Source: an uncultured Bdellovibrionales bacterium
GTDB lineage: Bacteria > Patescibacteriota > Minisyncoccia > Moranbacterales > UBA1568
Reading direction: 5' to 3'
Assembly: GCA_964624415.1 (NCBI GenBank)
Contig: CAZUWR010000002.1
Coordinates: forward strand, 76,454 to 140,453
Length of the DNA: 64,000 bases
Shown here: positions 1 to 64,000 of the stretch, piece after piece
Numbering within the stretch: position 1 is the first letter of the stretch
How the letters are laid out: each line of letters begins with the position of its first letter
The notes under the pieces: generated by a model
Seen by the model: only the letters and a program-made list of their open reading frames with translations
Databases searched by the model: none
Told to the model about the DNA's origin: nothing
Made by a program: the position numbers and the translations under genes

Positions 1-1125
1 GTAGAAACTTTGTGCCCGGTTTTTTGTATACAAGGCGATGATAGAAGTGGCGATGAGTATGATGAATATAAAGGCATTGATAATTCCTGTTTCTGCAGCG
101 ATATCAAGGAAAAGATTGTGGGCATAGATCGGGTCGCGGTAGGTGGCGCTTGGTTTGACAGCGAGGGAGTAGTTGCCGAGGCCGACACCGAGAAGCGGAT
201 GCTCAATGATGATATCCGTTGCAGCTTGCCACATCGCGATACGCCCTTGGTTGGAGCCTTCATCGGTATTGAAGCTCGAAAGGAATCGCGTACCGATCGG
301 ACTGGCGAAAACTATAAAAGCGCATCCGAGAATCGATGCGAAGAAGAGTTTTTTAGTGCGAGTTGTCCAGTGACGAAAGCGGAGAGCAAAGAGGAAAAGT
401 AATCCACTAACTATACCGAGATATCCACCGCGCGAAAATGTCAAGAGGTTTGCGAGGAGAATGGTGGCGGCGATACTGAAAAACAGAGTCTTTTTTTGTT
501 GGAATACGAAAGCAAGTCCGATCGCGAGCGGCGCCGTCATCCCGAGATAAAACGAGAGCATATGCGGATCGGGGAAGATAGCGACGGCGCGCATCAGAGT
601 GTGTCCACCGATATTGACGAAGATGCTCGGATAATTGGCAACGGATTGTGCGAAGGCGTCCCCGAGAAATAGGGGGAGTATATTGCGGGTGAGGATTTGA
701 AAGAGGGCGTTGAGTGGGATGACGAATTGTAAGAGGAATTGAATGATGCTCACGATGGCGAGCGCGAAAGATCCGAAAACGATACATTTCGTCAGATGGA
801 CAACTTTTTCATGTGTATCAAGAAGTACCGTGAGCACGAAGTAGAGCGGGAAAAAGGAAATCAGGAAAAGCAGTTTGCGCAGTCCCCAAGACACTTCGGA
901 TGCTCCTACAAGGGAGAATGTGCAGAGAAAAAGAAAGGAAAGAAGTAGAGGCGTTTGTATGCGCCAAGCAATCCAGAGTTTTCGTGTGATAAGGCTGTGA
1001 ACGAGCCACATAATGACGATAAGCGGAATAATAACTCGTACCGAAGCCACATCGAAACCACCGCCTGGATTGAGCGCAATTTGGAATGGGAGAAAAAGAT
1101 AGAGAAGGGAAATGAGGGTAAGCAT
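1..1125 (-). CDS. O-antigen ligase family membrane protein (Wzy_C/WaaL-like), C-terminal part runs off window start
   Basis: Manual translation of minus strand from ATG at 1125 gives an uninterrupted polytopic membrane protein (MLTLISLLYLFLPFQIALNPGGGFDVASV...), including the 'TFSRGGYLG' and 'HNLFLDIAAETG' motifs characteristic of O-antigen ligase/polymerase family. Not in supplied ORF track because no stop inside the window. Confidence 0.7.
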   Translation of the reverse strand, partial: MLTLISLLYLFLPFQIALNPGGGFDVASVRVIIPLIVIMWLVHSLITRKLWIAWRIQTPLLLSFLFLCTFSLVGASEVSWGLRKLLFLISFFPLYFVLTVLLDTHEKVVHLTKCIVFGSFALAIVSIIQFLLQFVIPLNALFQILTRNILPLFLGDAFAQSVANYPSIFVNIGGHTLMRAVAIFPDPHMLSFYLGMTAPLAIGLAFVFQQKKTLFFSIAATILLANLLTFSRGGYLGIVSGLLFLFALRFRHWTTRTKKLFFASILGCAFIVFASPIGTRFLSSFNTDEGSNQGRIAMWQAATDIIIEHPLLGVGLGNYSLAVKPSATYRDPIYAHNLFLDIAAETGIINAFIFIILIATSIIALYTKNRAQSFY

Positions 1126-1127
1126 AC

Positions 1128-1919
1128 TCAGTGAGAGAATAATGTCCGTAGTATTTTTAAGCACCGACTTTCCCATCTTGGTCGGTGTTTAGCGAAGTAG
1201 CGGTCTTGTGAGGCGTAGTAGTATTGTTTTTGCTGCTTGTGTGACGGTGCGCTGTGGCCGGAGATATGCATCAATGCCATATCGGGGAAATAGAGTACGG
1301 ATTTTCCTTGTGCCAAGACTCGATCGCACAGGTCGATATCTTCGAAGTAGAGGAAAAAAGTTTCATCAAAACCTTTGATTTTACGGAAAAAATCGCGCGG
1401 GATGAAAAGCGAGGCGCCACTGACCCAATCGACCGCGATTGGTATTTGACTTTGCCAGAGTTTTTTACTCGCAGGAAAACCAAAATTATTGCGAAGGACA
1501 TCCCAAAGGGTCCCTCGCGTGCCCGCGCTCCATTTTTGTATGCTACCAGATTGCGTGAGCAGTTTGAGGCCGATTATACCTATTGATGATTCGCTTTGAA
1601 ATCGATCGCGTATAGAGCGCAGATCACCGGAGACGAATTGCGTATCGGGATTGATGAAACCTAGTATCTCTCCGGAAGCGTTTGCGGCACCGATATTGCA
1701 GGCTGCGCCGAAACCGAGATTGTTTTTTGTGTGGATGATTGTGAAAGGGAGTTGCTGCGCAAGCGCGTCAAGGATCTCTTTTTCAGTGATATCGTTATTG
1801 ACAATGATGACCTCGTATTCATCGGGAGTAAGGCTGGTTGTTTCAAGAGAGGCGAACCACCCAGGAAGAAGGGCGGCGCTTTGGAAATTGACTATAATGA
1901 AGGAAAAAATTGGATGCAT
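1128..1919 (-). CDS. Glycosyltransferase family 2
   Basis: 263 aa ORF. N-terminal GT-A fold signature (IIVNFQSA..., EVIIVNND, DxD-like 'NPDTQF'). Immediately upstream of ligase-like gene, stop/start 2 nt apart. Confidence 0.7.
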   Translation of the reverse strand: MHPIFSFIIVNFQSAALLPGWFASLETTSLTPDEYEVIIVNNDITEKEILDALAQQLPFTIIHTKNNLGFGAACNIGAANASGEILGFINPDTQFVSGDLRSIRDRFQSESSIGIIGLKLLTQSGSIQKWSAGTRGTLWDVLRNNFGFPASKKLWQSQIPIAVDWVSGASLFIPRDFFRKIKGFDETFFLYFEDIDLCDRVLAQGKSVLYFPDMALMHISGHSAPSHKQQKQYYYASQDRYFAKHRPRWESRCLKILRTLFSH

Positions 1920-1955
1920 AGCTGAGGAACGTTCATTTTAGAGTAAGCAGCGTAA

Positions 1956-2070
1956 GCGCATAGCAAGAAGATGTTTCTTTTGGAGGCTTGCGAGACTGTC
2001 GAGGTGAGCACGAGGAATTTTTCAGCAGAAAAATATCCGTACTCCAAAAAAACATCTTCTTGCTATGCGC
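1956..2070. repeat. Structured intergenic repeat family A, copy A1 (27 bp perfect inverted-repeat arms flanking conserved ~65 nt core)
   Basis: Arms gcgcatagcaagaagatgtttcttttgg / ccaaaaaaacatcttcttgctatgcgc. Core ggaggcttgcgagactgtcgaggtgagcacgaggaatttttcagcagaaaaatatccgtactcc is shared with copies at 4903, 8674, 9967, 23113. Confidence 0.8.
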
Positions 2071-2092
2071 GGTATAGGAGAAATCAGCTAGA

Positions 2093-2947
2093 TTACCTTG
2101 CATCAAGATAATCCCGATAAGCGCGGGCGACTTCTTTGGCAACAAGGTTTGTGCCTGAAGCGCAGTTAAAGTAATTTTTGATGCGGCGCCCAAGAAAATA
2201 GAGCATCACCCATGGCCTCAGAGAGGCTGGCGTATTTTCATGGAAAAATTGTAATCCGGATACAACCAGCCAGTACATTTTTTCAGGGTTATCCTCAGAG
2301 TTTTCCGCATGAAATATGTGCGTAGTGGGGACAACGAGGAGTCCGAATCCGGCACGCGATGCCTTAACACTAAAGTCAGCATCTTCATAGTAGAGAAAGT
2401 ATTTTTCATCGAGCAGCCCGACTATTTTGAAGACGTCTTTTTTGATCAGCATCGCGCAGCCGCAGATGTATTCTGAGGGAAATGATTGCAAGAGCGTGGG
2501 CGGACTGACATGCAGTGTTCGCATATGTATCCAGTCGATAACACCCTTTCCAAACCAGATATTTTTGGTGCGGGTATGCAGAATGAGCGGACTGAGAATG
2601 CCGGTTTTTGGCTGCTGTTCACCGACCTCGACAAGTTTGGTAAGTGAATCCTTTTCCACAGTGGCGTCGTTGTTGACGAGCCAGACATAATCGGCACCTT
2701 TTTCAAGAGCGAAACGGATACCGACATTATTGCCGGCAGCAAAACCGAGATTGACGTCATTTTTGATGAAGTGCGCGCGTGAAAACAGGCGCTTCGCTTC
2801 TTCGATCGATCCGTCTTTGGAATCGTTATCGATCACCACTACCTCGAAATTCTGGTAGCCGAGTTGATACACAGATTGAAGACACGCCTTAATCGTCGCC
2901 TTGCCGTTGTAGTTGAGGATGAGGATGAAAACTTTCGGATGGGTCAT
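2093..2947 (-). CDS. Glycosyltransferase family 2
   Basis: ORF 2093..3037; start chosen at internal Met (MTHPKVFILILNYNGKA...) typical of GT2 beta1. Motifs VVVIDNDSKDGS, DADF-type DxD. Longer start at 3037 possible. Confidence 0.65.
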   Translation of the reverse strand: MTHPKVFILILNYNGKATIKACLQSVYQLGYQNFEVVVIDNDSKDGSIEEAKRLFSRAHFIKNDVNLGFAAGNNVGIRFALEKGADYVWLVNNDATVEKDSLTKLVEVGEQQPKTGILSPLILHTRTKNIWFGKGVIDWIHMRTLHVSPPTLLQSFPSEYICGCAMLIKKDVFKIVGLLDEKYFLYYEDADFSVKASRAGFGLLVVPTTHIFHAENSEDNPEKMYWLVVSGLQFFHENTPASLRPWVMLYFLGRRIKNYFNCASGTNLVAKEVARAYRDYLDAR

Positions 2948-2960
2948 AGTAAACAGTATA

Positions 2961-3416
2961 TCACCTAGGAAGTGTTCCATGAAACCCATGGGCTTTGTCA
3001 CCGAGTCGTATGCCATAGGCATATGCCCACACGTCAACGTCGATCCATTCGGTGCCGACTTTCGCTTGCAGGTATTGATGAGGGGAGATATACCAGATAT
3101 GCGTCCATCTCAAACGAATATCGCTCTCGGTGAAAAATCCGCTTTTGACAAGAAGAACCCTGAGGAGGTAATTGATGTTGGTGCAGTGAAGAAAGCCGTT
3201 TTTGTGCCAGAGTACTGCAATGTCACGCAAAAATATATCCGATAAACAGGTATAGGTTTTAAGTCGTTCCCCGTGATATTTCTCAGTAAGTATTGTGTAT
3301 GCATTAAACAAGCATATTTTTTGAGAAACTGATTGCTTGAGTTGTTCCGCTACTATCCGCATATCCTCGGGCAGTGATTCAGGAAGAGGCGTTCTTGAAA
3401 AGAAATCTAAAGGCAT
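2961..3416 (-). CDS. Hypothetical protein, possible transglutaminase-like (Cys-His-Asp) fold
   Basis: 151 aa ORF between GT2 and flippase genes on same strand. Pattern LHCTNINYLLRVLLVKSGF ... THIWYISP ... EWIDVDVW resembles Cys/His/Asp core of transglutaminase-like superfamily. Weak, by eye only. Confidence 0.35.
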   Translation of the reverse strand: MPLDFFSRTPLPESLPEDMRIVAEQLKQSVSQKICLFNAYTILTEKYHGERLKTYTCLSDIFLRDIAVLWHKNGFLHCTNINYLLRVLLVKSGFFTESDIRLRWTHIWYISPHQYLQAKVGTEWIDVDVWAYAYGIRLGDKAHGFHGTLPR

Positions 3417-3427
3417 ACGGTACGCAG

Positions 3428-4876
3428 TTATTCAATGACTACACCTTTCCCGCGGGCGAATTTGGAACCGGCAAGGACCTGGAGAATCTCCTCTTTTTCG
3501 ATGGCATCGGTCATCCAGAGCGAAACAAGATAGATGGCGATGCTACCGAGAATAAGCAACGCCAGGTGAAGATGCGGGAAGAAAAAAAGATACAGACCCA
3601 TAAGTGCCCCGGAAAAAGCGACTCTTCCGAAGTGGGTGGAGCTTGGTCGGTAGTGGGTGTGCTTATACACAAGAGTGAATGAGAGAAGAACAACGAACAT
3701 TTCCGTCAGTACGGATGTGAATGCTGCCCCCGTATAGGAATAGCGGGGAATGAGGATCAGGTTGATCAGTATATTGATGGTGGCGACGACGATAAGGGCT
3801 TTCATAAGTTTGCCCTGGAGATTGCTGACGACCAGTATGGTATTGAAAAACTGTCCGAAAAAGATGAAGGCGAGGGCGAAGACGAGGATGCGGAGTACGG
3901 TTGCCGATTCGGGAAATCCGGCACCGCCGATGATACTGACGATTTGCGGTGCGAGGAAAAAGACGCCGATGACGAGCGGCACGACGAGCACGAGAAAAAC
4001 CTTGAAGGTTTTGTTGGCAATAAGATCAAACATATTCCGGTCGGTAAAGACATAGCGTGAAAGCAGAGGAAGCACGAGACCGGCAACCATAGCGGGGAAG
4101 AAGATGAGATTCTCAATCACTTTGTAGGCGACATTGTAGATGCCAACATCGGCAGATGTTTTCAGAAATGACAGCAGGATGGTATCGGCTTTGAAGTAAG
4201 CGAAAGTCACGACGGAGGCGATACCGAGCGGAAGAGCTTGTACTAGAAAGCTTTTCCAATAGACCCGATCATACTGGAAGGAGAAGGTGAAATAGCGCCG
4301 GCTGATCCAAAAAACAACGATGGCATTGAACATCATATACCCGAGTAGGGCGAGTGCGATAGTGATGAATCCGAGGTGTTGCTGTACTGCTAAAAGAATG
4401 ATGCCGAGCTGGACGAGTTTGCCGAGGAGCTCGATGGTGGCTACCTTGTCCATAGCCAGGTGTTTTTGGAAAATGCCGTTGAGTGTCATGGAAACGGAGG
4501 AGAAGATGAAGGCGACCGCCGCGATAATGATGGCGAATTTGAGATCGAATGAATAAGGGAGGAAATAGACCAGTATCGGTGTGAGAAGAAGAATCACTAA
4601 AGAAATGAGTAGGCGCAAGGTGAGTACATTGCTCATGATATGGCTTTCCTTGGCACCTTCGCGGGATATTTCGCGAGCCGTGACCGATTGGAGGCCCAGG
4701 TCGCCGATGGCATTGAAAAAACTGAAAAAAGCGAGCATAGTGGCGTAGTCTCCGAAGCCATCCTTGCCCAAATAGCGCGTAACAAAACCGATGGCGACCA
4801 ATGCCAAGGCGGTCGAAATGATTTTCGCCACGGCGTTGAAGACGACATTGTAAGCTATTCTTCCGGCTAATGCCAT
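3428..4876 (-). CDS. Polysaccharide biosynthesis protein / oligosaccharide flippase (MOP superfamily, Wzx-like)
   Basis: 482 aa, ~12-14 predicted TM helices, N-terminal motif typical of Wzx/MOP flippases (AKIISTALALVAIGFVTRYLGKDGFGDY). Confidence 0.7.
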   Translation of the reverse strand: MALAGRIAYNVVFNAVAKIISTALALVAIGFVTRYLGKDGFGDYATMLAFFSFFNAIGDLGLQSVTAREISREGAKESHIMSNVLTLRLLISLVILLLTPILVYFLPYSFDLKFAIIIAAVAFIFSSVSMTLNGIFQKHLAMDKVATIELLGKLVQLGIILLAVQQHLGFITIALALLGYMMFNAIVVFWISRRYFTFSFQYDRVYWKSFLVQALPLGIASVVTFAYFKADTILLSFLKTSADVGIYNVAYKVIENLIFFPAMVAGLVLPLLSRYVFTDRNMFDLIANKTFKVFLVLVVPLVIGVFFLAPQIVSIIGGAGFPESATVLRILVFALAFIFFGQFFNTILVVSNLQGKLMKALIVVATINILINLILIPRYSYTGAAFTSVLTEMFVVLLSFTLVYKHTHYRPSSTHFGRVAFSGALMGLYLFFFPHLHLALLILGSIAIYLVSLWMTDAIEKEEILQVLAGSKFARGKGVVIE

Positions 4877-4902
4877 AAAAATCTGTGAAATTATTGGGGG
4901 GA

Positions 4903-5014
4903 GAATGATATGAAGATACTATTTTTGGAGTACGTGCATTTTTCTGCTGAAAAATTTCTCGTGCTCGCCCCGTCGGGCTTCGCAAGCCTCCTAAAATAGT
5001 ATCTTCATACCATT
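4903..5014. repeat. Structured intergenic repeat family A, copy A2 (inverted orientation)
   Basis: Arms gaatgatatgaagatactatttttgg / cctaaaatagtatcttcataccattc (2 mismatches) flank core ggagtacgtgcatttttctgctgaaaaatttctcgtgctcgccccgtcgggcttcgcaagcctcc. Confidence 0.8.
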
Positions 5015-5119
5015 CTCGCGACCTATGCAACGAATTCCTAAATTCTGGAAGTTTAGTGTGATACAAAAAATCCTTGATACAACCAGTATATCAAGGATAG
5101 CTTTACAAAGAAAGGTTAC

Positions 5120-5596
5120 TTAGAGTATCGGGGCGGGCTTGACCGTTACTTTCCGGTTTTCATTGACACCGGTGCTCTCCGTCACCACCTCTTTATTGAG
5201 CGCCAGCTCCGCGTGAATGATCTTGCGTTCGTATCCGGCCATAGGTCGCAAAACAACCGGCATGCGCGTCTGAAGCGCTTGTTGCGCGGCACCGTGTGCC
5301 TCTTTGACCAGCGCCTGGCTTTTTTGTTCCCAATAAGAATTGACATCCAAAGAGAAAACCACGTTTTGCTGGAATTCTTTTTTGGCTAAAAGTCGAATGA
5401 TATGCTGGAGAGCCTGAAGATTGACACCGTGCTGACCGATCAGGAGATTGGAATCTCCTTCGACGCGGATATTGCAGATGAAATCGCCCTGACCTTCACA
5501 GACCGGTTCGCGGAGGCTGACCTGCGCCTCAAATCCCATATGCTCGACGATGGTTTGTGTGATGGCTTGTATGCGGGTGGCTTGAGTGATATCCAT
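5120..5596 (-). CDS. jag: Jag/SpoIIIJ-associated RNA-binding protein (KH + R3H domains)
   Basis: 158 aa; conserved position downstream of yidC; sequence resembles KH/R3H Jag family (IGQHGVNLQALQHIIRLL...). Confidence 0.65.
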   Translation of the reverse strand: MDITQATRIQAITQTIVEHMGFEAQVSLREPVCEGQGDFICNIRVEGDSNLLIGQHGVNLQALQHIIRLLAKKEFQQNVVFSLDVNSYWEQKSQALVKEAHGAAQQALQTRMPVVLRPMAGYERKIIHAELALNKEVVTESTGVNENRKVTVKPAPIL

Positions 5597-5607
5597 ACGG
5601 GTGTTTT

Positions 5608-6339
5608 TTATTCCTTAACGGGTTGAGCGGTTTTGAGGATGTATTCTTGTTGGGCGATCATAAAGAGTGTTGATACGAGCCAGTATAAAGAAAGTCCGGC
5701 CGGAAAAGTGAATCCGATAAACAGTGTGAGCAATGGCCCGATAATGAGCATCTGCTTGGTCATGATGGTGGCGAAATCAGGCTCACTGTCATCTTTCGGT
5801 GCGGTTTTTGGCTGGCGCGCTATCATGATTTTGGTCTGATAGTACTGGGCGGCTGCTGCCAGCACAGCAAAGACATAGTTCGGATGAGTAAGATCAACGA
5901 TGCTTAAAAAGAGGTGATGAATTTGCCCTGGGTTGGCGATAAAGGTGTAAAGATTTTCTCCCTGCACCTGCAGTCCGGATTGAGAAATATTGATAAGAAC
6001 GCGGTAGATGGCGATGAAGAAGGTGAGTTGCACGATAAGTGGGAGGCACCCTGCCGCGAGATTAACCTCTTTTTCCTTATAAAGCTCTGCGAGAGCAAGG
6101 TTTAATTTCACCTTATCTTTTTTATGCTTATCTTTTAATTGTTTGATAAGTGGTTGCAGTTCCTGCATTTTCTTCTGTGATTCAATCTGTTTGTGCGCAA
6201 GAGGAAAAAGAGCGAACTTCAAAATCAATGTCGTGAGAATGATAGCGATACCGAAATCATGCCCTGGAACCGTATTGTAGAGGAAAATAAGGACATTGTA
6301 GATTGGGTTATAGACCAAAGTGTCAAAGAGAGCCATCAT
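5608..6339 (-). CDS. yidC: Membrane protein insertase YidC (short form)
   Basis: 243 aa, 5 TM helices, conserved synteny rnpA-yidC-jag. Confidence 0.8.
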   Translation of the reverse strand: MMALFDTLVYNPIYNVLIFLYNTVPGHDFGIAIILTTLILKFALFPLAHKQIESQKKMQELQPLIKQLKDKHKKDKVKLNLALAELYKEKEVNLAAGCLPLIVQLTFFIAIYRVLINISQSGLQVQGENLYTFIANPGQIHHLFLSIVDLTHPNYVFAVLAAAAQYYQTKIMIARQPKTAPKDDSEPDFATIMTKQMLIIGPLLTLFIGFTFPAGLSLYWLVSTLFMIAQQEYILKTAQPVKE

Positions 6340-6686
6340 GAAATTGTATGTAAGAGATTATTTTTTTTCAAAAGCAGGCGCAGATCACGCTCAATAGCAT
6401 CGTATGTCAGAGTTTCCGGTTTGTAGCGATACAAGACAATGATAGCAAAACCAGGCCGTAATGCAAAGAGCTGCGAGCGCATCGCTTCCCGTAAAACTCT
6501 TTTGGCGCGGTTCCGGTTGACGGCTTTGGGGAAGTTTTTTTTGCTCGCAATAAAACCCACCGCGGATCGCGAGAGGTGGGTCGGGCGCCATTTGAGGGAG
6601 AGTGCACCCAGTGATGCGTAAGAACCCTCTTTGAATATGAGCGCGAAAGCCTTCTTATGAGACAGACGAAAGTTTACGGGCAACAT
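6336..6686 (-). CDS. rnpA: Ribonuclease P protein component
   Basis: 116 aa basic protein. RnpA-like motif (KAVNRNRAKRVLREAMRSQ). Overlaps yidC start by 4 nt. Follows rpmH. Confidence 0.8.
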   Translation of the reverse strand: MLPVNFRLSHKKAFALIFKEGSYASLGALSLKWRPTHLSRSAVGFIASKKNFPKAVNRNRAKRVLREAMRSQLFALRPGFAIIVLYRYKPETLTYDAIERDLRLLLKKNNLLHTIS

Positions 6687-6708
6687 TTCAGCATTATCAC
6701 GGCTTAGT

Positions 6709-6850
6709 TTATGCGGTGAGCTTCTTGCGTCCTTGTGCGCGGCGGCTTTTTACGATGTTTTGGCCGTTTTTCGTGGACATACGCTCACGGAAACCATGCT
6801 GCTTCTTCCTCTTAAGGCTCTTTGGCTGAAACGTTCTTTTCGGCATACAA
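6709..6850 (-). CDS. rpmH: 50S ribosomal protein L34
   Basis: Manual translation of minus strand: [45 protein letters not shown]. Classic L34. Below the 60 aa ORF-track cutoff. Confidence 0.9.
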
Positions 6851-6945
6851 TTAAACTTATACGTGGGTTAGACAATGTACTATCCAGTATACCAATAAAG
6901 CCAAAAAAGTCAAATAAAAAAGAACTACGCTCAAACGCGGAAGTC

Positions 6946-7086
6946 TTAGTAACTGTCTAAAATCTTTCCGTTTTTTGCTTTTGCATAGTGTTTTTTCGAA
7001 CTGCCGGGTCAAAGACGAAAGGCGAGAAAAAATACTATGCAAAAGCCAAAAAACAAGAAGGGAAAGATTTTAGACAGTTACTTAGT
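6946..7086. repeat. Structured repeat family B, copy B1 (~140 bp near-perfect hairpin), located in rpmH-dnaA spacer
   Basis: ttagtaactgtctaaaatctttccgttttttgcttttgcatagtgttttttcg [loop aactgccgggtcaaagacgaaagg] cgagaaaaaatactatgcaaaagccaaaaaacaagaagggaaagattttagacagttactaa. Copies at 25098 and 35730. Confidence 0.85.
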
Positions 7087-7103
7087 AAAAGAGAGGTATC
7101 TTC

Positions 7104-7112
7104 TTATCCACA
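7104..7112 (+). promoter_or_regulatory. DnaA box (TTATCCACA, perfect consensus)
   Basis: Exact 9-mer in rpmH-dnaA intergenic region, ~100 bp upstream of dnaA start. Confidence 0.6.
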
Positions 7113-7135
7113 CAAGGAGCTCACTTGTGCACAAG

Positions 7136-7144
7136 TTATCCACA
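7136..7144 (+). promoter_or_regulatory. DnaA box (TTATCCACA, perfect consensus); with AT-rich stretch 7150..7210 = candidate oriC/DUE
   Basis: Second exact 9-mer 32 bp downstream of first, same orientation, followed by AT-rich segment before dnaA ATG at 7212. Confidence 0.6.
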
Positions 7145-7211
7145 ATACCCTCTATTCCTCCTTTTTCGCCTATGCTATACTTTTGATACTGACCATAAAT
7201 AAGACAGTCAT

Positions 7212-8663
7212 ATGAGCAACGAAGAGCTTTGGAAAGCGGTTTTAGGGGAGTTAGAGCTTTCCATATCCAAAGGCGAATTCAATACATGGTTCAAAAACAC
7301 TTCCATCGTCTCGCACGAAAATGGGCGTGTGGTTATTAGTGTTCCGAGCGGTTTTGCGCGTGAGTGGCTTGAGAATAAGGTGAATATGCATATTCTGCAG
7401 TCCCTGAAGCATTTGCAGAGCGATATTACCGAGTTTTCATGCGTTATCAATGCGCCTGAACAAAAATTGACGCAGACACAGTCATTTACCCAGACACAGA
7501 CCGGATTCGTGTCTTCGCATGGGGCTTCTGCAAACTCGCCATCACAACCGCAAGCGACGCCGTCGTATCCTGCCGGCGCTGCCGTGCCGTATTATCCGCC
7601 TCAAGCGCATCCCGTTCAAACCGCAACCAAAGCCAAACAAGAGCACGCCCTCAATCCGCGCTATACATTTGAGAATTTTATTGTCGGTGAGAATAATGAG
7701 TTGGCGAGAGCTGCTTGCTATGCGGTATCGCAGAATCTCGGACAGTTGTACAATCCGATTTTTATCTACGGTGGCGTGGGACTGGGTAAAACACACTTGT
7801 TGCAGTCTGTTGGCAATGAGGTGTTGAAACATCACCCCGATATACGCATCAAGTATACGACGGCCGATTGGTTTACGGGAGAATTAGTGGAATCCATTCG
7901 CAATCAGAAAGTGGCGGAATTTAAAGAAGCCTATCAGAAAGCCGACCTTCTCATTATCGATGATATCCAATTTCTTTCGGGACGAGAGAAGACGCAGGAT
8001 GAATTTTTCCATATTTTCAATACGCTTTACCAAGCCAATAAGCAGATTGTACTGAGTAGTGACAGACCGCCGCAGGCCATCCCGACACTTGAGGATCGTC
8101 TACGTTCGCGTTTCCAAGGCGGAATGATCGCGGATATTGGCAGACCCGACCTTGAGACTCGTATGGCTATTTTAAAAATCAAGACCGCTGAGAGACATTT
8201 TTACCTCGATGATGAGGCGGTGCGTTTTATTGCTGAAAATGTAACTAATAACATCCGTGAACTCGAGGGAGCGCTTAATCGCATTATTGCTTCCTGTGAG
8301 TTCCATAAGATCGTGCCGACCATCGCATATATCAAAAAAACGCTCGGCTCTATTATCGCCAATACCAAACGCGTCGTTAGTCCGGAGCGCATTATGAAGA
8401 TGACAGCTGAGTTCTATAATATCGAAGAGGATGATCTGACACGCAAGGGGCGCAAGAAGGAAGTGGTACACCCGAGACAAGTGGGAATGTATCTGATGCG
8501 TATGGAGCTTCAAACCTCATTCGCGGCTATCGGAAAGTATTTCGGGGGTCGAGATCATACCACGGTGCTGCATGCCTGCGAGAAGATCAAGGATGATTTG
8601 GATGAGAACTTGCGGCTCAAAGAAGAGGTCACGAGTTTGCGGGAGAAGTTGTATCGGGAGTAG
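7212..8663 (+). CDS. dnaA: Chromosomal replication initiator protein DnaA
   Basis: 483 aa. AAA+ Walker A (GGVGLGKTHL). C-terminal DNA-binding domain. Q/T/P-rich linker. Confidence 0.95.
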   Translation: MSNEELWKAVLGELELSISKGEFNTWFKNTSIVSHENGRVVISVPSGFAREWLENKVNMHILQSLKHLQSDITEFSCVINAPEQKLTQTQSFTQTQTGFVSSHGASANSPSQPQATPSYPAGAAVPYYPPQAHPVQTATKAKQEHALNPRYTFENFIVGENNELARAACYAVSQNLGQLYNPIFIYGGVGLGKTHLLQSVGNEVLKHHPDIRIKYTTADWFTGELVESIRNQKVAEFKEAYQKADLLIIDDIQFLSGREKTQDEFFHIFNTLYQANKQIVLSSDRPPQAIPTLEDRLRSRFQGGMIADIGRPDLETRMAILKIKTAERHFYLDDEAVRFIAENVTNNIRELEGALNRIIASCEFHKIVPTIAYIKKTLGSIIANTKRVVSPERIMKMTAEFYNIEEDDLTRKGRKKEVVHPRQVGMYLMRMELQTSFAAIGKYFGGRDHTTVLHACEKIKDDLDENLRLKEEVTSLREKLYRE

Positions 8664-8673
8664 GCAGACGAAA

Positions 8674-8785
8674 GGATAGGAATGAAGACTCTTTTTTGGA
8701 GGCTTGCGAGACTGTCGAGGTGAGCACGAGGAATTTTTCAGCAGAAAAATATCCGTACTCCGAAAAAGAGTCTTCATTCCTATCC
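8674..8785. repeat. Structured intergenic repeat family A, copy A3 (dnaA-dnaN spacer)
   Basis: 26 bp arms ggataggaatgaagactcttttttgg / ccgaaaaagagtcttcattcctatcc. Core identical to A1. Confidence 0.85.
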
Positions 8786-8812
8786 GATATATCACTCATA
8801 ACATTATTTATT

Positions 8813-9961
8813 ATGAAACTCATTTGCACACAGGAAAATTTACGAAAAGCAATTGCGGCAGCAGAGCGCGCCGTGGGTCGTCAGAGCACACTGCCGATTT
8901 TGGGCAACTTTTTGCTCGAAACCGAAAACGGACGACTCAAACTTTCCGCAACCAATCTTGAGATCGGTGTTATCGCGCGCGTCGGAGCCAAGATCGAATC
9001 CGACGGACGCATCACCATTCCTGCCAAACTGATGAGCAATTTTATCAGCAATCTTCCCTCGGGAGACACCATCGTGTTGGAATCGGAAGGACAGTCCTTG
9101 AAAATATCCAGCGGCGGATACTCGGTCAAGATCAAGGGATTGGACGCCCAAGAATTCCCATTGATACCGCAGCATCATGGGACGCAATTTCTCACTATTC
9201 CGGCGCAGCCACTGCGCATCGCGTTGTCCAAGCTCTTGCCGTGCGTCGCGCTCAATGAAGCTCGTTTGGAATTGACCGGTGTCAATATCATTTTCGCAGA
9301 AAACTCGATGTGTTTGGCCTCGACGGACAGTTTCCGTTTGGCGGAAGAGAGCATCGCTTTGGATGGCAATAACGTCGCCAGTGTCGCCTCCTCATTCCCT
9401 CAAGGATCATGCATTATTCCAGCCGCTACCTTCTCTGAGGTATCCCGAGTGATCAGTCCGGAGAGCAAGGAAGTCAAGCTTGCTTTCGAGGAAAATCAGA
9501 TTTTTTTCGAGGTGGACGGTGTACAAATTCTCTCGCGCCTAGTGAGCGGAAAATTCCCGGATTACAAGCAAATTATTCCCGAGCAATTCGCTTTGCAGGC
9601 CATTGTGTCTCGCGAGGACTTACTTCGCGCGGTCAAAATCGCGACCGTCTTCACCTCGCAGACCTCGCAGGAGCTTGTGTTTCGCGTTGATCCGCAGGCC
9701 GGACAGATCGTCATTGAGTCCCGCTCGCAGGAAATGGGAGAAAATCAAACTATCTTGCAGGCAGATATTGCCAGTGATATCCCGCTTGAGATGGTGTTTA
9801 ATCCAAAATATATCCTCGATGGTATCAATACGATAGCGACGTCCCGTATCGCGCTTTTGGCCAATGAAAGCACCACGCCAGCGGCGCTGAAAACAGTCGA
9901 CGAGGAAACCGGAACCGTATCGGGGGAGTATGTGTATATCATTATGCCGATCCGGAATTAA
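8813..9961 (+). CDS. dnaN: DNA polymerase III beta subunit (sliding clamp)
   Basis: ORF 8696..9961. N-terminal 39 codons overlap repeat A3, so start set at MKLICTQENLRKAI (ATG 8813), the typical DnaN N-terminus. Confidence 0.85.
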   Translation: MKLICTQENLRKAIAAAERAVGRQSTLPILGNFLLETENGRLKLSATNLEIGVIARVGAKIESDGRITIPAKLMSNFISNLPSGDTIVLESEGQSLKISSGGYSVKIKGLDAQEFPLIPQHHGTQFLTIPAQPLRIALSKLLPCVALNEARLELTGVNIIFAENSMCLASTDSFRLAEESIALDGNNVASVASSFPQGSCIIPAATFSEVSRVISPESKEVKLAFEENQIFFEVDGVQILSRLVSGKFPDYKQIIPEQFALQAIVSREDLLRAVKIATVFTSQTSQELVFRVDPQAGQIVIESRSQEMGENQTILQADIASDIPLEMVFNPKYILDGINTIATSRIALLANESTTPAALKTVDEETGTVSGEYVYIIMPIRN

Positions 9962-9966
9962 AATAG

Positions 9967-10089
9967 AGTTCCTTTGAGTATATATCTTCCGCCGGGTACA
10001 GGATATTTTTCTGCTGAAAAATTCCTTGCGCGCTCGCCCCGCCGGGCTGCGCGAGCCCCCTTGCGAAAGACATATACGCAAAGGAACGT
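9967..10089. repeat. Structured intergenic repeat family A, divergent copy A4 (dnaN-DUF721 spacer)
   Basis: Arms agttcctttgagtatatatcttc / aagacatatacgcaaaggaacgt. Core retains ggatatttttctgctgaaaaattcc and GC-rich hairpin cgctcgccccgccgggctgcgcgagc. Confidence 0.7.
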
Positions 10090-10103
10090 CACTCTTTAAG
10101 GCT

Positions 10104-10406
10104 ATGCAAAAAATCGGAAGCCTTCTCATGCAAACCTATCAGGAGCGTGTTGCCAAGATAGTCCTTGACGACCAGACGGTTTTCTTTATCTTCCGAAAGA
10201 TTGTCGCTCAAGAATACGGTGCTCGCGGGGAACGGTATATCGAACCGAGGTATTATAAAAACAAGAAGCTGTTTGTTGCGGCCAAAAATTCGCTCTGGAT
10301 GAGCGAGTTGCAGCTCAGTCGGCAACATTTTATGGATGCTATCAACAAAGAGCTCGGCTCTGAAGCGGTGGTAGAAATAAAAGTAGAGAGCAGTTTTGCT
10401 TCGTAA
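10104..10406 (+). CDS. DUF721 (DciA-like) protein
   Basis: ~100 aa from MQKIGSLL. Pattern F.KIVAQEYGARGERYIEPRYYKNKKLFVAAKNSLWMSELQ...INKELG fits DUF721 consensus. Position right after dnaN is typical. Confidence 0.55.
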   Translation: MQKIGSLLMQTYQERVAKIVLDDQTVFFIFRKIVAQEYGARGERYIEPRYYKNKKLFVAAKNSLWMSELQLSRQHFMDAINKELGSEAVVEIKVESSFAS

Positions 10407-10416
10407 TAAAAAATAT

Positions 10417-10986
10417 ATGGAGAATGTTGAGAATAAGGTCGTTCAAACGCAGGAGACTTTTCTTGAAAGCCTCGCATTTCGCATAGCCAAAGGCCTGGGA
10501 TCGGCCGGATCGCTTATCGTGCACACTTTCTTATTCATCGGTATTTTCAGCTTGCGCTGGGTTGGATTCAATGTGGAGCAGATTCTTTTGATACTAACAA
10601 CCGTCGTGTCGCTCGAAGCGATCTATATGTCCATCTTCATCCAGATGACGGTCAACCGTCATGCGGAAGGACTCTCCGAGGTGCATCAGCATATCGAAGA
10701 AATATCCGATGATGTGGATGAAATTCAAGAGGACATCGAGGATATCCAGACCGAAGTGAAAGAGATCGGTGATGATGTGGAGGGCATTCAGACGGAGGTG
10801 AAAGAGATTGGAGAGGACGTGGATGAGATCTCCGAGGACATCGAGGATATCCAGGAAGACATTTCCGAGGATGCGACGGAAGAGGAAATCGACAAAAAAC
10901 ACCACGACGCTACGAACGAAAAATTGGAAAAAATTGAAGAAACCTTGCATCGACTGCTGGCGGATATCGAGGGGTTGAAGAAGTAG
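10417..10986 (+). CDS. DUF1003-like membrane protein with acidic tandem-repeat C-terminus
   Basis: Two TM helices and conserved LEAIYMSIFIQMTVNRHAE segment. C-terminal 42-nt tandem repeats (10690..10880) encode EEISDDVDEIQEDIEDIQTEVKEIG-type repeats. Confidence 0.55.
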   Translation: MENVENKVVQTQETFLESLAFRIAKGLGSAGSLIVHTFLFIGIFSLRWVGFNVEQILLILTTVVSLEAIYMSIFIQMTVNRHAEGLSEVHQHIEEISDDVDEIQEDIEDIQTEVKEIGDDVEGIQTEVKEIGEDVDEISEDIEDIQEDISEDATEEEIDKKHHDATNEKLEKIEETLHRLLADIEGLKK

Positions 10987-11083
10987 AATTGAAATACAAA
11001 GGTTTTTCAAAATACCTATGCAAGTATAAGCGTAGTATATACAGGTTTATTAACTACCTACATAGATTTAAAATTCTGATACA

Positions 11084-11116
11084 TAAAAAACAGACTTATG
11101 AAAAAGTCTGTTTTTC
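11084..11116. terminator. Bidirectional intrinsic terminator between convergent genes
   Basis: aaaaaacagactt-atgaaaa-agtctgtttttcg. 9 bp stem, A-run and T-run on either side. Confidence 0.65.
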
Positions 11117-11136
11117 GCATTGAAAGCAAGCATTCC

Positions 11137-11382
11137 TTAGATAGGGTTTCCTCCACCATCGTCGCAGCCGGTGGTCGGGCTGGCGACAGTGTCTCCATGT
11201 CCGAGATGGGCATCGAGGCTGTGCCAATTCACTTCGATGTTCACGATAGGATTGGTTTCGGATCCGGTTACGTGGCAGACAGAGACCTTGTCAGAGGAGA
11301 TTTGAATGGAAGCTTGAGCGATGCTTGTGCCTACGCCGCCGCTTACGACTAATGCCAGTATTGCCAATAAAATTTTGCGCAT
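11137..11382 (-). CDS. Small secreted hypothetical protein
   Basis: Start at MRKILLAILALVVSGG (signal peptide). ~81 aa. No recognisable family. Confidence 0.4.
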   Translation of the reverse strand: MRKILLAILALVVSGGVGTSIAQASIQISSDKVSVCHVTGSETNPIVNIEVNWHSLDAHLGHGDTVASPTTGCDDGGGNPI

Positions 11383-11486
11383 ATATTTGTTTTGAAAAAG
11401 GCGGATTATGCGTGCGAATAATCTATCGACCCTTGTGTTTAGTATATCGATAAAAAAACATCGATGCAAAGAAGTGGCGAGCGGCT

Positions 11487-14027
11487 TTAAAAATGCACTG
11501 ATACCGATTTGGAATCGCTGACGGTATTGCCATTGTCGTCGGTGAGGGTGGCTTTGACGCTGAGAGTGGAGTTGTTTTTTTCGGTAGGGATGGTGTAGCT
11601 TATTGAAGGATTACTGCTGCCGCTCGAGCCGATGTCGGTTCCGTCGACCGAGAACACGACGCTCTTGGTGCCGTGCGGCGCGTCGGTGCTGGTTGATAAT
11701 GTTATAGTATTGGATGCAGTGTCACCTGGTACAGAGAGGCTGATACTTGGCAGGTACTTGGAGAAATCACTTTCCTTGCACTCATTGGTTGGAACATCGC
11801 CCACGATGATATGCTTGCTATTATCCTTGTCGTTGTACCATTCCTTGACGCCCTTTTCCCATTGTTTGTATTGCGAATCATTGCTTGGTTTGTCGGGAAT
11901 AGCCCCGCGAGGATCGCTTGGATTGACGTAAAAAAGGATATCGTGGCCGCTGACAAAGGTTTTTTTGTCCGCCTCACTGTCGGGACAGTATTTATTAGCG
12001 AGACAGTAAGTATCTTTTTTCCCCGGTATGGAGCAGACTTTTAGGTCTTTAGCCTCGTCGAGTTTGCCATCAAGCATCGGTTTATTGGTTTTGCCGTCGC
12101 TATCGCCGATCTCATCTTCGGGATTGTATTTCGGGAAGTCTTCGATAGCGGAATTGGCGAGAGCTTTGTCCATAAAGGCGCGCCAAATAGGAGCAGCAAC
12201 GACAGATCCGTCAGCGCCTGTGGACATCTCTTCATTTTTGCTATTGCCCACCCAGACACCGGCCGAGAGCGATGGGGTGTACCCGATAGTCCAGGCATCA
12301 TGAAAACCATTGGTCGTACCGGTTTTGGCAACCAGCGGACGATTGTCGGATCGGAGAGGGTTGTTGTCACCGAATACCCACGCACGGTTGTCGTTGTTGG
12401 AAAGCACTGAGTCGAGCATGGCGACATATTTTTCATCAACGACGCGTTCGCCAGGAGTGTCTTTGTATTCCTCCAGGATAGCGCCCTTACTATCTTCGAT
12501 TTTCATAATGGCGGTTTGCGGGTGCTTCACACCGCCGGTTGCCAATGTTCCGTAAGCGCTGACGTGATCGAGGAGTTTAACCTCACCGCCACCGAGCACG
12601 AGCGAGAGACCGTAACGATCAGGCTCATTGAGCGAAGTGATACCGAGGTTTTTCGCCATAATGATAGCGTCCTTGGCACCGGCCAGATAGAGTGTTTTGA
12701 CGGCGGGAATATTGAGCGATCCGCCGAGCGCTTTAGCTAAGGAAATCGGGCCGTGGAATTTGCCATCGTAGTTATTCGGAGTATAATCCTTGCCGTCTTC
12801 GGTGGAAAAATTGGTAGCAACATCATACAGCATCGTTTCCGGAAGGTATCCTTTGACAAAAGCTGTTAGGTAAACATACGGCTTAAAGGAAGATCCTGGT
12901 TGCCGATCGCGTATAGCCACATTGACCTGACCGTCGATGGAGGCGTCCCAGTAATTTTTGGAACCGACCATAGCGAGAATCTGACCTGTTTTGGGATCGA
13001 TGGCGACGAGTGCTGCATTGTTGGCTTTATAGCGGGTGTTTTTTGCTGCACCGTCAGCGACGGCTTTTTCAGCCGCTTGCTGTTTATCCCAATCGAGCGT
13101 GGTGTAGATCTTCAGACCGCCTTGCTCAATGGATTGATCGCCGTATTTGGAAGCGAGGTATTCTTTGATGAACATTACGAAATGCGGCGCCTGGATGTTT
13201 TCAGCCTGCGGTTTGAGTTTTGCGAGTACGTCGATTTGTTTGGCGGTATCAGCTTGGTCTTGGGTGATATAGCCGAGCGTGGCCATTTTTTGTAAAGCGA
13301 ACTCTTGGCGTCCTTTGAGCGCGTCGGTGTGCGAACCATAGGGCGAATAGTAGGTGGGTGCGTTCGGAAGCGCTGCCAGCAGAGCTGATTCATCCAAAGA
13401 AAGGTCTCTCGCTGATTTACCGAAAAAGGTTTGTGACGCAGCCTCAATACCGTACGCATTGGATCCGTAAGGGATTTCATTGAGGTACATTGCGAGAATC
13501 TCATCTTTGGAGAACTTCGTTTCCATCTCAATCGACAAAATAACCTCCTTTATTTTTCGGGTAATGGTCTTCTCCGGAGAGAGGAGGGAGTTTTTGACGA
13601 ATTGCTGAGTGATGGTGGACCCTCCTTGCCTTGCGCCTCGATGTAACACATCGGCGAGGATGGCCCGGATAATAGAAGTGAATTTGATACCGTGATGCGA
13701 ATAGAAATCCTGATCTTCAAGGGTAATGGTGGCGGTACGCACTACCTCTGGCATATCCGAAAAAGAGATGAGCGTGCGTTTTTCTTCCCCGTGCACCTCA
13801 TAGAGCAGGTGATCACCGGTTCGGTCGTAGATCTTGGTCGATTCGGCGATAAATCGATCATTGACCTTGCCAGGGCTCGGTAGGTCTTTGGCGAAGTAGA
13901 TGAAGAAACCGACAAGCAAAACCAGCGAGCCGATGGCAAGACCGGCGATGCTCATCCAAGTTATTTTCCAGACTTTCTTACGCATGTGGCGGCGTCTCGA
14001 TAACGGTCCCGGGGATGTTGTATCCAT
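11487..14027 (-). CDS. Penicillin-binding protein 1A (class A: GT51 transglycosylase + transpeptidase) with long C-terminal extension
   Basis: EDQDFYSHHGI, GGSTITQQFVKN transglycosylase motifs. SxxK/SxN-type transpeptidase region. N-terminal TM anchor. Start may be internal Met at 13985. Confidence 0.85.
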   Translation of the reverse strand: MDTTSPGPLSRRRHMRKKVWKITWMSIAGLAIGSLVLLVGFFIYFAKDLPSPGKVNDRFIAESTKIYDRTGDHLLYEVHGEEKRTLISFSDMPEVVRTATITLEDQDFYSHHGIKFTSIIRAILADVLHRGARQGGSTITQQFVKNSLLSPEKTITRKIKEVILSIEMETKFSKDEILAMYLNEIPYGSNAYGIEAASQTFFGKSARDLSLDESALLAALPNAPTYYSPYGSHTDALKGRQEFALQKMATLGYITQDQADTAKQIDVLAKLKPQAENIQAPHFVMFIKEYLASKYGDQSIEQGGLKIYTTLDWDKQQAAEKAVADGAAKNTRYKANNAALVAIDPKTGQILAMVGSKNYWDASIDGQVNVAIRDRQPGSSFKPYVYLTAFVKGYLPETMLYDVATNFSTEDGKDYTPNNYDGKFHGPISLAKALGGSLNIPAVKTLYLAGAKDAIIMAKNLGITSLNEPDRYGLSLVLGGGEVKLLDHVSAYGTLATGGVKHPQTAIMKIEDSKGAILEEYKDTPGERVVDEKYVAMLDSVLSNNDNRAWVFGDNNPLRSDNRPLVAKTGTTNGFHDAWTIGYTPSLSAGVWVGNSKNEEMSTGADGSVVAAPIWRAFMDKALANSAIEDFPKYNPEDEIGDSDGKTNKPMLDGKLDEAKDLKVCSIPGKKDTYCLANKYCPDSEADKKTFVSGHDILFYVNPSDPRGAIPDKPSNDSQYKQWEKGVKEWYNDKDNSKHIIVGDVPTNECKESDFSKYLPSISLSVPGDTASNTITLSTSTDAPHGTKSVVFSVDGTDIGSSGSSNPSISYTIPTEKNNSTLSVKATLTDDNGNTVSDSKSVSVHF

Positions 14028-14130
14028 AAAAAAAGAGTTAGTAGAAGTATGTTCATTATATCACAAAGAGGCTTTTTTGAGGAGTAAGTAAGAGAAAAAG
14101 CCGCGATTGAATAATATGTGTCATAATGTA

Positions 14131-14159
14131 TTGACAAAACAGAGAGCATCTGCTATACT
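14131..14159 (+). promoter_or_regulatory. Sigma70-type promoter TTGACA-N17-TATACT
   Basis: Perfect -35 (14131..14136), 17 nt spacer, -10 TATACT (14154..14159). Drives a short transcript ending at terminator 14266..14296. Confidence 0.55.
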
Positions 14160-14165
14160 GGTCTT

Positions 14166-14296
14166 TAAAGTACCTGATATTGTGGGCATTGTGAGGGTTG
14201 CGGAGCGGTCTTCGTACCTCTCGCAGTGCTTGGAATCCAAAATATTTTTTTGATGAATAAAAGACAAAAACCCGCATCATGTATGCGGGTTTTTGT
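14166..14296 (+). ncRNA. Candidate small RNA or 5' leader/attenuator (promoter-to-terminator unit ~130 nt)
   Basis: Bounded by consensus promoter and strong intrinsic terminator cccgcat-catgt-atgcggg+TTTTT (14266..14296). No ORF inside. 120 bp upstream of ATP-grasp gene. Class not recognised. Confidence 0.35.
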
Positions 14297-14419
14297 GTAT
14301 TTGGAGGACGTATTCAAGAAAATATCCAAAAAAACTTGACTTTTATAATAAAATATTGTATTGTTAATAATCAAGCAAAAGGTTTGTTTGTGCCGTAATC
14401 AGGATAAGAAACAGACCCT

Positions 14420-15367
14420 ATGAAAAAAAATCCACCAATTATCAAAAACGCCGTATTGGCTATGGGAGGCACCATTGAAGAGTTTATTCCTGAGAGAGGG
14501 TGTTTTTACATCAATATCGAAGGAAAGCGCATTTTTCTTGAGAGAAAAATTTCATTGACCCGCCAAACCTGTGGTGCGGGGCAGTTGACAAGGTGTAAGG
14601 ATGTGACGTATAAACTGCTTTCCAAGAATAATTTACCAACGCCGAAAACCGAGTGTTTTTATAAGAAAAGCTATACTAAAGAACATGCCGAAAGGCAGCT
14701 AGGTGCGCTCCAGTATCCTATTGTAATAAAGGATGCGAGCGGATCCCAATGTAAAGGCGTATTCTCATTTATTAGAAACCTTTCTGATGCGATGATACTC
14801 ATTGAACGGGAACTCCCTCGTTATCGCAGTATGATCGCCCAAGAAATGGTCTTTGGGAAAGAATATCGTGTACTGGTGTTGGATGAAAAAGTGATTGGTG
14901 CTTTAGAGCTTATATCCCCCTACATCGTTGGGGATGGAGTATCGACTGTGCAAGAAATTATCAAAAGAAAGCAGTATACATCGGAATGGAAAACAGAATT
15001 TTATGATGGACTCGAAGCAATATTAAAGGATCAAGATGTTACGCTGGAAAGTATTGTTCCGAAGAATACAATCATATACATCAAACAAGAATCAGCACGA
15101 ACGGAGGCATGGAAAATGAGGGATGTTACGGGTGATGTGCATAAAGACGTTGAAAAAATATGTGTTGCTGCTTCCAAGGCGGTTGGGAAATATCTCGTCG
15201 GTATCGATGTTATTTGTACCGATATATCTCAAGACCCATTGAAACAGCCCTTTACTATTCTCGAAATAAACGGCAAACCGGATCTGTATATTCACTATAA
15301 CCCTACGCATGGACACACGAGGAATGTAGTGGAGGACATCGTGAAGTTTATGATAAAGACCGCTTAA
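14420..15367 (+). CDS. ATP-grasp family ligase
   Basis: 315 aa. ATP-grasp fold pattern (K-rich ATP-binding strand YPIVIKDASGSQCKGV, EYRVLVLDEKVIGA, ILEINGKPDL). Divergent from a second ATP-grasp gene. Confidence 0.6.
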   Translation: MKKNPPIIKNAVLAMGGTIEEFIPERGCFYINIEGKRIFLERKISLTRQTCGAGQLTRCKDVTYKLLSKNNLPTPKTECFYKKSYTKEHAERQLGALQYPIVIKDASGSQCKGVFSFIRNLSDAMILIERELPRYRSMIAQEMVFGKEYRVLVLDEKVIGALELISPYIVGDGVSTVQEIIKRKQYTSEWKTEFYDGLEAILKDQDVTLESIVPKNTIIYIKQESARTEAWKMRDVTGDVHKDVEKICVAASKAVGKYLVGIDVICTDISQDPLKQPFTILEINGKPDLYIHYNPTHGHTRNVVEDIVKFMIKTA

Positions 15368-15396
15368 GAAGCTTTCGAAAAGCTGTAAGCGCCGTC

Positions 15397-16788
15397 TTAC
15401 TTATTTACATCGATCAAGAATTTCCGCAGATTGCGTTTGCCGATGATGACCGGGTATTCCAGGTGAGCTCGATCAATGATTGTCACCTTGGCGAGTATAT
15501 GAATATCATCTATATCCATTTCAACAGGCACAACGACACGATAGGTGGTACCGTGGGATGATTTGACGGGGACGGTACCGATGACATGCGGAATATGCTC
15601 GAACATTTTCCAGCGTTCTTTTCGGGAAAGTTCTGACAGCTCGCTCCATTCTTTGGCTACGCGAAGATATTCCTTCACGGTTTCTTCGAAGCCGAGCGTT
15701 TTGGCGAGTTCCAGATCGATAGCGGTCGAGTCGGCGCCGGTGTCTATTTTGGCTTCTGCATCAATGATTCTTCCATCGATACCGGTGAGTTTGATTTTTG
15801 CGACGGTACCGATAATTTTTTTACCGGAAATCTCTTCGATTTCTTCTTGGATTTCTCCTCCGAACAAATCCATTCCCATACGGACACCCCGCAAGACGCT
15901 TTTGACCTTCAATCCTTTGACGCGCTCGAGGCGAGTCTTGAGACCATCGTCGTTCGCGGCCTGAATAGAGAGTCCTGGCCTTGCATTGAGCTCGAGGAAA
16001 ACCGGTCCGCGTTCGCGATCGATGGCGATATCAGCGCCCAAAAATCCGAGACCGGAGACTTGTTGAGCCCGGACGGCCATAGTGAGGATATCTTTCCAAT
16101 AGGGAATCTTGATACCGGAAAGCGCGAGCCTGGTCCCGGGGGCGTACTCGATGAATTTCCCTTTACCTAAGACAGCGGTCGTGGTGGTCCCGGAGGCAAG
16201 GTCGATGCCCAGTCCTATAGCGCCCTGTTGAAGGTTGGCTTTTCCGCCGGATTCTTTGGTCGGGAGACGGAGCATAGCCATGACGGGTATATTGTTGAAA
16301 ACGATGACGCGGATATCGGGGATACCCTTGTAGGCATAGGGTTTGAAGAGTTTGAGCAGCGTGAGCCGTTCTTCAAAGAAGGCGGTGTCAGGCGTACCTG
16401 ACAGAGAGAATGAGCCATCGAGGATATTGCGGATATGAGCCTGAATATCGTCGAGTGTAAGAGAAGATCCATTGGCCTTGACCCAGACATCGCCGGTCTT
16501 TTTTTTACCATACACCACAACGATACCTTCGCCTCCGAAGCCTCGATTCGGCTTGAGCGCGAAACTCGATGGGAGCTTACTCCAATCGAACCGTTCCAAT
16601 TCTTCTACGGTAGAGATTTTAGCGATAAGGCGAGGTGTCGGGAGATCATGCTTATTAAGGACCCGTTTGCAGAGAATTTTGTTATCAGAAATCCGCTTGC
16701 CGCGAGCACGGTTATACGGACGTATGTAATCGAGGTTTCGAGCATTCATCCCGAGTATACCCTGACTTTTGACGAAGGCTTCAAACAT
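15397..16788 (-). CDS. RimK-like (alpha-L-glutamate-ligase-related) ATP-grasp fused to C-terminal retropepsin-like aspartic protease domain
   Basis: N-terminus GILGMNARNLDYIRPYNRARGKRISDNKILCKRVL matches RimK-related ATP-grasp N-terminal signature. C-terminal ~140 aa contains KIDTGADSTAID (D-T-G-A aspartyl protease motif, 'putative ATP-dependent zinc protease' family). Confidence 0.6.
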   Translation of the reverse strand: MFEAFVKSQGILGMNARNLDYIRPYNRARGKRISDNKILCKRVLNKHDLPTPRLIAKISTVEELERFDWSKLPSSFALKPNRGFGGEGIVVVYGKKKTGDVWVKANGSSLTLDDIQAHIRNILDGSFSLSGTPDTAFFEERLTLLKLFKPYAYKGIPDIRVIVFNNIPVMAMLRLPTKESGGKANLQQGAIGLGIDLASGTTTTAVLGKGKFIEYAPGTRLALSGIKIPYWKDILTMAVRAQQVSGLGFLGADIAIDRERGPVFLELNARPGLSIQAANDDGLKTRLERVKGLKVKSVLRGVRMGMDLFGGEIQEEIEEISGKKIIGTVAKIKLTGIDGRIIDAEAKIDTGADSTAIDLELAKTLGFEETVKEYLRVAKEWSELSELSRKERWKMFEHIPHVIGTVPVKSSHGTTYRVVVPVEMDIDDIHILAKVTIIDRAHLEYPVIIGKRNLRKFLIDVNK

Positions 16789-16826
16789 AAAAAAGTGTAT
16801 TATATCTCAAAAAGAATCGCGATATT

Positions 16827-17480
16827 TTATTGCGTGAAGATTTTTCGGAAGCGAAGGTATTCCGTGATGCGAAGTCCTGTCCATTTGCCCAACCAAAAAT
16901 TGACCGGGATGGTGAGGAGCACTACCCACGGGTGGGCGATGATGAGTTCGATAAGCACGTGGTAACGGACGATCGAGTAACAGACAAGCGAGATACCCAG
17001 GGTTTCGAGCGCGAGTATGATGGCGGTTTTGTCTCCTTTTTCAATCTGAGTGGCGACGAATTTCTCGACCAACGTGATCATAATCAGGAGTGGGAAAATC
17101 GAGACCGAAGCAAGTCCTGTACGGCTGAAGGAGCCGCCGATAACGAGCACAGTGAGTGTGCTCAAGGCCACAATAGTGAGTGTCAGGGCGACGCGCGGCA
17201 GGTAGAGCAATCTGAATCGTCTCAGCACGATGCGCGAGAGCATGCCGGTGATAATGATAGTGAAAAAAATCGCTATGCCGTATTTGATTCCCTTCGGGTC
17301 GAATGCGAGGAAGGCAAAAGTGACGATAGAGGGCGTGTAGATACCAAAGGCTTTAATCCCGACGATTTGACGAAAGAGCGCTACCAGCGTGGCCACGACC
17401 GGGAGAGCAAGAAGCAAAACGATGGTATCGAGCGGGACGCCCTGCTGAAGGAAGAAATCAATGAGTGGGTGCACGGTCAT
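16827..17480 (-). CDS. 7-TM integral membrane protein (7TM module associated with RimK-like ATP-grasp systems)
   Basis: 217 aa, ~7 hydrophobic helices, immediately downstream of the ATP-grasp/retropepsin gene on the same strand. Confidence 0.5.
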   Translation of the reverse strand: MTVHPLIDFFLQQGVPLDTIVLLLALPVVATLVALFRQIVGIKAFGIYTPSIVTFAFLAFDPKGIKYGIAIFFTIIITGMLSRIVLRRFRLLYLPRVALTLTIVALSTLTVLVIGGSFSRTGLASVSIFPLLIMITLVEKFVATQIEKGDKTAIILALETLGISLVCYSIVRYHVLIELIIAHPWVVLLTIPVNFWLGKWTGLRITEYLRFRKIFTQ

Positions 17481-17521
17481 ACGAATATATGATGATGAAT
17501 TAAGGGAAACATCTCTCTGAA

Positions 17522-18007
17522 TTAGTGTAAAATATTCATTTTTCGGCTATTGATATGACACAGCGCCAGTGCAAGCGCATCGGCGGTGTCATCGGGCTTG
17601 GGAATAGCATCGAGCTTGAGGATGTTTTTGACCATCAGCTGCACCTGTTTCTTTTCGGCTCTACCATACCCCGTAAGAGACTGTTTTACCTGAAGGGGAG
17701 TGTATTCGAACATCCTAACCCGTAATGACTCCAGCGTCAAGAGAATGGCACCTCTCGCCTGACTGACTGACATCACTGTTTTGACGTTTTTGAAAAAGAA
17801 AAGTTCTTCGACGGAAGATTCATCAGGATGATGCGTGTTGATAATATCAGTAAGGTCGCGCGAAATCTCGAGCAGGCGTTCGGAAAGAGAGCGGTCTTTG
17901 GAGGTGCTGATATGGCCGTAAGCCAAGGGTGTCAGCTGACCCTTGATTTCTTCGATAATCGCCCAGCCGACGATAGCTGTGCCGGGGTCTATGCCGAGAA
18001 TTTTCAT
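17522..18007 (-). CDS. ruvC: Holliday junction resolvase RuvC
   Basis: MKILGIDPGTAIVGWAII... canonical RuvC N-terminus and catalytic Asp residues. Confidence 0.85.
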   Translation of the reverse strand: MKILGIDPGTAIVGWAIIEEIKGQLTPLAYGHISTSKDRSLSERLLEISRDLTDIINTHHPDESSVEELFFFKNVKTVMSVSQARGAILLTLESLRVRMFEYTPLQVKQSLTGYGRAEKKQVQLMVKNILKLDAIPKPDDTADALALALCHINSRKMNILH

Positions 18008-18103
18008 ACAACGAGAATCAATGAGCAATTAGCAGTTAACAATTAACGGATACTATATGAGGCGAGAATTTCGTTGATTGTTAATTGTTTTTTGTTGATT
18101 GCC

Positions 18104-18826
18104 TTACAGATTGGCGTAGACGGTTTGCACATCGTCGTGATCCTCGAGTTTTTCAATCAGGAGCTCACACTGCGCCAGCTGCTCCGGCGAAGGAGTTGCT
18201 TTCTGTGTCGGGAGAAAGGTGAGTCCGGCGTCTTTAATAATCAATCCTTGCTGTTCGAGTGCTTCTTTGGTTGTCTGCAGGTCTTCGATTTTCGTATAGA
18301 CCGCGCATATGCCGTCTTCTTCGAAAAAAGCGATATCGTCAGCTCCCGCCTCGATGGCCTGCATCTCGATATCATCCCTGTTTTTTCCTTCGGTATCGAG
18401 GATGATTTCCCCGACCTGACGAAACATAAAACTCACGGATCCGCTGGGCACCATCTTGCCGTTGGTTTTAGTGAGGATAGTTTTGATTTCACTGACGGTT
18501 CGGTTGCGGTTGTCGGTTGCTGTTTTGATAAGGAGTGCAATCTGACCGGGGCCGTACCCTTCGTAGAGATTTTCTTCGATCGTGGTGCCATCCTTGAGTT
18601 CTCCGGTGCCGCGCTTGATGGCGCGCTCGATGTTTTCTTTGGGCATATTCATGCTGCGTGCCTGATCGACTGCCATACGCAGTTTGAAGTTTGTTTCCGG
18701 ATCCCCGCCGCCTTCGCGCGCCGCGATAGTGACGATGCGGCCGTATTTGGTGAAGACATTGGCGCGCTTGGCGTCATTGACCCCTTTACGTTGCTTTATT
18801 CCAGCCCAGTGTGAGTGTCCTGACAT
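18104..18826 (-). CDS. YebC/PmpR family DNA-binding transcriptional regulator
   Basis: MSGHSHWAGIKQRKG... hallmark N-terminus of YebC family, 240 aa. Confidence 0.85.
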   Translation of the reverse strand: MSGHSHWAGIKQRKGVNDAKRANVFTKYGRIVTIAAREGGGDPETNFKLRMAVDQARSMNMPKENIERAIKRGTGELKDGTTIEENLYEGYGPGQIALLIKTATDNRNRTVSEIKTILTKTNGKMVPSGSVSFMFRQVGEIILDTEGKNRDDIEMQAIEAGADDIAFFEEDGICAVYTKIEDLQTTKEALEQQGLIIKDAGLTFLPTQKATPSPEQLAQCELLIEKLEDHDDVQTVYANL

Positions 18827-18989
18827 ACAAAGAAATTCAATTCATTACTGATTTCATCCTATAGGAAAACCGTTTTAAAATCAAGGGAAAAGAGGGAAAT
18901 AAAAATCTCTACCCCGCAGTGTTTTGCGAAGTAGAGAAAGGGTGCGCGATGGCATAGATTATACCTGGTATGTAAATAAATGGTTTTAA

Positions 18990-19238
18990 TTAAACATCTT
19001 GAGTAGGTTCTTTTTCTGTAGAGAATGTTTCAGGAAAGAATTTTTGATAAAAGCGATACACTCCGAAAAACAACAAAGACAGTATAATCACAATACCGAT
19101 AAGCGATAAAATAATTTGTTCTATGCTGATACCATCTTGCACAAGAGCAACCGCATAGGAACCTAAATTATCCACCAAGGGAACCAAAAATGACAATGCG
19201 ATAAAACACACTATCAAGAAAGTGAAATTGATTTTCAT
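18990..19238 (-). CDS. Small membrane protein, hypothetical
   Basis: 82 aa, two TM helices. Confidence 0.35.
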   Translation of the reverse strand: MKINFTFLIVCFIALSFLVPLVDNLGSYAVALVQDGISIEQIILSLIGIVIILSLLFFGVYRFYQKFFPETFSTEKEPTQDV

Positions 19239-19443
19239 TTCATTTGCCTCACTGATTTTTAAAGAAACCTTCGCGAAGTTTCAGCGAAGATGATTATGCT
19301 GCATTAAGCATTTTTATTATAGCGGGTATTTACATTGATGTCAATACTTTATGGCTTTATATGGCTTTAATTAAAACTGTATCCGCAAGTTCATCCATTT
19401 CGTGTATACTTGAGTAAGCAATTAAATTAATTGGATATTTTCT

Positions 19444-20292
19444 ATGCCGGAATTACCCGAGGTGCAAACCGTCGTTTCTCAGCTGGGAGAAAAAATCGTC
19501 GGGAAGAAAGTGAAATCCGTGTGGAGCGACTGGTCCAAAGCCGTGCGCCCGTCTTTGGTGATTTTTAAGAAGGAGATTGTCGGCGCAAAAATTATCGGAA
19601 CGAGACGGAAAGGAAAACACGCTATCCTCGATTTGGACAATGCGCATTCTATCGTCATACACCTCAAGATGACCGGGCATTTGTTGGTCAAAAACGATAT
19701 CAATCGCGAGAATGAGACATTTAAGGATCCGTACAATCAATTTATTCATCACATCCTCGCCTTTGCCGATGGCACGACGCTTGAGTTTTCGGATATGCGC
19801 AAATTCGGCTGGATGGAAGTGATGTCGACTGCGGATGTTGAAACACTCCCAAGTATCGCCTCGCTTGGAATTGATGCGCTTTCAGAAAAGTTCACACCGA
19901 AAGTACTCGATGAAATAGTTGCGAAAAAAGCCAAGTCGAAAATCGGCGCACTGCTTCTTGAGCAAGGAATTATCGCCGGCATCGGCAATATCTATCGCAG
20001 CGAATCTTTGTTTCAAGCAGGTATTCTTCCTGATAGGGTGGCCTCAAGTCTTTCTAAGGATGAACAGCATATCCTTTTGGCGAGTATCAAGAAAGTCCTT
20101 CGTAAGGCGTTGAAACACCGAGGGATGTCGGATGGCGACTTCCGCGATACCGATGGCAGGGAGGGAGAATTTCAAAAAGTTTTGGGCGTGTATGGACGCA
20201 GTGGAAAACCCTGCCCTAAGTGTGGTACAATGATACAACGAATGAAGTTGGGGCAAAGAAGCGCGTTTTTTTGTCCCTCGTGCCAACAATAA
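19444..20292 (+). CDS. mutM: Formamidopyrimidine-DNA glycosylase (Fpg/MutM)
   Basis: MPELPEVQTV N-terminus (catalytic Pro2/Glu3). H2TH region. C-terminal CPKCG...CPSC zinc finger. Confidence 0.9.
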   Translation: MPELPEVQTVVSQLGEKIVGKKVKSVWSDWSKAVRPSLVIFKKEIVGAKIIGTRRKGKHAILDLDNAHSIVIHLKMTGHLLVKNDINRENETFKDPYNQFIHHILAFADGTTLEFSDMRKFGWMEVMSTADVETLPSIASLGIDALSEKFTPKVLDEIVAKKAKSKIGALLLEQGIIAGIGNIYRSESLFQAGILPDRVASSLSKDEQHILLASIKKVLRKALKHRGMSDGDFRDTDGREGEFQKVLGVYGRSGKPCPKCGTMIQRMKLGQRSAFFCPSCQQ

Positions 20293-20308
20293 TTATCTAT
20301 CTCACGAT

Positions 20309-21505
20309 ATGAGCAATAAGCAAAAAATAGTGGTGGCGGTTGTAGTCGTAGCTATCGTTGCGGTGGGCGCATATTTTTTCCGGGATCGTCTCGGTTTAAA
20401 TAAAACACAAGTTAAGCAAATAGAACTTGATAAAAAACCGACAGTAGAAAATACCGGCCCGGTCAATACCGGCCCGGTCAGTCCGATTTCGGGTATCGCG
20501 TGCGAGCATTGGAATCGTCGTCCATTCGCGGTGATGCAACCGGTGGATGTCCAGGCACGTCCGGTCGCCGGATTTTCACAGGCGGATATGGTGTTTGAAA
20601 TGCCCAATCCGGCGGCTGGAATTTTTGTGACGCGGTTGCTCGGTGTTTATTTGTGCGATATGCCCGCCGAAATCGGCGCGATGCGCAGCGCTCGGCACGA
20701 TTATATCAATGTTGCCAAGGGATTGGATGCTATTTTTGTCGGATGGGGTGGATCGGCATTCGCTATCGCGAAGCTGAATGCCGGCGTGATTGACAATATC
20801 GACTGCAACGGTGAGGGTGGAAAGAAGGCTCCGGACTGCTGTTTTCGTAAAGAAAAAACAGGTCTGATGCGCGGAGAGGATACCGGTTTCGCCAAGGGTG
20901 AAAAACTCCTCAGTTGCGCGCAAGATTTCGGTTATCGTATGGAATCGAAGTTCGCAGGTTACGCTCACCAAGATGCACCAGCTACGGATGCACTTCCGAA
21001 TGGCGGGCACCTTTCTATCGGTTTCCCTGGTATTATGAAAGCCGATTACGATTATGATCGCGCCACTAATTCTTACCTGCGAACCTGGGGGAATGCTGAA
21101 GACAAAGATCGCAACAACGGCCAGCGTATCGCGCCGAAAAACATCGTGGTGCTCATTGCGGACAATGAACAGATTTTGGCAGATGTGGATTACAAAGCGC
21201 GAGGCGTGCAGGATCCGTGGGAAGGATTGGAAGCGTGGGAAAAGGAAGGACCGAAGAACATTTCCGGACGCTACAACAATATCCAACTCGGAGACCCATG
21301 GTTCGATACCAATGATAGCGGCGATATTCGTTATTACATGAACGGACAGGAATACAAAGGTACCTGGAAGAAAGACAAGTCGAGTCTCGACAGCAAACTC
21401 TTCTTCTTCGATGAATCGGGAGCCGAGGTGAAATTCGTCCCCGGACAGATCTGGGTGGAAGTGATGACCCCGGCACAGAAATTCACCTGGACCCCGGCAT
21501 CGTAG
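20309..21505 (+). CDS. DUF3048 (YerB-like) membrane-anchored protein
   Basis: N-terminal TM anchor. RRPFAVMQPVDVQARPVAGFSQADMVFEMPNPAAGIFVTRLLGVY fits DUF3048 N-domain consensus. Confidence 0.5.
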   Translation: MSNKQKIVVAVVVVAIVAVGAYFFRDRLGLNKTQVKQIELDKKPTVENTGPVNTGPVSPISGIACEHWNRRPFAVMQPVDVQARPVAGFSQADMVFEMPNPAAGIFVTRLLGVYLCDMPAEIGAMRSARHDYINVAKGLDAIFVGWGGSAFAIAKLNAGVIDNIDCNGEGGKKAPDCCFRKEKTGLMRGEDTGFAKGEKLLSCAQDFGYRMESKFAGYAHQDAPATDALPNGGHLSIGFPGIMKADYDYDRATNSYLRTWGNAEDKDRNNGQRIAPKNIVVLIADNEQILADVDYKARGVQDPWEGLEAWEKEGPKNISGRYNNIQLGDPWFDTNDSGDIRYYMNGQEYKGTWKKDKSSLDSKLFFFDESGAEVKFVPGQIWVEVMTPAQKFTWTPAS

Positions 21506-21544
21506 GTGAGGGCACGAGAGAACGATATCGCATGTTTTATGTAT

Positions 21545-21580
21545 AAAAGAACAGCTTAGAGTGAGCTGTTCTTTTACTTT
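21545..21580 (+). terminator. Intrinsic terminator
   Basis: aagaacagct-tagagtg-agctgttctt followed by T-rich tract. Confidence 0.55.
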
Positions 21581-21612
21581 CAAAAAAAGCCCATATAAGC
21601 TATACTAAGGCT

Positions 21613-22584
21613 ATGATTATCTTTTTATACGGGCAGGACGCGTTCCGTTCCCGGGAAAAAATGACCGAGCTTCGCAATGCCTACCTGGAGAAAAATCCTT
21701 CTTCAGGACTGTTCGAATTTGATGGAGAATCCGCTTCGGAGGAAACGATCAAGACTCTCAAGCAAACGCTCAATGAGTCGGGGCTGTTCGCGACCAAAAA
21801 ACTGGTGATACTGAAGCGTTTTACGGAAGCACCGGAATTTTCACAGAAGAAATTGGCAGAGTTTTTGGAAGAGAAATGCGCGAGTATCGATACTAATAAA
21901 GACAATATTTTGATCGTATGGGAGGCAACACTGCCCAAGAAAACCAATGTGCTCTTCAAGCTGCTCGACAAGCAGGTGGCCAAAAAACAACAGTTTGAAA
22001 TATTGAAAGGTATACGACTGGAACAATGGATCATCCATCGCATACACCTAATCGACGCGCAGACCAACATCGAAAAGAGAGCACTTCCGCTCTTGGTATC
22101 CGAAATGGGCGATGATTTATCAGCACTTGAAAATGAATTGCGAAAACTGACGGATGTCTGTGAGGACAAGCTGATACGCGAGGCCGATGTGGCGCTCTTC
22201 GTATCGCAGTCGGTGCGGAGTTTGGTATTTGAGGCGCTGGAGGCGCTGGCGTCGGGCAATCGTGTAAAAGCTCTAAGTCTCTTTGAGGCGCAGTTGGAAA
22301 AGGGAGAGAACGCGCTCTACCTCCTCTCGATGTGTGCATGGCAAATGCGCAATCTCCTCAAGGTGGCGGACGGCTATGCGGATGGAATGCGACAAGCATC
22401 GCTTCTTGCCAAAGAGCTCAAGCTCCATCCGTTTGTGGTGCAAAAGTTGCTTCGCCAAATCGGCGGATTCCCGATAGAGCGGATCAAAAAAAGTTTCGCA
22501 TTGCTCGCCGATCTGGACACACAATCCAAAAGCGGTCAGATCGATCCGAAGTTGGCGCTTGATATATTTGTGATGAAGGTATAA
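21613..22584 (+). CDS. holA: DNA polymerase III delta subunit
   Basis: MIIFLYGQDAFRSREKMTEL... typical HolA N-terminus, 323 aa. Confidence 0.75.
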   Translation: MIIFLYGQDAFRSREKMTELRNAYLEKNPSSGLFEFDGESASEETIKTLKQTLNESGLFATKKLVILKRFTEAPEFSQKKLAEFLEEKCASIDTNKDNILIVWEATLPKKTNVLFKLLDKQVAKKQQFEILKGIRLEQWIIHRIHLIDAQTNIEKRALPLLVSEMGDDLSALENELRKLTDVCEDKLIREADVALFVSQSVRSLVFEALEALASGNRVKALSLFEAQLEKGENALYLLSMCAWQMRNLLKVADGYADGMRQASLLAKELKLHPFVVQKLLRQIGGFPIERIKKSFALLADLDTQSKSGQIDPKLALDIFVMKV

Positions 22585-22605
22585 GTGAAAATAGTGTGTG
22601 TATGA

Positions 22606-22640
22606 TGAAAAAAACAGACCCATGGAGGGTCTGTTTTTTT
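22606..22640. terminator. Bidirectional intrinsic terminator between holA and rpsT
   Basis: aaaaaaacagaccc-atggag-ggtctgttttttt. Confidence 0.65.
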
Positions 22641-22666
22641 ACCGGTAAATACAAGAAATCGAAAGA

Positions 22667-23053
22667 CTATTTCTTGGCTGCAACTTTTTTCGCAACTTTA
22701 GCTACAACCTTCTTTGCGACTTTCTTTTTCGCAGGCGCTTTCTTTGCGACTACTTTCTTCGCAGGCTTCTTCGCAACGGCTACTACCTTGCCGATGGAAT
22801 TTTTTACGAGCGTGTTGAGACGGGATTTCTTTCGGGCAGCGGTGTTTTTCTTGAGCACTTTCTTCTGAGCAGCTTTATCCAAAGACTTGATAGCTGTCTT
22901 GAGCCACTTCTGTGCATCGTCGGTATTGCCGGCCTTTACCGCTTCACGGGTTTTTTTGATAGCACCTTTGAAGGTTCCTTTGACGATTTTGTTGCGAGCG
23001 GTTTTGCGTTCGGTGACGCGCATGTACTTCTTAGCACTTTCTTTGATAGGCAT
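22667..23053 (-). CDS. rpsT: 30S ribosomal protein S20 with ~40 aa Lys/Ala-rich histone H1-like C-terminal tail
   Basis: N-terminal 88 aa = S20 (MPIKESAKKYMRVTERKTARNKIVK...). C-terminus KKPAKKVVAKKAPAKKKVAKKVVAKVAKKVAAKK encoded by degenerate tandem nucleotide repeats. Confidence 0.85.
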   Translation of the reverse strand: MPIKESAKKYMRVTERKTARNKIVKGTFKGAIKKTREAVKAGNTDDAQKWLKTAIKSLDKAAQKKVLKKNTAARKKSRLNTLVKNSIGKVVAVAKKPAKKVVAKKAPAKKKVAKKVVAKVAKKVAAKK

Positions 23054-23112
23054 AATGTTGTCGTTTGTATCTTTACGAGAGCAACGTAAAGAGATACGTG
23101 AAATTAAAAGGC

Positions 23113-23229
23113 GGGAATGATAAGTGGATATTATTTGCTGAGTACGTGCATTTTTCTGCTGAAAAATTTCTCGTGCTCGACCCGTCGGGCTTCGCAGGCC
23201 TCCGCAAACAATATCCGCTTATCATTAAC
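23113..23229. repeat. Structured intergenic repeat family A, copy A5 (rpsT/ruvA divergent spacer)
   Basis: Arms gggaatgataagtggatattatttgc / gcaaacaatatccgcttatcattaacc. Core tgagtacgtgcatttttctgctgaaaaatttctcgtgctcgacccgtcgggcttcgcaggcctcc. Confidence 0.8.
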
Positions 23230-23454
23230 CGCAATGAGACACAACGGACTTCCTCTTTTGTACCATAACGTTTTCTTTTTGGCAAGTATGGGGGGAAATG
23301 GTAAACTGGATTATATAAACTTTTCCAAGGCTTTTCCGTTTGAGTACAGGGCGAGGCGCAAGTGAGGAGCGTAAATAAGCCGTACATGTGGTACGACGTT
23401 GCGCACCGGAACTTGCAACAAAGCATTGTGCCAAATGGGAAAGCCTACGCCGTT

Positions 23455-24027
23455 ATGATTGCGCAAGTACAAGGCACTATCTCATATATCAAGGAAGGAT
23501 TCGCGGTCATTTTGGTTGGCGGTGTCGGGTACAAAGTCTTCGCTTCGCCCTATACGCTCGGCAATATCGCAGGGGGCGGTATCGTGACACTGCATACCCA
23601 CACCTATGTCCGTGAGGACTCATTGTCACTTTATGGTTTTTTGACACCCGAGGAGCTGGATATGTTCGAACTGCTTATTTCGGTCTCGGGCATCGGGCCT
23701 AAAGCGGGACTCGGGATTCTTTCGATCGCCGATCCCAACACCATCCGCACAGCTATTATCAATCACGACGCTTCCATTCTGACTCGCGTGTCGGGTGTGG
23801 GGAAAAAGACGGCTGAGCGAGTAATCCTTGATCTGGAAAACAAAGTCGGCAGCATTTCGGAAATCCACCGTACCGGCGTGACGCTTGATACGGATGCGAT
23901 GGACGCGCTGGTCGCGATGGGATACGCTATCGCCGAAGCTCGCGAGGCCCTCAAGATGGCGCCATCCGATATGACGGATGTTGGCGAAAAGGTGAAATTC
24001 GCCCTCAAGCATTTAGGAAGAAAATAG
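23455..24027 (+). CDS. ruvA: Holliday junction DNA helicase RuvA
   Basis: Start at MIAQVQGTISYIKEG. Tandem HhH motifs (ISVSGIGPKAGLGIL; VSGVGKKTAERVIL). ORF-track N-extension overlaps repeat A5. Confidence 0.85.
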   Translation: MIAQVQGTISYIKEGFAVILVGGVGYKVFASPYTLGNIAGGGIVTLHTHTYVREDSLSLYGFLTPEELDMFELLISVSGIGPKAGLGILSIADPNTIRTAIINHDASILTRVSGVGKKTAERVILDLENKVGSISEIHRTGVTLDTDAMDALVAMGYAIAEAREALKMAPSDMTDVGEKVKFALKHLGRK

Positions 24028-25101
24028 ATGGAAACTACCACACGAGAGCAGATGCGAGTATTGCAAAGCCATATAGCGGATGGCGGTTTTTTGCAATCCA
24101 ACGAGTGGCTTCACTTTCAGGAATTGCTCGGACATCGCATTTTTCATTTCGAGGCGGACGATTGTTTCGCCAATATCATCGAGTACACACTTCCACCAAT
24201 AGGGAAATACTGGTATATTCCTCGCGGACCGGTCATCATCAATCAACAATTAACAAACAACAATCACCAAACAGCAATCAACAGACAGCAGACGACAAGT
24301 AATCATAAACCATCAGAAGCCTTTTTACACAGCATTGTCGTAAAGGCGAAACAGGAGGGAGTCGGCTGGATCCGCATAGAACCCGCGAAAGAAAGTGATC
24401 TGTCCGTATGGGAACAATTTCCAGAAGTGTCTATCAAAAAAGCCGCACACGATACACAACCGCGCGAAATCCTGGTGATGCCGATCGATGGGACACAAGA
24501 AGAAGTCCTGGCACGGATGAAATCGAAAACCCGTTATAATATCCGCCTCGCCGAAAAGAAAGGCGTCAGAGTCTTTACCTCTCACGAACAAGAACATATC
24601 GATACTTTCTGCGATTTAGTGGCTATCACGGCCAAACGCGATGGTATTGTGCCGCACCCGCGCGAGCACTATCGGAAAATGTTGCAGGCGATTCCGGATG
24701 CTATGCTCAAGCTTTATCTTGCCGAGTATGAGGGGACTATCGTCGCAGCCAACCTCGTTGTGTTTTTCGGAACCTATGCGACTTATCTACATGGCGCATC
24801 GGGCAATATCCATCGTGAGGTGATGGCACCGTATCTTTTGCAGTGGCGGCAGATACAGGATGCCAAAAAAAACGGTTGCGAACAGTACGATTTCGGCGGT
24901 GTTAAAACGAAGGATGCGAAGAATACCTGGGGAGGCATCACTCGCTTCAAACAAGGATTCGCGCCCGCGCAGGATGCGACGCATTTTCCGGGCAGCTACG
25001 ATGTCGTACTCGCTAGCAATCGATACCGGGCCTATATCGCATTGCAAACTCTGAAAAAAGCGTATAGAATGGTGAGAAGAATAGTGCGCAATATGTGCTA
25101 A
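24028..25101 (+). CDS. FemXAB-family aminoacyltransferase (peptidoglycan interpeptide bridge formation), with Q/N/T-rich in-frame insertion
   Basis: 357 aa. FemAB-like region HGASGNIHREVMAPYLLQWRQIQDAKKNGCEQYDFGGV. Insertion QQLTNNNHQTAINRQQTTSNHKP at 24241..24300 encoded by CAATCAACA-type repeat. Confidence 0.55.
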   Translation: METTTREQMRVLQSHIADGGFLQSNEWLHFQELLGHRIFHFEADDCFANIIEYTLPPIGKYWYIPRGPVIINQQLTNNNHQTAINRQQTTSNHKPSEAFLHSIVVKAKQEGVGWIRIEPAKESDLSVWEQFPEVSIKKAAHDTQPREILVMPIDGTQEEVLARMKSKTRYNIRLAEKKGVRVFTSHEQEHIDTFCDLVAITAKRDGIVPHPREHYRKMLQAIPDAMLKLYLAEYEGTIVAANLVVFFGTYATYLHGASGNIHREVMAPYLLQWRQIQDAKKNGCEQYDFGGVKTKDAKNTWGGITRFKQGFAPAQDATHFPGSYDVVLASNRYRAYIALQTLKKAYRMVRRIVRNMC

Positions 25102-25237
25102 GTAACTGTCTAAAATCTTTTCGTTTTTTGCTTTTGTATAGTGTTTTTTCGAACTGCCGGGTCAAAGACGAAAGGCGAGAAAAAATACTATCAAAAGCCA
25201 AAAAAACAAGAGGGGAAAGATTTTAGACAGTTACTAA
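25098..25237. repeat. Structured repeat family B, copy B2
   Basis: Fills entire gap between stop of FemX-like gene and next ORF. Same orientation and loop as B1 with few substitutions. Confidence 0.85.
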
Positions 25238-26038
25238 ATGCTCAAGAGAATGTTTATTCGTCACATTAACTACAACCGTATGATCGACAAGGATTTGCAG
25301 GCTGTCGGCTTGCAGGAAAAGGAAGCTAAAGTCTATTTGGCAGCGCTTGAGCTGGGCAAGGGGACGGCGCAGCAAATCGCGCGAAAGGCGGATCTGAAGC
25401 GTCCGACCACCTATGTAATCGTGGAAGAATTGATGCAGCAGGGATTGGTCTCAAGCTACTATGAGGGCAAGAAGCAATACTTTGTCGCCGAGCACCCGGA
25501 TCGATTGGGGGATTTGCTCAAAAAGGAACAAGAAGAAGTCGAGAAAAAGCAGGCGCACCTGAAGGCTATCTTGCCGCAGCTCCAGTCTATCAACAATCGC
25601 CAGACCGATAAGCCGGTGGTGAAGTACTATGAGGGCAAAGAGGGGATTTTGACGATGGTAGCAGAGCACGCAAAATCAAGCTTTGGGAAAACTGCTTACT
25701 CGGTGCATTCACGTGATATGTTGAATAAAGTACTCTCTGTAAAGGAGACGGAGGGAATTGCTAATGATAGAGTGGAACATCATATCAAGATGAAGTCTTT
25801 GTACACCTGGTCTCAGGGAACATTACCGAATCGTTCAGATACAGAAGGAATACGTTTAAGCGAAACTGACCTAGGTGTGAGTTGCGATATCGCGGTATTT
25901 GGTGATCGTATTCGAATAGCTTCTTTTAAGGATCGTTTGATTGGGGTGGTTATTGAAGATAAGGAAATCGCTAAATCATTTCAGGCTGTTTTTGAACTTG
26001 CATGGAAGTGGGCGCAAGAGCATCAAATAGATAAGTAG
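25238..26038 (+). CDS. TrmB-family (sugar-specific) transcriptional regulator
   Basis: N-terminal wHTH (LGLQEKEAKVYLAALELGKGTAQQIARK) and C-terminal TrmB-like domain. True start probably an internal Met (25250 or 25280), since 25238 abuts repeat B2. Confidence 0.55.
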   Translation: MLKRMFIRHINYNRMIDKDLQAVGLQEKEAKVYLAALELGKGTAQQIARKADLKRPTTYVIVEELMQQGLVSSYYEGKKQYFVAEHPDRLGDLLKKEQEEVEKKQAHLKAILPQLQSINNRQTDKPVVKYYEGKEGILTMVAEHAKSSFGKTAYSVHSRDMLNKVLSVKETEGIANDRVEHHIKMKSLYTWSQGTLPNRSDTEGIRLSETDLGVSCDIAVFGDRIRIASFKDRLIGVVIEDKEIAKSFQAVFELAWKWAQEHQIDK

Positions 26039-26471
26039 TTTATTTGAATGAGAGATTAAAAAGTTAAAACCACGAGCTCTCAAGGTAAAAAGAGAGTCCG
26101 TGGTCGTTTTTTTGAGGAATTTTCCTCACAGTATTTTAATGCCACATAGCCGTATCCTCCGTGGGAGGGGTTCTTTGTTTTGGCGAACGACCCATATTCC
26201 TCATGGAATCGTCAGCGCACTAACTGTATATAAGCATACCCTTGATATTCTGTCAAGAGGATTAGTTTGTAGGGCTGTTTGGAAGCCAATATTCTTAGGT
26301 CTGATGCCAGGTGGACGAAATATGCCAGCTCCGTGACATACTGTACTCGTAGTGCGCTAAAATCAGATTACTTCAGCAACCAAACAGCTTCGATTATCAT
26401 AGAGCTTTACTTCCCCTTTGTCAAGATTTCTGTATACTAGGATAAAGACCTCATTTTTTATCCCGAATCGT

Positions 26472-27737
26472 ATGCATACCTTCAAGTCCCTCATCCCGCA
26501 ATCCGTCAAGAACCTCTATCACCTCGCGCAGGCTGTGTTGGCGAATCTTTGGTACGGCTTTCCGTCACGCAGACTCACCATTATCGGGGTGACGGGGACG
26601 GATGGCAAGACGACGACCGTGCAATTGCTCAGCAGGATTTTCGAGGAAGCTGGCAAAAAAGTGGCTATGGCCTCGACCATCAATTTCAAGCTCGGTGACA
26701 AGGAATGGGTCAATACCTCCAAGCACACGACGCTCGGGAGCTTCGCGACACAGAAGTTCTTGAGGCAAGCGTCGGATGAGCAGTGCGATATCGTGATTAT
26801 CGAGACCGCTTCGCATGCGTTGGATCAGTATCGGGTCTGGGGTGTACGATATGCGGTCGCCGTCATTACCAATGTGACACGCGAGCATCTGGATTACCAC
26901 AAGACGATGGCACGCTACCGTCGTGCGAAAAAACGGCTTTTCGATAAAGCGAAAGTAGCAGTAGTCAATCTGGATATGGACAGTCCCGAGGAATTTTTGC
27001 AAGGGAAGTATGAGAAAACCATCACCTACAGCACACAAGAATCATCTGCACAGGCATTGGCGCATGACATACGACTTCGTTTGGATGGCTCGACCTTCGC
27101 TGTTGATGACCAAACATTTGACCTGGCGCTTCCCGGAATGTTCAATATCGAAAACGCCCTGGCAGCTATCAGTGTCGGTATCACTCAGGGCGTGAGTTTG
27201 GAAGTGATGGCATGTGCTTTGGCGAAAGTGACCGGCGTTCCGGGCCGTATGGAAAAAATTACCAATACTCGAGGTATCGAAATACTTATCGACTATGCTG
27301 TGACCCCCAATGCGCTTGAAAAGTTGTATGCCCTCGTGTCCGAGATGAAGCCATACAAAACATCGAGAATCATCGCGGTATTTGGGGCGTGCGGAGATCG
27401 TGATCGCGGCAAGCGGCCGATGATGGGCGCTATTGTATCATCCTACGCGGATGTGATTATCCTGACCAATGAAGATCCGTATTTCGAAAATCCGGAACGT
27501 ATCGTCAATGAAATATCCAAGGGAATTACGGGTAAAAAACGTGGCAAGACGTATTTTCACGTTATGAACCGTCGCAAAGCCATCCAGAAGGCCCTTAAAT
27601 TGGCCCAGGAGGGGGATATCGTTGTGATTACGGGTAAAGGTGCCGAAGAGACTATGGCTATCGGCAGAGAGCGAATTTCGTGGAATGATAAGCGAACGGT
27701 GCAAGAGATTTTACAAAAAGAGAATGTGCGCGTTTGA
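26472..27737 (+). CDS. murE: Mur ligase family protein (MurE-like UDP-N-acetylmuramoyl-tripeptide synthetase)
   Basis: GVTGTDGKTTT P-loop, Mur ligase central and C-terminal domains. Start at MHTFKSL (26472). Confidence 0.7.
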   Translation: MHTFKSLIPQSVKNLYHLAQAVLANLWYGFPSRRLTIIGVTGTDGKTTTVQLLSRIFEEAGKKVAMASTINFKLGDKEWVNTSKHTTLGSFATQKFLRQASDEQCDIVIIETASHALDQYRVWGVRYAVAVITNVTREHLDYHKTMARYRRAKKRLFDKAKVAVVNLDMDSPEEFLQGKYEKTITYSTQESSAQALAHDIRLRLDGSTFAVDDQTFDLALPGMFNIENALAAISVGITQGVSLEVMACALAKVTGVPGRMEKITNTRGIEILIDYAVTPNALEKLYALVSEMKPYKTSRIIAVFGACGDRDRGKRPMMGAIVSSYADVIILTNEDPYFENPERIVNEISKGITGKKRGKTYFHVMNRRKAIQKALKLAQEGDIVVITGKGAEETMAIGRERISWNDKRTVQEILQKENVRV

Positions 27738-27856
27738 GTACAGTTCTAGGCGCAATCGAGGAGCGCAAGTAAGCCGTACAAAAAGTACGGTGTCGCGCAC
27801 CTCCGATTGGAACGACGAAATGTGCCAAACGAGTACATTCTAAGACGATGAAATAA

Positions 27857-28297
27857 TCAGATAAGAAAGGTAGTAATAACGAGCGTAAGGAGGATGCCGC
27901 AGATGGCGCCGACCACCACTTCCGCAGGCTTGTGACCGACGCGCTCCTTGAGTGCCGGGAATTCTTTTTCGTCGAGGTTGAGGTGCTTGATAATACTGTT
28001 GACGTACTGGGCATTTTGCCCGATATAGACACGCAGACGGAGCGCATCCATAATTACGATGATGGCCATGATGAGGGCGATGGCGAAAACGGGCGAACGG
28101 TACCCTTCGAAAACCCACATGGTCGTCACGAGCGAAGCGACATAGGCGGTGTGCGCGGATGGCATATGCCCGTAGGCGATGGAGTAATTGATATCCCAGC
28201 CGTATTTGCGGATGTAGTTGACGAACTTGATGAGCTCAGTGAGAAGTCCGACGGCGATAGGAACAAGAAACAAAGCTGCCGATTGCGTGAATTCCAT
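27857..28297 (-). CDS. Divergent PAP2 family membrane phosphatase-like protein
   Basis: 4 TM helices. GHMPSAHTAYVASL phosphatase motif 2/3 region. Start at MEFTQS. Confidence 0.55.
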   Translation of the reverse strand: MEFTQSAALFLVPIAVGLLTELIKFVNYIRKYGWDINYSIAYGHMPSAHTAYVASLVTTMWVFEGYRSPVFAIALIMAIIVIMDALRLRVYIGQNAQYVNSIIKHLNLDEKEFPALKERVGHKPAEVVVGAICGILLTLVITTFLI

Positions 28298-28423
28298 AAG
28301 GAAAAAGTATGAAGAAATTAGCATTTTGAGTATAGCATATTTTGTCTAAGCTTCCCTAAGTATGCTATACTGATGGAAGAAAAAAAGAACATTGTATCAT
28401 TTATTTTTTTTAAGATCAAATAT

Positions 28424-28975
28424 ATGGGAGCAGGAATTATCGTATTGATTGTTATCGCCGTTATCGCGCTGTGGCTTATCGCGACGTACAATGGTTTGAT
28501 TCGCCTCAAGAACCGTGTCGATGAAGCCTGGAGTGATATCGATGTGCAGCTTAAGCGTCGCTATGATCTGATTCCGAATCTGGTAAGTACGGTCAAAGGA
28601 TATGCCGAGCACGAAAAGGAATTGTTCGAGAAAGTGACCGAGGCGAGGACGCGCGCGATGAACGCTGGCACCACTGCCGACAAAGCCGAGGCGGAGAATG
28701 CGCTTTCCGGGACACTCAAAACACTCTTCGCGGTCTCGGAAAATTATCCGGATCTCAAAGCCAATACGAACTTTTTGGAATTGCAGCGCGAACTTTCCGA
28801 CACGGAAAACAAGATTCAGGCATCTCGCCGCTTTTTCAATGGCAATGTCATGGAATACAATACCAAGATTCAGGTCTTCCCGACCAATATGTTCGCTGGT
28901 ATGCTTAATTTCGTGAAGCGCGATTTCTTCGAGATTGAAGGTGCTGAGCGCGAGCCGGTCAAGGTGGCTTTTTAA
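28424..28975 (+). CDS. lemA: LemA family protein
   Basis: N-terminal TM then conserved LemA core (NGLIRLKNRVDEAWSDIDVQLKRRYDLIPNLV). Confidence 0.8.
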   Translation: MGAGIIVLIVIAVIALWLIATYNGLIRLKNRVDEAWSDIDVQLKRRYDLIPNLVSTVKGYAEHEKELFEKVTEARTRAMNAGTTADKAEAENALSGTLKTLFAVSENYPDLKANTNFLELQRELSDTENKIQASRRFFNGNVMEYNTKIQVFPTNMFAGMLNFVKRDFFEIEGAEREPVKVAF

Positions 28976-28981
28976 GTTCCT

Positions 28982-29194
28982 TTGCATAATCAAATAATCG
29001 AAATCGATATGGTTAATTTTATCCGTATTATGGCTGTGCTGGCTTTGGTGGGCATTGTCATTATCGCGTCTTTGTTCGTATTCGATATCGCATCTTTCGC
29101 GGAATCGAAGGAAGCTTTACAAAAGATACTGCTGGTACTGGGAATCGTAGCTTTGGGCGGTATGGCGACTTCTTTTATCGTAAAAACTAAGTAG
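28982..29194 (+). CDS. Small membrane protein, hypothetical
   Basis: 70 aa, 2 TM helices, between lemA and htpX. Confidence 0.35.
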   Translation: MHNQIIEIDMVNFIRIMAVLALVGIVIIASLFVFDIASFAESKEALQKILLVLGIVALGGMATSFIVKTK

Positions 29195-29202
29195 CTTCGC
29201 GT

Positions 29203-30093
29203 ATGCCGACACTGTATAACCAATACGACAGCAATACCCGCCTGACGTGGGTGTATATGACTCTTTTTCTGGCATTCGTTATCGGGGTCGGTTTCGTGTT
29301 TTCACAGGCGATGAATTCCAGCGGTATCCTCTACGGGTGCGTCATTTTTTCGCTCGTGATGAGCTTCGGATCGTATTGGTGGAGTGACAAGATCGTGCTT
29401 TCGATGAGCAATGCGACGCTCGTGGAATTCGAAACCAATAAAGAAATTTACCGATTGGTCGAAAATCTTTGCATCACGGCCGGACTTCCGACACCGAAAA
29501 TCTATGTGATCCAAGACACGGCTATGAATGCCTTCGCGACGGGGCGTGACCCGCAGCACGGCGTGATATGTCTCACGACCGGTATTATCGATCGTCTCAA
29601 TAAAACCGAGCTTGAGGGCGTGATTGCACACGAATTGTCGCATATCGGCAATCGCGATATCCTCTTATCTACCGTCGTGGTGGTGATGGTCGGCTTCATC
29701 GCTTTGCTGGCCGATTGGTTTCGTCACTGGGTGTTTTTTGGAGGGTCTTCGGATGATGATCGACCGGCGCAAATCAAAATCGCCTTTATGATAGCGGCAG
29801 TCATCCTCTCCATTCTCGCTCCTCTGGCGGCGATGATGATGCAGTTGGCGATTTCTCGTAAGCGCGAATTCCTCGCCGATGCTTCCGGTGCCTTGCTGAC
29901 CCGCTACCCGGAAGGACTGGCAAGCGCTTTGGAAAAAATATCGACCGATACTGAGCCGCTCGAAGCTGCCAATCGGGCGACCGCGCATTTGTATATCGCC
30001 AATCCTTTCAAAGGCGCTAGTGTGTCGAAACTGTTTATGACTCATCCGCCTATCGAAGAGCGCATCGCTATTCTCCGAGGTATGAAGATGTAA
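29203..30093 (+). CDS. htpX: Zinc metalloprotease HtpX (peptidase M48)
   Basis: HELSHIGNRD (HExxH) and downstream Glu. 4 TM helices. lemA-htpX synteny. Confidence 0.85.
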   Translation: MPTLYNQYDSNTRLTWVYMTLFLAFVIGVGFVFSQAMNSSGILYGCVIFSLVMSFGSYWWSDKIVLSMSNATLVEFETNKEIYRLVENLCITAGLPTPKIYVIQDTAMNAFATGRDPQHGVICLTTGIIDRLNKTELEGVIAHELSHIGNRDILLSTVVVVMVGFIALLADWFRHWVFFGGSSDDDRPAQIKIAFMIAAVILSILAPLAAMMMQLAISRKREFLADASGALLTRYPEGLASALEKISTDTEPLEAANRATAHLYIANPFKGASVSKLFMTHPPIEERIAILRGMKM

Positions 30094-30095
30094 AT

Positions 30096-30596
30096 ATGGA
30101 TACGTATGTCTGGACGAGCCACGCGCAGTGGAAAATGAAGTATTATGGCCTCAGCAAGCAAAAAGTGACAGGAATTATCCGCCGTCCGGATCGGGTGGAA
30201 AAAGGCATCGCCGGCAACGGTACGATAGCGGTGATGCAGGCCGTCTCGCCGAAAATGATTGATGGGAAAAAGGTCTGGAAGCAGGAGGTGTGGACGATGT
30301 ATCAACGGACAAAGAACAATAAACAAAAAACAATAAACGAAGAACAAAAAACAGCGAACAATAACCGGCAGTATAATGATGGTCATCTTGAAGATGAAGG
30401 CAGATTGCTCTGCTTCGGTGGCGATCGAGGAATACCAACATCGATTGAACATTTCAAAGAGGTTTTGCGAAAGAAATCGTGCACACAAGGAAGTATCAAA
30501 ATCATCAGTGCCTGGCGCTACCCGGGAGTGAGCCCGAAGAATAGTCCTTTACTGGAGGCGATGTTTGAAGAGGCGATGGAGCCTTTGGGGGCTTGA
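30096..30596 (+). CDS. Hypothetical protein with internal Q/N/K low-complexity insertion
   Basis: 166 aa. Segment RTKNNKQKTINEEQKTANNNRQYN (30300..30375) is encoded by the CAATAAACGAAGAA-type repeat shared with tgt. Confidence 0.4.
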   Translation: MDTYVWTSHAQWKMKYYGLSKQKVTGIIRRPDRVEKGIAGNGTIAVMQAVSPKMIDGKKVWKQEVWTMYQRTKNNKQKTINEEQKTANNNRQYNDGHLEDEGRLLCFGGDRGIPTSIEHFKEVLRKKSCTQGSIKIISAWRYPGVSPKNSPLLEAMFEEAMEPLGA

Positions 30597-30950
30597 CAAA
30601 AATCTTCACATCTGCTAGAAAGAAGGTACAAGACAAAAATAAATAGACAAGGACAAAAAGACTAACCTTTGTTTCCATATCCTATAAGGGACATGGCAGC
30701 GTAAAGGCTAGTTTTTTTGACAATTGAATATTGAGTCGAAAAAACTCTGGAATGTATGGGTCACGGTGTTGTGTTGTATTTGTATACAATATAAACAGCG
30801 TTGATGCATAGATCGCTCTCTTTTTCACGATGATTATGAGAAAGAGGGTGTAAAGCAAGGCTTCAATCGTAGTATGGTTGAAGAGATTCACAAAACGACC
30901 GAATACGGTGTTCGTATGAGGCGTTTCAACTTTACCGAGAGGAAAAGACC

Positions 30951-31544
30951 ATGAAAAAAGTAATAAAATTGGCGATGTTTCTGGCAGCGATGTTTCTGGC
31001 AGGGTCGGCTTCGGCTGATACCACGACCACGTACAGCGCGAATGGATCGGCAATAACCAATGGCATGGGGGATATAAGCGGTAGCGCAAGTGTTTCCTAT
31101 AACGCTGTCGATATGTTGTCGGGCAATCCGGCAGCGCATATCGAAGTGTGGAACTCCTATGATGTCGCCGGACTGAACGTTGCAGGTGGTGCGCATTCAA
31201 GCGCGACCATTGCAGACGTATCGACGTATAGCCCTTCAGGCTCTACGAGCTTGAAAACCTATACCGGTGACGGCTCATCGACGACTACGGGTCTAGATGG
31301 ATCAGTAAGCGGCGGCGCAAGCATTTATGTTCCTGTTTTGGCGGGTTTTGGTGGAGGCGGTGATCCTACAGCAGTCATTCAAAGCTTGCAAAATTATAGC
31401 GCAACAGGACCAAATGCCGGCGGTGGAGCGAATGTACACGCAGTGATTGATACTTCATCTTCATTTACGATTACTCCGCCGCCAATCGTAACTCCGCCAA
31501 TCATCCCGGTCATCCCGCCAATCGGTGGCATTCCACTGATCTAA
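30951..31544 (+). CDS. Secreted Gly/Ser/Thr-rich hypothetical protein
   Basis: Signal peptide MKKVIKLAMFLAAMFLAGSASA. Low-complexity G/S/T. C-terminal PPIVTPPIIPVIPPIGG. Confidence 0.45.
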   Translation: MKKVIKLAMFLAAMFLAGSASADTTTTYSANGSAITNGMGDISGSASVSYNAVDMLSGNPAAHIEVWNSYDVAGLNVAGGAHSSATIADVSTYSPSGSTSLKTYTGDGSSTTTGLDGSVSGGASIYVPVLAGFGGGGDPTAVIQSLQNYSATGPNAGGGANVHAVIDTSSSFTITPPPIVTPPIIPVIPPIGGIPLI

Positions 31545-31711
31545 TGATGATTGAAATATTTCTTCGATCACACACTGGAGTCGAGGAACAATGCAGCAAC
31601 TTGGGGAAAGAACAATACAAAAATGTATCGTGTCGGTATCTATGATATCGACATTATGTACCTTGTAGCTGTTCTTCCCCGTTTTTTTATTCTCAATTCG
31701 AGGAAGCAAAA

Positions 31712-32737
31712 ATGAAACAACAAAGTATTAAAACCTTATTAGGCGCCATTTTTTTCCTGGCACTTTTCTCAATCCCTTGCCTGTCATGGGCAGTGGGTGA
31801 CACCAATAACGCTCTCATTGCGACATCGACGGCCAATGGAGGAAATCCAACGGCTTACGGTGTCGGATATGCTGATGGAGGGAAGGTCAATTTCCAATAT
31901 GCCCCAACGTCTATCAACACACCAGTTCAACAGAGAACACAGGCGGCAACAAATGCAGGTTCATTTGTTCCGGTTCCTGGGGTTATGAATGAATTTGTGA
32001 TAAATAGTGATGCGGCGGAAAAAGCCAAATTGCTTAAGCTATGGGCAAATCGCGCATGCGGTCCAAAGGCTTATACGGGGGGAAAATTCAACACAAGAAC
32101 AGTTGAACTTTCCAATACCGAAGGTGATGAAGATGTTGATGTTTTGGTGAATTTCTCACCTCTTCCCGGTTTTATTGTAAATGAAACAGAAACGATGCCA
32201 GGAAGCGCATTTGTTATGCATCATCAGGATGTGAATTGGAATGATAAATTCACTTGTCTTGCAGTCGTCAATATCGATCCAAAAGATAATCATCAACAAT
32301 TGGATCATGCTGTATTGGAAAATGCCGCAGGTGCTTTTGGATCATCAGCGGTCTTCGGCCATTACAGCAAGATCGTCATGGTTTACACAACAGGATCAGC
32401 TCGGTTAAGATCGGGTTCGACCAGCGATGTCGAAACGCTCGGACTTACCGTTTCCAGTTCCGGCGCACCGGGAACAAGCAGTTTTGTTCAGGGCGCGATC
32501 GGTTATGGTGACACGGATGGTACGGTAGCTCATACGGATATTCCATCGTTAGGACTCGTCGTATTGGCGGTTGATAATGTCAATGGTAAGCGTTTGCAAA
32601 GTTATGCCCAATTCGAGCAACAACTAACGAATGCGTATATTGGTCAACAGGTTGAAATAAAAAAACAAATGAGTGGCGTTACTACATCTGCAGAGCCAGT
32701 TGCCACACAGGCTGCCGGTTCAAGTCAGGTTAAGTAA
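31712..32737 (+). CDS. Secreted hypothetical protein
   Basis: Signal peptide, 341 aa, no recognisable family. Confidence 0.45.
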   Translation: MKQQSIKTLLGAIFFLALFSIPCLSWAVGDTNNALIATSTANGGNPTAYGVGYADGGKVNFQYAPTSINTPVQQRTQAATNAGSFVPVPGVMNEFVINSDAAEKAKLLKLWANRACGPKAYTGGKFNTRTVELSNTEGDEDVDVLVNFSPLPGFIVNETETMPGSAFVMHHQDVNWNDKFTCLAVVNIDPKDNHQQLDHAVLENAAGAFGSSAVFGHYSKIVMVYTTGSARLRSGSTSDVETLGLTVSSSGAPGTSSFVQGAIGYGDTDGTVAHTDIPSLGLVVLAVDNVNGKRLQSYAQFEQQLTNAYIGQQVEIKKQMSGVTTSAEPVATQAAGSSQVK

Positions 32738-32859
32738 CTCGCATTTATTTTGTGAACAGGGAGCTTTGCGGTCAGTGAATATCATTTTCACTGACCGCTA
32801 TTTTTTTTGTCTTTTTTAGGCTATACTGGGAACATAATCGGCTTTTCAAATACATTCCT

Positions 32860-34296
32860 ATGAAACATACTAAAATCGTCGCCACTATCGGGCCGGCTTC
32901 GGAGAGCAAAGACGTCTTGCGGCAGATGGTGCAGGCGGGGATGAATGTCGTCCGTCTCAATTTTTCCCACGGCGAATACGATTGGCATGGGGGCATCATC
33001 AAGATTGTCCGCGAACTGTCCGAGGAATTGGAGCGGCCGATCGGTATCTTGGCGGACATCCAGGGGCCTCGCATCCGCTTGCAGGCGGCGCAGGAAATGA
33101 CGGTCAAACAAGACGATGAGCTTATCGTGAGCGATATCGCCTACCGCGAGACAATGGCGATGGAGGTTTCCACGAAAGCTATCTTTCTCGATCAGCCGAA
33201 AATGAGCGATGATATCGCAGTGGGGCATTTGCTTTTGATCGAAGACGGGCTTTTGCAGCTTCAAGTCGTGTCCAAAGAAGCGGGCATACTACATACACAA
33301 GTGCTCAATGACGGCATGATCAAGAACCGCAAGGGCGTCAATTTGCCGGATTCGAAAATCAATCTGCCGGTGCTGACGGAGAAGGACAAAAAGGATCTGC
33401 GGTTCGTCGTCGAGCAGGGCGTGGACTATATCGGCCTCTCGTTTGTGGGATCGGCGGAAGATATCGCCTGGGTGCGTGAGGAAATGCGCAAAGCGAAGCC
33501 CTCTGCATCCGATGCGGAGCTTCCGAAAATCGTGTCCAAAATAGAGCGCAAAGAAGCGATGAAGAATCTGCAGGAAATCGTCGAAGCTACCGATGCGGTG
33601 ATGGTGGCTCGCGGGGATTTGGGTATCGAGATGCCCGAAAGCGAAGTGGTGTTGTTGCAGAAAGAAATCATCGCCGCCAGTATGAGGCGTGCCAAACCGG
33701 TCATCGTGGCGACGCAGATGATGAAAAGTATGACAGATAATCCTCGCCCGACGCGTGCCGAGGTGTCTGATGTGACCAATGCGGTCATCGACCATGCCGA
33801 TGCCGTGATGCTCTCAGAGGAATCCGCGATGGGGAAGTATCCGGTGGAAACGATCGCGATGATGACGGAAATCCTCGAAAAGACCGAAAGCTCGCCTTTC
33901 GACGATGTCCGCGAGGCGATGCCGGTCACCACGTCGTATTCGGCCTATGCAGCCTTAGTACGCAGTATTTACGAGCTGACGATGAGCTTTGAGGCAAAAG
34001 CCGTCCTGATGCTCAGTATGAGTGGTCTGACAGCGCGCCTGATGTCACATTTTCGTCCTGATGCGCATCTCTTCGCCGCGACCAATGTCCGCAAGACCTA
34101 TAATCAGCTCGCGCTGGTCTGGGGGGTTGACGCTTATCTTTTTGAGGGGGATAATGATTTGGACAGCTTTACGGACAAATTGGCCGACGGAGCCAAGGCA
34201 GACGGACGCCTGATAGCCGGGGATAAGATCGTGATCTGCCGTGGAAAAAGCGCCGATGACGAGCTGCAGCTGGTCGGGATGAAAGAGGTTGTATAG
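32860..34296 (+). CDS. pyk: Pyruvate kinase
   Basis: MKHTKIVATIGPASES... MVARGDLGIE... canonical PK motifs, 478 aa. Confidence 0.95.
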   Translation: MKHTKIVATIGPASESKDVLRQMVQAGMNVVRLNFSHGEYDWHGGIIKIVRELSEELERPIGILADIQGPRIRLQAAQEMTVKQDDELIVSDIAYRETMAMEVSTKAIFLDQPKMSDDIAVGHLLLIEDGLLQLQVVSKEAGILHTQVLNDGMIKNRKGVNLPDSKINLPVLTEKDKKDLRFVVEQGVDYIGLSFVGSAEDIAWVREEMRKAKPSASDAELPKIVSKIERKEAMKNLQEIVEATDAVMVARGDLGIEMPESEVVLLQKEIIAASMRRAKPVIVATQMMKSMTDNPRPTRAEVSDVTNAVIDHADAVMLSEESAMGKYPVETIAMMTEILEKTESSPFDDVREAMPVTTSYSAYAALVRSIYELTMSFEAKAVLMLSMSGLTARLMSHFRPDAHLFAATNVRKTYNQLALVWGVDAYLFEGDNDLDSFTDKLADGAKADGRLIAGDKIVICRGKSADDELQLVGMKEVV

Positions 34297-34457
34297 TCAA
34301 ATATCAATCAACAAAAAGCAGTCAACAGGGAACAAATATCAATCAACAGTCAACAGAAAACAAGAAGCAATTAACAATAAGCAAACAACGGATGCTCATG
34401 AGTATTCACGCGCCGTTGCTACCTGTTAATTGTTTATTGTTAGCTGTTAACTGATAA

Positions 34458-34542
34458 GGAGGGGTCGCATAGTGGCCTAGTGCGCTTGCTTGGAAAGCAA
34501 GTGTGGGGCAACCCACCGGGAGTTCGAATCTCCCCCTCTCCG
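34458..34542 (+). tRNA. tRNA-Ser (anticodon GGA)
   Basis: Cloverleaf by eye: acceptor GGAGGGG/CCTCTCC (one G-U), anticodon arm CTTGC-TTGGAAA-GCAAG (anticodon GGA), long variable arm, T-arm GGGAG-TTCGAAT-CTCCC. CCA not encoded. Confidence 0.85.
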
Positions 34543-34558
34543 CATTTTTAAAACAACT

Positions 34559-35116
34559 ATGTCCATAACCGAAATATTCCTGACAGGATTTAGTCTTTCT
34601 TTGGATGCGGTGGCCATCGCTCTGGCGGCGGGCGCCCTGCACCGTATCACGCCCAGCCAGGCGCTCAAGATAGCGCTTTTTTTCGGTGCTTTTCAAGCCC
34701 TGATGCCGCTTTTGGGGTGGGCGGTCGGGCTGGGATTCAAGCATATTGCGGACGCGTACGGACACGTCATCGGTTTTTTGCTCCTTTTCGGTGTCGGGGT
34801 GAATATGCTGCACGAGACGTTTACTAAGGAGACACAAGAGGATATCGAGAATGAAAAGCATCTGGCGGAAACCAAAATACTGACGGTCATGGCGGTGGCG
34901 ACCAGTATCGATGCTTTGGTGGTGGGTATCACTTTCAACTTCGTTGCCGTGAATATTCCGATGGCGGTGGGGATTATCGGCGCGGTCACGTTTGTCCTCT
35001 CGCTTGTCGCGGTCTATGCTGGAGGAAGCGTCAAACAAGGTGCGGGAAAAAAGATGGAGATTTTTGGCGGGCTTATCCTCATAGCACTCGCTTGCAAAAT
35101 ACTTTTCGGTGGGTAA
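34559..35116 (+). CDS. mntP: Manganese efflux pump MntP (DUF204)
   Basis: Start at MSITEIFLTGFSLSLDA. Two DUF204 repeats. ORF-track N-extension overlaps tRNA-Ser. Confidence 0.75.
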   Translation: MSITEIFLTGFSLSLDAVAIALAAGALHRITPSQALKIALFFGAFQALMPLLGWAVGLGFKHIADAYGHVIGFLLLFGVGVNMLHETFTKETQEDIENEKHLAETKILTVMAVATSIDALVVGITFNFVAVNIPMAVGIIGAVTFVLSLVAVYAGGSVKQGAGKKMEIFGGLILIALACKILFGG

Positions 35117-35222
35117 TAAGCGCGATCAGAACGGGGTTTGAGTGTGTACATGAGAGCTGGTATAGACAGTTGCAAAACGCATGATAGAATACAAGTACTC
35201 CTAATATTTTTACAATACATCT

Positions 35223-35720
35223 ATGCAATCGGCACCCATCCCCCCGTTCGAGCAAGAACGCGTGTATGCTTTGCATAAATTGCATCTTTTGGATACGGAT
35301 CCGGAGGAGCGCTTTGATACGTTTACTGCAGAAGCGGTCAAAAGATTCTCTGTAGCCATTTCCACTATCTCGCTTCTCGATGAGGATAGGGAATGGTTCA
35401 AGTCGGTGTGCGGCACCGATGCCAAAGAAGGTGCGCGCGATATTTCTTTTTGCGGGCATGCGCTCGTGTCGGAGGTGGTGACCATTATCGAGGACACGCT
35501 CGAAGACGAACGCTTCGCCGATAATCCGATGGTGATAGGGGAGCCCTTTATTCGTTTCTATGCTGGAAAATCCCTCTATAATAACAAGAGCCGCTTGCCG
35601 GTTGGCGTGTTTTGTATCAAGGACACGAAGCCCAGGAAAATGAGCGCGCAGGATATGGAGGATTTTCTCGATCTGGCACATCGGGTGGAAGTAGAGTTGA
35701 ACAAGCCGTCCGGTGAGTAG
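35223..35720 (+). CDS. GAF domain protein
   Basis: 165 aa. GAF-like pattern (ISLLDEDREWFKSVCG...HALVSEVVTIIED). Confidence 0.6.
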   Translation: MQSAPIPPFEQERVYALHKLHLLDTDPEERFDTFTAEAVKRFSVAISTISLLDEDREWFKSVCGTDAKEGARDISFCGHALVSEVVTIIEDTLEDERFADNPMVIGEPFIRFYAGKSLYNNKSRLPVGVFCIKDTKPRKMSAQDMEDFLDLAHRVEVELNKPSGE

Positions 35721-35729
35721 CGCAAACAG

Positions 35730-35868
35730 CAAGCGACCGTCTGAAATATTTCCGTTTTTTGCTTTTGTATAGTGTTTTTTCGAACTGCCGGGTCAAAGAC
35801 GAAAGGCGAGAAAAAATGCTATCAAAAGCCAAAAAACAAGAGGAAAAAGATTTCAGACAGTTGCTAAA
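35730..35868. repeat. Structured repeat family B, copy B3
   Basis: Same hairpin. Arm substitutions are compensatory (gtctGaaat / atttCagac versus gtctAaaat / atttTagac in B1/B2). Confidence 0.85.
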
Positions 35869-35930
35869 AAAGGAGAAACCAAAAAAGCCCCGATCATTCG
35901 GGACTTTTTTGGTGGTGTTGGAAGAAAAAT

Positions 35931-36275
35931 CTATTTGATCTTTTCAGCGAGAAGCTTGAAGGTCTCCGGGTTTTCCATAGCGAGCTGCGAAAGCACTTTG
36001 CGGTCGATCTCGATATTCTTGGCTTTTTCCAAGGCGATGAAAGAGCTGTACTTCATACCGATCAAACGCAGGGCGTTGTTGAGGCGAGTAATCCACAATG
36101 CGCGGAAAGTTCGCTTCTTGGCTCGACGGTCGCGGTGAGCGTATTTGCCGGCCTTGATCATAGCTTCCTTGGCAGCGGCATAATGGCTCTTGCGGCGCCA
36201 CATAAATCCCTTGGTGAGGGCTAAGACATTCTTCCTTCTCTTTGATGCGGCGACACCGCGCTTGACTCGAGTCAT
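35931..36275 (-). CDS. rplT: 50S ribosomal protein L20
   Basis: MTRVKRGVAASKRRKNVL... canonical L20. Confidence 0.95.
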   Translation of the reverse strand: MTRVKRGVAASKRRKNVLALTKGFMWRRKSHYAAAKEAMIKAGKYAHRDRRAKKRTFRALWITRLNNALRLIGMKYSSFIALEKAKNIEIDRKVLSQLAMENPETFKLLAEKIK

Positions 36276-36301
36276 ATCAATTCATCTAAAAATTATATAA
36301 T

Positions 36302-36496
36302 CTATGCGTTTGGCAAAGCCTTGGCGATATTGGCCTCATCAGCTTTGAAAAATCCTCTATCACGCTTCTTACCACGATTGGCGGCTCCGGTAGCGCGGCT
36401 ATTGTAATGGTTTTGCTTGGTGGAGCGTCTCGTTATTTTGCCCGATCCGGTCACTTTGACTTTCTTGCTGAGGGACTTATTGGTTTTCTGCTTCAT
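36302..36496 (-). CDS. rpmI: 50S ribosomal protein L35
   Basis: 64 aa basic protein. infC-rpmI-rplT operon order. Confidence 0.85.
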   Translation of the reverse strand: MKQKTNKSLSKKVKVTGSGKITRRSTKQNHYNSRATGAANRGKKRDRGFFKADEANIAKALPNA

Positions 36497-36544
36497 GGTA
36501 ATGCCTTAATAGTGGGTTAGTATCGTATGGAAAGCCATTCTCGG

Positions 36545-37111
36545 CTACTGCGGAGTGATAATCACATGGAATCCGGCAGGGAACCGTTTTATCTCTTCTT
36601 CGATGGTATAAGGGATAGTAATGGTTTTTAAGAAATTTTGCAAGGCCACGCGGGCTTTTTCGGGTGCAGCCTTCTCTCGACCGCGCAGGAGAATCTCGGT
36701 TTTTACCTTGTTTCCCTTGGTCAAAAACTTCTCGGCCTGGGTGCGTTTGAATTCCAAGTCGTGCGTGTCGGTACGCAAACCGATGCGGATGCCTTTGGTT
36801 TCGACTTTCTTTTGCTTTGCTTTGGCCTGCTGCACCTGCTTGGTCTGTTGATACTGCAGTTTGCCGTAATCGAGGATGCGGCAGACAGGAGGTGTGGCCT
36901 TTGGGGAAACCTCTACCAGGTCGAGCTCTTGCTCTTTGGCGAGTGCGAGCGCGTCGGCGATGGCAATGGACGCATAGTTCTCATTATTGGCGTCGATAAG
37001 GCGCACAAAAGGACTACGAATCTGTTCATTGGTTCGCAATCGGGGGATAATTTCGATTTTTGGTCGCGCTCGGCGAAATTTACGTCGTCTGATATGATTG
37101 GACTTAAAAAT
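36545..37111 (-). CDS. infC: Translation initiation factor IF-3, probable non-AUG (AUU/AUC) start
   Basis: IF3 N- and C-domains (ARPKIEIIPRLRTNEQIRSPFVRLID...). The AUG at 37162 would overlap the tmRNA 3' end, and infC classically uses AUU. In-frame ATT at 37111 and ATC at 37114/37093 are candidates. Confidence 0.7.
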   Translation of the reverse strand: MFKSNHIRRRKFRRARPKIEIIPRLRTNEQIRSPFVRLIDANNENYASIAIADALALAKEQELDLVEVSPKATPPVCRILDYGKLQYQQTKQVQQAKAKQKKVETKGIRIGLRTDTHDLEFKRTQAEKFLTKGNKVKTEILLRGREKAAPEKARVALQNFLKTITIPYTIEEEIKRFPAGFHVIITPQ

Positions 37112-37115
37112 GATG

Positions 37116-37508
37116 TGGAGCTGATGGGAATTGCACCCATGTCCAGTAATGTTTTCCTGCAATACTCTACAAGCTTAGTTTGCTTTTTGTAAGCCTCAAA
37201 AGTACAAAACAAACCAAGTCTTTTGAGTCTAGACGCTTTGTGCAAGGGGTCTCATCGAAAAAGCGGCTGAAATGATGAGTCCTTCCCGATGTATGACACC
37301 AAGATCTCCGTACCGGGAATCGGGAGCTTGATGAATTTGGAATTTAAGCCAAATTGAAGGCGAAAGTAGGTGTAAAAGCTTGCGCTAATGCCTGCTTGGC
37401 CTTTGAAAAGACGTTTGCAATTGTCATGATGAGAGATGGTTTACGATAATACCCTCATAATCGGCTTGCGTATTGTAAAAGGACACCCTGTCGAGTCTAA
37501 ACAACCCC
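37116..37508 (-). ncRNA. ssrA: tmRNA (SsrA)
   Basis: Minus-strand 5' end GGGGUUGUUUAGACUCGACAGGG matches tmRNA 5' consensus (GGGGnUGnUUnnGAUUCGACGGG). 3' end ...AUGGG-UGCAAUU-CCCAU-CAGCUCCA gives T-arm plus acceptor 3' strand pairing with 5' GGGGUUG, including the G3:U70 pair. Candidate tag frame GCA AAC GUC ... UUU GCC UUC AAU UUG GCU UAA (…AFNLA*). Starts 8 nt after smpB stop. Confidence 0.65.
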
Positions 37509-37515
37509 ATTGTTT

Positions 37516-37965
37516 TCACCCTGCTTCGCGCAGCGTGCGCTGCATTCGGCGGGTATCGTCTTTTTTGGCTATGGAGTGGCGTTTGTCAAAGGATTTCTTG
37601 CCTTTTCCGACCGCGAACTCAAGCTTGAGAAGACGTCTTCTAGTATACACTCGAAGGGGCACAAGTGTCAAGCCTTGAACGCGGATTTTACCTATAAGAG
37701 AGCGGATTTCAGATTTCTTGAGCAGAAGCTTCCGGGATCGGGTCGGATCGTAGTGGACAAGCTTGCCTGCGAAGGGATAGGGCGGGATAAAGGCGTTGGT
37801 AAGGCATAGTTCAGAGCCCTTGATGGTGACATAGCTTCCTTTGAGGCTCAAATGGCCCGTTTTGACGGACTTAACCTCGTGTCCGAGCAGCACCAAACCA
37901 GCCTCATAGCGATCCAGAAGCTCATAATCGAAACCGGCCCGTTTGTTGACAGCGAGTGTTTTCAT
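37516..37965 (-). CDS. smpB: SsrA-binding protein SmpB
   Basis: MKTLAVNKRAGFDYELLDRYEAGLVLLGHEVKSVK... canonical SmpB. Confidence 0.9.
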   Translation of the reverse strand: MKTLAVNKRAGFDYELLDRYEAGLVLLGHEVKSVKTGHLSLKGSYVTIKGSELCLTNAFIPPYPFAGKLVHYDPTRSRKLLLKKSEIRSLIGKIRVQGLTLVPLRVYTRRRLLKLEFAVGKGKKSFDKRHSIAKKDDTRRMQRTLREAG

Positions 37966-38049
37966 GGCCTTATGGTAGCACAAACAAGGGAAAAATGGAA
38001 GGGCGCCTCATATGGACTTTTTGGCGGGTTTGTTTTAGAATGGGTCTAT

Positions 38050-39675
38050 ATGAAGCATCAAATTGAACAATTGATCGGGAAGAGCATCGAAGCTCTTCAG
38101 CAGAGTGGTGTCTGGCCTGAGTTTGCTGTGCCTTCAATCGAGGTGACGCGGCCGAAAAGCGAGGCTTTCGGGGACTATACGACCAATATCGCTTTGGTAT
38201 TGGCGAAAGTGGTCGGAAAAAGCCCGATGGAAATCGCGACTGTTTTGAGGGATGAGATTGTGAAAAGTGCTCAAAATGATTCTGAGAGCATGATTGCGAC
38301 CGTTGAGGTGGCAGCGCCCGGATATATCAACTTCTCCTTTTCGCAGGGATATTTCGAGACTGTCATGACACGGATCATACAGGAGAAACACGCGTACGGT
38401 GACACTCAGGCCGGTGCCGGCATGAAAGTGAATAATGAGTTCATTTCCGCCAATCCGACCGGGCCGCTCACGGTAGGGAATGGTCGCGGAGGATTCTTTG
38501 GCGATTCTTTGGCGCGTATTTTGCGTAAGTCCGGATTTGATGTGACCAATGAATACTATGTCAATGATGCGGGTGAACAGGTGATGAAGCTTGGTCACAG
38601 CGTCCTGAAAGATGCCGAGGCGGTCTATGGCGGGGAGTATATTGAAAGTATCAATAAACAATTAACAAAAAACAATCAACACAAGACAGTGCGGGAAGCG
38701 GGCGAATGGGCGGCGCGGTTTGTACTGGAAGAATATATCCAAAAAACCGTTGCCGAAAAAATGCAGGTGAGCTTTGATGTCTGGATGTCTGAGAAAAAGC
38801 TCTTTGAAGAAGGCAATGTCGATAAGGCGATCGAGACATTGAAAGCGAAAGAACTGACGTTTGAGGTGGATGGTGCGCTGTGGTTTCGCTCGACGCAATT
38901 TGGTGATGACAAGGATCGTGTGCTGGTTAAAAGCGATGGGAATAAGACCTATTTTGCTTCCGACTGCGGGTATACCCTCTCTAAGATGGAGCGCGGGTTC
39001 ACACGCTTGATCGAAATCTGGGGAGCGGATCATCATGGATACATCAACCGTTTCAAGGCGGCTGCGCAGGCACTGGGGCTTCCTGATGATACGGTGCAGT
39101 TTCTGATCGTGCAGCTTGTGAAGGTGATGAAGGATGGCAAGGAGGTACGTATGAGCAAGCGCGCCGGCAATGTCGTCTTGATCGATGATCTGATCGAAGC
39201 GGTCGGTCACGATGTGACACGCTTCTTTTTCCTGATGTATGCGCCTGATACGCATATGAACTTCGACCTCGGTTTGGCGCAGGAACACTCGCAGAAAAAC
39301 CCGGTGTTTTATGTGCAGTACGCCCACGCGCGTATCGCGAGCATTTTGCGTAAGGCGGATGAAGCGGGAGCAATACTTGAGAATACAAGCACTGCTCAAG
39401 CATCCTGGCATGAGAAGGAGCTTTCGCTCGGCCGTCAGCTCGCGCTCTTTCCGGAGCTTGTTAGCAGTGTTTCACAGAGTTATGAAGTGCATAAGATCCC
39501 GCATTATGCTATCGGATTGGCAGATGCATTTCATTCGTTTTACAATGATTGCAAAGTGATCGATGAAGAACACCCGGACGTGACCGCGAGGCGTTTGCGG
39601 ATAGTTTCAGCGACCAAAATCGTGCTGGCGGAGACTTTGCGCCTCATCGGTGTCGACGCCCCAGAGAAAATGTAA
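38050..39675 (+). CDS. argS: Arginyl-tRNA synthetase, with in-frame Q/N/K insertion
   Basis: Start at MKHQIEQLIG (ATG 38050). HIGH-like and KMSK motifs (MSKRAGN). Insertion INKQLTKNNQHKT at ~38650..38690 encoded by CAATCAACA-type repeat. Confidence 0.9.
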   Translation: MKHQIEQLIGKSIEALQQSGVWPEFAVPSIEVTRPKSEAFGDYTTNIALVLAKVVGKSPMEIATVLRDEIVKSAQNDSESMIATVEVAAPGYINFSFSQGYFETVMTRIIQEKHAYGDTQAGAGMKVNNEFISANPTGPLTVGNGRGGFFGDSLARILRKSGFDVTNEYYVNDAGEQVMKLGHSVLKDAEAVYGGEYIESINKQLTKNNQHKTVREAGEWAARFVLEEYIQKTVAEKMQVSFDVWMSEKKLFEEGNVDKAIETLKAKELTFEVDGALWFRSTQFGDDKDRVLVKSDGNKTYFASDCGYTLSKMERGFTRLIEIWGADHHGYINRFKAAAQALGLPDDTVQFLIVQLVKVMKDGKEVRMSKRAGNVVLIDDLIEAVGHDVTRFFFLMYAPDTHMNFDLGLAQEHSQKNPVFYVQYAHARIASILRKADEAGAILENTSTAQASWHEKELSLGRQLALFPELVSSVSQSYEVHKIPHYAIGLADAFHSFYNDCKVIDEEHPDVTARRLRIVSATKIVLAETLRLIGVDAPEKM

Positions 39676-39949
39676 TCATTTTAACGTCTCTTTGTATGCT
39701 CAATGACCCAAAAACTGATCTTTTCCCTTTTGCTCTTATCATCACGATAGTGACCGTATTGTTTTTTGCGGGAGCGCTTCTTTTGGATATGACAAAGTAG
39801 TGACGTGGTTTCCACAATAGACAGCTTTGAAACCGAGCTGTTTTTTTGTACGCCTCGATGAGTGATAAAAAACTTCGGAGAGATGGACAAAACCCGCTGA
39901 AAGTGTTAGCCTAAAGAGAATCCTTTATGACCCATAATCCTCCATCCGT

Positions 39950-41041
39950 ATGAAACGAAACCTCATTATCGCCGCCATTCTCGTAGTTGGTAGTATAGTC
40001 CTTTACCGCGTGATGCATACTGCTCCGTCGGATACAGCGACGCCATCGGAAGTACCAGCAATAACGCATGTCTCGGTTGTGCCAGTCGCTTCCGGCAATG
40101 CCGCATCTCGCGATACGAGCTATCAGGCATCCGTGGAGAGCATACAGAACACGGCCGTCAAAGCGTTTTCTTCCGGAACACTGACCAGCCTGCGCGTGCG
40201 TTTGGGCGATCGCGTCTCCGTCGGGCAGGTCTTGGCGACTGTCGAGAATCCGGCAAGCAGCGTAGATGTGTCCGATGCTTCTGTGCGCAATGCGGATATC
40301 AATCAAGCGCAGATCACAGTCGATTTGATGAAGAAAGCATATCAGGAGGCGCGGCGTGTCTATGATAATGATCACACGCATGCCAACGAACTGGCAAAAA
40401 AATCCGCGCAATTGCGATACGAGAGCGCGCAGGTGGCGTTGCAATCTTTGCTCGACGGACACATCGTCAAAAGCCCTGTAGCAGGCACGGTGACTTCTTT
40501 GCCGGGAAGCGTCAATAGCACGGTTTCAGTAGGACAAGATATCGCGACTATCGGTTTGCCGGAGAATGCCAAAGTGATTTTCTTTGTGAGTCAGTCGCAG
40601 TTGTCCGATATCGCGCTCGGGAAAAAAGTGATGATACAGGGAAATGATCAAACGGTGAATGGTACGATCACACGTATCGCTCCGCAGGCCGATGCTTCGA
40701 CGGGAAAGTTCTTCATTGAAGTGCATCCAGAGACTTTGAAGGGGAAAGGATTGCTTCCGGGGACAAGCGCTAAGGTTTCCGTACCGACACAGGTGACGGC
40801 CAATGACGCATCGATGGTGCTTCCGCTCGAAGCATTGCTTATCGGGCAAAACACCAATGCGATCTTTGTTATTCATACGGGCGAGACCGTCGTGCACAAG
40901 GTCACGGCGGATATTGTGAGCATTAAGGGCGGCGTGGCGGAAATACGCACGCGCGATATGGATGCTGCCGATAGCATTGTCACCTCGAATGTACACAGTC
41001 TTGATGACGGCGAAACAGTGGTTATTGAAGGTAATAAATAA
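39950..41041 (+). CDS. Efflux RND transporter periplasmic adaptor subunit (membrane fusion protein)
   Basis: N-terminal anchor, biotinyl/lipoyl-like hairpin domain (VRLGDRVSVGQVLATVE), beta-barrel domain. Immediately upstream of RND permease. Confidence 0.75.
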   Translation: MKRNLIIAAILVVGSIVLYRVMHTAPSDTATPSEVPAITHVSVVPVASGNAASRDTSYQASVESIQNTAVKAFSSGTLTSLRVRLGDRVSVGQVLATVENPASSVDVSDASVRNADINQAQITVDLMKKAYQEARRVYDNDHTHANELAKKSAQLRYESAQVALQSLLDGHIVKSPVAGTVTSLPGSVNSTVSVGQDIATIGLPENAKVIFFVSQSQLSDIALGKKVMIQGNDQTVNGTITRIAPQADASTGKFFIEVHPETLKGKGLLPGTSAKVSVPTQVTANDASMVLPLEALLIGQNTNAIFVIHTGETVVHKVTADIVSIKGGVAEIRTRDMDAADSIVTSNVHSLDDGETVVIEGNK

Positions 41042-41047
41042 ACAGTT

Positions 41048-44000
41048 ATGCATAAACAACCGCAAGAACAACTTTCCTCCGATCAATCCTATTTGGCCCG
41101 ATTGCAATTCAATCCGCGTCTTCGTAAAAGCATCTTCAATTTCTTTGTAGTCAATTTCCGCGTGGTGTTGCTTATGATCGCCGCCTTGACCGCATGGGGT
41201 ATGTATTCATATCAGCAGTTGCCGCGCGAGTCCAATCCGGAAATCAAGATACCGGTGGCTATCGTGAACACCTCGTACCCGGGAGCATCTCCCACCGATG
41301 TGGAGGATCTTGTGACTAAGAAACTGGAAACAGCTATCTCCGGATTGCGCGGTATCAAAAAAATTACTTCTTCTTCGGCCACATCCGTCTCCACTATCAG
41401 TGTTGAATTTGAAGCAGGGGAAGATGTGAAGGATTCTATCCGGACGCTTCGTGACAAAGTCATCGATGTGAAAAGCACATTGCCAAGTGAAGCTAAAGAC
41501 CCGGTCGTACAGGAAGTTTCTTTTGATGATCAGCCGATACTTACGATGGCATTGACGGGTCCGTATGACGGCCTGACCATGCGGCACTATGCGGATGATA
41601 TCAAGAAGGAACTCGAAAAAGTATCCGGTGTCCGGGAGGTGCGGGTATCCGGCGGTGATGAGATAGAATTCTCCATCGCGTATGATCAGAACAAACTTTT
41701 GGCCTATGGTATTTCACTGGCGCAAGCCAATCAAGCGGTCGCAAGTGCCAATATGACGCTCCCGAGCGGTACGATTGATAACAACGGTTTCACGTATTCG
41801 GTGCGTACGGATGCAAGGATATTCGATGCGCAGGCTTTGGGCGACACGCCGCTGGTTAGTCACGGCAATGGCAATACTTTGTATCTGAAGGATGTCGCTA
41901 CCGTCGAGGAAAAGGCTATCAAAAGAACGGTATTGTCACGCATTTCCTCGCACGGTTCGCAGCCTCAGGATGCGGTGACGATCAGCATTATCAAACGCTC
42001 AGGAGGATCGATCATCAATACCGTCGATCAATCCAAGTCCATTGTGGAAGCAGCTATCACCAAACTGCCATCGGGCATTTCGTATGACACGACCACCAAT
42101 TTGGGCACGCGCATCCGTAAGGACTTCACCCAGCTCGGGCATGATTTCTTGGTGACCGTGATACTGGTGATGATCACGCTTTTTGCGTTGGTTGGTTTTA
42201 AGGAGGCTTTGATCGCGGGGCTGGCAATACCGTTGGTATTTTTCTCGACTTTCGGAGTGATGCTTATGACCGGTGTGAGCCTCAACTTTCTCTCGCTTTT
42301 TTCATTGCTCTTGGCGCTTGGACTCTTGGTGGACGATGCTATCGTGGTGGTATCGGCGACGAAGCAGTACCTGCGTACGGGAAAATTCACGCCGGAAGAA
42401 GCCGTGCTCCTCGTACTTAATGATTTTAAAATAGTCCTCACCACGACGACGCTGGCGACGGTGTGGGCGTTTTTACCATTGCTTTTGGCATCGGGTATGA
42501 TGGGAGAGTTTCTTAAGTCGATCCCGATCACGGTTTCGGTGGTACTGACCGCGTCGCTATTGGTCGCGCTTTTTATCAATCATCCACTGGCCGCATTGCT
42601 CGAGCGCATACGATTGACGAAAGGCATCTTTTGGTCGATGGTAGCGATTTTGGTTGGACTCGGTATATTTTTGATACAGCAGCACACTCTATGGGGATAT
42701 GCGAGCGCGGTCGTAATCGCGATCGGCGTCCTGGCGATACTCGTGTGGTATCGAAGGTATAGGGATGTCTTGCTCAATAACACACGATTGGTCGCGCTCG
42801 AGTGGCGAAGCGACGAGGCTATCAAAGAAAAATTGCGCGCCGCCGGTGCTCACGAGGATACGTCTTTGGGCAGTCGATTGATGCATGGCATCGTGCGTTT
42901 TGAGCGTATCGTGCCGGTCTATGAAAAGTACCTGCGCGCGGTTGTGTTTCAGAAAGCGAATCGTATTAAGATGCTTGTTTTTACGGCGATAGTCTTCGTG
43001 CTTGCGGTATTGTTGCCTGTGAGCGGTATCGTGCGCACGGAGTTTTTTCCTGTGTCCGATCAGGAGTATATCTTTATCAATATCACTGCGCCGACCGGTC
43101 TGCAGCTCAATCAAACCGATTACATCGTCGAAAAAGTCGAGCAGGATTTGCGTCAGTATCCGGAGATTGTGAATTTCTCGACGACCGTGGGTCAGGCGGG
43201 AGCATCGCAGAATCGAGCGGGTTCGATAAGTCGGCCGTCATCCAATCTCGCTTCATTCGTCGTGACACTTTCCGATCCGAAAGAACGAACCGTGCCTTCA
43301 TACACTTTAGCCGAAACAATGCGCGAGCACCTCAAGGACATTACGGAAGCGCAGGTTTCCGTCGAGTCACAGCAAAGCGGACCGCCGTCTGGAGCTTCGT
43401 TTGAGGCGCGTGTCACGGGGGATGATTTGCAAAAACTCGATAGCATCACCAAGGATCTGCAAGTATTCCTGCACGATATTCCTGGTGTCATCAATATCGA
43501 CTCGTCGCTGCGTGAGGCACCGGCAGATTATACTTTTACGCTCGATCCGCAAAAACTCTCCGCGTACGGACTGAGTGCTGCACAGGTGGGATCGGTACTT
43601 CGTACAGCGCTCTTTGGTACCGAGGTGAGTACCGTGCTCAAGAATAACGACGAGTACAAAATTATCGCGCGCTTCGACGATGCGCAGGTCGCCAATCTTG
43701 ACGCGCTCAGCGATGTGCAAATCATGAACGCGCAGGGCAAGGCGATAGCCCTTCGGGATGTGGCAACCATCGAACTTAAACCGTCCATCAATGCTATCTC
43801 GCGTATCGATCAGAAACGCGCGGTGCTGCTCACGGCGGGCGTCGACACGACTACCAAGCCAGCCGATGTCCTGGCAGCATTCCAGAAGCGAGTCGCGAAA
43901 GAGTATCCGCTCCCAACCGGGTACGACATCATCTATGGCGGAGAGAATGAACAGAATCAGGAATCAGTATTTTCGATCCTGCGCGCTTTGGTCATTGCTA

Positions 44001-44455
44001 TCATCCTGATCATCGTGACGATGGTGGTGCAGTTCAATTCGTTTCGACAGTCGGCCATCGTGCTCGTGACACTACCATTGGCGCTTATCGGTGTGTTCGT
44101 CGGTATGGCGATATTCCGCGTCCCGCTCAGTTTCCCCGGGCTCATCGGTATCCTCGCGCTCTTCGGTATCGTGGTGAAAAACGCTATCATCCTGATCGAC
44201 AAGATGAATCTCAATCTCAAGAGTGGCATCGCCTTCGATGAGGCGATCGTGGATGCGGGCAAGTCACGTATCGAAGCGATTATCATCACGTCGTTGTGTA
44301 CTATCCTCGGCATCATCCCTATCACCCTTTCCAACGCGCTCTGGCAGGCGCTTGGCTCTGCGGTCATCTTCGGTCTCATCTTCTCCTCGTTCCTCACGCT
44401 TTTCATCGTCCCGATACTGTTTTATATGTCGATGAGGAAAAAGGCATCGAATTGA
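41048..44455 (+). CDS. Efflux RND transporter permease (AcrB/HAE family)
   Basis: 1135 aa, 12 TM helices in two 6-TM bundles with large periplasmic loops; typical AcrB-family organisation. Confidence 0.85.
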   Translation: MHKQPQEQLSSDQSYLARLQFNPRLRKSIFNFFVVNFRVVLLMIAALTAWGMYSYQQLPRESNPEIKIPVAIVNTSYPGASPTDVEDLVTKKLETAISGLRGIKKITSSSATSVSTISVEFEAGEDVKDSIRTLRDKVIDVKSTLPSEAKDPVVQEVSFDDQPILTMALTGPYDGLTMRHYADDIKKELEKVSGVREVRVSGGDEIEFSIAYDQNKLLAYGISLAQANQAVASANMTLPSGTIDNNGFTYSVRTDARIFDAQALGDTPLVSHGNGNTLYLKDVATVEEKAIKRTVLSRISSHGSQPQDAVTISIIKRSGGSIINTVDQSKSIVEAAITKLPSGISYDTTTNLGTRIRKDFTQLGHDFLVTVILVMITLFALVGFKEALIAGLAIPLVFFSTFGVMLMTGVSLNFLSLFSLLLALGLLVDDAIVVVSATKQYLRTGKFTPEEAVLLVLNDFKIVLTTTTLATVWAFLPLLLASGMMGEFLKSIPITVSVVLTASLLVALFINHPLAALLERIRLTKGIFWSMVAILVGLGIFLIQQHTLWGYASAVVIAIGVLAILVWYRRYRDVLLNNTRLVALEWRSDEAIKEKLRAAGAHEDTSLGSRLMHGIVRFERIVPVYEKYLRAVVFQKANRIKMLVFTAIVFVLAVLLPVSGIVRTEFFPVSDQEYIFINITAPTGLQLNQTDYIVEKVEQDLRQYPEIVNFSTTVGQAGASQNRAGSISRPSSNLASFVVTLSDPKERTVPSYTLAETMREHLKDITEAQVSVESQQSGPPSGASFEARVTGDDLQKLDSITKDLQVFLHDIPGVINIDSSLREAPADYTFTLDPQKLSAYGLSAAQVGSVLRTALFGTEVSTVLKNNDEYKIIARFDDAQVANLDALSDVQIMNAQGKAIALRDVATIELKPSINAISRIDQKRAVLLTAGVDTTTKPADVLAAFQKRVAKEYPLPTGYDIIYGGENEQNQESVFSILRALVIAIILIIVTMVVQFNSFRQSAIVLVTLPLALIGVFVGMAIFRVPLSFPGLIGILALFGIVVKNAIILIDKMNLNLKSGIAFDEAIVDAGKSRIEAIIITSLCTILGIIPITLSNALWQALGSAVIFGLIFSSFLTLFIVPILFYMSMRKKASN

Positions 44456-44545
44456 TTTTTTTCGGTTCGGGTGCTATGGTAGAAGTACAATCACAGAAGC
44501 TATGATGGAGGTATCGCTCCGGAGCTATGGAAAGAAAACTTAATT

Positions 44546-44614
44546 TGTCATCCTGAGCGTAGTCGAAGGATCTGGCGTATAGAGGTAAAGATTCCTCGAC
44601 TACGCTCGGAATGA
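44546..44614. repeat. 23 bp near-perfect inverted repeat (gtcatcctgagcgtagtcgaagga ... tcctcgactacgctcggaatgac) with 22 nt spacer
   Basis: Seen directly; downstream of RND permease gene. Not followed by a T-tract, so not a classic terminator. Confidence 0.6.
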
Positions 44615-44842
44615 CACTCAAGTGAGTAGACTCCATCGGGTAGGCCCGTAACAGCCGTCAATGAAGGATAGTTTCCTCTCAAAAATTCTTGATTATTGGA
44701 ATTTGATGATTGGTTATTATCGAAAAAAGGTGGTACCACGATTTATTCGTCCTTAATGCGTTTTCGCATTGAGGATTTTTTGTTTTGTGACGATGCGCCA
44801 CGTTAGCGTTATTTTGAAGAAGTTAATAAATAGAATATTTTT

Positions 44843-45286
44843 ATGGAAGGAATAAAACCGACAACTATTTCTGTCGCGCTTGTTATGTACAATGAGGATC
44901 GGTCAAAATTTCTTGTCGTGAAACGTCCGGAGGACGATCCTGCTATGGCTGGTCACTGGGGTTTTCCTGCGGCATCAAAAAAGAATCCGGATGAAGCGTG
45001 GGAAGATGTAATCGCGCGAGCAGCACAAACGAAGCTTGGTGTGGAAGTAGAGATAACTAAGATGCTCGGAGAGGATACGATCGATAGGGGCGCATACATT
45101 TTGATTCTAAGGGATTATGAAGTCAAAATAACCAAAGGACAACCGCACGTGCCTCAAAAGAGTGAAGGAACAACTCAGTATATTGAGCAGAAATGGACGG
45201 ATGATGTCGCTGATCTGCAGAAATCGGCCAGGGAGGGGCCGCTGTGTTCCAGGGTTTTCCTGCGAACGAAGGGCATTACATGGTAA
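44843..45286 (+). CDS. NUDIX hydrolase-like protein (degenerate Nudix box)
   Basis: 147 aa. GHWGFPAASKKNPDEAWEDVIARAAQTKLGVEV approximates Gx5Ex7REUxEExGU with substitutions. Confidence 0.4.
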   Translation: MEGIKPTTISVALVMYNEDRSKFLVVKRPEDDPAMAGHWGFPAASKKNPDEAWEDVIARAAQTKLGVEVEITKMLGEDTIDRGAYILILRDYEVKITKGQPHVPQKSEGTTQYIEQKWTDDVADLQKSAREGPLCSRVFLRTKGITW

Positions 45287-45305
45287 ATAGTGTATAAGCA
45301 AACCT

Positions 45306-48300
45306 ATGAAAAAAGTGGATGTTCGGCAGTCGCTGCCCAAGATGGAAGAGGAAGTCTTGAAGTACTGGTCGGAAGAAAAAATATTTGAGAAGTCAATCAA
45401 TAATCGTGCCGACGCTCCCGTGTACAGCTTCTACGACGGGCCGCCTTTCGCGACCGGGACGCCGCACTACGGGCACTTGGTAGCAAGTGCGCTCAAGGAC
45501 GCCGTGCCACGCTATTGGACGATGCGCGGGTTTTCGGTGGAGCGCAAGTGGGGCTGGGATTGCCATGGACTGCCGATCGAAAACATCGCCGAGAAAGCGC
45601 TGGGCGTGAAGCATAAGAAAGATATCGAAGAGATGGGTGTGGAGAAGTTCAACGAATTTTGTCGATCGACAGTATTGGAATATGTGGATGATTGGAAGAA
45701 AGTCATCACCCGCTTCGGACGATGGGCGGATATGGAGCACGCCTACAAGACGATGGACAAGGACTATATGGAATCGGTCTGGTGGGTGTTCAAGCAGCTT
45801 TGGGACAAGGGGCTTATCTATGAGAGCTATCGGATCATGCATGTCTGCACCCGCTGCGAGACGACGCTGTCGCAGTCCGAGGTGAGCGAAGGATATACGG
45901 ACGTGAAGGATCTGTCGGCGACGGTGAAATTTGAACTGGTCGACGAACCGGGTACATTTGTCTTGGCTTGGACGACAACCCCTTGGACGTTGCCGGGGAA
46001 TGTGGCTTTGGCGGTGGGGGAGGATATTGAGTATGTAAAAGTAAAAGATACTTGGTTTGAATTGTTCAAAGAAGAAGGGAAAGAGGGTAAGTTTTTCACG
46101 GAATATATTATTCTCTCCAAAACCGCCTTTCATAACGGACTTTATAATAAGGCGCTCGAAAATGGAAAACATGTTCGAGGGTTTCATAATACACAACCAG
46201 AGGTTATTGAAACATTTAGAGGATCAGAATTAGTTGGTAAAAAATACACCCCGCCATTTGATTCATATTACACAGATGAGACATTGAAAGACCGTGAGAA
46301 TGGGTGGAAAATTGTCCATGCGGATTTTGTGACGACCGATATGGGAACGGGCATTGCACACGAAGCACCGGCCTTTGGTGATGATGATTGGGAATTACTC
46401 AAGAAAGAACACTTGCCATTCGTGCAGCATGTCAATCTCGATGGGACGATTAAGGCTGAAGTGAAAGAATTGGCAGGACTTTCTGTGAAATCCAAAGAAA
46501 ACCCGCAAGCGACGGATATCGAAGTCATCAAATACCTTGCCGGTAAAGGACTGCTTTTTGCGAAAGAAAAATACGAGCACAGCTATCCGCACTGCTGGCG
46601 CTGCGATACCCCGCTTATTAATTATGCGACGAGCTCGTGGTTCGTGAAGGTGACGGACGTGAAAGAAAAAGCCCTAAAGACGGCGAAGGAAATCGAATGG
46701 TCACCCGAGCATGTGAAGGCGGGGCGCTTCGGCAAGTGGCTCGAAGGCGCGCGCGACTGGTCTATCAGCCGGCAGCGGTTTTGGGCGAGCGTGATGCCGG
46801 TGTGGAAATGTGACGGCAATCAACAATCAACACAGAACAATCAACAGGGATGCGGCTGGGTAAAAGTTTTTGAGTCGACAAAAGATTTGTGGGCGGTTAG
46901 CGGTGTTGAGATTAATGACTTGCATAAACACATCGTTGATAAAATAACATTTCCGTGTGAGCAATGTAATGGCACCATGAAGCGCATTCCCGATGTGCTC
47001 GACACCTGGTTTGATAGTGGTTCGATGCCGTATGCGCAGATGCACTATATGGGTGAAGGAAGCGAGAATGCGGAAAAATTCGAGAAGAGTTTCCCGGCAC
47101 AGTTTATCGCCGAAGGTATCGATCAGACCCGTGCCTGGTTTTACTACCTGCACATCCTGAGTGCAGCCTTGATGGAAAAGCCTGCCTTCAAACACGTAAT
47201 CGTCAACGGCATCGTCCAGGCGGAGGATGGCAAGAAAATGTCCAAGCGTCTCAACAATTATCCCGATCCAATGCTGATGTTTGAGAAACACGGCGCGGAC
47301 GCGATGCGGCTCTACCTGCTTTCTTCGCCGATCGTTTCGGCCGAAAACCTCAATTTTTCTGAAAAGGATATGTCGGAAATCTCGCGCAATGTTTTCCGTA
47401 TGCTGTGGAATTCATATTCGTTTTTTGTGATGTATGCGGAAATTGATGGATGGGCTCCTTCGCAATCAACAATCAACAATCAGCAATCAACAAAGAATAT
47501 ACTCGATAGGTGGATGTTGTCCGAACTGCAGTTGCTGATCAAGGAAGTGAACGGGTATATGGAAGGGTATGATATGATGCGGTCGACACGCGCTTTTGCA
47601 CCGTTTATCGACCACCTATCCAACTGGTATATCCGTCGTTCCCGCAAGCGCTTCTGGAAGTCCGAAGATGACAGTGACAAGAATGCGGCCTATCAGACTT
47701 TGCATACCGTGCTGGTGACGCTCGCCAAGCTGATGGCGCCGTTCACGCCGTTCATCGCCGAAGAAATCTACCGCAACCTGACGGGCGAGGAGTCCGTACA
47801 CCTGACTGATTATCCTGTGGCGGATGAGGGGTTGATTGATGAGCAGTTGAATGAGAATATGCAACACGCACGTTTTATCGTGACGGTTGGATTGAAATTT
47901 CGCGCTGATCAAAAAGTAAAAGTAAGGCAACCGCTTTTGTCGGTTACGGCGCGTCCAATTGAAAAAGAGTTGCAAGATATCGTGACAGATGAGTTAAACG
48001 TGAAACAATACATCAGTCAGGAAGGTATGGATGGACTTGTCCAACTTGATCTCACCATCACCCCCGAACTCAAAAAAGAAGGACAGGCGAGGGAAATCAT
48101 CCGCTTTATCCAAGAGACACGCAAGGAAGCGGGATTTGAGGTGGATGACCGTATCGAGGTGGGGTATGAGGGATTCGAGACCATCTTTGATACCGCCGAG
48201 CTCAGAGACCTTATCGCCAAGGAAGTCCTCGCGGAAAAAGGTCTGCGCGCAGGCGAGATAGCCCAGACGGATATTGCCAAAGAAACTACTATCGATGGCG

Positions 48301-48329
48301 TGAAGCTGATGGTATGGCTCAAAAGGTAA
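45306..48329 (+). CDS. valS: Valyl-tRNA synthetase, with two in-frame Q/N/S/T insertions
   Basis: HIGH (PHYGHLVAS) and KMSKS (KMSKRL) motifs, 1007 aa. Insertions GNQQSTQNNQQG (46818..46852) and SQSTINNQQSTKN (47462..47500) encoded by tandem caatcaaca repeats. Confidence 0.95.
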   Translation: MKKVDVRQSLPKMEEEVLKYWSEEKIFEKSINNRADAPVYSFYDGPPFATGTPHYGHLVASALKDAVPRYWTMRGFSVERKWGWDCHGLPIENIAEKALGVKHKKDIEEMGVEKFNEFCRSTVLEYVDDWKKVITRFGRWADMEHAYKTMDKDYMESVWWVFKQLWDKGLIYESYRIMHVCTRCETTLSQSEVSEGYTDVKDLSATVKFELVDEPGTFVLAWTTTPWTLPGNVALAVGEDIEYVKVKDTWFELFKEEGKEGKFFTEYIILSKTAFHNGLYNKALENGKHVRGFHNTQPEVIETFRGSELVGKKYTPPFDSYYTDETLKDRENGWKIVHADFVTTDMGTGIAHEAPAFGDDDWELLKKEHLPFVQHVNLDGTIKAEVKELAGLSVKSKENPQATDIEVIKYLAGKGLLFAKEKYEHSYPHCWRCDTPLINYATSSWFVKVTDVKEKALKTAKEIEWSPEHVKAGRFGKWLEGARDWSISRQRFWASVMPVWKCDGNQQSTQNNQQGCGWVKVFESTKDLWAVSGVEINDLHKHIVDKITFPCEQCNGTMKRIPDVLDTWFDSGSMPYAQMHYMGEGSENAEKFEKSFPAQFIAEGIDQTRAWFYYLHILSAALMEKPAFKHVIVNGIVQAEDGKKMSKRLNNYPDPMLMFEKHGADAMRLYLLSSPIVSAENLNFSEKDMSEISRNVFRMLWNSYSFFVMYAEIDGWAPSQSTINNQQSTKNILDRWMLSELQLLIKEVNGYMEGYDMMRSTRAFAPFIDHLSNWYIRRSRKRFWKSEDDSDKNAAYQTLHTVLVTLAKLMAPFTPFIAEEIYRNLTGEESVHLTDYPVADEGLIDEQLNENMQHARFIVTVGLKFRADQKVKVRQPLLSVTARPIEKELQDIVTDELNVKQYISQEGMDGLVQLDLTITPELKKEGQAREIIRFIQETRKEAGFEVDDRIEVGYEGFETIFDTAELRDLIAKEVLAEKGLRAGEIAQTDIAKETTIDGVKLMVWLKR

Positions 48330-48407
48330 AAAGAGGAGAGAGATATGATACGAGCCCGCTACGAATATTTTTCGCAGCGGGCTCGGTTGGTAGTGATTGC
48401 GATTATT

Positions 48408-48770
48408 TCATCCATTACCAGCGTACGCTAGATGATTCTTGGTAGTCAATGAATCGAAGTAATTGGTGATAAAAGTGAAAAGACTACCAATAGCTGCTGT
48501 ACGTAGCGCTCGCGTGGCAGCGTTTTGAGAAGAGAGATAATGTTCTGCAAGCAAATCGTTTACGGCTCCCAGGAGCTTTTCTTGAAGACCTTTTAATACG
48601 CGGATTTCCCATTCGTAGCGTTTTGGTGATAATTTATAGATTGTCAAAAACATCTCTAAATCGTCTTTAAGCCCGATGAATTCCTGGACGTTTTCAGGAG
48701 TAAAACATTGCTTTACTGCAAGATTTGCTATGAATTCATTTATTTCAGCTTCTCTTTCGGTATCGTTCAT
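48408..48770 (-). CDS. Hypothetical protein (AT-rich island)
   Basis: 120 aa, no recognisable family; region visibly AT-richer than flanks. Confidence 0.35.
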   Translation of the reverse strand: MNDTEREAEINEFIANLAVKQCFTPENVQEFIGLKDDLEMFLTIYKLSPKRYEWEIRVLKGLQEKLLGAVNDLLAEHYLSSQNAATRALRTAAIGSLFTFITNYFDSLTTKNHLAYAGNG

Positions 48771-48854
48771 GGTGCTGTCCTCGTTGGATTTTGTGTGTTT
48801 TAAAAAAAACGTGCCTGCCAGGAATTGTCCGGGCAGGCGTTTTCGTTTGGTTGT

Positions 48855-49220
48855 TTATGACGTTACTGATGCTGACAACGTTAGTACAGTGCCGGACATT
48901 ATTTTATCGGCCCTCCAATTGCAAAGGATTATGGATAGATCGCTGCCAGACTTTTTGATTGTTGTAATCAAACAATCCAATAAATAACATATAGGAGTTC
49001 TTTCTTCAGGTACTTTTCCGAGCTCGGCGGCTTTTTTGCAAAAACGTTGCTGCGTGTAGTGGATATCACCCTCTGCACTACCGATAACAGTGAGACACTC
49101 AGTTTTTATCGTATAATCTTCAAGAGTTTCGATAAGATAGCCAATTTCGCCATCACTGAGGATAAGGAGGCTGTTTTTCGGAATTTCTATTCTTTTGAGT
49201 CGGGCTGATTTTTTTTTCAT
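48855..49220 (-). CDS. Hypothetical protein (AT-rich island)
   Basis: 121 aa, no recognisable family. Confidence 0.35.
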   Translation of the reverse strand: MKKKSARLKRIEIPKNSLLILSDGEIGYLIETLEDYTIKTECLTVIGSAEGDIHYTQQRFCKKAAELGKVPEERTPICYLLDCLITTIKKSGSDLSIILCNWRADKIMSGTVLTLSASVTS

Positions 49221-49256
49221 GATTATTCCTCTTGCTTTTCTGTGAAGGGTTTGTTT

Positions 49257-49550
49257 TTAACTTTCTTGAATTGGATAACAAGGGAGTGTGTTTATGTCCA
49301 CATCTTCCCATGCACTATTGATGAAATTTAATTGAGCCTGTTGTTGTCTGTGGTATGTTTTGATATCTGATGTAGATTCACCAAGTTCATTGAACCACAC
49401 TCGATTGCCGAGAGTAAGACCATTATGTGGATGGACATTTTGATGGCGCATAATAACCCCTATTTCTTGATATTTTTTTGGGAAGGTTCTTGTTGTATTC
49501 CCCGCAATGTTCAGCAGGAAATATACCAGGAGTGTAGTATAAATTCATAA
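49257..49550 (-). pseudogene. Frameshifted small gene (two adjacent reading frames)
   Basis: Minus-strand frame from 49550 reads MNLYYTPGIFPAEHCGEYNKNLPKKISRNRGYYA... then stops. A +1 frame continues as MRHQNVHPHNGLTLGNRVWFNELGES... (ORF 49257..49451). A single indel near 49452 would join them. Confidence 0.3.
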
Positions 49551-49712
49551 TTATGTCAAGAGCGCATGACTTTTGTGTGACTTTTGGCGGAGAGAAGGTG
49601 TGAAAAAACCACTTGAGTACAAGCGATTAGAAATAGAGTTAGGGGTAAAAAATAAGTGTAGCATGGAATTCCATGCTACACCCTGTGAAAGAAATATCTC
49701 TTGAATAGAGTG

Positions 49713-50924
49713 TTACTCGAACACGTATCCAGTTGGTACGGTTACGATACCGCTTTCTGGATTCTTTTGGTCGAAATACAGTCCACGAGCCACATCATCT
49801 TCTCGATTATAGCCAATGACAGTATCTGGTGGAATAACAACCCCCTCACAGATAATAGCCTTCTGAATTTTGCAGCCTTTATGAATAACTACATTATCAA
49901 ATACAACCGTATTTCTGATAATTGATTCATAAAGAAGGCTACTTCGTCCGATAAGCGCTCCATCCACATCGCATCTTTCGACGATAGCCCCACCAGCCAA
50001 GGCAAAGATCCCGTGAGAATAATTGTTTTTCCCCATTGGTAGGTTATCTGTCCCGGTTCGCATAGGCCAGTCTTTATTGTAAAGATTGATAGATGGTTTC
50101 ATTGAAACCAAATCCATACAAGCATTCCAATAAGATTCTACGGTACCGACATCTTGCCAGTAGTGCTCAGTTTGTCCAGGGATAACATTATCTTGATAAT
50201 TGTATGCGAACATAGGTATGTTATCATCCAACATCTTTGGAATAATATCGTTGCCAAAATCATGACCAACAGTATCGTCATTGAGAATGGTTTCTAAATC
50301 AAGCAGATTGAAAAAATAGTGACCCATCGAAACCAGAGAACGCCCTGGACGCCCTGGAATTTCAGCTGGGCATTCAGGTTTTTCAGTGAATTTTTCTATA
50401 CGGCCAGCGTAATTAACGGTAAGCACGCCAAACCTCGACGCATCTTTCGTATTTATTTCCATAGCACATATAGTGCATGAGGATTTCGTCTGTAGATGGT
50501 ATTCATACATTTGTTTGAAATCAATAGCTACAACATGGTCTCCAGAGAGAACCGCGATATGTTGAGGATTTCCACAATTTTTAATAATACCAAGGTTTTG
50601 AAGGATAGCGTCAGCAGTCCCCCGATACCAATCATCGATTCCATTTGCTTGTTGCGGATGGATAGTATAGATGGAAAACCCAAGAAGTGGTGCTGATGGC
50701 CAATTTTCATTCACATGAATATTGAGCGGGTGCGCCAAGTATTGTGTTGCTAGAAGTATTCTTCTGAATCCTGAATTGACAGAATTTGATAACATAAAGT
50801 CAATGATTTTATGTTTACCAAAAGGAACAGCTGGTTTTGGTAAGACGTTTGTAATAGGACCTAAACGACCGCCTCTGCCGCCAGCCAAGATAATTACAGG
50901 TACACTATCGATATATTCTGACAT
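49713..50924 (-). CDS. glgC: Glucose-1-phosphate adenylyltransferase (GlgC-like: NTP-transferase + left-handed beta-helix)
   Basis: VPVIILAGGRGGRLGPITNVLPKPAVPFGKHKIIDFMLSNSVNSGFRRILLATQY closely follows GlgC N-terminal consensus. C-terminal LbH repeats. Confidence 0.7.
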   Translation of the reverse strand: MSEYIDSVPVIILAGGRGGRLGPITNVLPKPAVPFGKHKIIDFMLSNSVNSGFRRILLATQYLAHPLNIHVNENWPSAPLLGFSIYTIHPQQANGIDDWYRGTADAILQNLGIIKNCGNPQHIAVLSGDHVVAIDFKQMYEYHLQTKSSCTICAMEINTKDASRFGVLTVNYAGRIEKFTEKPECPAEIPGRPGRSLVSMGHYFFNLLDLETILNDDTVGHDFGNDIIPKMLDDNIPMFAYNYQDNVIPGQTEHYWQDVGTVESYWNACMDLVSMKPSINLYNKDWPMRTGTDNLPMGKNNYSHGIFALAGGAIVERCDVDGALIGRSSLLYESIIRNTVVFDNVVIHKGCKIQKAIICEGVVIPPDTVIGYNREDDVARGLYFDQKNPESGIVTVPTGYVFE

Positions 50925-51195
50925 AATTTTATCCTCGATCTAAATTTGTAATGTGCAAAGGTTGAGAGTAAATGCATAGATTTCTCTAGCGACAATCAAC
51001 ATTGTTTGAATGTTTATCAAAAATTGATAAACATAGGATGTATCCTCAATCTCGGTAAAATAACCAAGATGAAGATACTGAAGGATACCATAGGGATTAT
51101 ATTTTGTCAATACTTTCGGACAGATGCAGTGAAAAATGCCCTCAAAGAAGGGATGAACCTTACTGTGAGGCGAAAAAGAGGGTATACTGAAGGCT

Positions 51196-51918
51196 ATGGA
51201 ATACAACTACACCGCTATTATTCTGCGGAAAAAAAAGATCGGCGAGACGGATCGTCTGTACACTTTCTATACCCTCGAAGCGGGGAAACTGCAGTCGATC
51301 GGGCGCGGTATCCGCAAGCCCCAGGCCAAGTTGGCCGGTCATCTGGAGACGCTGAGCCAGTCGGATGTCATCGTGGCGCGCCGGCACGGCTTGGGTAATA
51401 TCGCGAGCGCCATCACGGAGCGGTATTTTCTCGCGCTCAAATCGGACGAGGCGACACTTGCGCTCGTGTTCGAATCCATCGCTTCATTTGAAAAACTGGT
51501 TGATTTTGAGGAAAAGGACGAAGCTTTGTTTGATTTGTTGCAGATCTATCTGACGACCGCCAACGCTCTCGTATCGGAGGGTAAGTCGGACAAGGTCAAA
51601 ATCGTGACGCAGGGGTTTTTGTTTCAGCTCCTCAGTCACCTCGGGTATCATTTGGAGATGCGCGCTTGTGCTGTTTCCGGTGAACCATTGGCCTCGGTCA
51701 ATCGCTACTACTTCAGTCCCGATGCCGGAGGGGTTATCGAAGCGCGATTTGTGGGTCAGGCTCAGCGAGCGGTCGCTATCAATGAAAACGCTATCAAGCT
51801 CATCCGGCTGTTTTTTCAGAATAAACTCTCTTCGCTTTCGCGGGTACAAGTGGCACAGGAAGATCTGGTATGCGTCGAGTCGGTGTCGCGGGCGTTTTTG
51901 CAGTGGATCGGACAGTAA
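51196..51918 (+). CDS. recO: DNA repair protein RecO
   Basis: 240 aa. N-terminal OB fold (AIILRKKKIGETDRLYTFYT) and RecO C-terminal helical domain. Confidence 0.7.
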   Translation: MEYNYTAIILRKKKIGETDRLYTFYTLEAGKLQSIGRGIRKPQAKLAGHLETLSQSDVIVARRHGLGNIASAITERYFLALKSDEATLALVFESIASFEKLVDFEEKDEALFDLLQIYLTTANALVSEGKSDKVKIVTQGFLFQLLSHLGYHLEMRACAVSGEPLASVNRYYFSPDAGGVIEARFVGQAQRAVAINENAIKLIRLFFQNKLSSLSRVQVAQEDLVCVESVSRAFLQWIGQ

Positions 51919-52095
51919 AGAAGACAATCGTATTTGAGATGAATTTCTATGGAAAAGATTTTTTCAAAAGCCATTGGCGTACTCGCCTCGGCTGTGAAAA
52001 AATACTTTTGCGTAGAAATCCGCTTGAAAGAATGTCTTATACGGCAATAAAGTATGCTATACTGGACGCAGAATAAAGTACTAAAAGTTATCGTT

Positions 52096-53964
52096 ATGGG
52101 ACTTCAAGACTTGAATGAGGAATTGTATAAACGCGAAGGCGCTAATCGGCAAAATGCCCGATCGGGTGCTTTCGAGGTGCGACAGAACTTCCAAGAAAAC
52201 ACCGCTCGCGATGCCTTCCAAGCGCAGAATGGTTGGAGCAGCGTGCAAGAATCTTTCGCGAGTAAGCACCGGGATGCTATAAAAAGAGGGCTGATCGCTG
52301 CGGGAAGTATCATCATCATCGCCTTGTGCTATTTTGTCTTCACGCTTTTTCGGCAGTCGGCATTCAGTAGCGACCATGTGGCGCTCAAGGTGGATGGGCC
52401 TTCGGATGTGAGCGGCTCGGAGGCATCGCTGTTTGTTTTCACCTATACTAATACCAATCGTGCCAATTTGACGGATGCGGAGCTATCACTGACCTACCCG
52501 GAGAATTTCAAGCCGGATGCATTGGAAAATATGACTATCAGCGGATCATCGAGCAATCTGCATATCGGCACGATAGCGGGACACTCGGAAGGAAGGATCA
52601 GTATTCACGGGAAGTTTTACGGTTCCAAGGGTTCCATTGCGTATATCAAGGGCGTGCTTCGTTACAAGCCGGACGGGGTGGGAAGTTCGTTTCAAGCGGA
52701 TTCGCAGATCGGCGTGACGATTCAGTCGCCTTCCATCAGGATTTCTATGGAAGCGCCGCTGGAGGTGTCTTCGGGAGGTGTGGTGGAATATCGTGCGGAC
52801 TATACCAATATGAGTGATGTATCGTTCAGTAACCTTCGTTTAAAAATGGACTATCCGGATGGGTTTCATTTGCAGAGCGCCGATCCGAAGACTTCGGAAG
52901 GGGATGCGATTTGGTATGTGGGTAATCTTGCACCCGGCCAATCGGGTAGTATCCGCGTAACCGGTACGCTTGATGGTTCTAAAAATGAAGTTAAAACGCT
53001 CCGCGCGCATATCGGGATGATGCAGGGCAACGGGGAATTGCTTTCGTATAGCGATGGTGACAGACTGACTAAAATCGTCGCTTCGCCGCTGTTGGTACAG
53101 CAAACGGTCAATGGTTTGGATAAACTCAATGCCAATGCGGGAGGTGTACTTAATTATGTCGTTCGCTATCGCAATGACAGCGATCTTGGTTTGCGCAATA
53201 TCATTATCACACTGGAGATTCAGGGAGCCGCGGTTGATTTTTCAAGACTACAGTCTTCGGGCGGCGCTTTTGATAGCGCGCGCAAGGTGGTCACCTGGAA
53301 GGCCTCGGATATCAAGGATCTGGCTAACTTAGGGCCTGGCAAAGAAGGATCTGTCTCGGTAACTGTTCCCGTTTTCGCAAGCATTCCTGTAAAGGCAGTA
53401 TCGGATACGAATTTCGTCGTAACCAGCATCGCCAAGATCGACAGTCCGGATATCGCTACGCCAAGCGGCGCAAACAAGGTGATTGGCAGCAATACTTTGC
53501 AGGTTAAGATCAATTCCGGCGTCAGCATACAATCAGCGGCGCTGTATCAAGACACTGCACTGCCAAATACCGGTCCTATGCCTATGCAGATTGGCCAAGA
53601 AACGACCTATACCATACACTGGACGGTTTCCAATACGACCAATGCTGTCGACAATGCGGTTGCGACGGCCTATCTGCCAACAGGTATCCGTTGGACAGGA
53701 AAAATCTCTCCGACATCGGAAAACATCACCTATGATGCTCGAACCAATCAGATCACCTGGAATCTGGGAACAATCAAAAACGGTGTTGGTTCTCTGTTAC
53801 CAGTACGCGAAGTCTTGTTTCAGGTAGGTGTGACACCGCAGGTCAATCAGGTAGAACAAAACGTTATGCTTGTGGATGAGGCTGCACTGACCGCTCACGA
53901 CACCTTTACGGGTGAAACCCTGCAATCGAAAATAGAAGGGCAACGATTAGCTATCCCTCAGTAA
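52096..53964 (+). CDS. Membrane-anchored cell-surface protein with DUF11/CARDB-like Ig-fold repeats
   Basis: Start at MGLQDLNEEL. One N-terminal TM helix then ~5 repeated beta-rich modules (…GQSGSIRVTGTLDG…, …GKEGSVSVTVPV…). Confidence 0.5.
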   Translation: MGLQDLNEELYKREGANRQNARSGAFEVRQNFQENTARDAFQAQNGWSSVQESFASKHRDAIKRGLIAAGSIIIIALCYFVFTLFRQSAFSSDHVALKVDGPSDVSGSEASLFVFTYTNTNRANLTDAELSLTYPENFKPDALENMTISGSSSNLHIGTIAGHSEGRISIHGKFYGSKGSIAYIKGVLRYKPDGVGSSFQADSQIGVTIQSPSIRISMEAPLEVSSGGVVEYRADYTNMSDVSFSNLRLKMDYPDGFHLQSADPKTSEGDAIWYVGNLAPGQSGSIRVTGTLDGSKNEVKTLRAHIGMMQGNGELLSYSDGDRLTKIVASPLLVQQTVNGLDKLNANAGGVLNYVVRYRNDSDLGLRNIIITLEIQGAAVDFSRLQSSGGAFDSARKVVTWKASDIKDLANLGPGKEGSVSVTVPVFASIPVKAVSDTNFVVTSIAKIDSPDIATPSGANKVIGSNTLQVKINSGVSIQSAALYQDTALPNTGPMPMQIGQETTYTIHWTVSNTTNAVDNAVATAYLPTGIRWTGKISPTSENITYDARTNQITWNLGTIKNGVGSLLPVREVLFQVGVTPQVNQVEQNVMLVDEAALTAHDTFTGETLQSKIEGQRLAIPQ

Positions 53965-53974
53965 CTGTTCGATT

Positions 53975-55135
53975 ATGTTTGAAATAACCCAACAAGAAGG
54001 CGCGAGCCGTCACGGTACGCTGACCACGAGAGCCGGCGCCCTACAGACACCGTTTTTTATGCCGGATGCTACCCGTGCATCCGTGCGCGGTCTGACGTCC
54101 GATGAAATTGCCGATACTGGCGTGGGCGCACTTGTGGTAAATACCTATCATTTGCTTTTGCAGCCTGGCGAAGAGCTCATTGGGCATGCTGGCGGAATAC
54201 ATCGCTTTATGCGCTGGGATCGGCCCATACTTTCCGACTCGGGCGGATATCAGGTTTATTCGCTTATACATAAACATCCCGGGACGGGTAAAATTACCGA
54301 AGAGGGTGCACAGTTTCGTTCGACTCGCGACGGCTCAAAACACCTGCTCACTCCCGAGCGAGCGATACAGGTGCAGTTTGATCTTGGAGTGGACATGATG
54401 GTATGTCTGGATGATCCGCGTCCCAATGATGTCAGTGAAGAAGAAGCATCCGCAGCAGTGGATCGGACGCTGCGATGGGCGAAACGATGTCGGGAGGAGT
54501 ATGATGGACAGATAGCGGCGAGGGCAATGACCGATGCGAATCGTCCGCTTTTGTTCGGTGTCGTGCAAGGCGGACTCTTTGTTCCATTACGGGAGCGATG
54601 CGCCCAAGGACTGGCAGCTCTCGGGTTTGATGGGTACGGTTTCGGCGGGCGGCACATCGGTGAAGATGGGCAGTTTCTGACGGATATACTTGCGAAGACG
54701 GCAGCGTTTATTCCGGAGAAGAGTATTCGTTTCGCGCTCGGTATCGGAACACCTGCGGATATCGTGCGTTGTTTTGCACTCGGGTGGGATATGTTTGACT
54801 GTGTTATCCCGACGCGTGAAGGGCGGCACGGACGATTGTTTGTGTGGAAAGACTTGTCAAAGAACGATGAGCATAGAACAATAAACGAAGAAAAGGCGAT
54901 AAGCAACGACACTGTATTGCCAGATGATTTCTATGAAACTATTAATATCAACAATGAACGGTTCAGAGAAGACTTCACCCCTATCGATTCGACATGTGAT
55001 TGCACAGCTTGCAAGCAGTATTCAAGGGCGTATATAAGGCACTTGTTTTCCGTCAGTGAACCTTTGGCACAGCATCTCACTTCTATTCACAACCTGCGTT
55101 TTTATGCGAGGCTGATGGAACGCTTGCGAAAATGA
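53975..55135 (+). CDS. tgt: Queuine tRNA-ribosyltransferase (tRNA-guanine transglycosylase), with in-frame low-complexity insertion
   Basis: Tgt signatures (LSDSGGYQV, zinc site CDCTACKQYSRAYIRHL). Insertion NDEHRTINEEKAISND (54858..54910) shares the 16-mer aacaataaacgaagaa with 30327..30343. Confidence 0.9.
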   Translation: MFEITQQEGASRHGTLTTRAGALQTPFFMPDATRASVRGLTSDEIADTGVGALVVNTYHLLLQPGEELIGHAGGIHRFMRWDRPILSDSGGYQVYSLIHKHPGTGKITEEGAQFRSTRDGSKHLLTPERAIQVQFDLGVDMMVCLDDPRPNDVSEEEASAAVDRTLRWAKRCREEYDGQIAARAMTDANRPLLFGVVQGGLFVPLRERCAQGLAALGFDGYGFGGRHIGEDGQFLTDILAKTAAFIPEKSIRFALGIGTPADIVRCFALGWDMFDCVIPTREGRHGRLFVWKDLSKNDEHRTINEEKAISNDTVLPDDFYETININNERFREDFTPIDSTCDCTACKQYSRAYIRHLFSVSEPLAQHLTSIHNLRFYARLMERLRK

Positions 55136-55169
55136 GGCTTTTTTGCTAGAGTAAATGCGTAGTTCAGAT

Positions 55170-55192
55170 GACTGGGAAATCCCAGTTTTTCT
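55170..55192 (+). terminator. Small intrinsic terminator after tgt
   Basis: gactgggaaatcccagtttttc. Confidence 0.45.
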
Positions 55193-55218
55193 TTTAACAA
55201 AAGAGAGTAGGTGGAAAG

Positions 55219-55959
55219 ATGAAAAATATATCAGTAGGGGCGAGCGGCATTATTGTTGCCGCCGATGTCGCAAATCATGAGGACTTGCGTTTGTTGTTAA
55301 CTGCATTGAAAGATATCCGCGGGATAGTGGGAGTGAAGGTTGGTTTTTTGCTCGCGATGCAAGGTCTTGAGAAAACGGTGAACATAATTCGCGATATACT
55401 TCATGATGATGTCGATATCATTTATGATCATCAGAAGGCTGGAAATGATATTCCGGATATGGGCATACCCTTTGCAGGGGCTCTCAAGCATGCCGGTGTC
55501 AATGGAGCTATTTTGTTTCCTTTCGCCGGACCGGAAACGCAGACAGTGTGGACACAAGCATGCTTTGACGAAGGTCTTGAAGTATTGACCGGAGGCATTA
55601 TGACGCATGCGAGGTTTCTTGTCAGCGAAGACGGGTATATCGATGATGCCGCTGCGTTTGAAATATATGAGCGGGCTGCAGATTTGGGTTGCCGACACTT
55701 CGTGGTTCCCGGAACAAAAATCGATTGGGTTATCAAGATTCGTACTTATTTGGACGAGTCGCTCGGTGTGGGCGAGTTTTCTTTGCATGCCCCGGGATTT
55801 ATCACTCAAGGCGGCGATATATCCGAATGCGGTAAAGCAGCCGGAGTGAGTTTCTTTCCGATTGTGGGAAGGGCTATTTACGGAAAAATTGGAGTTGCGG
55901 CGCAAAAAGCCGCAGCGACAGACATTGCTGAAAAATTCCTTGTTTATATGAGTGATTAG
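55219..55959 (+). CDS. Orotidine 5'-phosphate decarboxylase family protein (PyrF/KGPDC-like)
   Basis: 246 aa. VKVGFLL…IIYDHQKAGNDIPDMG (DxKxxDIP-type) and C-terminal IVGRAIYG resemble ODCase-family signatures. Sits between tgt and a 68 bp copy of the tgt 3' end. Confidence 0.5.
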   Translation: MKNISVGASGIIVAADVANHEDLRLLLTALKDIRGIVGVKVGFLLAMQGLEKTVNIIRDILHDDVDIIYDHQKAGNDIPDMGIPFAGALKHAGVNGAILFPFAGPETQTVWTQACFDEGLEVLTGGIMTHARFLVSEDGYIDDAAAFEIYERAADLGCRHFVVPGTKIDWVIKIRTYLDESLGVGEFSLHAPGFITQGGDISECGKAAGVSFFPIVGRAIYGKIGVAAQKAAATDIAEKFLVYMSD

Positions 55960-56025
55960 TCAATGTTTCAAAGAGTTATGGTAGAGCACAATATGTTCTG
56001 AACGTGCTGAGTAAAATTTTAGAGG

Positions 56026-56066
56026 TGGTGATGAAAACTGCAGTAGTTTTCATCACCTTTTTTGAA
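56026..56066 (+). terminator. Intrinsic terminator
   Basis: ggtgatgaaaact-gcagt-agttttcatcacc + TTTTTT. Confidence 0.7.
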
Positions 56067-56166
56067 CCATATTTTAATTTTTTTTAAAAATGTAAGGCAT
56101 TTCGGGGTTGAAAAATACCACCTGGTTTTGTATTTGAGATTAATGCTGCCCACTCTTCGTCGCAGA

Positions 56167-56234
56167 ACCTTTGGCGCAGCATCTACCTCTATTCACAACC
56201 TGCGTTTTTATGCGAGGCTGATGGAGCGTTTGCG
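56167..56234 (+). repeat. Duplicated 3' end of tgt (68 bp, ~90% identical to 55061..55128)
   Basis: cctttggcgcagcatctacctctattcacaacctgcgtttttatgcgaggctgatggagcgtttgcg versus tgt cctttggcacagcatctcacttctattcacaacctgcgtttttatgcgaggctgatggaacgcttgcg. Encodes the …SIHNLRFYARLMERLR C-terminal peptide. Confidence 0.85.
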
Positions 56235-56327
56235 GGGAGAATAAGTATATGGAAAGAATAGAGTAGTAGGAATAGAAAAACCCGCGGTAACCTTTTGGTC
56301 GCGGGTTTTTTTGTCTTTTTTGTTCTC

Positions 56328-56726
56328 TTAGAATGAGAGTTGAAAAAGCTTCTTATTGTTATTGTTTGTGAACATAATTTTGCCAGAAGCTGTTTCTGCA
56401 GTAATATGTCGTATCTGAGCATTGTCGGTAGTTTCATCTTTAAGATGCTCGTATATCGCGACATCCTCAGGATAGACTGAAAAAGATATTTTTTTATTAC
56501 CTAACCTGACAAGAATATAGTAACGAACAAGAAATGGGCGTTGTGTAGATTTGTAAGGCGTAATTCCAACAACAACTGCATTTCTTTCCGATTTCCGGAG
56601 CTTTTTTAGAAACTCTTGGGTGGTGATGGGCGTTCCATCAGAGGACTGTTTTCCTGCGCGACGACCCAATACATATGCGGCAACAAGGAGTATGCCTATT
56701 AGAACTACAAGTGTCGGTGTGCTCAT
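56328..56726 (-). CDS. Membrane-anchored hypothetical protein
   Basis: 132 aa, N-terminal TM helix. Confidence 0.4.
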   Translation of the reverse strand: MSTPTLVVLIGILLVAAYVLGRRAGKQSSDGTPITTQEFLKKLRKSERNAVVVGITPYKSTQRPFLVRYYILVRLGNKKISFSVYPEDVAIYEHLKDETTDNAQIRHITAETASGKIMFTNNNNKKLFQLSF

Positions 56727-56937
56727 GATGTTTCTCCGGTCATCGAGAGGGAATCGGATTGCCCCATTCCTCGTGACCTACCTTTCTATAGAAGCACGGA
56801 GGAGTAATTTTGTCAATGATTTCGGACATATACGGTATTCGCGATGGGATGATCAAAAAGAAAACGCACCACCCCGGTTCTTTACGATTGTGTAAAGAGG
56901 GTGATGCGTTGTGAGGGTTAAGAGAAGCGGCGGATAA

Positions 56938-57717
56938 TCAAATGGGAGGTGACTTTTCCGGAAGGAGCCCTTCGATATACGCTTCCGTATCCGACATATC
57001 GCCGTTATGGGCATTATCGATTGCCTTTTTGATGTTTTCGATACAGGCGGTTTCTACAGAAGCTTCTTTCACCAATTGACTCAGCTTACCGCTATGATTA
57101 TCAAGAAATTCCTCAAGAAAGGATATATCCGTTTCTGGTGGAAGGTTTTGCTTCGCTAACTCAATAACGGATCGAGTCGTGGTAGTTGTAGCATATTCCA
57201 CATCCCGTTGTTTCACGCGTTCTTCTAATGACTCCGCTTTGGATTGAAGAAGACTTTCCAAAACATTCAACACTGCATTCCGATTGTCAGGTCGCACGCG
57301 AAGCATATCCAGAAGATGATTGATAGTAAAGGTATCGTGAGTGGCTGCGTACAGTGCTTCCTCGTAGTACTTGTTGAAGAGGTTTCGTTGATACTTATCC
57401 ATGAACTTCTGATAGAATTTCGGCCGCCAGTAGCGAAACAGTATATCCAAGCAAGGAACAAGTTCCGGTTCAGGCAGTGCTGATGCTTGCGGCGCATAGG
57501 TTAAAAGCTTTTTTGGTCTGAAATAGATGTCGCTTGCCACAAAACAAATCGGCACACATAAAGCTAGAAGACTACCGGCAAGCATGTTAGTGGATACTAC
57601 GAAAGCAGACCAGATCATTCCGAAGATGATGAAAAATAATATCAACACGAGAAAACTTCGTATGAAGTAGCCCATATCGAACGGTGGGCGTGTTGCGGGG
57701 TGAGCGTATGTATTCAT
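56938..57717 (-). CDS. Membrane hypothetical protein (2 N-terminal TM helices + cytoplasmic domain)
   Basis: 259 aa, no recognisable family. Confidence 0.4.
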   Translation of the reverse strand: MNTYAHPATRPPFDMGYFIRSFLVLILFFIIFGMIWSAFVVSTNMLAGSLLALCVPICFVASDIYFRPKKLLTYAPQASALPEPELVPCLDILFRYWRPKFYQKFMDKYQRNLFNKYYEEALYAATHDTFTINHLLDMLRVRPDNRNAVLNVLESLLQSKAESLEERVKQRDVEYATTTTTRSVIELAKQNLPPETDISFLEEFLDNHSGKLSQLVKEASVETACIENIKKAIDNAHNGDMSDTEAYIEGLLPEKSPPI

Positions 57718-57862
57718 GAGAGATACCTCGTGGGAGTAGTTGAGATTGAGACGAAGTTGTTAAGTTACCGCATTGGCCGGCCTGGAAAAAATATGACGTT
57801 TCCGAGAGCTTTATGCCAATACGCCACTGTATCGCAGTGAATGAGTTTTGTCAATGAAATCT

Positions 57863-57892
57863 TTGACATATCGGGAAAAAACCCGCTATAAT
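57863..57892 (+). promoter_or_regulatory. Sigma70-type promoter TTGACA-N18-TATAAT upstream of glyQS
   Basis: Consensus hexamers seen directly ~30 nt upstream of ORF start. Confidence 0.5.
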
Positions 57893-57921
57893 AGGGTATA
57901 AGCTATTCTATATACATCCCT

Positions 57922-59340
57922 ATGAAAGAGACCGTAACCGTAACCGTAACCGAAACCGCCATGGAAAAAATCGTCTCTTTGTGCAAGCGGCGCGGGTTCG
58001 TGTTTCCTTCTTCGGAAATCTACGGGGGACTCGGCGGAATCTACGATTACGGGCACTACGGCACGCTTCTGAAAAACAATATCCGCGATGCTTGGTGGAA
58101 GGCTATGGTGCAGTTGCGCGATGATGTGATCGGTCTGGACAGCGCTATCTTTATGCATCCGAAAGCATGGGTGGCATCGGGACATGTCGAGACATTCAAT
58201 GATCCGCAGGTGGACTGCCGAAAATGTAAGAATCGCTTCCGTGCCGACCATCTCTTGGAGGAGTTCGGTATTGAAGCGGATAAACAGCCGCTCGAGTTCA
58301 TCAATGCACAATTGGATGTATTGAAAAAAGAGAGAAAGCTCAAGTGCCCTCACTGCGGCGCGGAGGATTTCACTCCGGCCAAAGTCTTTTCGCTGATGGT
58401 TAAGTCTAATATCGGTTCCCCGACGGACGCCTTGTCCGAAGACACAGTAGTGTATCTGCGACCGGAAACCTGCGGGGGCATTTATTTGGAATACAAAAAC
58501 ACCGTAGACTCGACGCGCGTCAAAATCCCGTTCGGTATCGCGCAGGTCGGCAAAGCTTTCCGCAATGAAATCGTGGCGAAGCAATTCGTCTTCCGTACAC
58601 GCGAATTTGAGCAATTGGAGATGCAGTACTTTCATCACTCTTCGCAAACGAAAGAGAAGTATGAAGAGTGGAAAGAAGCGCGGTGGCGGTGGTATGCCGA
58701 TATGGGGGTGGATATGAGCCGCTTGCGATGGTTCAAACACCTCAAATTGGCGCACTATGCCAGCGAGGCGTACGATATCGAATTCGATTTCAAATCCTTG
58801 GGAGGCTTCAAGGAAGTGGAGGGTATCCATGCGCGCGGGGATTGGGATCTGTCCCAGCACGCGAAGTTTTCCGGCAAAGATCTCTCGTATTTCGACGACA
58901 AAACCGGCGAGCGATACATCCCGCATATTATGGAAACATCCGCGGGACTTTCGAGACTATTTCTGCTGTTTATTGATCAGGCCTATATCGAAGAGACTCT
59001 GGCAAACGGCGATGTCCGCACTGTCATGAAATTCCCGAAAAAGCTGGCGCCGGTCAAAGTGGCCGTCTTTCCTTTACTGAAAAACAAGCCGGAATTGGTG
59101 GGGAAAGCGCGCGAGATTTTCGATACGCTCAAAGCGGACTTTCAGTGTGAGTTCGACGACAATGGCAATGTGGGCAAGCGCTATCGAAGGCAGGACGAGA
59201 TCGGCACACCATACTGTGTGACCGTGGATTTTGAGAGTCTCGAAGACGGAGCGGTGACCGTCCGCGACCGGGATACGATGGCACAGGAGCGAGTGAAGAT
59301 TGATGAACTTCCGGGATATTTTAGCGCTAAGTTGAAATAG
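57922..59340 (+). CDS. glyQS: Glycyl-tRNA synthetase (class II, dimeric GlyQS type) with N-terminal TVTVTVTET microsatellite-encoded extension
   Basis: Class II motifs and anticodon-binding domain. 472 aa. (ACCGTA)x4 hexanucleotide repeat at 57925..57950. Alternative start MEKIVSL at 57961. Confidence 0.9.
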   Translation: MKETVTVTVTETAMEKIVSLCKRRGFVFPSSEIYGGLGGIYDYGHYGTLLKNNIRDAWWKAMVQLRDDVIGLDSAIFMHPKAWVASGHVETFNDPQVDCRKCKNRFRADHLLEEFGIEADKQPLEFINAQLDVLKKERKLKCPHCGAEDFTPAKVFSLMVKSNIGSPTDALSEDTVVYLRPETCGGIYLEYKNTVDSTRVKIPFGIAQVGKAFRNEIVAKQFVFRTREFEQLEMQYFHHSSQTKEKYEEWKEARWRWYADMGVDMSRLRWFKHLKLAHYASEAYDIEFDFKSLGGFKEVEGIHARGDWDLSQHAKFSGKDLSYFDDKTGERYIPHIMETSAGLSRLFLLFIDQAYIEETLANGDVRTVMKFPKKLAPVKVAVFPLLKNKPELVGKAREIFDTLKADFQCEFDDNGNVGKRYRRQDEIGTPYCVTVDFESLEDGAVTVRDRDTMAQERVKIDELPGYFSAKLK

Positions 59341-59422
59341 CGGATTGGGGATTGTGAGATCAGGACGGATAATTAAGATACAGGAAACGCCAAGCAGTAT
59401 TGATTGATAACTGAAGTATTTT

Positions 59423-60691
59423 ATGCACTACGAAAAAATAACGCTGAAAAACGGATTGCGGGTGATACTGGCTCCGATGAAGGAAACACAGACGATGACG
59501 GTGCTTATGATGATCGGCACCGGTTCGCGCTATGAGACACGCAAACAAAACGGCCTCTCTCATTTTCTCGAGCATATGTTCTTCAAGGGCACAAAAAAGC
59601 GCCCGACCTCACTGTCTATTTCCGAGGAGCTCGACGCTGTCGGTGGGGATTACAATGCTTACACCGCCAAGGATCGCACCGGGTACTATGCTAAAGTAGA
59701 TGCCAAACACGGCGATATTGCGCTGGATGTGGTGAGTGATATTTTCCTTCACTCAAAAATCGATCAAGAGGAGATTGATCGCGAGCGCGGTGCGATACTG
59801 CAGGAACTGGCAATGTATGAGGATACGCCCCGGCGCAAGGTAGGAGATGTATTTGAGGAGCTTTTGTACGGGGATACGCCGCTGGGGTGGGATATTATCG
59901 GTACCAAAGAAAATATCCGCACTTTCAAGCGCGCTGATTTCATAAAGTACCTCGATCAGCATTATATTGCTTCCAATGTCGTCATTGGCGTGGCGGGAAA
60001 ATTCAACGCGGAAAAAATGAAACAAGATATCACGAAGGCATTTAAAGATATTCGTGTCGGCAAAAAATATGAAGCTAAGCTGATGAAGGAAAAGCAAATC
60101 AAGCCGGCACTTTTGGTGAAACATAAAAAAACCGATCAGACGCAGCTCATACTCGGGGTGCGCGCATTTGATTTTCATCATCCGGATCGCTATGCTTTAT
60201 CGGTATTGGCTACCATTTTGGGCGGTAATATGTCGAGCCGACTGTTTATCGCGGTGCGCGAGCGCAAGGGCTTGGCCTACAATGTGAGCACCTTTTCGGA
60301 CACGATGTCGGATGTAGGGTATCTGGCGACGCAGTGCGGGGTGGAACACAAGAATCTGGAGGAAACCATCACCACGGTACTCGAAGAATATAAGTTGATT
60401 AGTCAAGTATTGGTGCCGGACAAGGAACTTTCGAAAGCGAAGGAATATATCAAAGGAAGCGCGGTGATGCACCTGGAGTCTTCTGATGAGGTGGTGTCGT
60501 ATCTGGTGGATCAGGAGTTGACCAAGGGAAAAATACGGCTTCCTGAAGAGGTATTCGCTGCTATCGACGCTGTGACGGCGCAGGATGTGCAGCGCGTCGC
60601 GCAGGCCATCTTCACCGAGAAGAAACTCAACCTCGCCATCATAGGACCGCACAAGCAGACAAAAAAACTCGAGGGGTTATTGAAATTGTAA
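59423..60691 (+). CDS. M16 family zinc peptidase (insulinase-like)
   Basis: Inverted zinc motif HFLEHMFFKGT (HxxEH). 422 aa. Confidence 0.8.
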   Translation: MHYEKITLKNGLRVILAPMKETQTMTVLMMIGTGSRYETRKQNGLSHFLEHMFFKGTKKRPTSLSISEELDAVGGDYNAYTAKDRTGYYAKVDAKHGDIALDVVSDIFLHSKIDQEEIDRERGAILQELAMYEDTPRRKVGDVFEELLYGDTPLGWDIIGTKENIRTFKRADFIKYLDQHYIASNVVIGVAGKFNAEKMKQDITKAFKDIRVGKKYEAKLMKEKQIKPALLVKHKKTDQTQLILGVRAFDFHHPDRYALSVLATILGGNMSSRLFIAVRERKGLAYNVSTFSDTMSDVGYLATQCGVEHKNLEETITTVLEEYKLISQVLVPDKELSKAKEYIKGSAVMHLESSDEVVSYLVDQELTKGKIRLPEEVFAAIDAVTAQDVQRVAQAIFTEKKLNLAIIGPHKQTKKLEGLLKL

Positions 60692-60742
60692 GCGAAGAGT
60701 AAGGATAGAAACCTGATTCAAAATTCTTGATTCTTAAAATAT

Positions 60743-61756
60743 ATGAACACCAATCAGCAGATTGAAGTCGGTACCAAATTGCTCCTGCGAGCAGCCCTTA
60801 TTTTTTTGGGCCTCGCGTTTCTGTATATGATTCGGGACATCATTGTCCTGACCTTCCTCGCTATCGTGGTGTCGGCTTCGCTTTCGCCGATCGTCAGATG
60901 GCTCCATCAGCGGAAAATACCCAGAGCCAGCGCGGTGGTATCGGTCTATGTGGCGGTCTTGGTCGTTATCGGACTCTTGATCGCGTTGATTGTTCCGCCG
61001 TTTGTCGCCCAAATCGGTGAGTTTGTGGATAACATTCCGGGTTATGTGGATAAAGTATCGCAGATGCTGTGGTATTTTGACACCCATTACTTCAGTTTCG
61101 ATCGAGCGGCCTTTATCAAGAATGTCGAAGGCGGTTTCACCGGTTCTGTTTCCGGTATTTTTTCTACCACCATTGGCTTATTCTCAGGACTCATCTCCTT
61201 TATCGTTTTTTTCTTCCTCTCCCTGTATATGTCTTTGGAGGAAAATGGCATCGAGAAGTTCCTCGTCTCCCTGACACCGCAGCAGTACAAAGAATATGTA
61301 AAGACGCTGGCCACGCGCACGCAGAAAAAAATAAGTCACTGGCTGCTCGGGCAATTCGTGTTGATGCTGACGGTTTTCGTGATGTATTTCATCGGGCTTT
61401 CGATCCTGCATGTGCCGTATGCTTTGCTCCTGGCCACGCTGGGCGGGGCGTTTGAAATTATCCCTTATGTCGGGCCGATTATCGCGGCGATTCCAGCAGT
61501 TGTGATGGGCTTTCTTGTGTCGCCGATACTGGGTCTTTCGACTCTGATATTCTATACCGTAGCTCATCAGGTAGAGAGTCATATCATCACCCCACAGGTG
61601 ATGAAGCGTGCTGTCGGGGTCAATCCTGTCGCTATCATCCTCTCGATTCTTATTGGGGCGAAGCTCGGGGGATTGCTTGGCATCATCCTCGCCGTGCCCG
61701 CCGCCGCCGTCATCGGGATTTTCGTGGAGGATTTTTTGGAGAAGCGGAAAAATTGA
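60743..61756 (+). CDS. AI-2E family transporter (UPF0118/PerM)
   Basis: 337 aa, 8 TM helices; typical AI-2E family topology and conserved C-terminal region. Confidence 0.65.
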   Translation: MNTNQQIEVGTKLLLRAALIFLGLAFLYMIRDIIVLTFLAIVVSASLSPIVRWLHQRKIPRASAVVSVYVAVLVVIGLLIALIVPPFVAQIGEFVDNIPGYVDKVSQMLWYFDTHYFSFDRAAFIKNVEGGFTGSVSGIFSTTIGLFSGLISFIVFFFLSLYMSLEENGIEKFLVSLTPQQYKEYVKTLATRTQKKISHWLLGQFVLMLTVFVMYFIGLSILHVPYALLLATLGGAFEIIPYVGPIIAAIPAVVMGFLVSPILGLSTLIFYTVAHQVESHIITPQVMKRAVGVNPVAIILSILIGAKLGGLLGIILAVPAAAVIGIFVEDFLEKRKN

Positions 61757-61862
61757 TGCTAAAGAATAACCAATCACCAAAATCCAATAACCAATTTTTA
61801 AAATCTTGACGGTAGGATGTTTTGATGATTGGATTTTGGTTATTGGTGATTATGAAATAGGT

Positions 61863-62546
61863 ATGTCTAATAATGAAAAACAAGGTATTTTGTATATCGT
61901 AGCGACCCCCATCGGCAATATGGAGGACTTGACCCTGCGCGCTCTGCGGGTACTTCAGGAGGCAGATATGATTGTGTGCGAGGATACGCGCGTGGCGAAA
62001 AAATTGCTGTTTCGCTATGAAATCCACAAGACGCTCTTGGCCATTCCGCAACACAGCGCGACGGACAAAATCGCGCGCGTAATCGAGAAATTGAAACAAG
62101 GATTGGATGTGGCGCTCATCACCGATGCCGGTACCCCAGGGATGTCCGACCCGGGCAACGAGGTGGTGGCGCAGGTGACGGCTGCCGGATGCATCGTCTC
62201 GCCCGTTCCGGGAGCCTCGGCGCTTGGCGCGATTGTGTCGGTAGCGGGCATCAATCTACAGGAATTTCTTTTCAAGGGATTTCCGCCACACAAAAAAGGC
62301 CGGCAGACGTATTTTACGGAAGTGGCGGCCTCGAGTGTGCCGGTCATTTACTATGAGTCGCCGTACCGCGTGCTGAAGAGTTTTGAGATGCTGCGGGAAA
62401 TGGCGCCGGAGAAAAAGCTGATCGTCGGGCGCGAACTGACGAAGATGTTTGAGGAAATCGTGCGCGGCACAGCCTCGGAAGTGCTAGCACATTACGCGGC
62501 TCATCCCGGTAAGGTGAAAGGGGAGTTTGTGGTTATTGTATATTGA
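61863..62546 (+). CDS. rsmI: 16S rRNA (cytidine1402-2'-O)-methyltransferase RsmI
   Basis: Start at MSNNEKQGILYIVATPIGN. Tetrapyrrole-methylase fold motifs (EDTRVAKKLL; ITDAGTPGMSDPG). Confidence 0.8.
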   Translation: MSNNEKQGILYIVATPIGNMEDLTLRALRVLQEADMIVCEDTRVAKKLLFRYEIHKTLLAIPQHSATDKIARVIEKLKQGLDVALITDAGTPGMSDPGNEVVAQVTAAGCIVSPVPGASALGAIVSVAGINLQEFLFKGFPPHKKGRQTYFTEVAASSVPVIYYESPYRVLKSFEMLREMAPEKKLIVGRELTKMFEEIVRGTASEVLAHYAAHPGKVKGEFVVIVY

Positions 62547-62633
62547 GGAGTATATAATTTCCTTACGAAAAAGATTTTTGAAAATAAAAACAGAGCCCGG
62601 GGTTTTCCCAAGGCTCGTTTGAAGCGGATGTCT

Positions 62634-63056
62634 TTATAGTGGAATAGAAGCATTTTGCATTGTTTCAAAAAATAAAAGGACTTCTTCGGGAGTTTCTTCC
62701 CATTTTTTTATGGCGCGACCTCCTTGGGGACATCCTGGACAAAGACGCGTAATAAACGGAGTGTCTTTTAAACAGAAGAATACTGGGTATATCATTCCTC
62801 CTGAATCTAAAGCTACAATGCGAGTTCCTTTTGGAATAAGGAAACCAAGGTATTCTGATGAATAAAAATCACGCGGAGCGTAAATATCCATCGTTACGAA
62901 TCGTTTCATGCCTGGGTTGTTGATATGAGGACTGTCAGGCTCTTTAAGTTCTTGCACCTCTTCACTTGAAGGAGTCTGCAAAATCGCTTGCAAGAAAGGA
63001 AGTTCTGACCGACTTAATTCGTTAGGCTTTGAGGGGCGGGTATCTGTGTATAGCAT
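62634..63056 (-). CDS. Hypothetical protein (AT-rich)
   Basis: 140 aa, no recognisable family; AT-rich composition. Confidence 0.35.
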   Translation of the reverse strand: MLYTDTRPSKPNELSRSELPFLQAILQTPSSEEVQELKEPDSPHINNPGMKRFVTMDIYAPRDFYSSEYLGFLIPKGTRIVALDSGGMIYPVFFCLKDTPFITRLCPGCPQGGRAIKKWEETPEEVLLFFETMQNASIPL

Positions 63057-63132
63057 GGTTCTATCCTCGAGTTGTTAATTTGCAAAATTGCCTCATTTGA
63101 GGCTATACTCTATATATACCTAATTTTACCTT

Positions 63133-64000
63133 ATGTCAAGATTCTACATCACCACCACCCTGCCGTATGTCAATGCCAAGCCCCATATCGGTTTCGCTTT
63201 GGAAATCGTCGAGGCGGACGCTATCGCGCGGTTTCATCGATCTTTGGCTGAGGAAGTCATCTTTAATACCGGGGTGGACGAGCATGGCACCAAAATCTAT
63301 GAAAAGGCCCTGGAGGCCGGAAAAACACCGCAGTCCTACTGTGATGAAATGGCGGCGCATTTTATGGATCCGTGGAAGCAGCTCGGTATCAGCTATACGC
63401 ATTTTATTCGCACGACTGACGCTCATCACATTGCTTCGGCGCAGGAGTTTTGGAAGCGTTGTGAGGCGTCCGGCGATATTTATAAGAAGCAGTATAAGAT
63501 CAAATACTGCGTCGGTTGCGAATTGGAAAAAACCGATTCCGATCTGGTAGACGGCAAGTGTCCGGATCATCCGAAAACGGAGCTTCAGATTATCGAGGAG
63601 GAAAACTACTTTTTTCGTTTTTCAAACTATCAAGAACGGTTGCTGAAACTCTATACTGATCGACCGGATTTCGTATTGCCCAAGAAACGACTGAATGAGA
63701 TTACGGCGTTTGTCGAGCGAGGACTGCAGGATTTCAGTATCTCGCGGCTGAAGGCTAAGATGCCCTGGGGCGTGCCTGTACCAGGGGATGATGAGCATGT
63801 GATGTATGTATGGTTTGATGCGCTCGTGAACTATATTTCCACTTTGGGTTGGGGAAGTAGCGATGAAGGCGCCTTTGAAAAATTTTGGCCGGGAGTGCAG
63901 ATATGCGGCAAAGACAATTTGCGCCAGCAATCGGCGATGTGGCAGGCGATGCTTTTTTCGGCGGGCATCGAGCCTTCGAAACAGATCCTTGTGAATGGGT
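63133..64000 (+). CDS. metG: Methionyl-tRNA synthetase (N-terminal part; runs off window end)
   Basis: Manual translation from ATG 63133: MSRFYITTTLPYVNAKPHIGFALEIVEADAIARFHRSL… (HIGH-type motif PHIG), zinc-knuckle CVGC…CPDH. Absent from ORF track because no stop in window. Confidence 0.9.
   Translation, partial: MSRFYITTTLPYVNAKPHIGFALEIVEADAIARFHRSLAEEVIFNTGVDEHGTKIYEKALEAGKTPQSYCDEMAAHFMDPWKQLGISYTHFIRTTDAHHIASAQEFWKRCEASGDIYKKQYKIKYCVGCELEKTDSDLVDGKCPDHPKTELQIIEEENYFFRFSNYQERLLKLYTDRPDFVLPKKRLNEITAFVERGLQDFSISRLKAKMPWGVPVPGDDEHVMYVWFDALVNYISTLGWGSSDEGAFEKFWPGVQICGKDNLRQQSAMWQAMLFSAGIEPSKQILVNG

Follow-up and report, generated by a model that had tools for sequence, protein, structure and literature searches.

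Heptanucleotide tandem repeats in intergenic hairpins and variable enzyme loops of a Moranbacteria genome

The window, a 64-kb stretch of a Moranbacteria (CPR) MAG of ~48% GC, carries 11 arrays of period 7 at eight loci, against none in 20 composition-matched simulations. Three of the loci are intergenic hairpins built from inverted arrays, and the other five are arrays on the sense strand within genes. These arrays are probably heptanucleotide simple-sequence repeats of the STRR (short tandemly repeated repetitive) or long-SSR type, which would expand locally and be filtered by selection. They add a new case to the heptanucleotide repeats described in cyanobacteria and other bacteria, and are no new kind of element. 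The original prediction of a slippage-prone micro-repeat is supported, in the form of a genome-wide family. This family is not confined to this genome; heptanucleotide simple-sequence repeats are an established class (PMC4679880, PMC4692102).

The repeat unit is a heptamer (CAATCAA, CAATTAA, CAATAAA or CAGTCAA), and TRF and a periodicity scan recovered period 7 at every array locus; the nine-nucleotide tandem units read earlier are overlapping heptamers. At a strict threshold, the window holds eight period-7 arrays, compared with zero in each of 20 Markov-3 simulations. The commonest 9-mer of the window, CAATCAACA, is present in 12 copies, and with up to one mismatch it has 50 matches, a total that none of 100 dinucleotide shuffles (21.0 ± 5.0) attains. 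This places the motif above the frequency expected from base composition. The 16-mer AACAATAAACGAAGAA recurs exactly at 30329, in the array of the 30096 ORF, and at 54877, in tgt, as had been noted, but it is weak evidence on its own, near the chance expectation of ~3 repeated 16-mers under a Markov-3 model. A second multi-unit string, CAATAAACAATTAACA, is common to the argS array and an arm of hairpin 2, and the sharing of such strings between unlinked arrays hints that copying between loci may have occurred. All eight motif sites of the original prediction hold what was described, and an independent Logan assembly agrees exactly in sequence, the FemX array included.

Each hairpin spans the whole spacer between co-directional genes and has, as predicted, imperfectly paired forward and inverted copies as its arms (30–38 nt, 77–87% complementary). 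In hairpin 1 (18019..18101), a 23-nt loop separates an A/C-rich heptamer arm (18019-18048) from a G/T-rich one (18072-18101), and the structure occupies the entire spacer from the yebC stop (18104) to the ruvC ATG (18007), both genes lying on the minus strand. Its arms are 30 nt long and 77% complementary, with period 7 in each (18019-18045 and 18073-18101). The plus-strand RNA folds at -32.2 kcal/mol (z -5.6), whereas the minus strand, the mRNA sense, reaches just -12.0 (z -1.4). Hairpin 2 (34297..34457) occupies the spacer from the pyruvate kinase stop (34296) to tRNA-Ser(GGA) (34458) with a long A/C-rich array (34297-34389; CAATCAA/CAGTCAA/CAATTAA), a loop and a G/T-rich arm (34416-34453); the period-7 arrays lie at 34310-34376 and 34424-34450, and the arms (38 nt, 79% complementary) fold at -39.3 kcal/mol (z -5.9). 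Hairpin 3 (61765..61851), absent from the original prediction, has the same architecture and a different heptamer family (CCAATAA/CCAATCA/CCAAAAT; arrays at 61765-61795 and 61820-61846). It is located between an AI-2E transporter gene that stops at 61756 and a TP_methylase gene whose ATG is probably at 61863 (Pfam annotations), with arms of 30 nt that are 87% complementary and a fold of -27.2 kcal/mol (z -3.45). Hairpins 1 and 3 end 11 nt short of the next ATG. The loops of the three hairpins have no homology to one another, an Rfam search returned no family match, and the T-tract typical of intrinsic terminators is absent from the window hairpins. Other dispersed hairpin repeats are also present in the host genome.

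Within genes, the FemAB-family (FemX) gene (24028-25101) carries an in-frame array on the plus strand (24235..24317; seven copies of period 7 by TRF, 24235-24287) that encodes IINQQLTNNNHQTAINRQQTTSNHKPS. In protein and DNA alignments, it is a net gain of 63 nt (nine heptamers, 21 aa) over an 87%-identical orthologue (L087), which has the seed GGCAAGCAACAATCGACAG at this position; the 'empty' site already holds 2.5 units (CAAGCAACAATCGACAG). The insert (residues 74-92) is coil with pLDDT <50 in an AlphaFold (AF2) model whose mean pLDDT is 88.9. The gene for a small conserved hypothetical protein (30096-30596) contains in-frame A-rich heptamers GAACAAT/AAACAAA/AAACGAA (30303..30364, plus strand; TRF periods 7 and 14, array 30309-30364). 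The majority of its 231 homologues match in two stretches, and alignment places the array in the variable linker separating two conserved blocks.

The argS array (38652..38681, plus strand; TRF period 7, 4.3 copies) encodes INKQLTKNNQH in frame, in a gene whose true start is probably 38050. The segment is equal in length to that of the syntenic relative L084 and 2 aa longer than that of L086, is occupied by a different heptamer (AAAATGA) in L001, and matches a stretch of PDB 3fnr that is free of gaps; it replaces a variable segment, with no net insertion. The gene at 45306-48329, previously taken for valS with two copies, is ileS (TIGR00392, 894 bits; the valS profile stays under its cut-off). 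Its site 1 (46815..46850, plus strand; array 46817-46846) consists of twelve codons, GNQQSTQNNQQG, between two cysteines of a CxC/CxxC knuckle, a position that reads CEGC in PDB 8c8v. The net gain over the closest relatives is 33 nt, which is no multiple of 7, and inserts of differing sequence are found here in 6 of 119 relatives; the AF2 model of IleRS, poor as a whole, has coil at site 1, with pLDDT <50 at 506-513. Site 2 (47463..47493, plus strand) is the cleanest array (CAATCAA ×4.4, 91% matches), encodes QSTINNQQSTK and falls, in the same poor model, in the inter-helix loop between H686-713 and H732-753. Here too, a variable segment is replaced without change in length, the unrelated sequence of L084, which has CAATCG at this site, being equally long. 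The site-2 loop holds period-7 arrays of other units in L001, L012, L051 and L057, giving five units in five lineages, and two IleRS of 82% identity differ by a 5-aa indel within the array.

The tgt insert (54857..54910, plus strand) adds 18 aa (+54 nt), SKNDEHRTINEEKAISNDTV, to a hypervariable beta-turn and is missing from L084 and L086. The loop has 30 residues here versus 2 in Z. mobilis TGT, and across 120 Moranbacteria Tgt its length varies by ~48 residues, with heptamer-type peptides such as EFPISNFQFPN. The segment itself has no 7-nt periodicity, even at a lax threshold, and is probably a decayed array. Insertion into conserved genes, as originally predicted, holds for FemX (+63 nt), ileS site 1 (+33 nt) and tgt (+54 nt); argS and ileS site 2 are not cases of it. 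In sequence, the segments are specific to the lineage and missing from the closest relatives, and they do lie in variable, disordered loops, as seen in the low-confidence coil of FemX, the lengthened Tgt loop and the knuckle of IleRS. The label of 'coding mini-MITE' does not fit: the coding copies are one-armed tandem arrays without an inverted partner.

The coding copies had also been described as always in a readable frame. The sense arrays do read through, but this follows mostly from the arithmetic of 7-nt repeats, which yield the identical peptide from all three frames. In the ileS arrays, three sense frames are open, each encoding a permutation of QSTINNQ; with every sense frame open and the peptide unchanged, CAATCAA arrays show no frame bias. 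The antisense unit TTGATTG has TGA in every frame, antisense stops occur in three of three frames at ileS site 2 and in two of three at site 1, and none of 80 metagenomic arrays lies in an antisense ORF. A readable frame reflects selection only for TAA-containing units. The sense peptides are hydrophilic (Q/N/S/T/K), and the antisense peptides are rich in Cys/Leu/Ile/Val.

Across 29 sampled CPR loci, 44 period-7 arrays were found versus 2.3 expected (~19-fold), and their density in sampled loci is 8.2 per 100 kb in CPR compared with 0.9 in non-CPR (~9-fold). In the CPR loci, period 5 equals expectation, periods 8-9 give at most three arrays, and period 6 has a smaller, 4-fold excess (20 vs 4.7) that is partly codon periodicity. 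The loops of IleRS, ArgRS, Tgt and FemX contain different heptamers in different CPR lineages, and unit families are genome-specific, with CAATCAA at at least six unlinked loci here and GGAACAA/TGAACAA at at least five in L001. No period-7 array occurs in ~20 kb each of L084 and L086, the closest relatives with synteny, and the near-identical pairs L084/L085 (99.92%, and without any arrays), L002/L003 and L089/window show no indels. Period-7 arrays occur in many independent MAGs and isolate genomes. Microcoleus, Chryseobacterium and soil MAGs also have (CAATCAA)n arrays, which often lie immediately 5' of a start codon. On a Microcoleus contig, (CAGTCAA)/(CAATCAA) arrays are placed 5' of nadD.

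In the reading that we prefer, short seeds of CAA(T)NNA type would locally gain and lose 7 nt at a time through replication slippage or unequal exchange, and selection, whose part can be seen only partly, would determine where arrays last. Heptanucleotides are the most abundant class of long SSRs in many bacterial genomes, and polymerase slippage has been proposed as their cause (Mrazek 2007, as relayed in PMC4679880 and PMC4692102). Between genes, arrays would persist freely and, as inverted pairs, form long imperfect hairpins across the whole intercistronic spacer. Within genes, they would survive where the net length change is a multiple of 3, the A/C-rich strand is the sense strand, and the loop tolerates a disordered hydrophilic Q/N/S/T/K peptide; because few loops would qualify, those of IleRS, ArgRS, Tgt and FemX would be reoccupied across CPR lineages, each with its own heptamer. 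The FemX gain of exactly nine units, with a seed in the 87%-identical relative, and the CAATCG of L084 at ileS site 2 speak for local expansion. Pure local slippage offers no explanation for CAATCAA at at least six unlinked loci, and simple expansion does not predict same-length replacement at argS and ileS site 2; the 33-nt gain at ileS site 1 and the near-identical pairs without indels also count against it.

Some of these difficulties would be eased if a miniature mobile element, or ectopic gene conversion among arrays, spread one heptamer family by copy-and-paste, possibly in addition to slippage. Genome-specific families at many unlinked loci, 16-mers that span two variant units and are common to unlinked arrays, the same-length replacements and the other dispersed hairpin repeats would fit such copying. 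We nevertheless regard it as unlikely, since coding copies have one arm only, the hairpin loops cannot be aligned with each other, no obvious target-site duplication was seen, the FemX site gained an exact unit number over a seed, and no transposase, HUH or reverse transcriptase gene was found among 40 ORFs scanned in the window. Diversity-generating retroelements (DGRs) are common in CPR, and a reverse transcriptase, DGR-like or telomerase-like activity that writes heptamers into breaks or target loops would also account for genome-specific units and for same-length replacement at two sites. This is highly improbable, given the lack of a reverse transcriptase among the scanned ORFs, of a template/variable-region pair and of an adenine-specific substitution pattern, and given targets that are housekeeping enzymes and not C-type-lectin or Ig-like variable proteins.

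It is somewhat more conceivable, though still doubtful, that the intergenic arrays function as RNA or DNA elements, with the coding copies as by-products, the G-poor (CAATCAA)n strand serving as an unstructured S1-type translation leader and the inverted pairs forming stem-loops between cistrons for stabilisation, termination or occlusion. In favour of function, 16 of 80 metagenomic arrays end 0-45 nt upstream of an ORF start, all seven starts tested being the gene caller's choice; array position is conserved 5' of orthologues of xerC (L108, L129, L146) and dapD (L141, L151); and the window hairpins fill co-directional spacers, two of them ending close to an ATG. MacGregor proposed this same role for TAACTGA repeats (PMC4679880). 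Function does not, however, explain the coding arrays, and only the strand antisense to its operon gives hairpin 1 a good fold; the window hairpins, with the A/C arm first, are opposite to 20 metagenomic hairpins with the G/T arm first, no Rfam family matches, and a terminator-type T-tract is missing. Chance, compositional low complexity or an assembly artefact is barely credible: the aperiodic tgt segment and the near-chance 16-mer would suit it, but the shuffles, the simulations, an excess that peaks at period 7, the identical independent assembly and the recurrence in independent MAGs and isolate genomes rule it out everywhere except for the periodic nature of the tgt segment.

Marine Beggiatoaceae, Cyanobacteria and Bacteroidetes carry TAACTGA direct repeats (MacGregor 2015, PMC4679880), which are likewise heptamer arrays of two to many copies, mainly intergenic and often just 5' of start codons, with a patchy multi-phylum distribution. 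There too, stop-codon logic sets orientation within ORFs: every forward frame of TAACTGA contains a stop, which limits this repeat, in genes, to ORF ends or the reverse orientation (PMC4679880). Unlike these, which in genes are mostly in those for hypothetical proteins, CAATCAA is stop-free in sense and lies inside IleRS, ArgRS and FemX here and AlaRS and DegT elsewhere. Long SSRs of 5-11 nt, as summarized from Mrazek 2007 in PMC4679880 and PMC4692102, have heptamers as the dominant class, with slippage proposed, and are over-represented between co-directional genes; the surveys summarized there are older than CPR genomes, and our literature search found no paper tying heptamer repeats to CPR. 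The GGGNATC repeats of Xanthomonas and Nostoc (PMC4692102) are G-rich and quadruplex-forming, whereas the arrays here are G-poor. Imperfect hairpins of ~80-160 nt in co-directional spacers are shared with REP/BIME and MITE-type palindromes, but here the arms are tandem heptamers, the loops differ between copies, the copies within genes lack palindromic structure, and neither a RAYT nor a transposase turned up in the scan of 40 window ORFs. Like the low-complexity N/Q/K-rich inserts of AT-rich eukaryotic parasites, the coding arrays are hydrophilic, disordered and placed in surface loops of housekeeping enzymes, and like coding microsatellites or contingency loci they are length-variable repeat DNA within genes. 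In contrast to both, the 7-nt unit is no multiple of 3, so single-unit slippage would cause a frameshift; the short, imperfect arrays lie in essential genes and show no sign of phase variation. There is also a close likeness to the STRR heptanucleotide sequences of filamentous cyanobacteria, reportedly described by Mazel in 1990, and to the heptameric-repeat hairpins around small dispersed repeats in Nostoc that Elhai is said to have reported in 2008. Shared with STRR are the 7-nt tandem units, several families per genome and a dispersed, mostly intergenic distribution, whereas the CPR host of ~48% GC, the in-frame arrays in core enzymes and the A/C arm on the 5' side of the hairpins are different. 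The CAGTCAA variant of hairpin 2 is a rotation of STRR3, CAACAGT.

The repeats scattered through the window are tandem arrays of a heptanucleotide. The most frequent 9-mer of the window, CAATCAACA, is present in 12 copies and, at one mismatch or fewer, matches 50 times, compared with 21 ± 5 times in dinucleotide-preserving shuffles, 0 of 100 of which reach 50; the repeats noted in the original prediction are thus real, with corrections. One correction concerns the unit, which had been given as 9 nt. Because the matches are spaced 7 nt apart and Tandem Repeats Finder returns a period of 7, the unit is a heptamer, and the apparent 9-mers are overlapping heptamers. Those of the window are CAATCAA, CAATTAA, CAATAAA and CAGTCAA, together with A-rich relatives such as GAACAAT. 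At all sites but tgt, Tandem Repeats Finder reports period 7 with 3.9–7.0 copies and 73–91% matches, and periodicity scans concur; the tgt segment is without detectable periodicity in the period-7 scan, the lax threshold included. That scan yields 8 arrays in the 64-kb window at a strict threshold and 11 at a lax one, and 0 in each of 20 Markov-3 simulations. The 11 arrays correspond to eight loci, five of them coding (FemX, the 30096 ORF, argS and two in ileS) and three forming two-armed hairpins. Like the short tandemly repeated repetitive (STRR) heptanucleotide sequences of filamentous cyanobacteria, the units run head to tail in at least three copies, and the arrays occupy many dispersed loci, above chance and specifically at period 7. 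A 16-mer said to be common to tgt and the 30096 ORF is indeed shared exactly, but is weak evidence alone, because a Markov-3 model predicts ~3 repeated 16-mers by chance.

Since 7 and 3 have no common factor, each of the three frames of a perfect heptamer array gives the same peptide of seven residues. In accordance with this arithmetic, the ileS arrays are open in all three sense frames, each giving a permutation of QSTINNQ. On the antisense strand, the unit TTGATTG contains TGA, which puts stops into all three frames of ileS site 2 and into two of the three of site 1; the antisense reading would otherwise give peptides rich in Cys, Leu, Ile and Val. The choice of frame matters only for the TAA-bearing units (CAATTAA and CAATAAA) found in FemX, argS and the 30096 ORF. 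All coding copies are in frame, as had been noticed, and this is largely given by the repeat arithmetic. Together with purifying selection, this arithmetic means that sense orientation and readability are no evidence for a special insertion mechanism. The same frame and stop argument was put forward by MacGregor for TAACTGA repeats (PMC4679880).

Comparison with orthologues divides the coding sites into two kinds. The original prediction saw insertions throughout; FemX, ileS site 1 and tgt do gain length, but argS and ileS site 2 are same-length replacements. In FemX (24235–24317), the insert adds exactly 63 nt (nine heptamers, 21 residues) relative to an 87%-identical orthologue, whose 'empty' site already holds a short seed, GGCAAGCAACAATCGACAG. 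In the AlphaFold model of FemX (mean pLDDT 88.9), insert residues 74–92 have pLDDT below 50 and form coil between a strand and a helix. The FemX array is identical in an independent Logan assembly and is therefore no assembly artefact.

The gene at 45306–48329, previously named valS, is ileS (TIGR00392, 894 bits; the valS model stays below its cut-off). Its site 1 (46815–46850) places 12 codons between both cysteines of the CxC/CxxC knuckle, which reads CEGC in PDB 8c8v. The position is empty in 113 of 119 relatives, and the other six carry inserts of other sequence at the exact position. The IleRS of one relative (locus L002, 10921–11100), and likewise P0047, has a composite insert of 43 residues inside this Cys knuckle, in which an ATGAACA-type heptamer array precedes a GC-rich stretch that contains a separate inverted repeat, CTCCCCTC...GGGGAGCGGGGA; the composite insert is kept in two IleRS proteins that are 80% identical to each other. 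Site 2 (47463–47493) is the cleanest array, located in an inter-helix loop and equal in length to the unrelated sequence of the closest relative, L084, which carries a seed, CAATCG, at this site. The AlphaFold model of IleRS has a mean pLDDT of 63 and, at this low confidence, is used for the C-terminal half and for local coil assignment only. Two IleRS proteins that are 82% identical differ by a 5-residue indel within an array; the near-identical pairs of loci (L084/L085, L002/L003 and L089/window, 99.9–100%) show no indels, the first of these pairs containing no arrays.

The argS segment (38652–38681) equals that of L084 in length and is two residues longer than in L086, the other closest syntenic relative; the region of PDB 3fnr to which it aligns has no gap. 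The longest argS ORF carries a 66-codon N-terminal extension (37852–38049) that is missing in three of three relatives, which begin MKHKIEQ; judged from these sequences, the true start is probably the ATG at 38050. The 18-residue tgt segment (54857–54910) is missing in L084 and L086, and the TGT of Z. mobilis has a 2-residue turn there. Among 120 Moranbacteria Tgt proteins the length of this loop ranges over ~48 residues, and the loop often carries peptides like EFPISNFQFPN, that is, translated (AATTTCC)n. The 30096 ORF belongs to a small protein family with two conserved blocks, and its array (30303–30364) lies in the variable linker that joins them.

Between genes, an A/C-rich array is followed by a loop of ~23–31 nt and then by an inverted G/T-rich array. 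Hairpin 1 (18019–18101, + strand) has arms of 30 nt that are 77% complementary and an RNA fold of −32.2 kcal/mol (z −5.6); the values are 38 nt, 79% and −39.3 kcal/mol (z −5.9) for hairpin 2 (34297–34457), and 30 nt, 87% and −27.2 kcal/mol (z −3.45) for hairpin 3 (61765–61851), which was missing from the original prediction and belongs to a separate heptamer family, CCAATAA/CCAATCA. In all three cases the hairpin takes up the whole spacer between co-directional genes, from the yebC stop to the ruvC ATG (hairpin 1), from the pyruvate kinase stop to tRNA-Ser (hairpin 2) and from the AI-2E transporter stop to the likely ATG of a TP_methylase gene (hairpin 3), and hairpins 1 and 3 end 11 nt ahead of the following start codon. 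On the mRNA-sense strand hairpin 1 reaches just −12 kcal/mol (z −1.4), its good fold being antisense to its operon. When the three hairpins are aligned, they match in the periodic arms alone, their loops being unrelated; an apparent AACGGATNCT..ATGAG likeness of the hairpin 1 and hairpin 2 loops, a candidate for a common core, gained no support from the alignment. The hairpins match no known structured RNA family in Rfam, which gives only tmRNA and tRNA above the gathering threshold in the window, no match at E ≤ 1 for hairpin 1 and, for seven related metagenomic hairpins, only sub-threshold eukaryotic miRNA-precursor models and no bacterial family.

Heptanucleotide repeats are strongly and specifically enriched across the CPR/Patescibacteria loci sampled here (29 loci, about 577 kb). 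These loci contain 44 period-7 arrays compared with 2.3 expected from Markov-3 simulations, while period 5 equals expectation, periods 8–9 give three arrays at most, and the excess at period 6 is lower, at 4-fold (20 vs 4.7), and stems partly from codon periodicity. The density is 8.2 arrays per 100 kb, compared with 0.9 in 875 kb of non-CPR loci, a control drawn from the matches listed in a genome scan seeded with an IleRS alignment and mostly from unrelated phyla. About one in two CPR arrays is located within a long ORF, and there the A-rich strand is the sense strand in every case. The units differ between lineages. The syntenic ~20 kb of each of L084 and L086 (IleRS 74% and 70% identical) has no period-7 arrays; a more distant Moranbacterium (L001) has eight in 16.5 kb, with units GGAACAA/TGAACAA, AAAATGA and CCAATTT, including arrays at both window IleRS sites and the window ArgRS site. 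At the IleRS site-2 loop, five different period-7 units occur in five lineages from Moranbacteria, Uhrbacteria and Saccharibacteria. In the searchable literature we found nothing on CPR, Parcubacteria or Saccharibacteria with heptamer repeats, where absence is not proof, and neither a CPR-wide enrichment nor different heptamers recurring in the same core-enzyme loops was found described.

CAATCAA arrays extend to other phyla. A metagenome scan with three perfect CAATCAA units returns at least 80 loci on contigs of 32–66% GC, and exact look-ups assign some of the contigs to Microcoleus (Cyanobacteria), to Chryseobacterium (Bacteroidota, complete isolate genomes included) and to 'Candidatus' soil MAGs. 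Among the 80 loci listed, 11 arrays are gene-internal (for example, in alanyl-tRNA synthetase and a DegT aminotransferase, with TINNQQST encoded), 16 lie 0–45 nt upstream of ORF starts, and 20 have an inverted partner, every partner being 5′ of the A/C arm. This topology is opposite to that of the CPR hairpins inspected (the three of the window and those of L001, L006 and L008). Among the matches listed, upstream arrays recur at orthologous xerC and dapD genes on different contigs. We note a family of intergenic hairpins in GC-rich soil and peat bacteria (contig GC 0.56–0.60), composed of (TTGATTG)n, a paired inner stem with loop, and (CAATCAA)n (L095, L108, L122, L124, L129, L139, L140, L141, L145, L146, L151, L153 and L158), with no matching Rfam family. 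The metagenomic A/C arm often stops a few nt ahead of the ATG in xerC, dapD, queE and other genes, and the L158 hairpin lies between divergent genes, which gives each an A/C leader.

The window arrays are most likely heptanucleotide simple-sequence repeats (SSRs) of the STRR or long-SSR class, a kind of element that is already known. According to two studies (PMC4679880, PMC4692102), no class of long SSR is more abundant in many bacterial genomes than heptamers; these cluster between genes of the same direction, and polymerase slippage over a contact of ~7 nt has been proposed as their origin. Arrays would expand locally, after which selection would filter the sites. The exact nine-unit gain in FemX beside an existing seed fits such expansion and filtering, as do the CAATCG seed of L084, the indel within an array of the 82%-identical IleRS pair, the frame arithmetic and the location in disordered loops. 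Slippage alone leaves unexplained why one unit family stands at many unlinked loci of a genome and other units at the homologous loci of relatives, why multi-unit strings are common to argS and hairpin 2 (CAATAAACAATTAACA) and to tgt and the 30096 ORF (AACAATAAACGAAGAA), and why two coding sites are same-length replacements. Copying between loci, by ectopic gene conversion or by some mobile or templated process not yet recognised, is therefore a live possibility; no transposase, HUH nuclease or reverse transcriptase is encoded among the 40 window ORFs scanned (a set that leaves out ~20 small ORFs). It seems to us improbable that CPR, and possibly Bacteroidota, Cyanobacteria and some soil phyla, have an active family-specific process, gene-conversion-like or templated and more than local slippage, that makes and spreads heptamer arrays between loci, repeatedly overwriting the same surface loops of core enzymes (IleRS, ArgRS, Tgt, FemX and AlaRS, for example) and building intercistronic hairpins or 5′ leaders. 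If true, this would be a general way, so far unrecognised, in which protein loops turn over and gene boundaries evolve in reduced genomes.

More familiar mobile or variable elements differ from the simple-sequence repeats seen here. MITEs and REP-type palindromes share a core and termini, a target-site duplication and a cognate transposase or RAYT; the arrays have no conserved core or termini, inspection by eye showed no obvious target-site duplication, and the original mini-MITE reading gains no support from the unrelated loops, the single-armed coding copies and the lack of a transposase or HUH domain in the 40 ORFs. A diversity-generating retroelement has a nearby reverse transcriptase, a template/variable pair and A-specific substitutions, but the scanned ORFs include no reverse transcriptase, and the repeated 16-mers of the window include no pair of the template/variable type around the arrays. 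Contingency loci have long, near-perfect tracts, on/off slippage and strain polymorphism, usually in surface or restriction genes, whereas the arrays are short (4–7 units), imperfect, mid-gene in essential enzymes and with no polymorphism observed. A function of the intergenic arrays, perhaps as a G-poor leader free of structure or as a stem-loop between cistrons, is plausible and is suggested by the conserved positions right upstream of start codons in other phyla and by the exact fit of the window hairpins to their spacers; the antisense fold of hairpin 1, the non-homologous loops and the lack of a matching Rfam family speak against a simple functional reading.

Heptanucleotide repeats have been known for decades. 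In CPR bacteria they account for part of the length variation in universally conserved enzymes, such as the insert in the IleRS zinc-knuckle. The array loops affect how CPR marker proteins are aligned, placed in phylogenies and modelled in structure predictions, and an array peptide like QSTINNQ or FPISNFQ can pass for a genuine sequence feature. The CAATCAA arrays of the cultivable Chryseobacterium and Microcoleus make slippage rates and 5′-leader or hairpin function testable there.

The host group of the window is the Candidate Phyla Radiation, Moranbacteria/Moraniibacteriota. Its IleRS, Tgt and FemX each have a single identical match, on an NCBI contig; their next-best relatives in the protein database are Moranbacteria proteins at 69–82% identity, and the database holds no relative of the window proteins at 90% identity or more. 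The GC content is ~48%. The window includes dnaA and dnaN (7212–9961; dnaA 7212–8663, dnaN 8696–9961) and therefore adjoins the presumed replication origin; ordinary housekeeping genes are present as well. GC skew is positive in all 2-kb bins, including the stretch upstream of dnaA where genes run on the − strand, and no sign change occurs at the presumed origin.

Other repeats are present in the window. An in-frame hexanucleotide repeat, (ACCGTA) × 4.7 with 95% matches (57931–57958), is at the extreme 5′ end of an ORF (57922–59340) encoding a class II aaRS core and an HGTP anticodon-binding domain. A 38-nt sequence at the 3′ end of tgt (55082–55119) is duplicated exactly ~1.1 kb downstream (56188–56225), and a perfect 26-nt palindrome, GTGTAGCATGGAATTCCATGCTACAC (49656–49681), closely follows the 3′ end (49713) of a nucleotidyl-transferase gene (49713–50924, − strand) on its downstream side. 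A palindromic element of ~125 nt with terminal inverted repeats TTAGTAACTGTCTAAAATCTTTC...GGAAAGATTTTAGACAGTTAC occurs in three intergenic copies (6946–7070, 25098–25222 and 35749–35830; ~87% mean column identity), one just upstream of dnaA; it looks MITE-like or structured-RNA-like, and Rfam gives only sub-threshold eukaryotic miRNA-hairpin matches. Another dispersed family, of ~60–70 nt with the core AATTTTTCAGCAGAAAAAT, comprises copies at 1978–2046 and 8694–8762, a related pair at 4928–4985 and 23140–23197, and fragments near 10001–10016 and 55926; it has short inverted repeats on either side, at 1956/2055 and 8674/8770, and one copy lies between dnaA and dnaN.

Follow-up and report, generated by a model that had tools for sequence, protein, structure and literature searches.

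The end of tgt, the gene for tRNA-guanine transglycosylase, is found twice in the 64-kb stretch of DNA from an uncultured member of the Moranbacterales analysed here as a whole (hereafter the window): once at its proper place (copy A) and once more behind a divergent pyrF-like gene (copy B). The two copies derive from two functional tgt alleles and not from a duplication that later decayed. We consider it probable that a second tgt allele, functional at one time, left its 3′ end stranded as copy B, and that the window genome is a recombinant of two closely related Moraniibacteriota lineages. The arrangement is most likely an ordinary scar of gene exchange and not a mobile element. The features of the locus are collected in Table 1.

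Table 1 Features of the tgt-glyS locus, in window coordinates
Feature	Position	Strand	Remarks
tgt (tRNA-guanine transglycosylase)	53975..55135	+	Intact, 386 aa
Repeat copy A	55051..55135	+	Final ~28 codons and stop codon of the functional tgt
Promoter/leader of the pyrF-like (pyrE) module	55136..55218	+	Conserved; directly abuts the tgt stop codon
pyrF-like gene, divergent OMP-decarboxylase family	55219..55959	+	246 aa; all family-invariant residues present
Strong intrinsic terminator	56027..56066	+	14-bp stem (56027-56057) followed by a T-run; 3′ of the pyrF-like gene
AT-rich spacer	56067..56152	.	No homology to any relative found
J2, putative illegitimate joint between spacer and orphan tgt fragment	56153..56158	.	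Placed from alignments
Repeat copy B	56158..56244	+	Probable stranded 3′ remnant of another tgt allele; -1 frameshift after 56184; non-coding
Native-looking downstream tgt flank	56245..56258	.	Homologous to the sequence past the L088 tgt stop
GC-rich hairpin with A-run and T-run	56276..56310	.	Separates the orphan tgt end from convergent p132 as a bidirectional terminator
p132, predicted membrane protein	56328..56726	-	132 aa; no family assignment
p259, ORFan-like protein	56938..57717	-	259 aa
glyS (glycyl-tRNA synthetase)	57922..59340	+	Conserved right anchor of the variable region

The functional tgt scores 393.7 bits with the Pfam TGT profile and 370 bits with TIGR00430, above the cutoff of 306.75, and is 66-71% identical to Moraniibacteriota tgt. 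Its end forms one half of a direct repeat of ~85 nt. A first-pass annotation of the same sequence had placed this repeat at 55061-55128 and 56167-56234 with ~90% identity; these coordinates are correct, and the homology extends a further ~10 nt to the left and 7-10 nt to the right. A repeat search resolves it into two adjoining blocks, 55051-55077/56158-56184 (85% identity) and 55079-55128/56185-56234 (94%), and their spacings of 1107 and 1106 show that one nucleotide has been lost from copy B after 56184. The exact common core measures 38 nt (55082-55119 = 56188-56225). Searching the tgt end against the 64-kb window with blastn returns copy B (71 nt, 93%, E = 1.2e-24) and no further copy.

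Read in the tgt frame, the homology continues through both stop codons. Copy A ends in ...VSEPLAQHLTSIHNLRFYARLMERLRK before its stop at 55133-55135, and copy B in ...VAEPLAQHL, the frameshift and then TSIHNLRFYARLMERLRGE, with a stop at 56242-56244. As part of a full-length parental tgt allele, the variants of copy B would read ...VAEPLAQHLTSIHNLRFYARLMERLRGE before the stop.

Across a 72-nt core the two copies differ, beyond the single-nucleotide deletion in copy B, by five substitutions, and all five are synonymous third-position changes. With five substitutions in all, such a synonymous-only pattern has a probability of 0.008-0.02 on the assumption that copy B arose by in-situ duplication and was never coding thereafter, and of ~1e-3 on the assumption that every change was random. 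The tails differ as well (RLRK-stop in copy A, RLRGE-stop in copy B), and each ending is present in real tgt orthologs; likewise, both variants of the S/A difference at the left edge are known from real orthologs. Because the core differences are synonymous and both tails are seen in orthologs, the copies derive from two functional alleles, and the old or decayed event suggested earlier is not supported. The closest relative found (locus L088) has a tgt ending in RGK-stop. Polarising copy A against copy B with this sequence failed, as the three tgt ends are approximately equidistant.

Two other readings of the repeat were discarded. A 60-aa ORF (56062-56244) that enters copy B was rejected as a coding sequence, since its TTG start lies within the T-run of the terminator and it has neither an RBS nor homologs. 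We also considered whether the stop codon of copy A was donated by the leader of the pyrF-like gene, which would place the joint within the coding sequence. Many orthologs natively end in LRK-stop, so the joint between tgt and leader may fall just past the stop.

Between the two copies lie an 83-nt leader, the 246-aa ORF, the terminator and ~90 nt of AT-rich spacer, and nothing else; the observation that the repeat brackets a single gene of the ODCase (OMP decarboxylase) family is thus real. In the leader, an extended -10-like TGCTAGAGT is followed by a hairpin (55170-55187), the attenuator- or terminator-like TTTTTCTTTT and an RBS. The hairpin stem shows compensatory changes and was also picked up by the terminator scan. 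Neither the leader nor copy B matches an Rfam family, with only sub-threshold terminator-like hits.

Comparison with relatives shows that, within the clade, this locus is where the pyrF-like module natively belongs. In L002 the gene order is that of the window (IleRS, recO, DUF11, tgt, kinase, ODC, pyrE, glyS, M16, AI-2E, TP_methylase), and L003 and L004 read ODC, PRT, glyS. In all three the pyrF-like family sits between tgt and glyS behind a common conserved leader. In L008 the leader is kept and the pyrF-like gene is gone. At the nucleotide level, the leader of the window shares 75-85% identity with the sequence that precedes ODC in L004 and L002 and PRT in L008, and 68% with that of L003. 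As relatives carry both gene and leader between tgt and glyS, the pyrF-like gene is not the foreign cargo it had been taken for. Base composition had been proposed as a further check on the origin of the gene. Its GC3 is 0.44, with 0.45 for p259, 0.33 for p132, 0.50 for tgt and 0.53-0.65 for core genes; this is on the low side, but its codon usage is within the core range, so composition is not diagnostic and singles out neither side of the scar.

Copy B and the sequence downstream of it, on the other hand, look like a native tgt end. In L088, tgt is followed by ~100 nt, p259 on the minus strand and glyS, with no ODC. The sequence 3′ of its tgt aligns with the flank of copy B (56245-56258) and not with that of copy A; by blastn, positions 524-623 of the reverse complement of L088 match window positions 56159-56258 at 84%. 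L088 is thus a relative with an 'empty' arrangement, a point on which the first-pass annotation is supported; p132 is missing there too. The GC-rich hairpin upstream of p132 lies within a segment of ~590 nt (~56259-56845) that is missing from L088, and p132 was found neither in L088 nor in 80 related loci. Among 5.8 billion proteins, the only homolog of p259 is the one in L088 (51% amino acid identity).

The wider locus is a stable frame around changing content. The order recO-DUF11-tgt...glyS is conserved in ~30 loci, and the interval between tgt and glyS varies from 0.24 to 7.3 kb in ~23 related loci, where it holds ordinary genes and, in the larger ORFs sampled, no integrase. The glyS of the window is 87-88% identical to that of L008 and L004, whereas its tgt is only 49-54% identical to theirs and 66-69% identical to that of a different group. 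Such discordant gene identities, together with the variable content, indicate that recombination at this locus is recurrent.

We propose that the scar arose as follows. Lineage X would have carried tgt, directly followed by the promoter/leader, the pyrF-like gene and the terminator; lineage Y would have carried tgt, a short flank, perhaps p132, p259 on the minus strand and glyS, as in L088. DNA from one lineage would have entered the other, plausibly via natural transformation. One end of the incoming DNA would have recombined homologously in a conserved flank, which could be recO-DUF11-tgt at the left or glyS at the right, and the other would have been joined illegitimately at ~56153-56158 (J2), where patchy CACT..TTC..GTC similarity to tgt just upstream (56150-56161) may represent the microhomology used. 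As this joint fell ~28 codons before the end of the lineage Y tgt, a stub would have been left behind; it would thereby have moved 3′ of the pyrF-like gene and acquired its frameshift later. Equivalent routes would be an insertion after which the greater part of the redundant tgt was deleted, or a single crossover with a circularised fragment.

The mechanism that we infer is thus homology-facilitated illegitimate recombination (HFIR), which joins one homologous and one illegitimate end (PMC3240628). Two traits expected of such a scar are found here, namely an orphan that derives from a different functional allele and conserved flanks around variable content. The window contains recO, and for Patescibacteria in general com genes and the recombination of transformed DNA are described (PMC10633639, PMC12455944). 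The 'orphaned 3′ regions' of rhs and T6SS effector loci have been explained by an HFIR-type model (PMC5361080). The present case resembles these orphan fragments of rhs, CDI and T6SS effector-immunity loci in that a homologous flank anchors the incoming segment while its other end is non-homologous (PMC5361080, PMC3240628), and in that the 3′ end of the displaced allele is kept downstream as a non-functional stub, with no recombinase involved. It differs from them in affecting a housekeeping tRNA-modification gene instead of a polymorphic toxin, in leaving a single stub instead of an array, with no evident selective logic such as retained immunity genes, and in occurring in a CPR bacterium.

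The transfer could have run either way, and we give the two directions roughly equal weight. Either tgt and the pyrF-like gene were imported into an L088-like genome, which would be a gain, or the segment with the tgt 3′ end, p132 and p259 was imported into a pyrF-pyrE genome. The second direction would explain why pyrE is missing: none is found in the 64-kb window, and no remnant of pyrE or of the kinase is detectable in 55960-56157 or elsewhere in the window. No parental genome above ~85% nucleotide identity was found. The best non-self match in the ODC search is 67% and the best full-length match in the tgt search 71%, and exact-DNA scans of JGI metagenomes matched neither the shared tgt core nor a 32-mer common to the window and L088. 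The divergence between the window and L088 is uniform along tgt, with no visible crossover.

An in-situ origin of the repeat is unlikely. Here a ~1.0-kb pyrF-like module would have been inserted at the end of tgt, with ~85 nt of target duplicated and the copies diverging since; the mechanism could be a long target-site duplication, a template switch or a double illegitimate recombination. A single event would make both joints, whereas HFIR requires the tgt stop and the leader to have become adjacent (J1) earlier in lineage X and therefore at least two non-homologous events, which counts against our model. The repeats are also co-extensive and directly flank the module, and L088 resembles an empty site. 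Nevertheless, copy B would have been non-coding from the start, which fits poorly with its purely synonymous core differences, and the tails differ by a codon indel and substitutions, as orthologous alleles do. A target duplication of 85 nt would be unusual, and the module and its leader are native to this locus in relatives.

Two alleles are also built into a RecA-mediated, Campbell-type integration, which we consider quite unlikely. In this scenario a circularised 1.1-kb fragment of a relative, consisting of the tgt 3′ end and the pyrF-like module, would have entered through one crossover within the 3′ end of tgt to give hybrid repeats like attL and attR. Direct repeats from two alleles and an L088-like empty site are both accounted for, and contig L001 of an independent assembly starts and ends in one core, as a circle or tandem array would. 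It is also the variant closest to the 'homologous-recombination-mediated capture' offered in the first-pass annotation, a part of that reading which stands near our own model; its site-specific part is not supported. The scenario requires the circularisation of a small fragment and then a crossover in a stretch of only 85 nt with ~90% identity, a length that does not exceed the minimum usually needed for processing and may fall short of it. Moreover, the informative sites relative to L088 lack the expected hybrid pattern, in which the left part of copy A and the right part of copy B would be alike, and linear HFIR yields the same product more simply.

Very unlikely is the view that the unit is what remains of an integrative element or gene cassette that targets the tgt 3′ end site-specifically, with the two copies as attL and attR and an integrase lost or acting in trans. 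The direct repeats do reconstitute a gene 3′ end around an exact 38-nt core, the tgt-glyS region is variable, and L088 provides something like an empty site. However, an identical 38-nt core within ~85-nt repeats is also expected from plain homologous recombination. We confirmed the lack of a nearby integrase: no integrase or recombinase is encoded among the proteins at 52-58 kb and the largest ORFs of 38-64 kb (which include tRNA synthetases, an efflux pump, recO, DUF11, tgt and M16), nor did sampling of the larger ORFs in the variable regions of relatives turn up an integrase. A second tgt end occurs in none of 30 other related tgt loci, and no larger conserved gene includes copy B. The cargo is the locus's native gene with its native leader, and homologs of its family are absent from phages, plasmids and IMG/VR. 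The Rfam search of the leader and copy B likewise gave no attC-like or other known RNA or DNA element. An integron gene cassette is not supported either: no integrase is found, and the sole strong hairpin of the unit has the form of a canonical terminator followed by a T-run. Genomic islands and prophages at the 3′ ends of tRNA, tmRNA or protein-coding genes share with our locus the att-type direct repeats that bracket extra DNA, the intact gene and the empty relative. They differ from it in that here there is no integrase, the unit measures 1.1 kb with one locus-native gene, the repeats differ like orthologous alleles, and there is no recurrence in 30 relatives.

We attach equally little probability to an integrase-free 'homology cassette', that is, a 1.1-kb unit (leader, pyrF-like gene, terminator and tgt 3′ homology) that moves between related Moranbacteria. 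As a circle or transformed fragment it would go in and out by host RecA crossover in the 38-85 nt of the tgt end; L088-type genomes would then be excised or empty states, and L001 a circular or tandem form.

The sequence itself is supported by the independent assembly (SRR12487045), in which Logan contigs L001 and L094 are 100% identical to window positions 55090-56217 and 56196-59175. Together they hold the joints between the right part of copy A and the pyrF-like gene, between this gene and the left part of copy B, and between the right part of copy B and p132. Both contigs break within the 38-nt core, which is the behaviour expected of a de Bruijn assembler at a repeat of this kind. An assembly artefact, by which two co-occurring strains were merged or a de Bruijn loop at the core was mis-traversed, is suggested by these breaks and by differences between the copies that resemble strain SNPs, but it is very improbable: the joint of spacer and copy B lies in unique sequence, that joint and the one between copy A and the leader recur in the independent assembly, copy B is truncated and frameshifted and hence not the intact allele of another strain, and a core shorter than the typical read length leaves the order resolvable from reads.

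In sum, the first-pass annotation was partly right, and recombination between two lineages is the most likely explanation of what it had seen. Another of its suggestions, that the pyrF-like gene has a KGPDC- or HPS-like function, disagrees with the profile and predicted-fold matches of the protein, which are to OMP decarboxylases only, and with relatives in which pyrE is translationally coupled to it. The protein scores low with general models (18 bits for Pfam PF00215, whose gathering threshold is 27; 43.7 bits for NCBIfam PRK13813, far below the equivalog cutoff of 208). Many of its homologs carry a precomputed PF00215 match, and its own profile matches are exclusively ODCases (E ~3e-14). 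An AF2 model (pLDDT 88.8) predicts an ODCase TIM-barrel fold: the best 50 Foldseek matches in the PDB are all Methanothermobacter thermautotrophicus ODCase, with TM-scores of 0.71-0.75 (query) and 0.76-0.86 (target).

Across 26 family members, residues D16, K40, D70, K73, D77, T129 and Q197 do not vary. The predicted catalytic motif is spaced D-x-x-K-x-x-x-D (IYDHQKAGNDIP) here, compared to D-x-K-x-x-D. With PyrF of the M. thermautotrophicus type (PF00215), the predicted protein shares the TIM-barrel fold (Foldseek TM 0.75/0.83, 26% identity) and the counterparts of D20, K42, D70, D75, S127 (Thr here) and Q185. It departs from archaeal PyrF in its altered loop spacing, its sub-threshold scores and the absence of an adjacent pyrE. 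The family has ~1000 detectable homologs and is CPR-specific, and its genes are in most cases coupled to pyrE. A pyrE above the TIGR00336 cutoff overlaps the ODC stop codon in L002 and L003, and a PRTase lies 3′ of ODC in L004, L091 and L092.

The locus offers a concrete, base-resolved case of related CPR/Patescibacteria lineages recombining and thereby reshaping a locus, as seen in its orphaned gene end, the complementary loss of pyrF-like gene and pyrE in sister lineages and the discordant gene identities. The scar agrees with recent evidence for natural transformation in these reduced bacteria. The divergent ODCase-like family may matter more than the scar: judging from gene order and sequence, its usual coupling to pyrE and, in this clade, the conserved hairpin/U-run leader suggest an orotate-to-UMP salvage in organisms regarded as being without nucleotide biosynthesis.

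The last ~85 nt of tgt recur 1106-1107 nt downstream, at 56158-56244, as found by repeat search and alignment. With the tgt end as a blastn query, this second copy (copy B) is recovered over 71 nt at 93% identity (E = 1.2e-24), and no third copy is found elsewhere in the 64-kb window. A 38-nt core is exact in both copies (55082-55119 and 56188-56225). In the tgt frame, the end of the intact gene (copy A) reads ...VSEPLAQHLTSIHNLRFYARLMERLRK and stop, and copy B reads ...VAEPLAQHL up to a 1-nt deletion after 56184, then TSIHNLRFYARLMERLRGE and stop. The first-pass annotation had reported a duplicated tgt 3' end bracketing a pyrF-like gene; the alignment confirms it, as do two Logan contigs from run SRR12487045 that match window 55090-56217 and 56196-59175 at 100% identity and thus place the inner joints in an independent assembly. 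Both contigs end within the 38-nt core, as expected of a de Bruijn assembler at such a repeat. An assembly artefact is unlikely to have produced the repeat, since the joint between spacer and copy B is unique sequence that recurs in the independent assembly, and copy B is truncated and frameshifted.

Features of the tgt-glyS region and the related loci compared with them
Feature	Window (strand)	Description	Related loci
tgt	53975-55135 (+)	intact; Pfam TGT 394 bits; TIGR00430 370 bits (cutoff 307)	discordance comparison: L002 7389-8672; L004 3-548; L008 6030-7163; L010/L011/L016/L071
Promoter/leader (~85 nt)	55136-55218	83 nt in the window, between copies A and B, abutting the tgt stop codon	L008 8897-8969; L004 2248-2334; L002 9174-9242; L003 1600-1683
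ODCase-like ORF	55219-55959	246 aa	homologs P0002-P0120; L002 10092-10784; L003 2465-3166; L091 5760-6443; L092 5781-6419
Terminator	56027-56057 + T-run	14-bp stem
Spacer before copy B		90 nt, AT-rich
p259	56938-57717 (-)	259 aa
Complementary-decay comparison	55136-57921		L008 7163-10001; L088

The window also holds two dispersed repeat families, one a MITE-like 138-nt unit with ~39-nt terminal inverted repeats (6945-7085, 25098-25237, 35729-35866), the other a ~60-120-nt unit in both orientations (1960-2059, 4898-5017, 8694-8775, 10001-10038, 23110-23226). Tracts rich in CAATCAA/CAATAAA-like heptads lie at 18019, 24240, 30296, 34298, 38652, 46817 and 47463, and inside tgt at 54858-54906, a variable insert region (KNDEHRTINEEKAISND) that is ~95 nt longer in the related contig L088. 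A tmRNA gene (37113-37508, minus strand, 115.7 bits) and a tRNA-Ser(GGA) gene (34458-34543, plus strand) are not associated with the tgt scar.

The source organism is a Moraniibacteriota (CPR) bacterium, with a glyS 87% identical to that of MAG STB_169 (L008) and a tgt 66-71% identical to Moranbacteria tgt. A recO-DUF11-tgt-variable-glyS backbone is kept in ~30 related loci, where the stretch between tgt and glyS spans 0.24-7.3 kb and contains ordinary genes (e.g. U32 peptidase, FAD oxidoreductase, P-type ATPase, SLT/LysM); no integrase was found in it. In L006 (11236-15623) and L007 (8560-12947), which carry the closest full-length tgt relative (P0122, 69%), ~4.4 kb directly 3' of tgt is nearly devoid of called genes: L006 has none, its ORFs there being short, and L007 has two, of 67 and 34 aa. 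An AbiEii gene comes next.

Several of these loci contain the ODCase-like (ODC) gene itself. The order is tgt-kinase-ODC-pyrE-glyS in L002, whose wider IleRS-to-TP_methylase order is that of the window, kinase-ODC-pyrE-glyS in L003, and tgt-p547-ODC-PRT-glyS, PRT being a pyrE-type phosphoribosyltransferase gene, in L004/L005, with a glyS 88% identical to that of the window. Gene order thus indicates that the ODC gene is native to the tgt-glyS locus, not cargo. Its leader is shared as well, with DNA identities to the window of 85% (L008), 80% (L004), 75% (L002) and 68% (L003). An extended -10-like box TGCTAGAGT is followed by a hairpin, whose stem varies across relatives by compensatory changes, and then by an invariant TTTTCTTTTAACAA. 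The leader looks like a transcription attenuator, possibly pyrimidine-sensing; it matched no Rfam family and was not found upstream of the distant family members L089, L091 and L092. In L008 the leader stands directly before the PRT gene and ODC is absent; in the window ODC is present and no PRT gene was found. The two sister lineages show complementary losses from a two-gene ODC/PRT module.

The first-pass annotation explained the repeat by site-specific insertion or cassette capture, with capture by homologous recombination as an option. This interpretation is partly supported, but the element or cassette is disfavoured: no recombinase was found near the locus or in the variable regions of relatives, the scar occurs in 0 of 30 other tgt loci, the ODC gene is native, and phages, plasmids and IMG/VR contigs carry no member of its family.

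The two copies trace to two functional alleles. Across a 72-nt core they differ by the 1-nt deletion and five substitutions, all synonymous and at third codon positions (GCA/GCG, ACT/ACC, GAA/GAG, CGC/CGT, CGA/CGG). Had copy B been non-coding since an in-situ duplication, ~39-47% of changes should look synonymous, and five of five has P ~0.009-0.02 (~1e-3 under fully random changes). The copies also differ at the left edge (S versus A) and in their tails (K-stop versus GE-stop); many Moraniibacteriota tgt proteins end in ...LRK and some in ...LRGE, and 'VAEPL' is also seen. The synonymous-only core, together with tail variants known from real tgt proteins, indicates that copy B is a truncated 3' end from a second tgt gene, which evolved under coding constraint and was frameshifted only later. 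One duplicative insertion that also duplicated 85 nt of target would require fewer events, but is disfavoured by the synonymous-only pattern and the allele-like tails.

One relative resembles an empty site. A search of 5.8 billion proteins gave a single homolog of p259, which lies on L088, an ENA contig of 1.8 kb. In window orientation L088 reads tgt, ~100-nt spacer, p259 homolog (minus strand), glyS. Neither ODC nor PRT lies at this locus, and p132 (a 132-aa gene in the window) and the second tgt end are also absent. The L088 tgt is of window type (83-88% nt identity) and ends in ...EPLAQHLTSIHNLRFYARLMERLRGK and stop. This end aligns with copy A only as far as 55128 and with copy B through the stop codon plus 14 nt (56159-56258, 84%), so copy B and its flank represent the native end of tgt in an L088-like arrangement. 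Two segments of the window have no counterpart in L088: the ODC unit of 1.1 kb, and ~590 nt (~56259-56845) with p132 and a hairpin. The ORFan-like p259 is only 51% (aa) or 62% (nt) identical to L088 298-1062, whereas the flanking tgt and the intergenic region between p259 and glyS stand at 83-89%, pointing to either very fast evolution or exchange of p259.

Discordant identities give an independent indication of recombination at the tgt-glyS locus. L008 is closest to the window for recO (69%), DUF11 (64%) and glyS (87%) but has only 49% identity in tgt; for L008 and L004 together, glyS is at 87-88% and tgt at only 49-54%. The window tgt is 66-69% identical to a group (L010/L011/L016/L071) with glyS at 78-79%, and in L002 and L003 glyS is the outlier instead (58% and 56%). 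The locus is a mosaic in which the phylogenetic signal of tgt disagrees with that of its neighbours.

For the allele-like copies, the native ODC gene and the L088 arrangement, the simplest explanation is recombination between two related lineages, one carrying tgt, leader and ODC, the other tgt, flank, (p132), p259 and glyS. One end of the exchange would be homologous, in conserved flanks, and the other illegitimate, at ~56153-56158, which would have stranded the last ~28 tgt codons of the second lineage. Such an exchange is the scheme of homology-facilitated illegitimate recombination (HFIR; PMC3240628), and the same explanation has been offered for the 'orphaned 3' regions' of rhs and T6SS loci (PMC5361080). 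Genes of the com type occur in Patescibacteria, and in Saccharibacteria transformed DNA is integrated through homologous recombination (PMC10633639; also PMC12455944). If a circularised fragment were integrated by a Campbell-type single crossover, the product would be the same, but this route is mechanistically more demanding than linear HFIR. If tgt and ODC entered an L088-like genome, the two-lineage exchange would be a gain; if the tgt-3'/p132/p259 block entered an ODC-pyrE genome, that would account for the absence of pyrE. Copies A, B and the L088 tgt end are about equidistant and do not separate these directions. Divergence between the window and L088 tgt is uniform (72 mismatches, 52 at third positions), with no crossover visible within the gene, and composition is not diagnostic for direction. 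Elsewhere in the window, a nucleotidyl-transferase/GlmU-like gene (49713-50924, minus strand) has a GC3 of 0.33 versus 0.53-0.65 in its neighbours and a codon-usage chi2/df of 5.7 versus 1.0-1.8, and was probably acquired horizontally. The tgt feature is a known kind of recombination scar, in a poorly studied lineage.

The 246-aa protein falls below curated thresholds (Pfam OMPdecase 18 versus 27 bits; PRK13813 44 versus 208 bits). Even so, it is part of a CPR-specific family of divergent ODCase-like proteins that is both large and well conserved (977 at E <= 1e-3, many with PF00215). A 26-sequence family profile matched only OMP decarboxylases in the PDB (E ~3e-14), and the AlphaFold model (pLDDT 88.8) superposes on M. 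thermautotrophicus ODCase (TM 0.75/0.83, 26% identity). The family conserves counterparts of the ODCase residues D20, K42, D70, D75, S127 (here Thr) and Q185, but its catalytic loop is D-x-x-K-x-x-x-D (IYDHQKAGNDIP) instead of D-x-K-x-x-D. The family's genes usually precede, and often overlap, a pyrE-type phosphoribosyltransferase gene. For example, the downstream partner in L002 and L003 scores above the pyrE equivalog cutoff (151 and 163 versus 107 bits) and overlaps the ODC stop codon; the pair also occurs at the distant CPR loci L091 and L092 and is absent at L089. The protein most likely decarboxylates OMP within a two-step salvage route from orotate to UMP. The KGPDC/HPS-like activity suggested earlier is less likely, given the ODCase-only profile matches, the fold and the pyrE partner. 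The usefulness of the lone ODC copy in this genome depends on a pyrE elsewhere. A full-text literature search for CPR/Patescibacteria and orotate gave no match. The pyrF-like/pyrE module with its conserved leader is a more interesting by-product than the scar itself. The coupling of ODC and pyrE suggests that orotate is salvaged to UMP in bacteria presumed to have no nucleotide synthesis.
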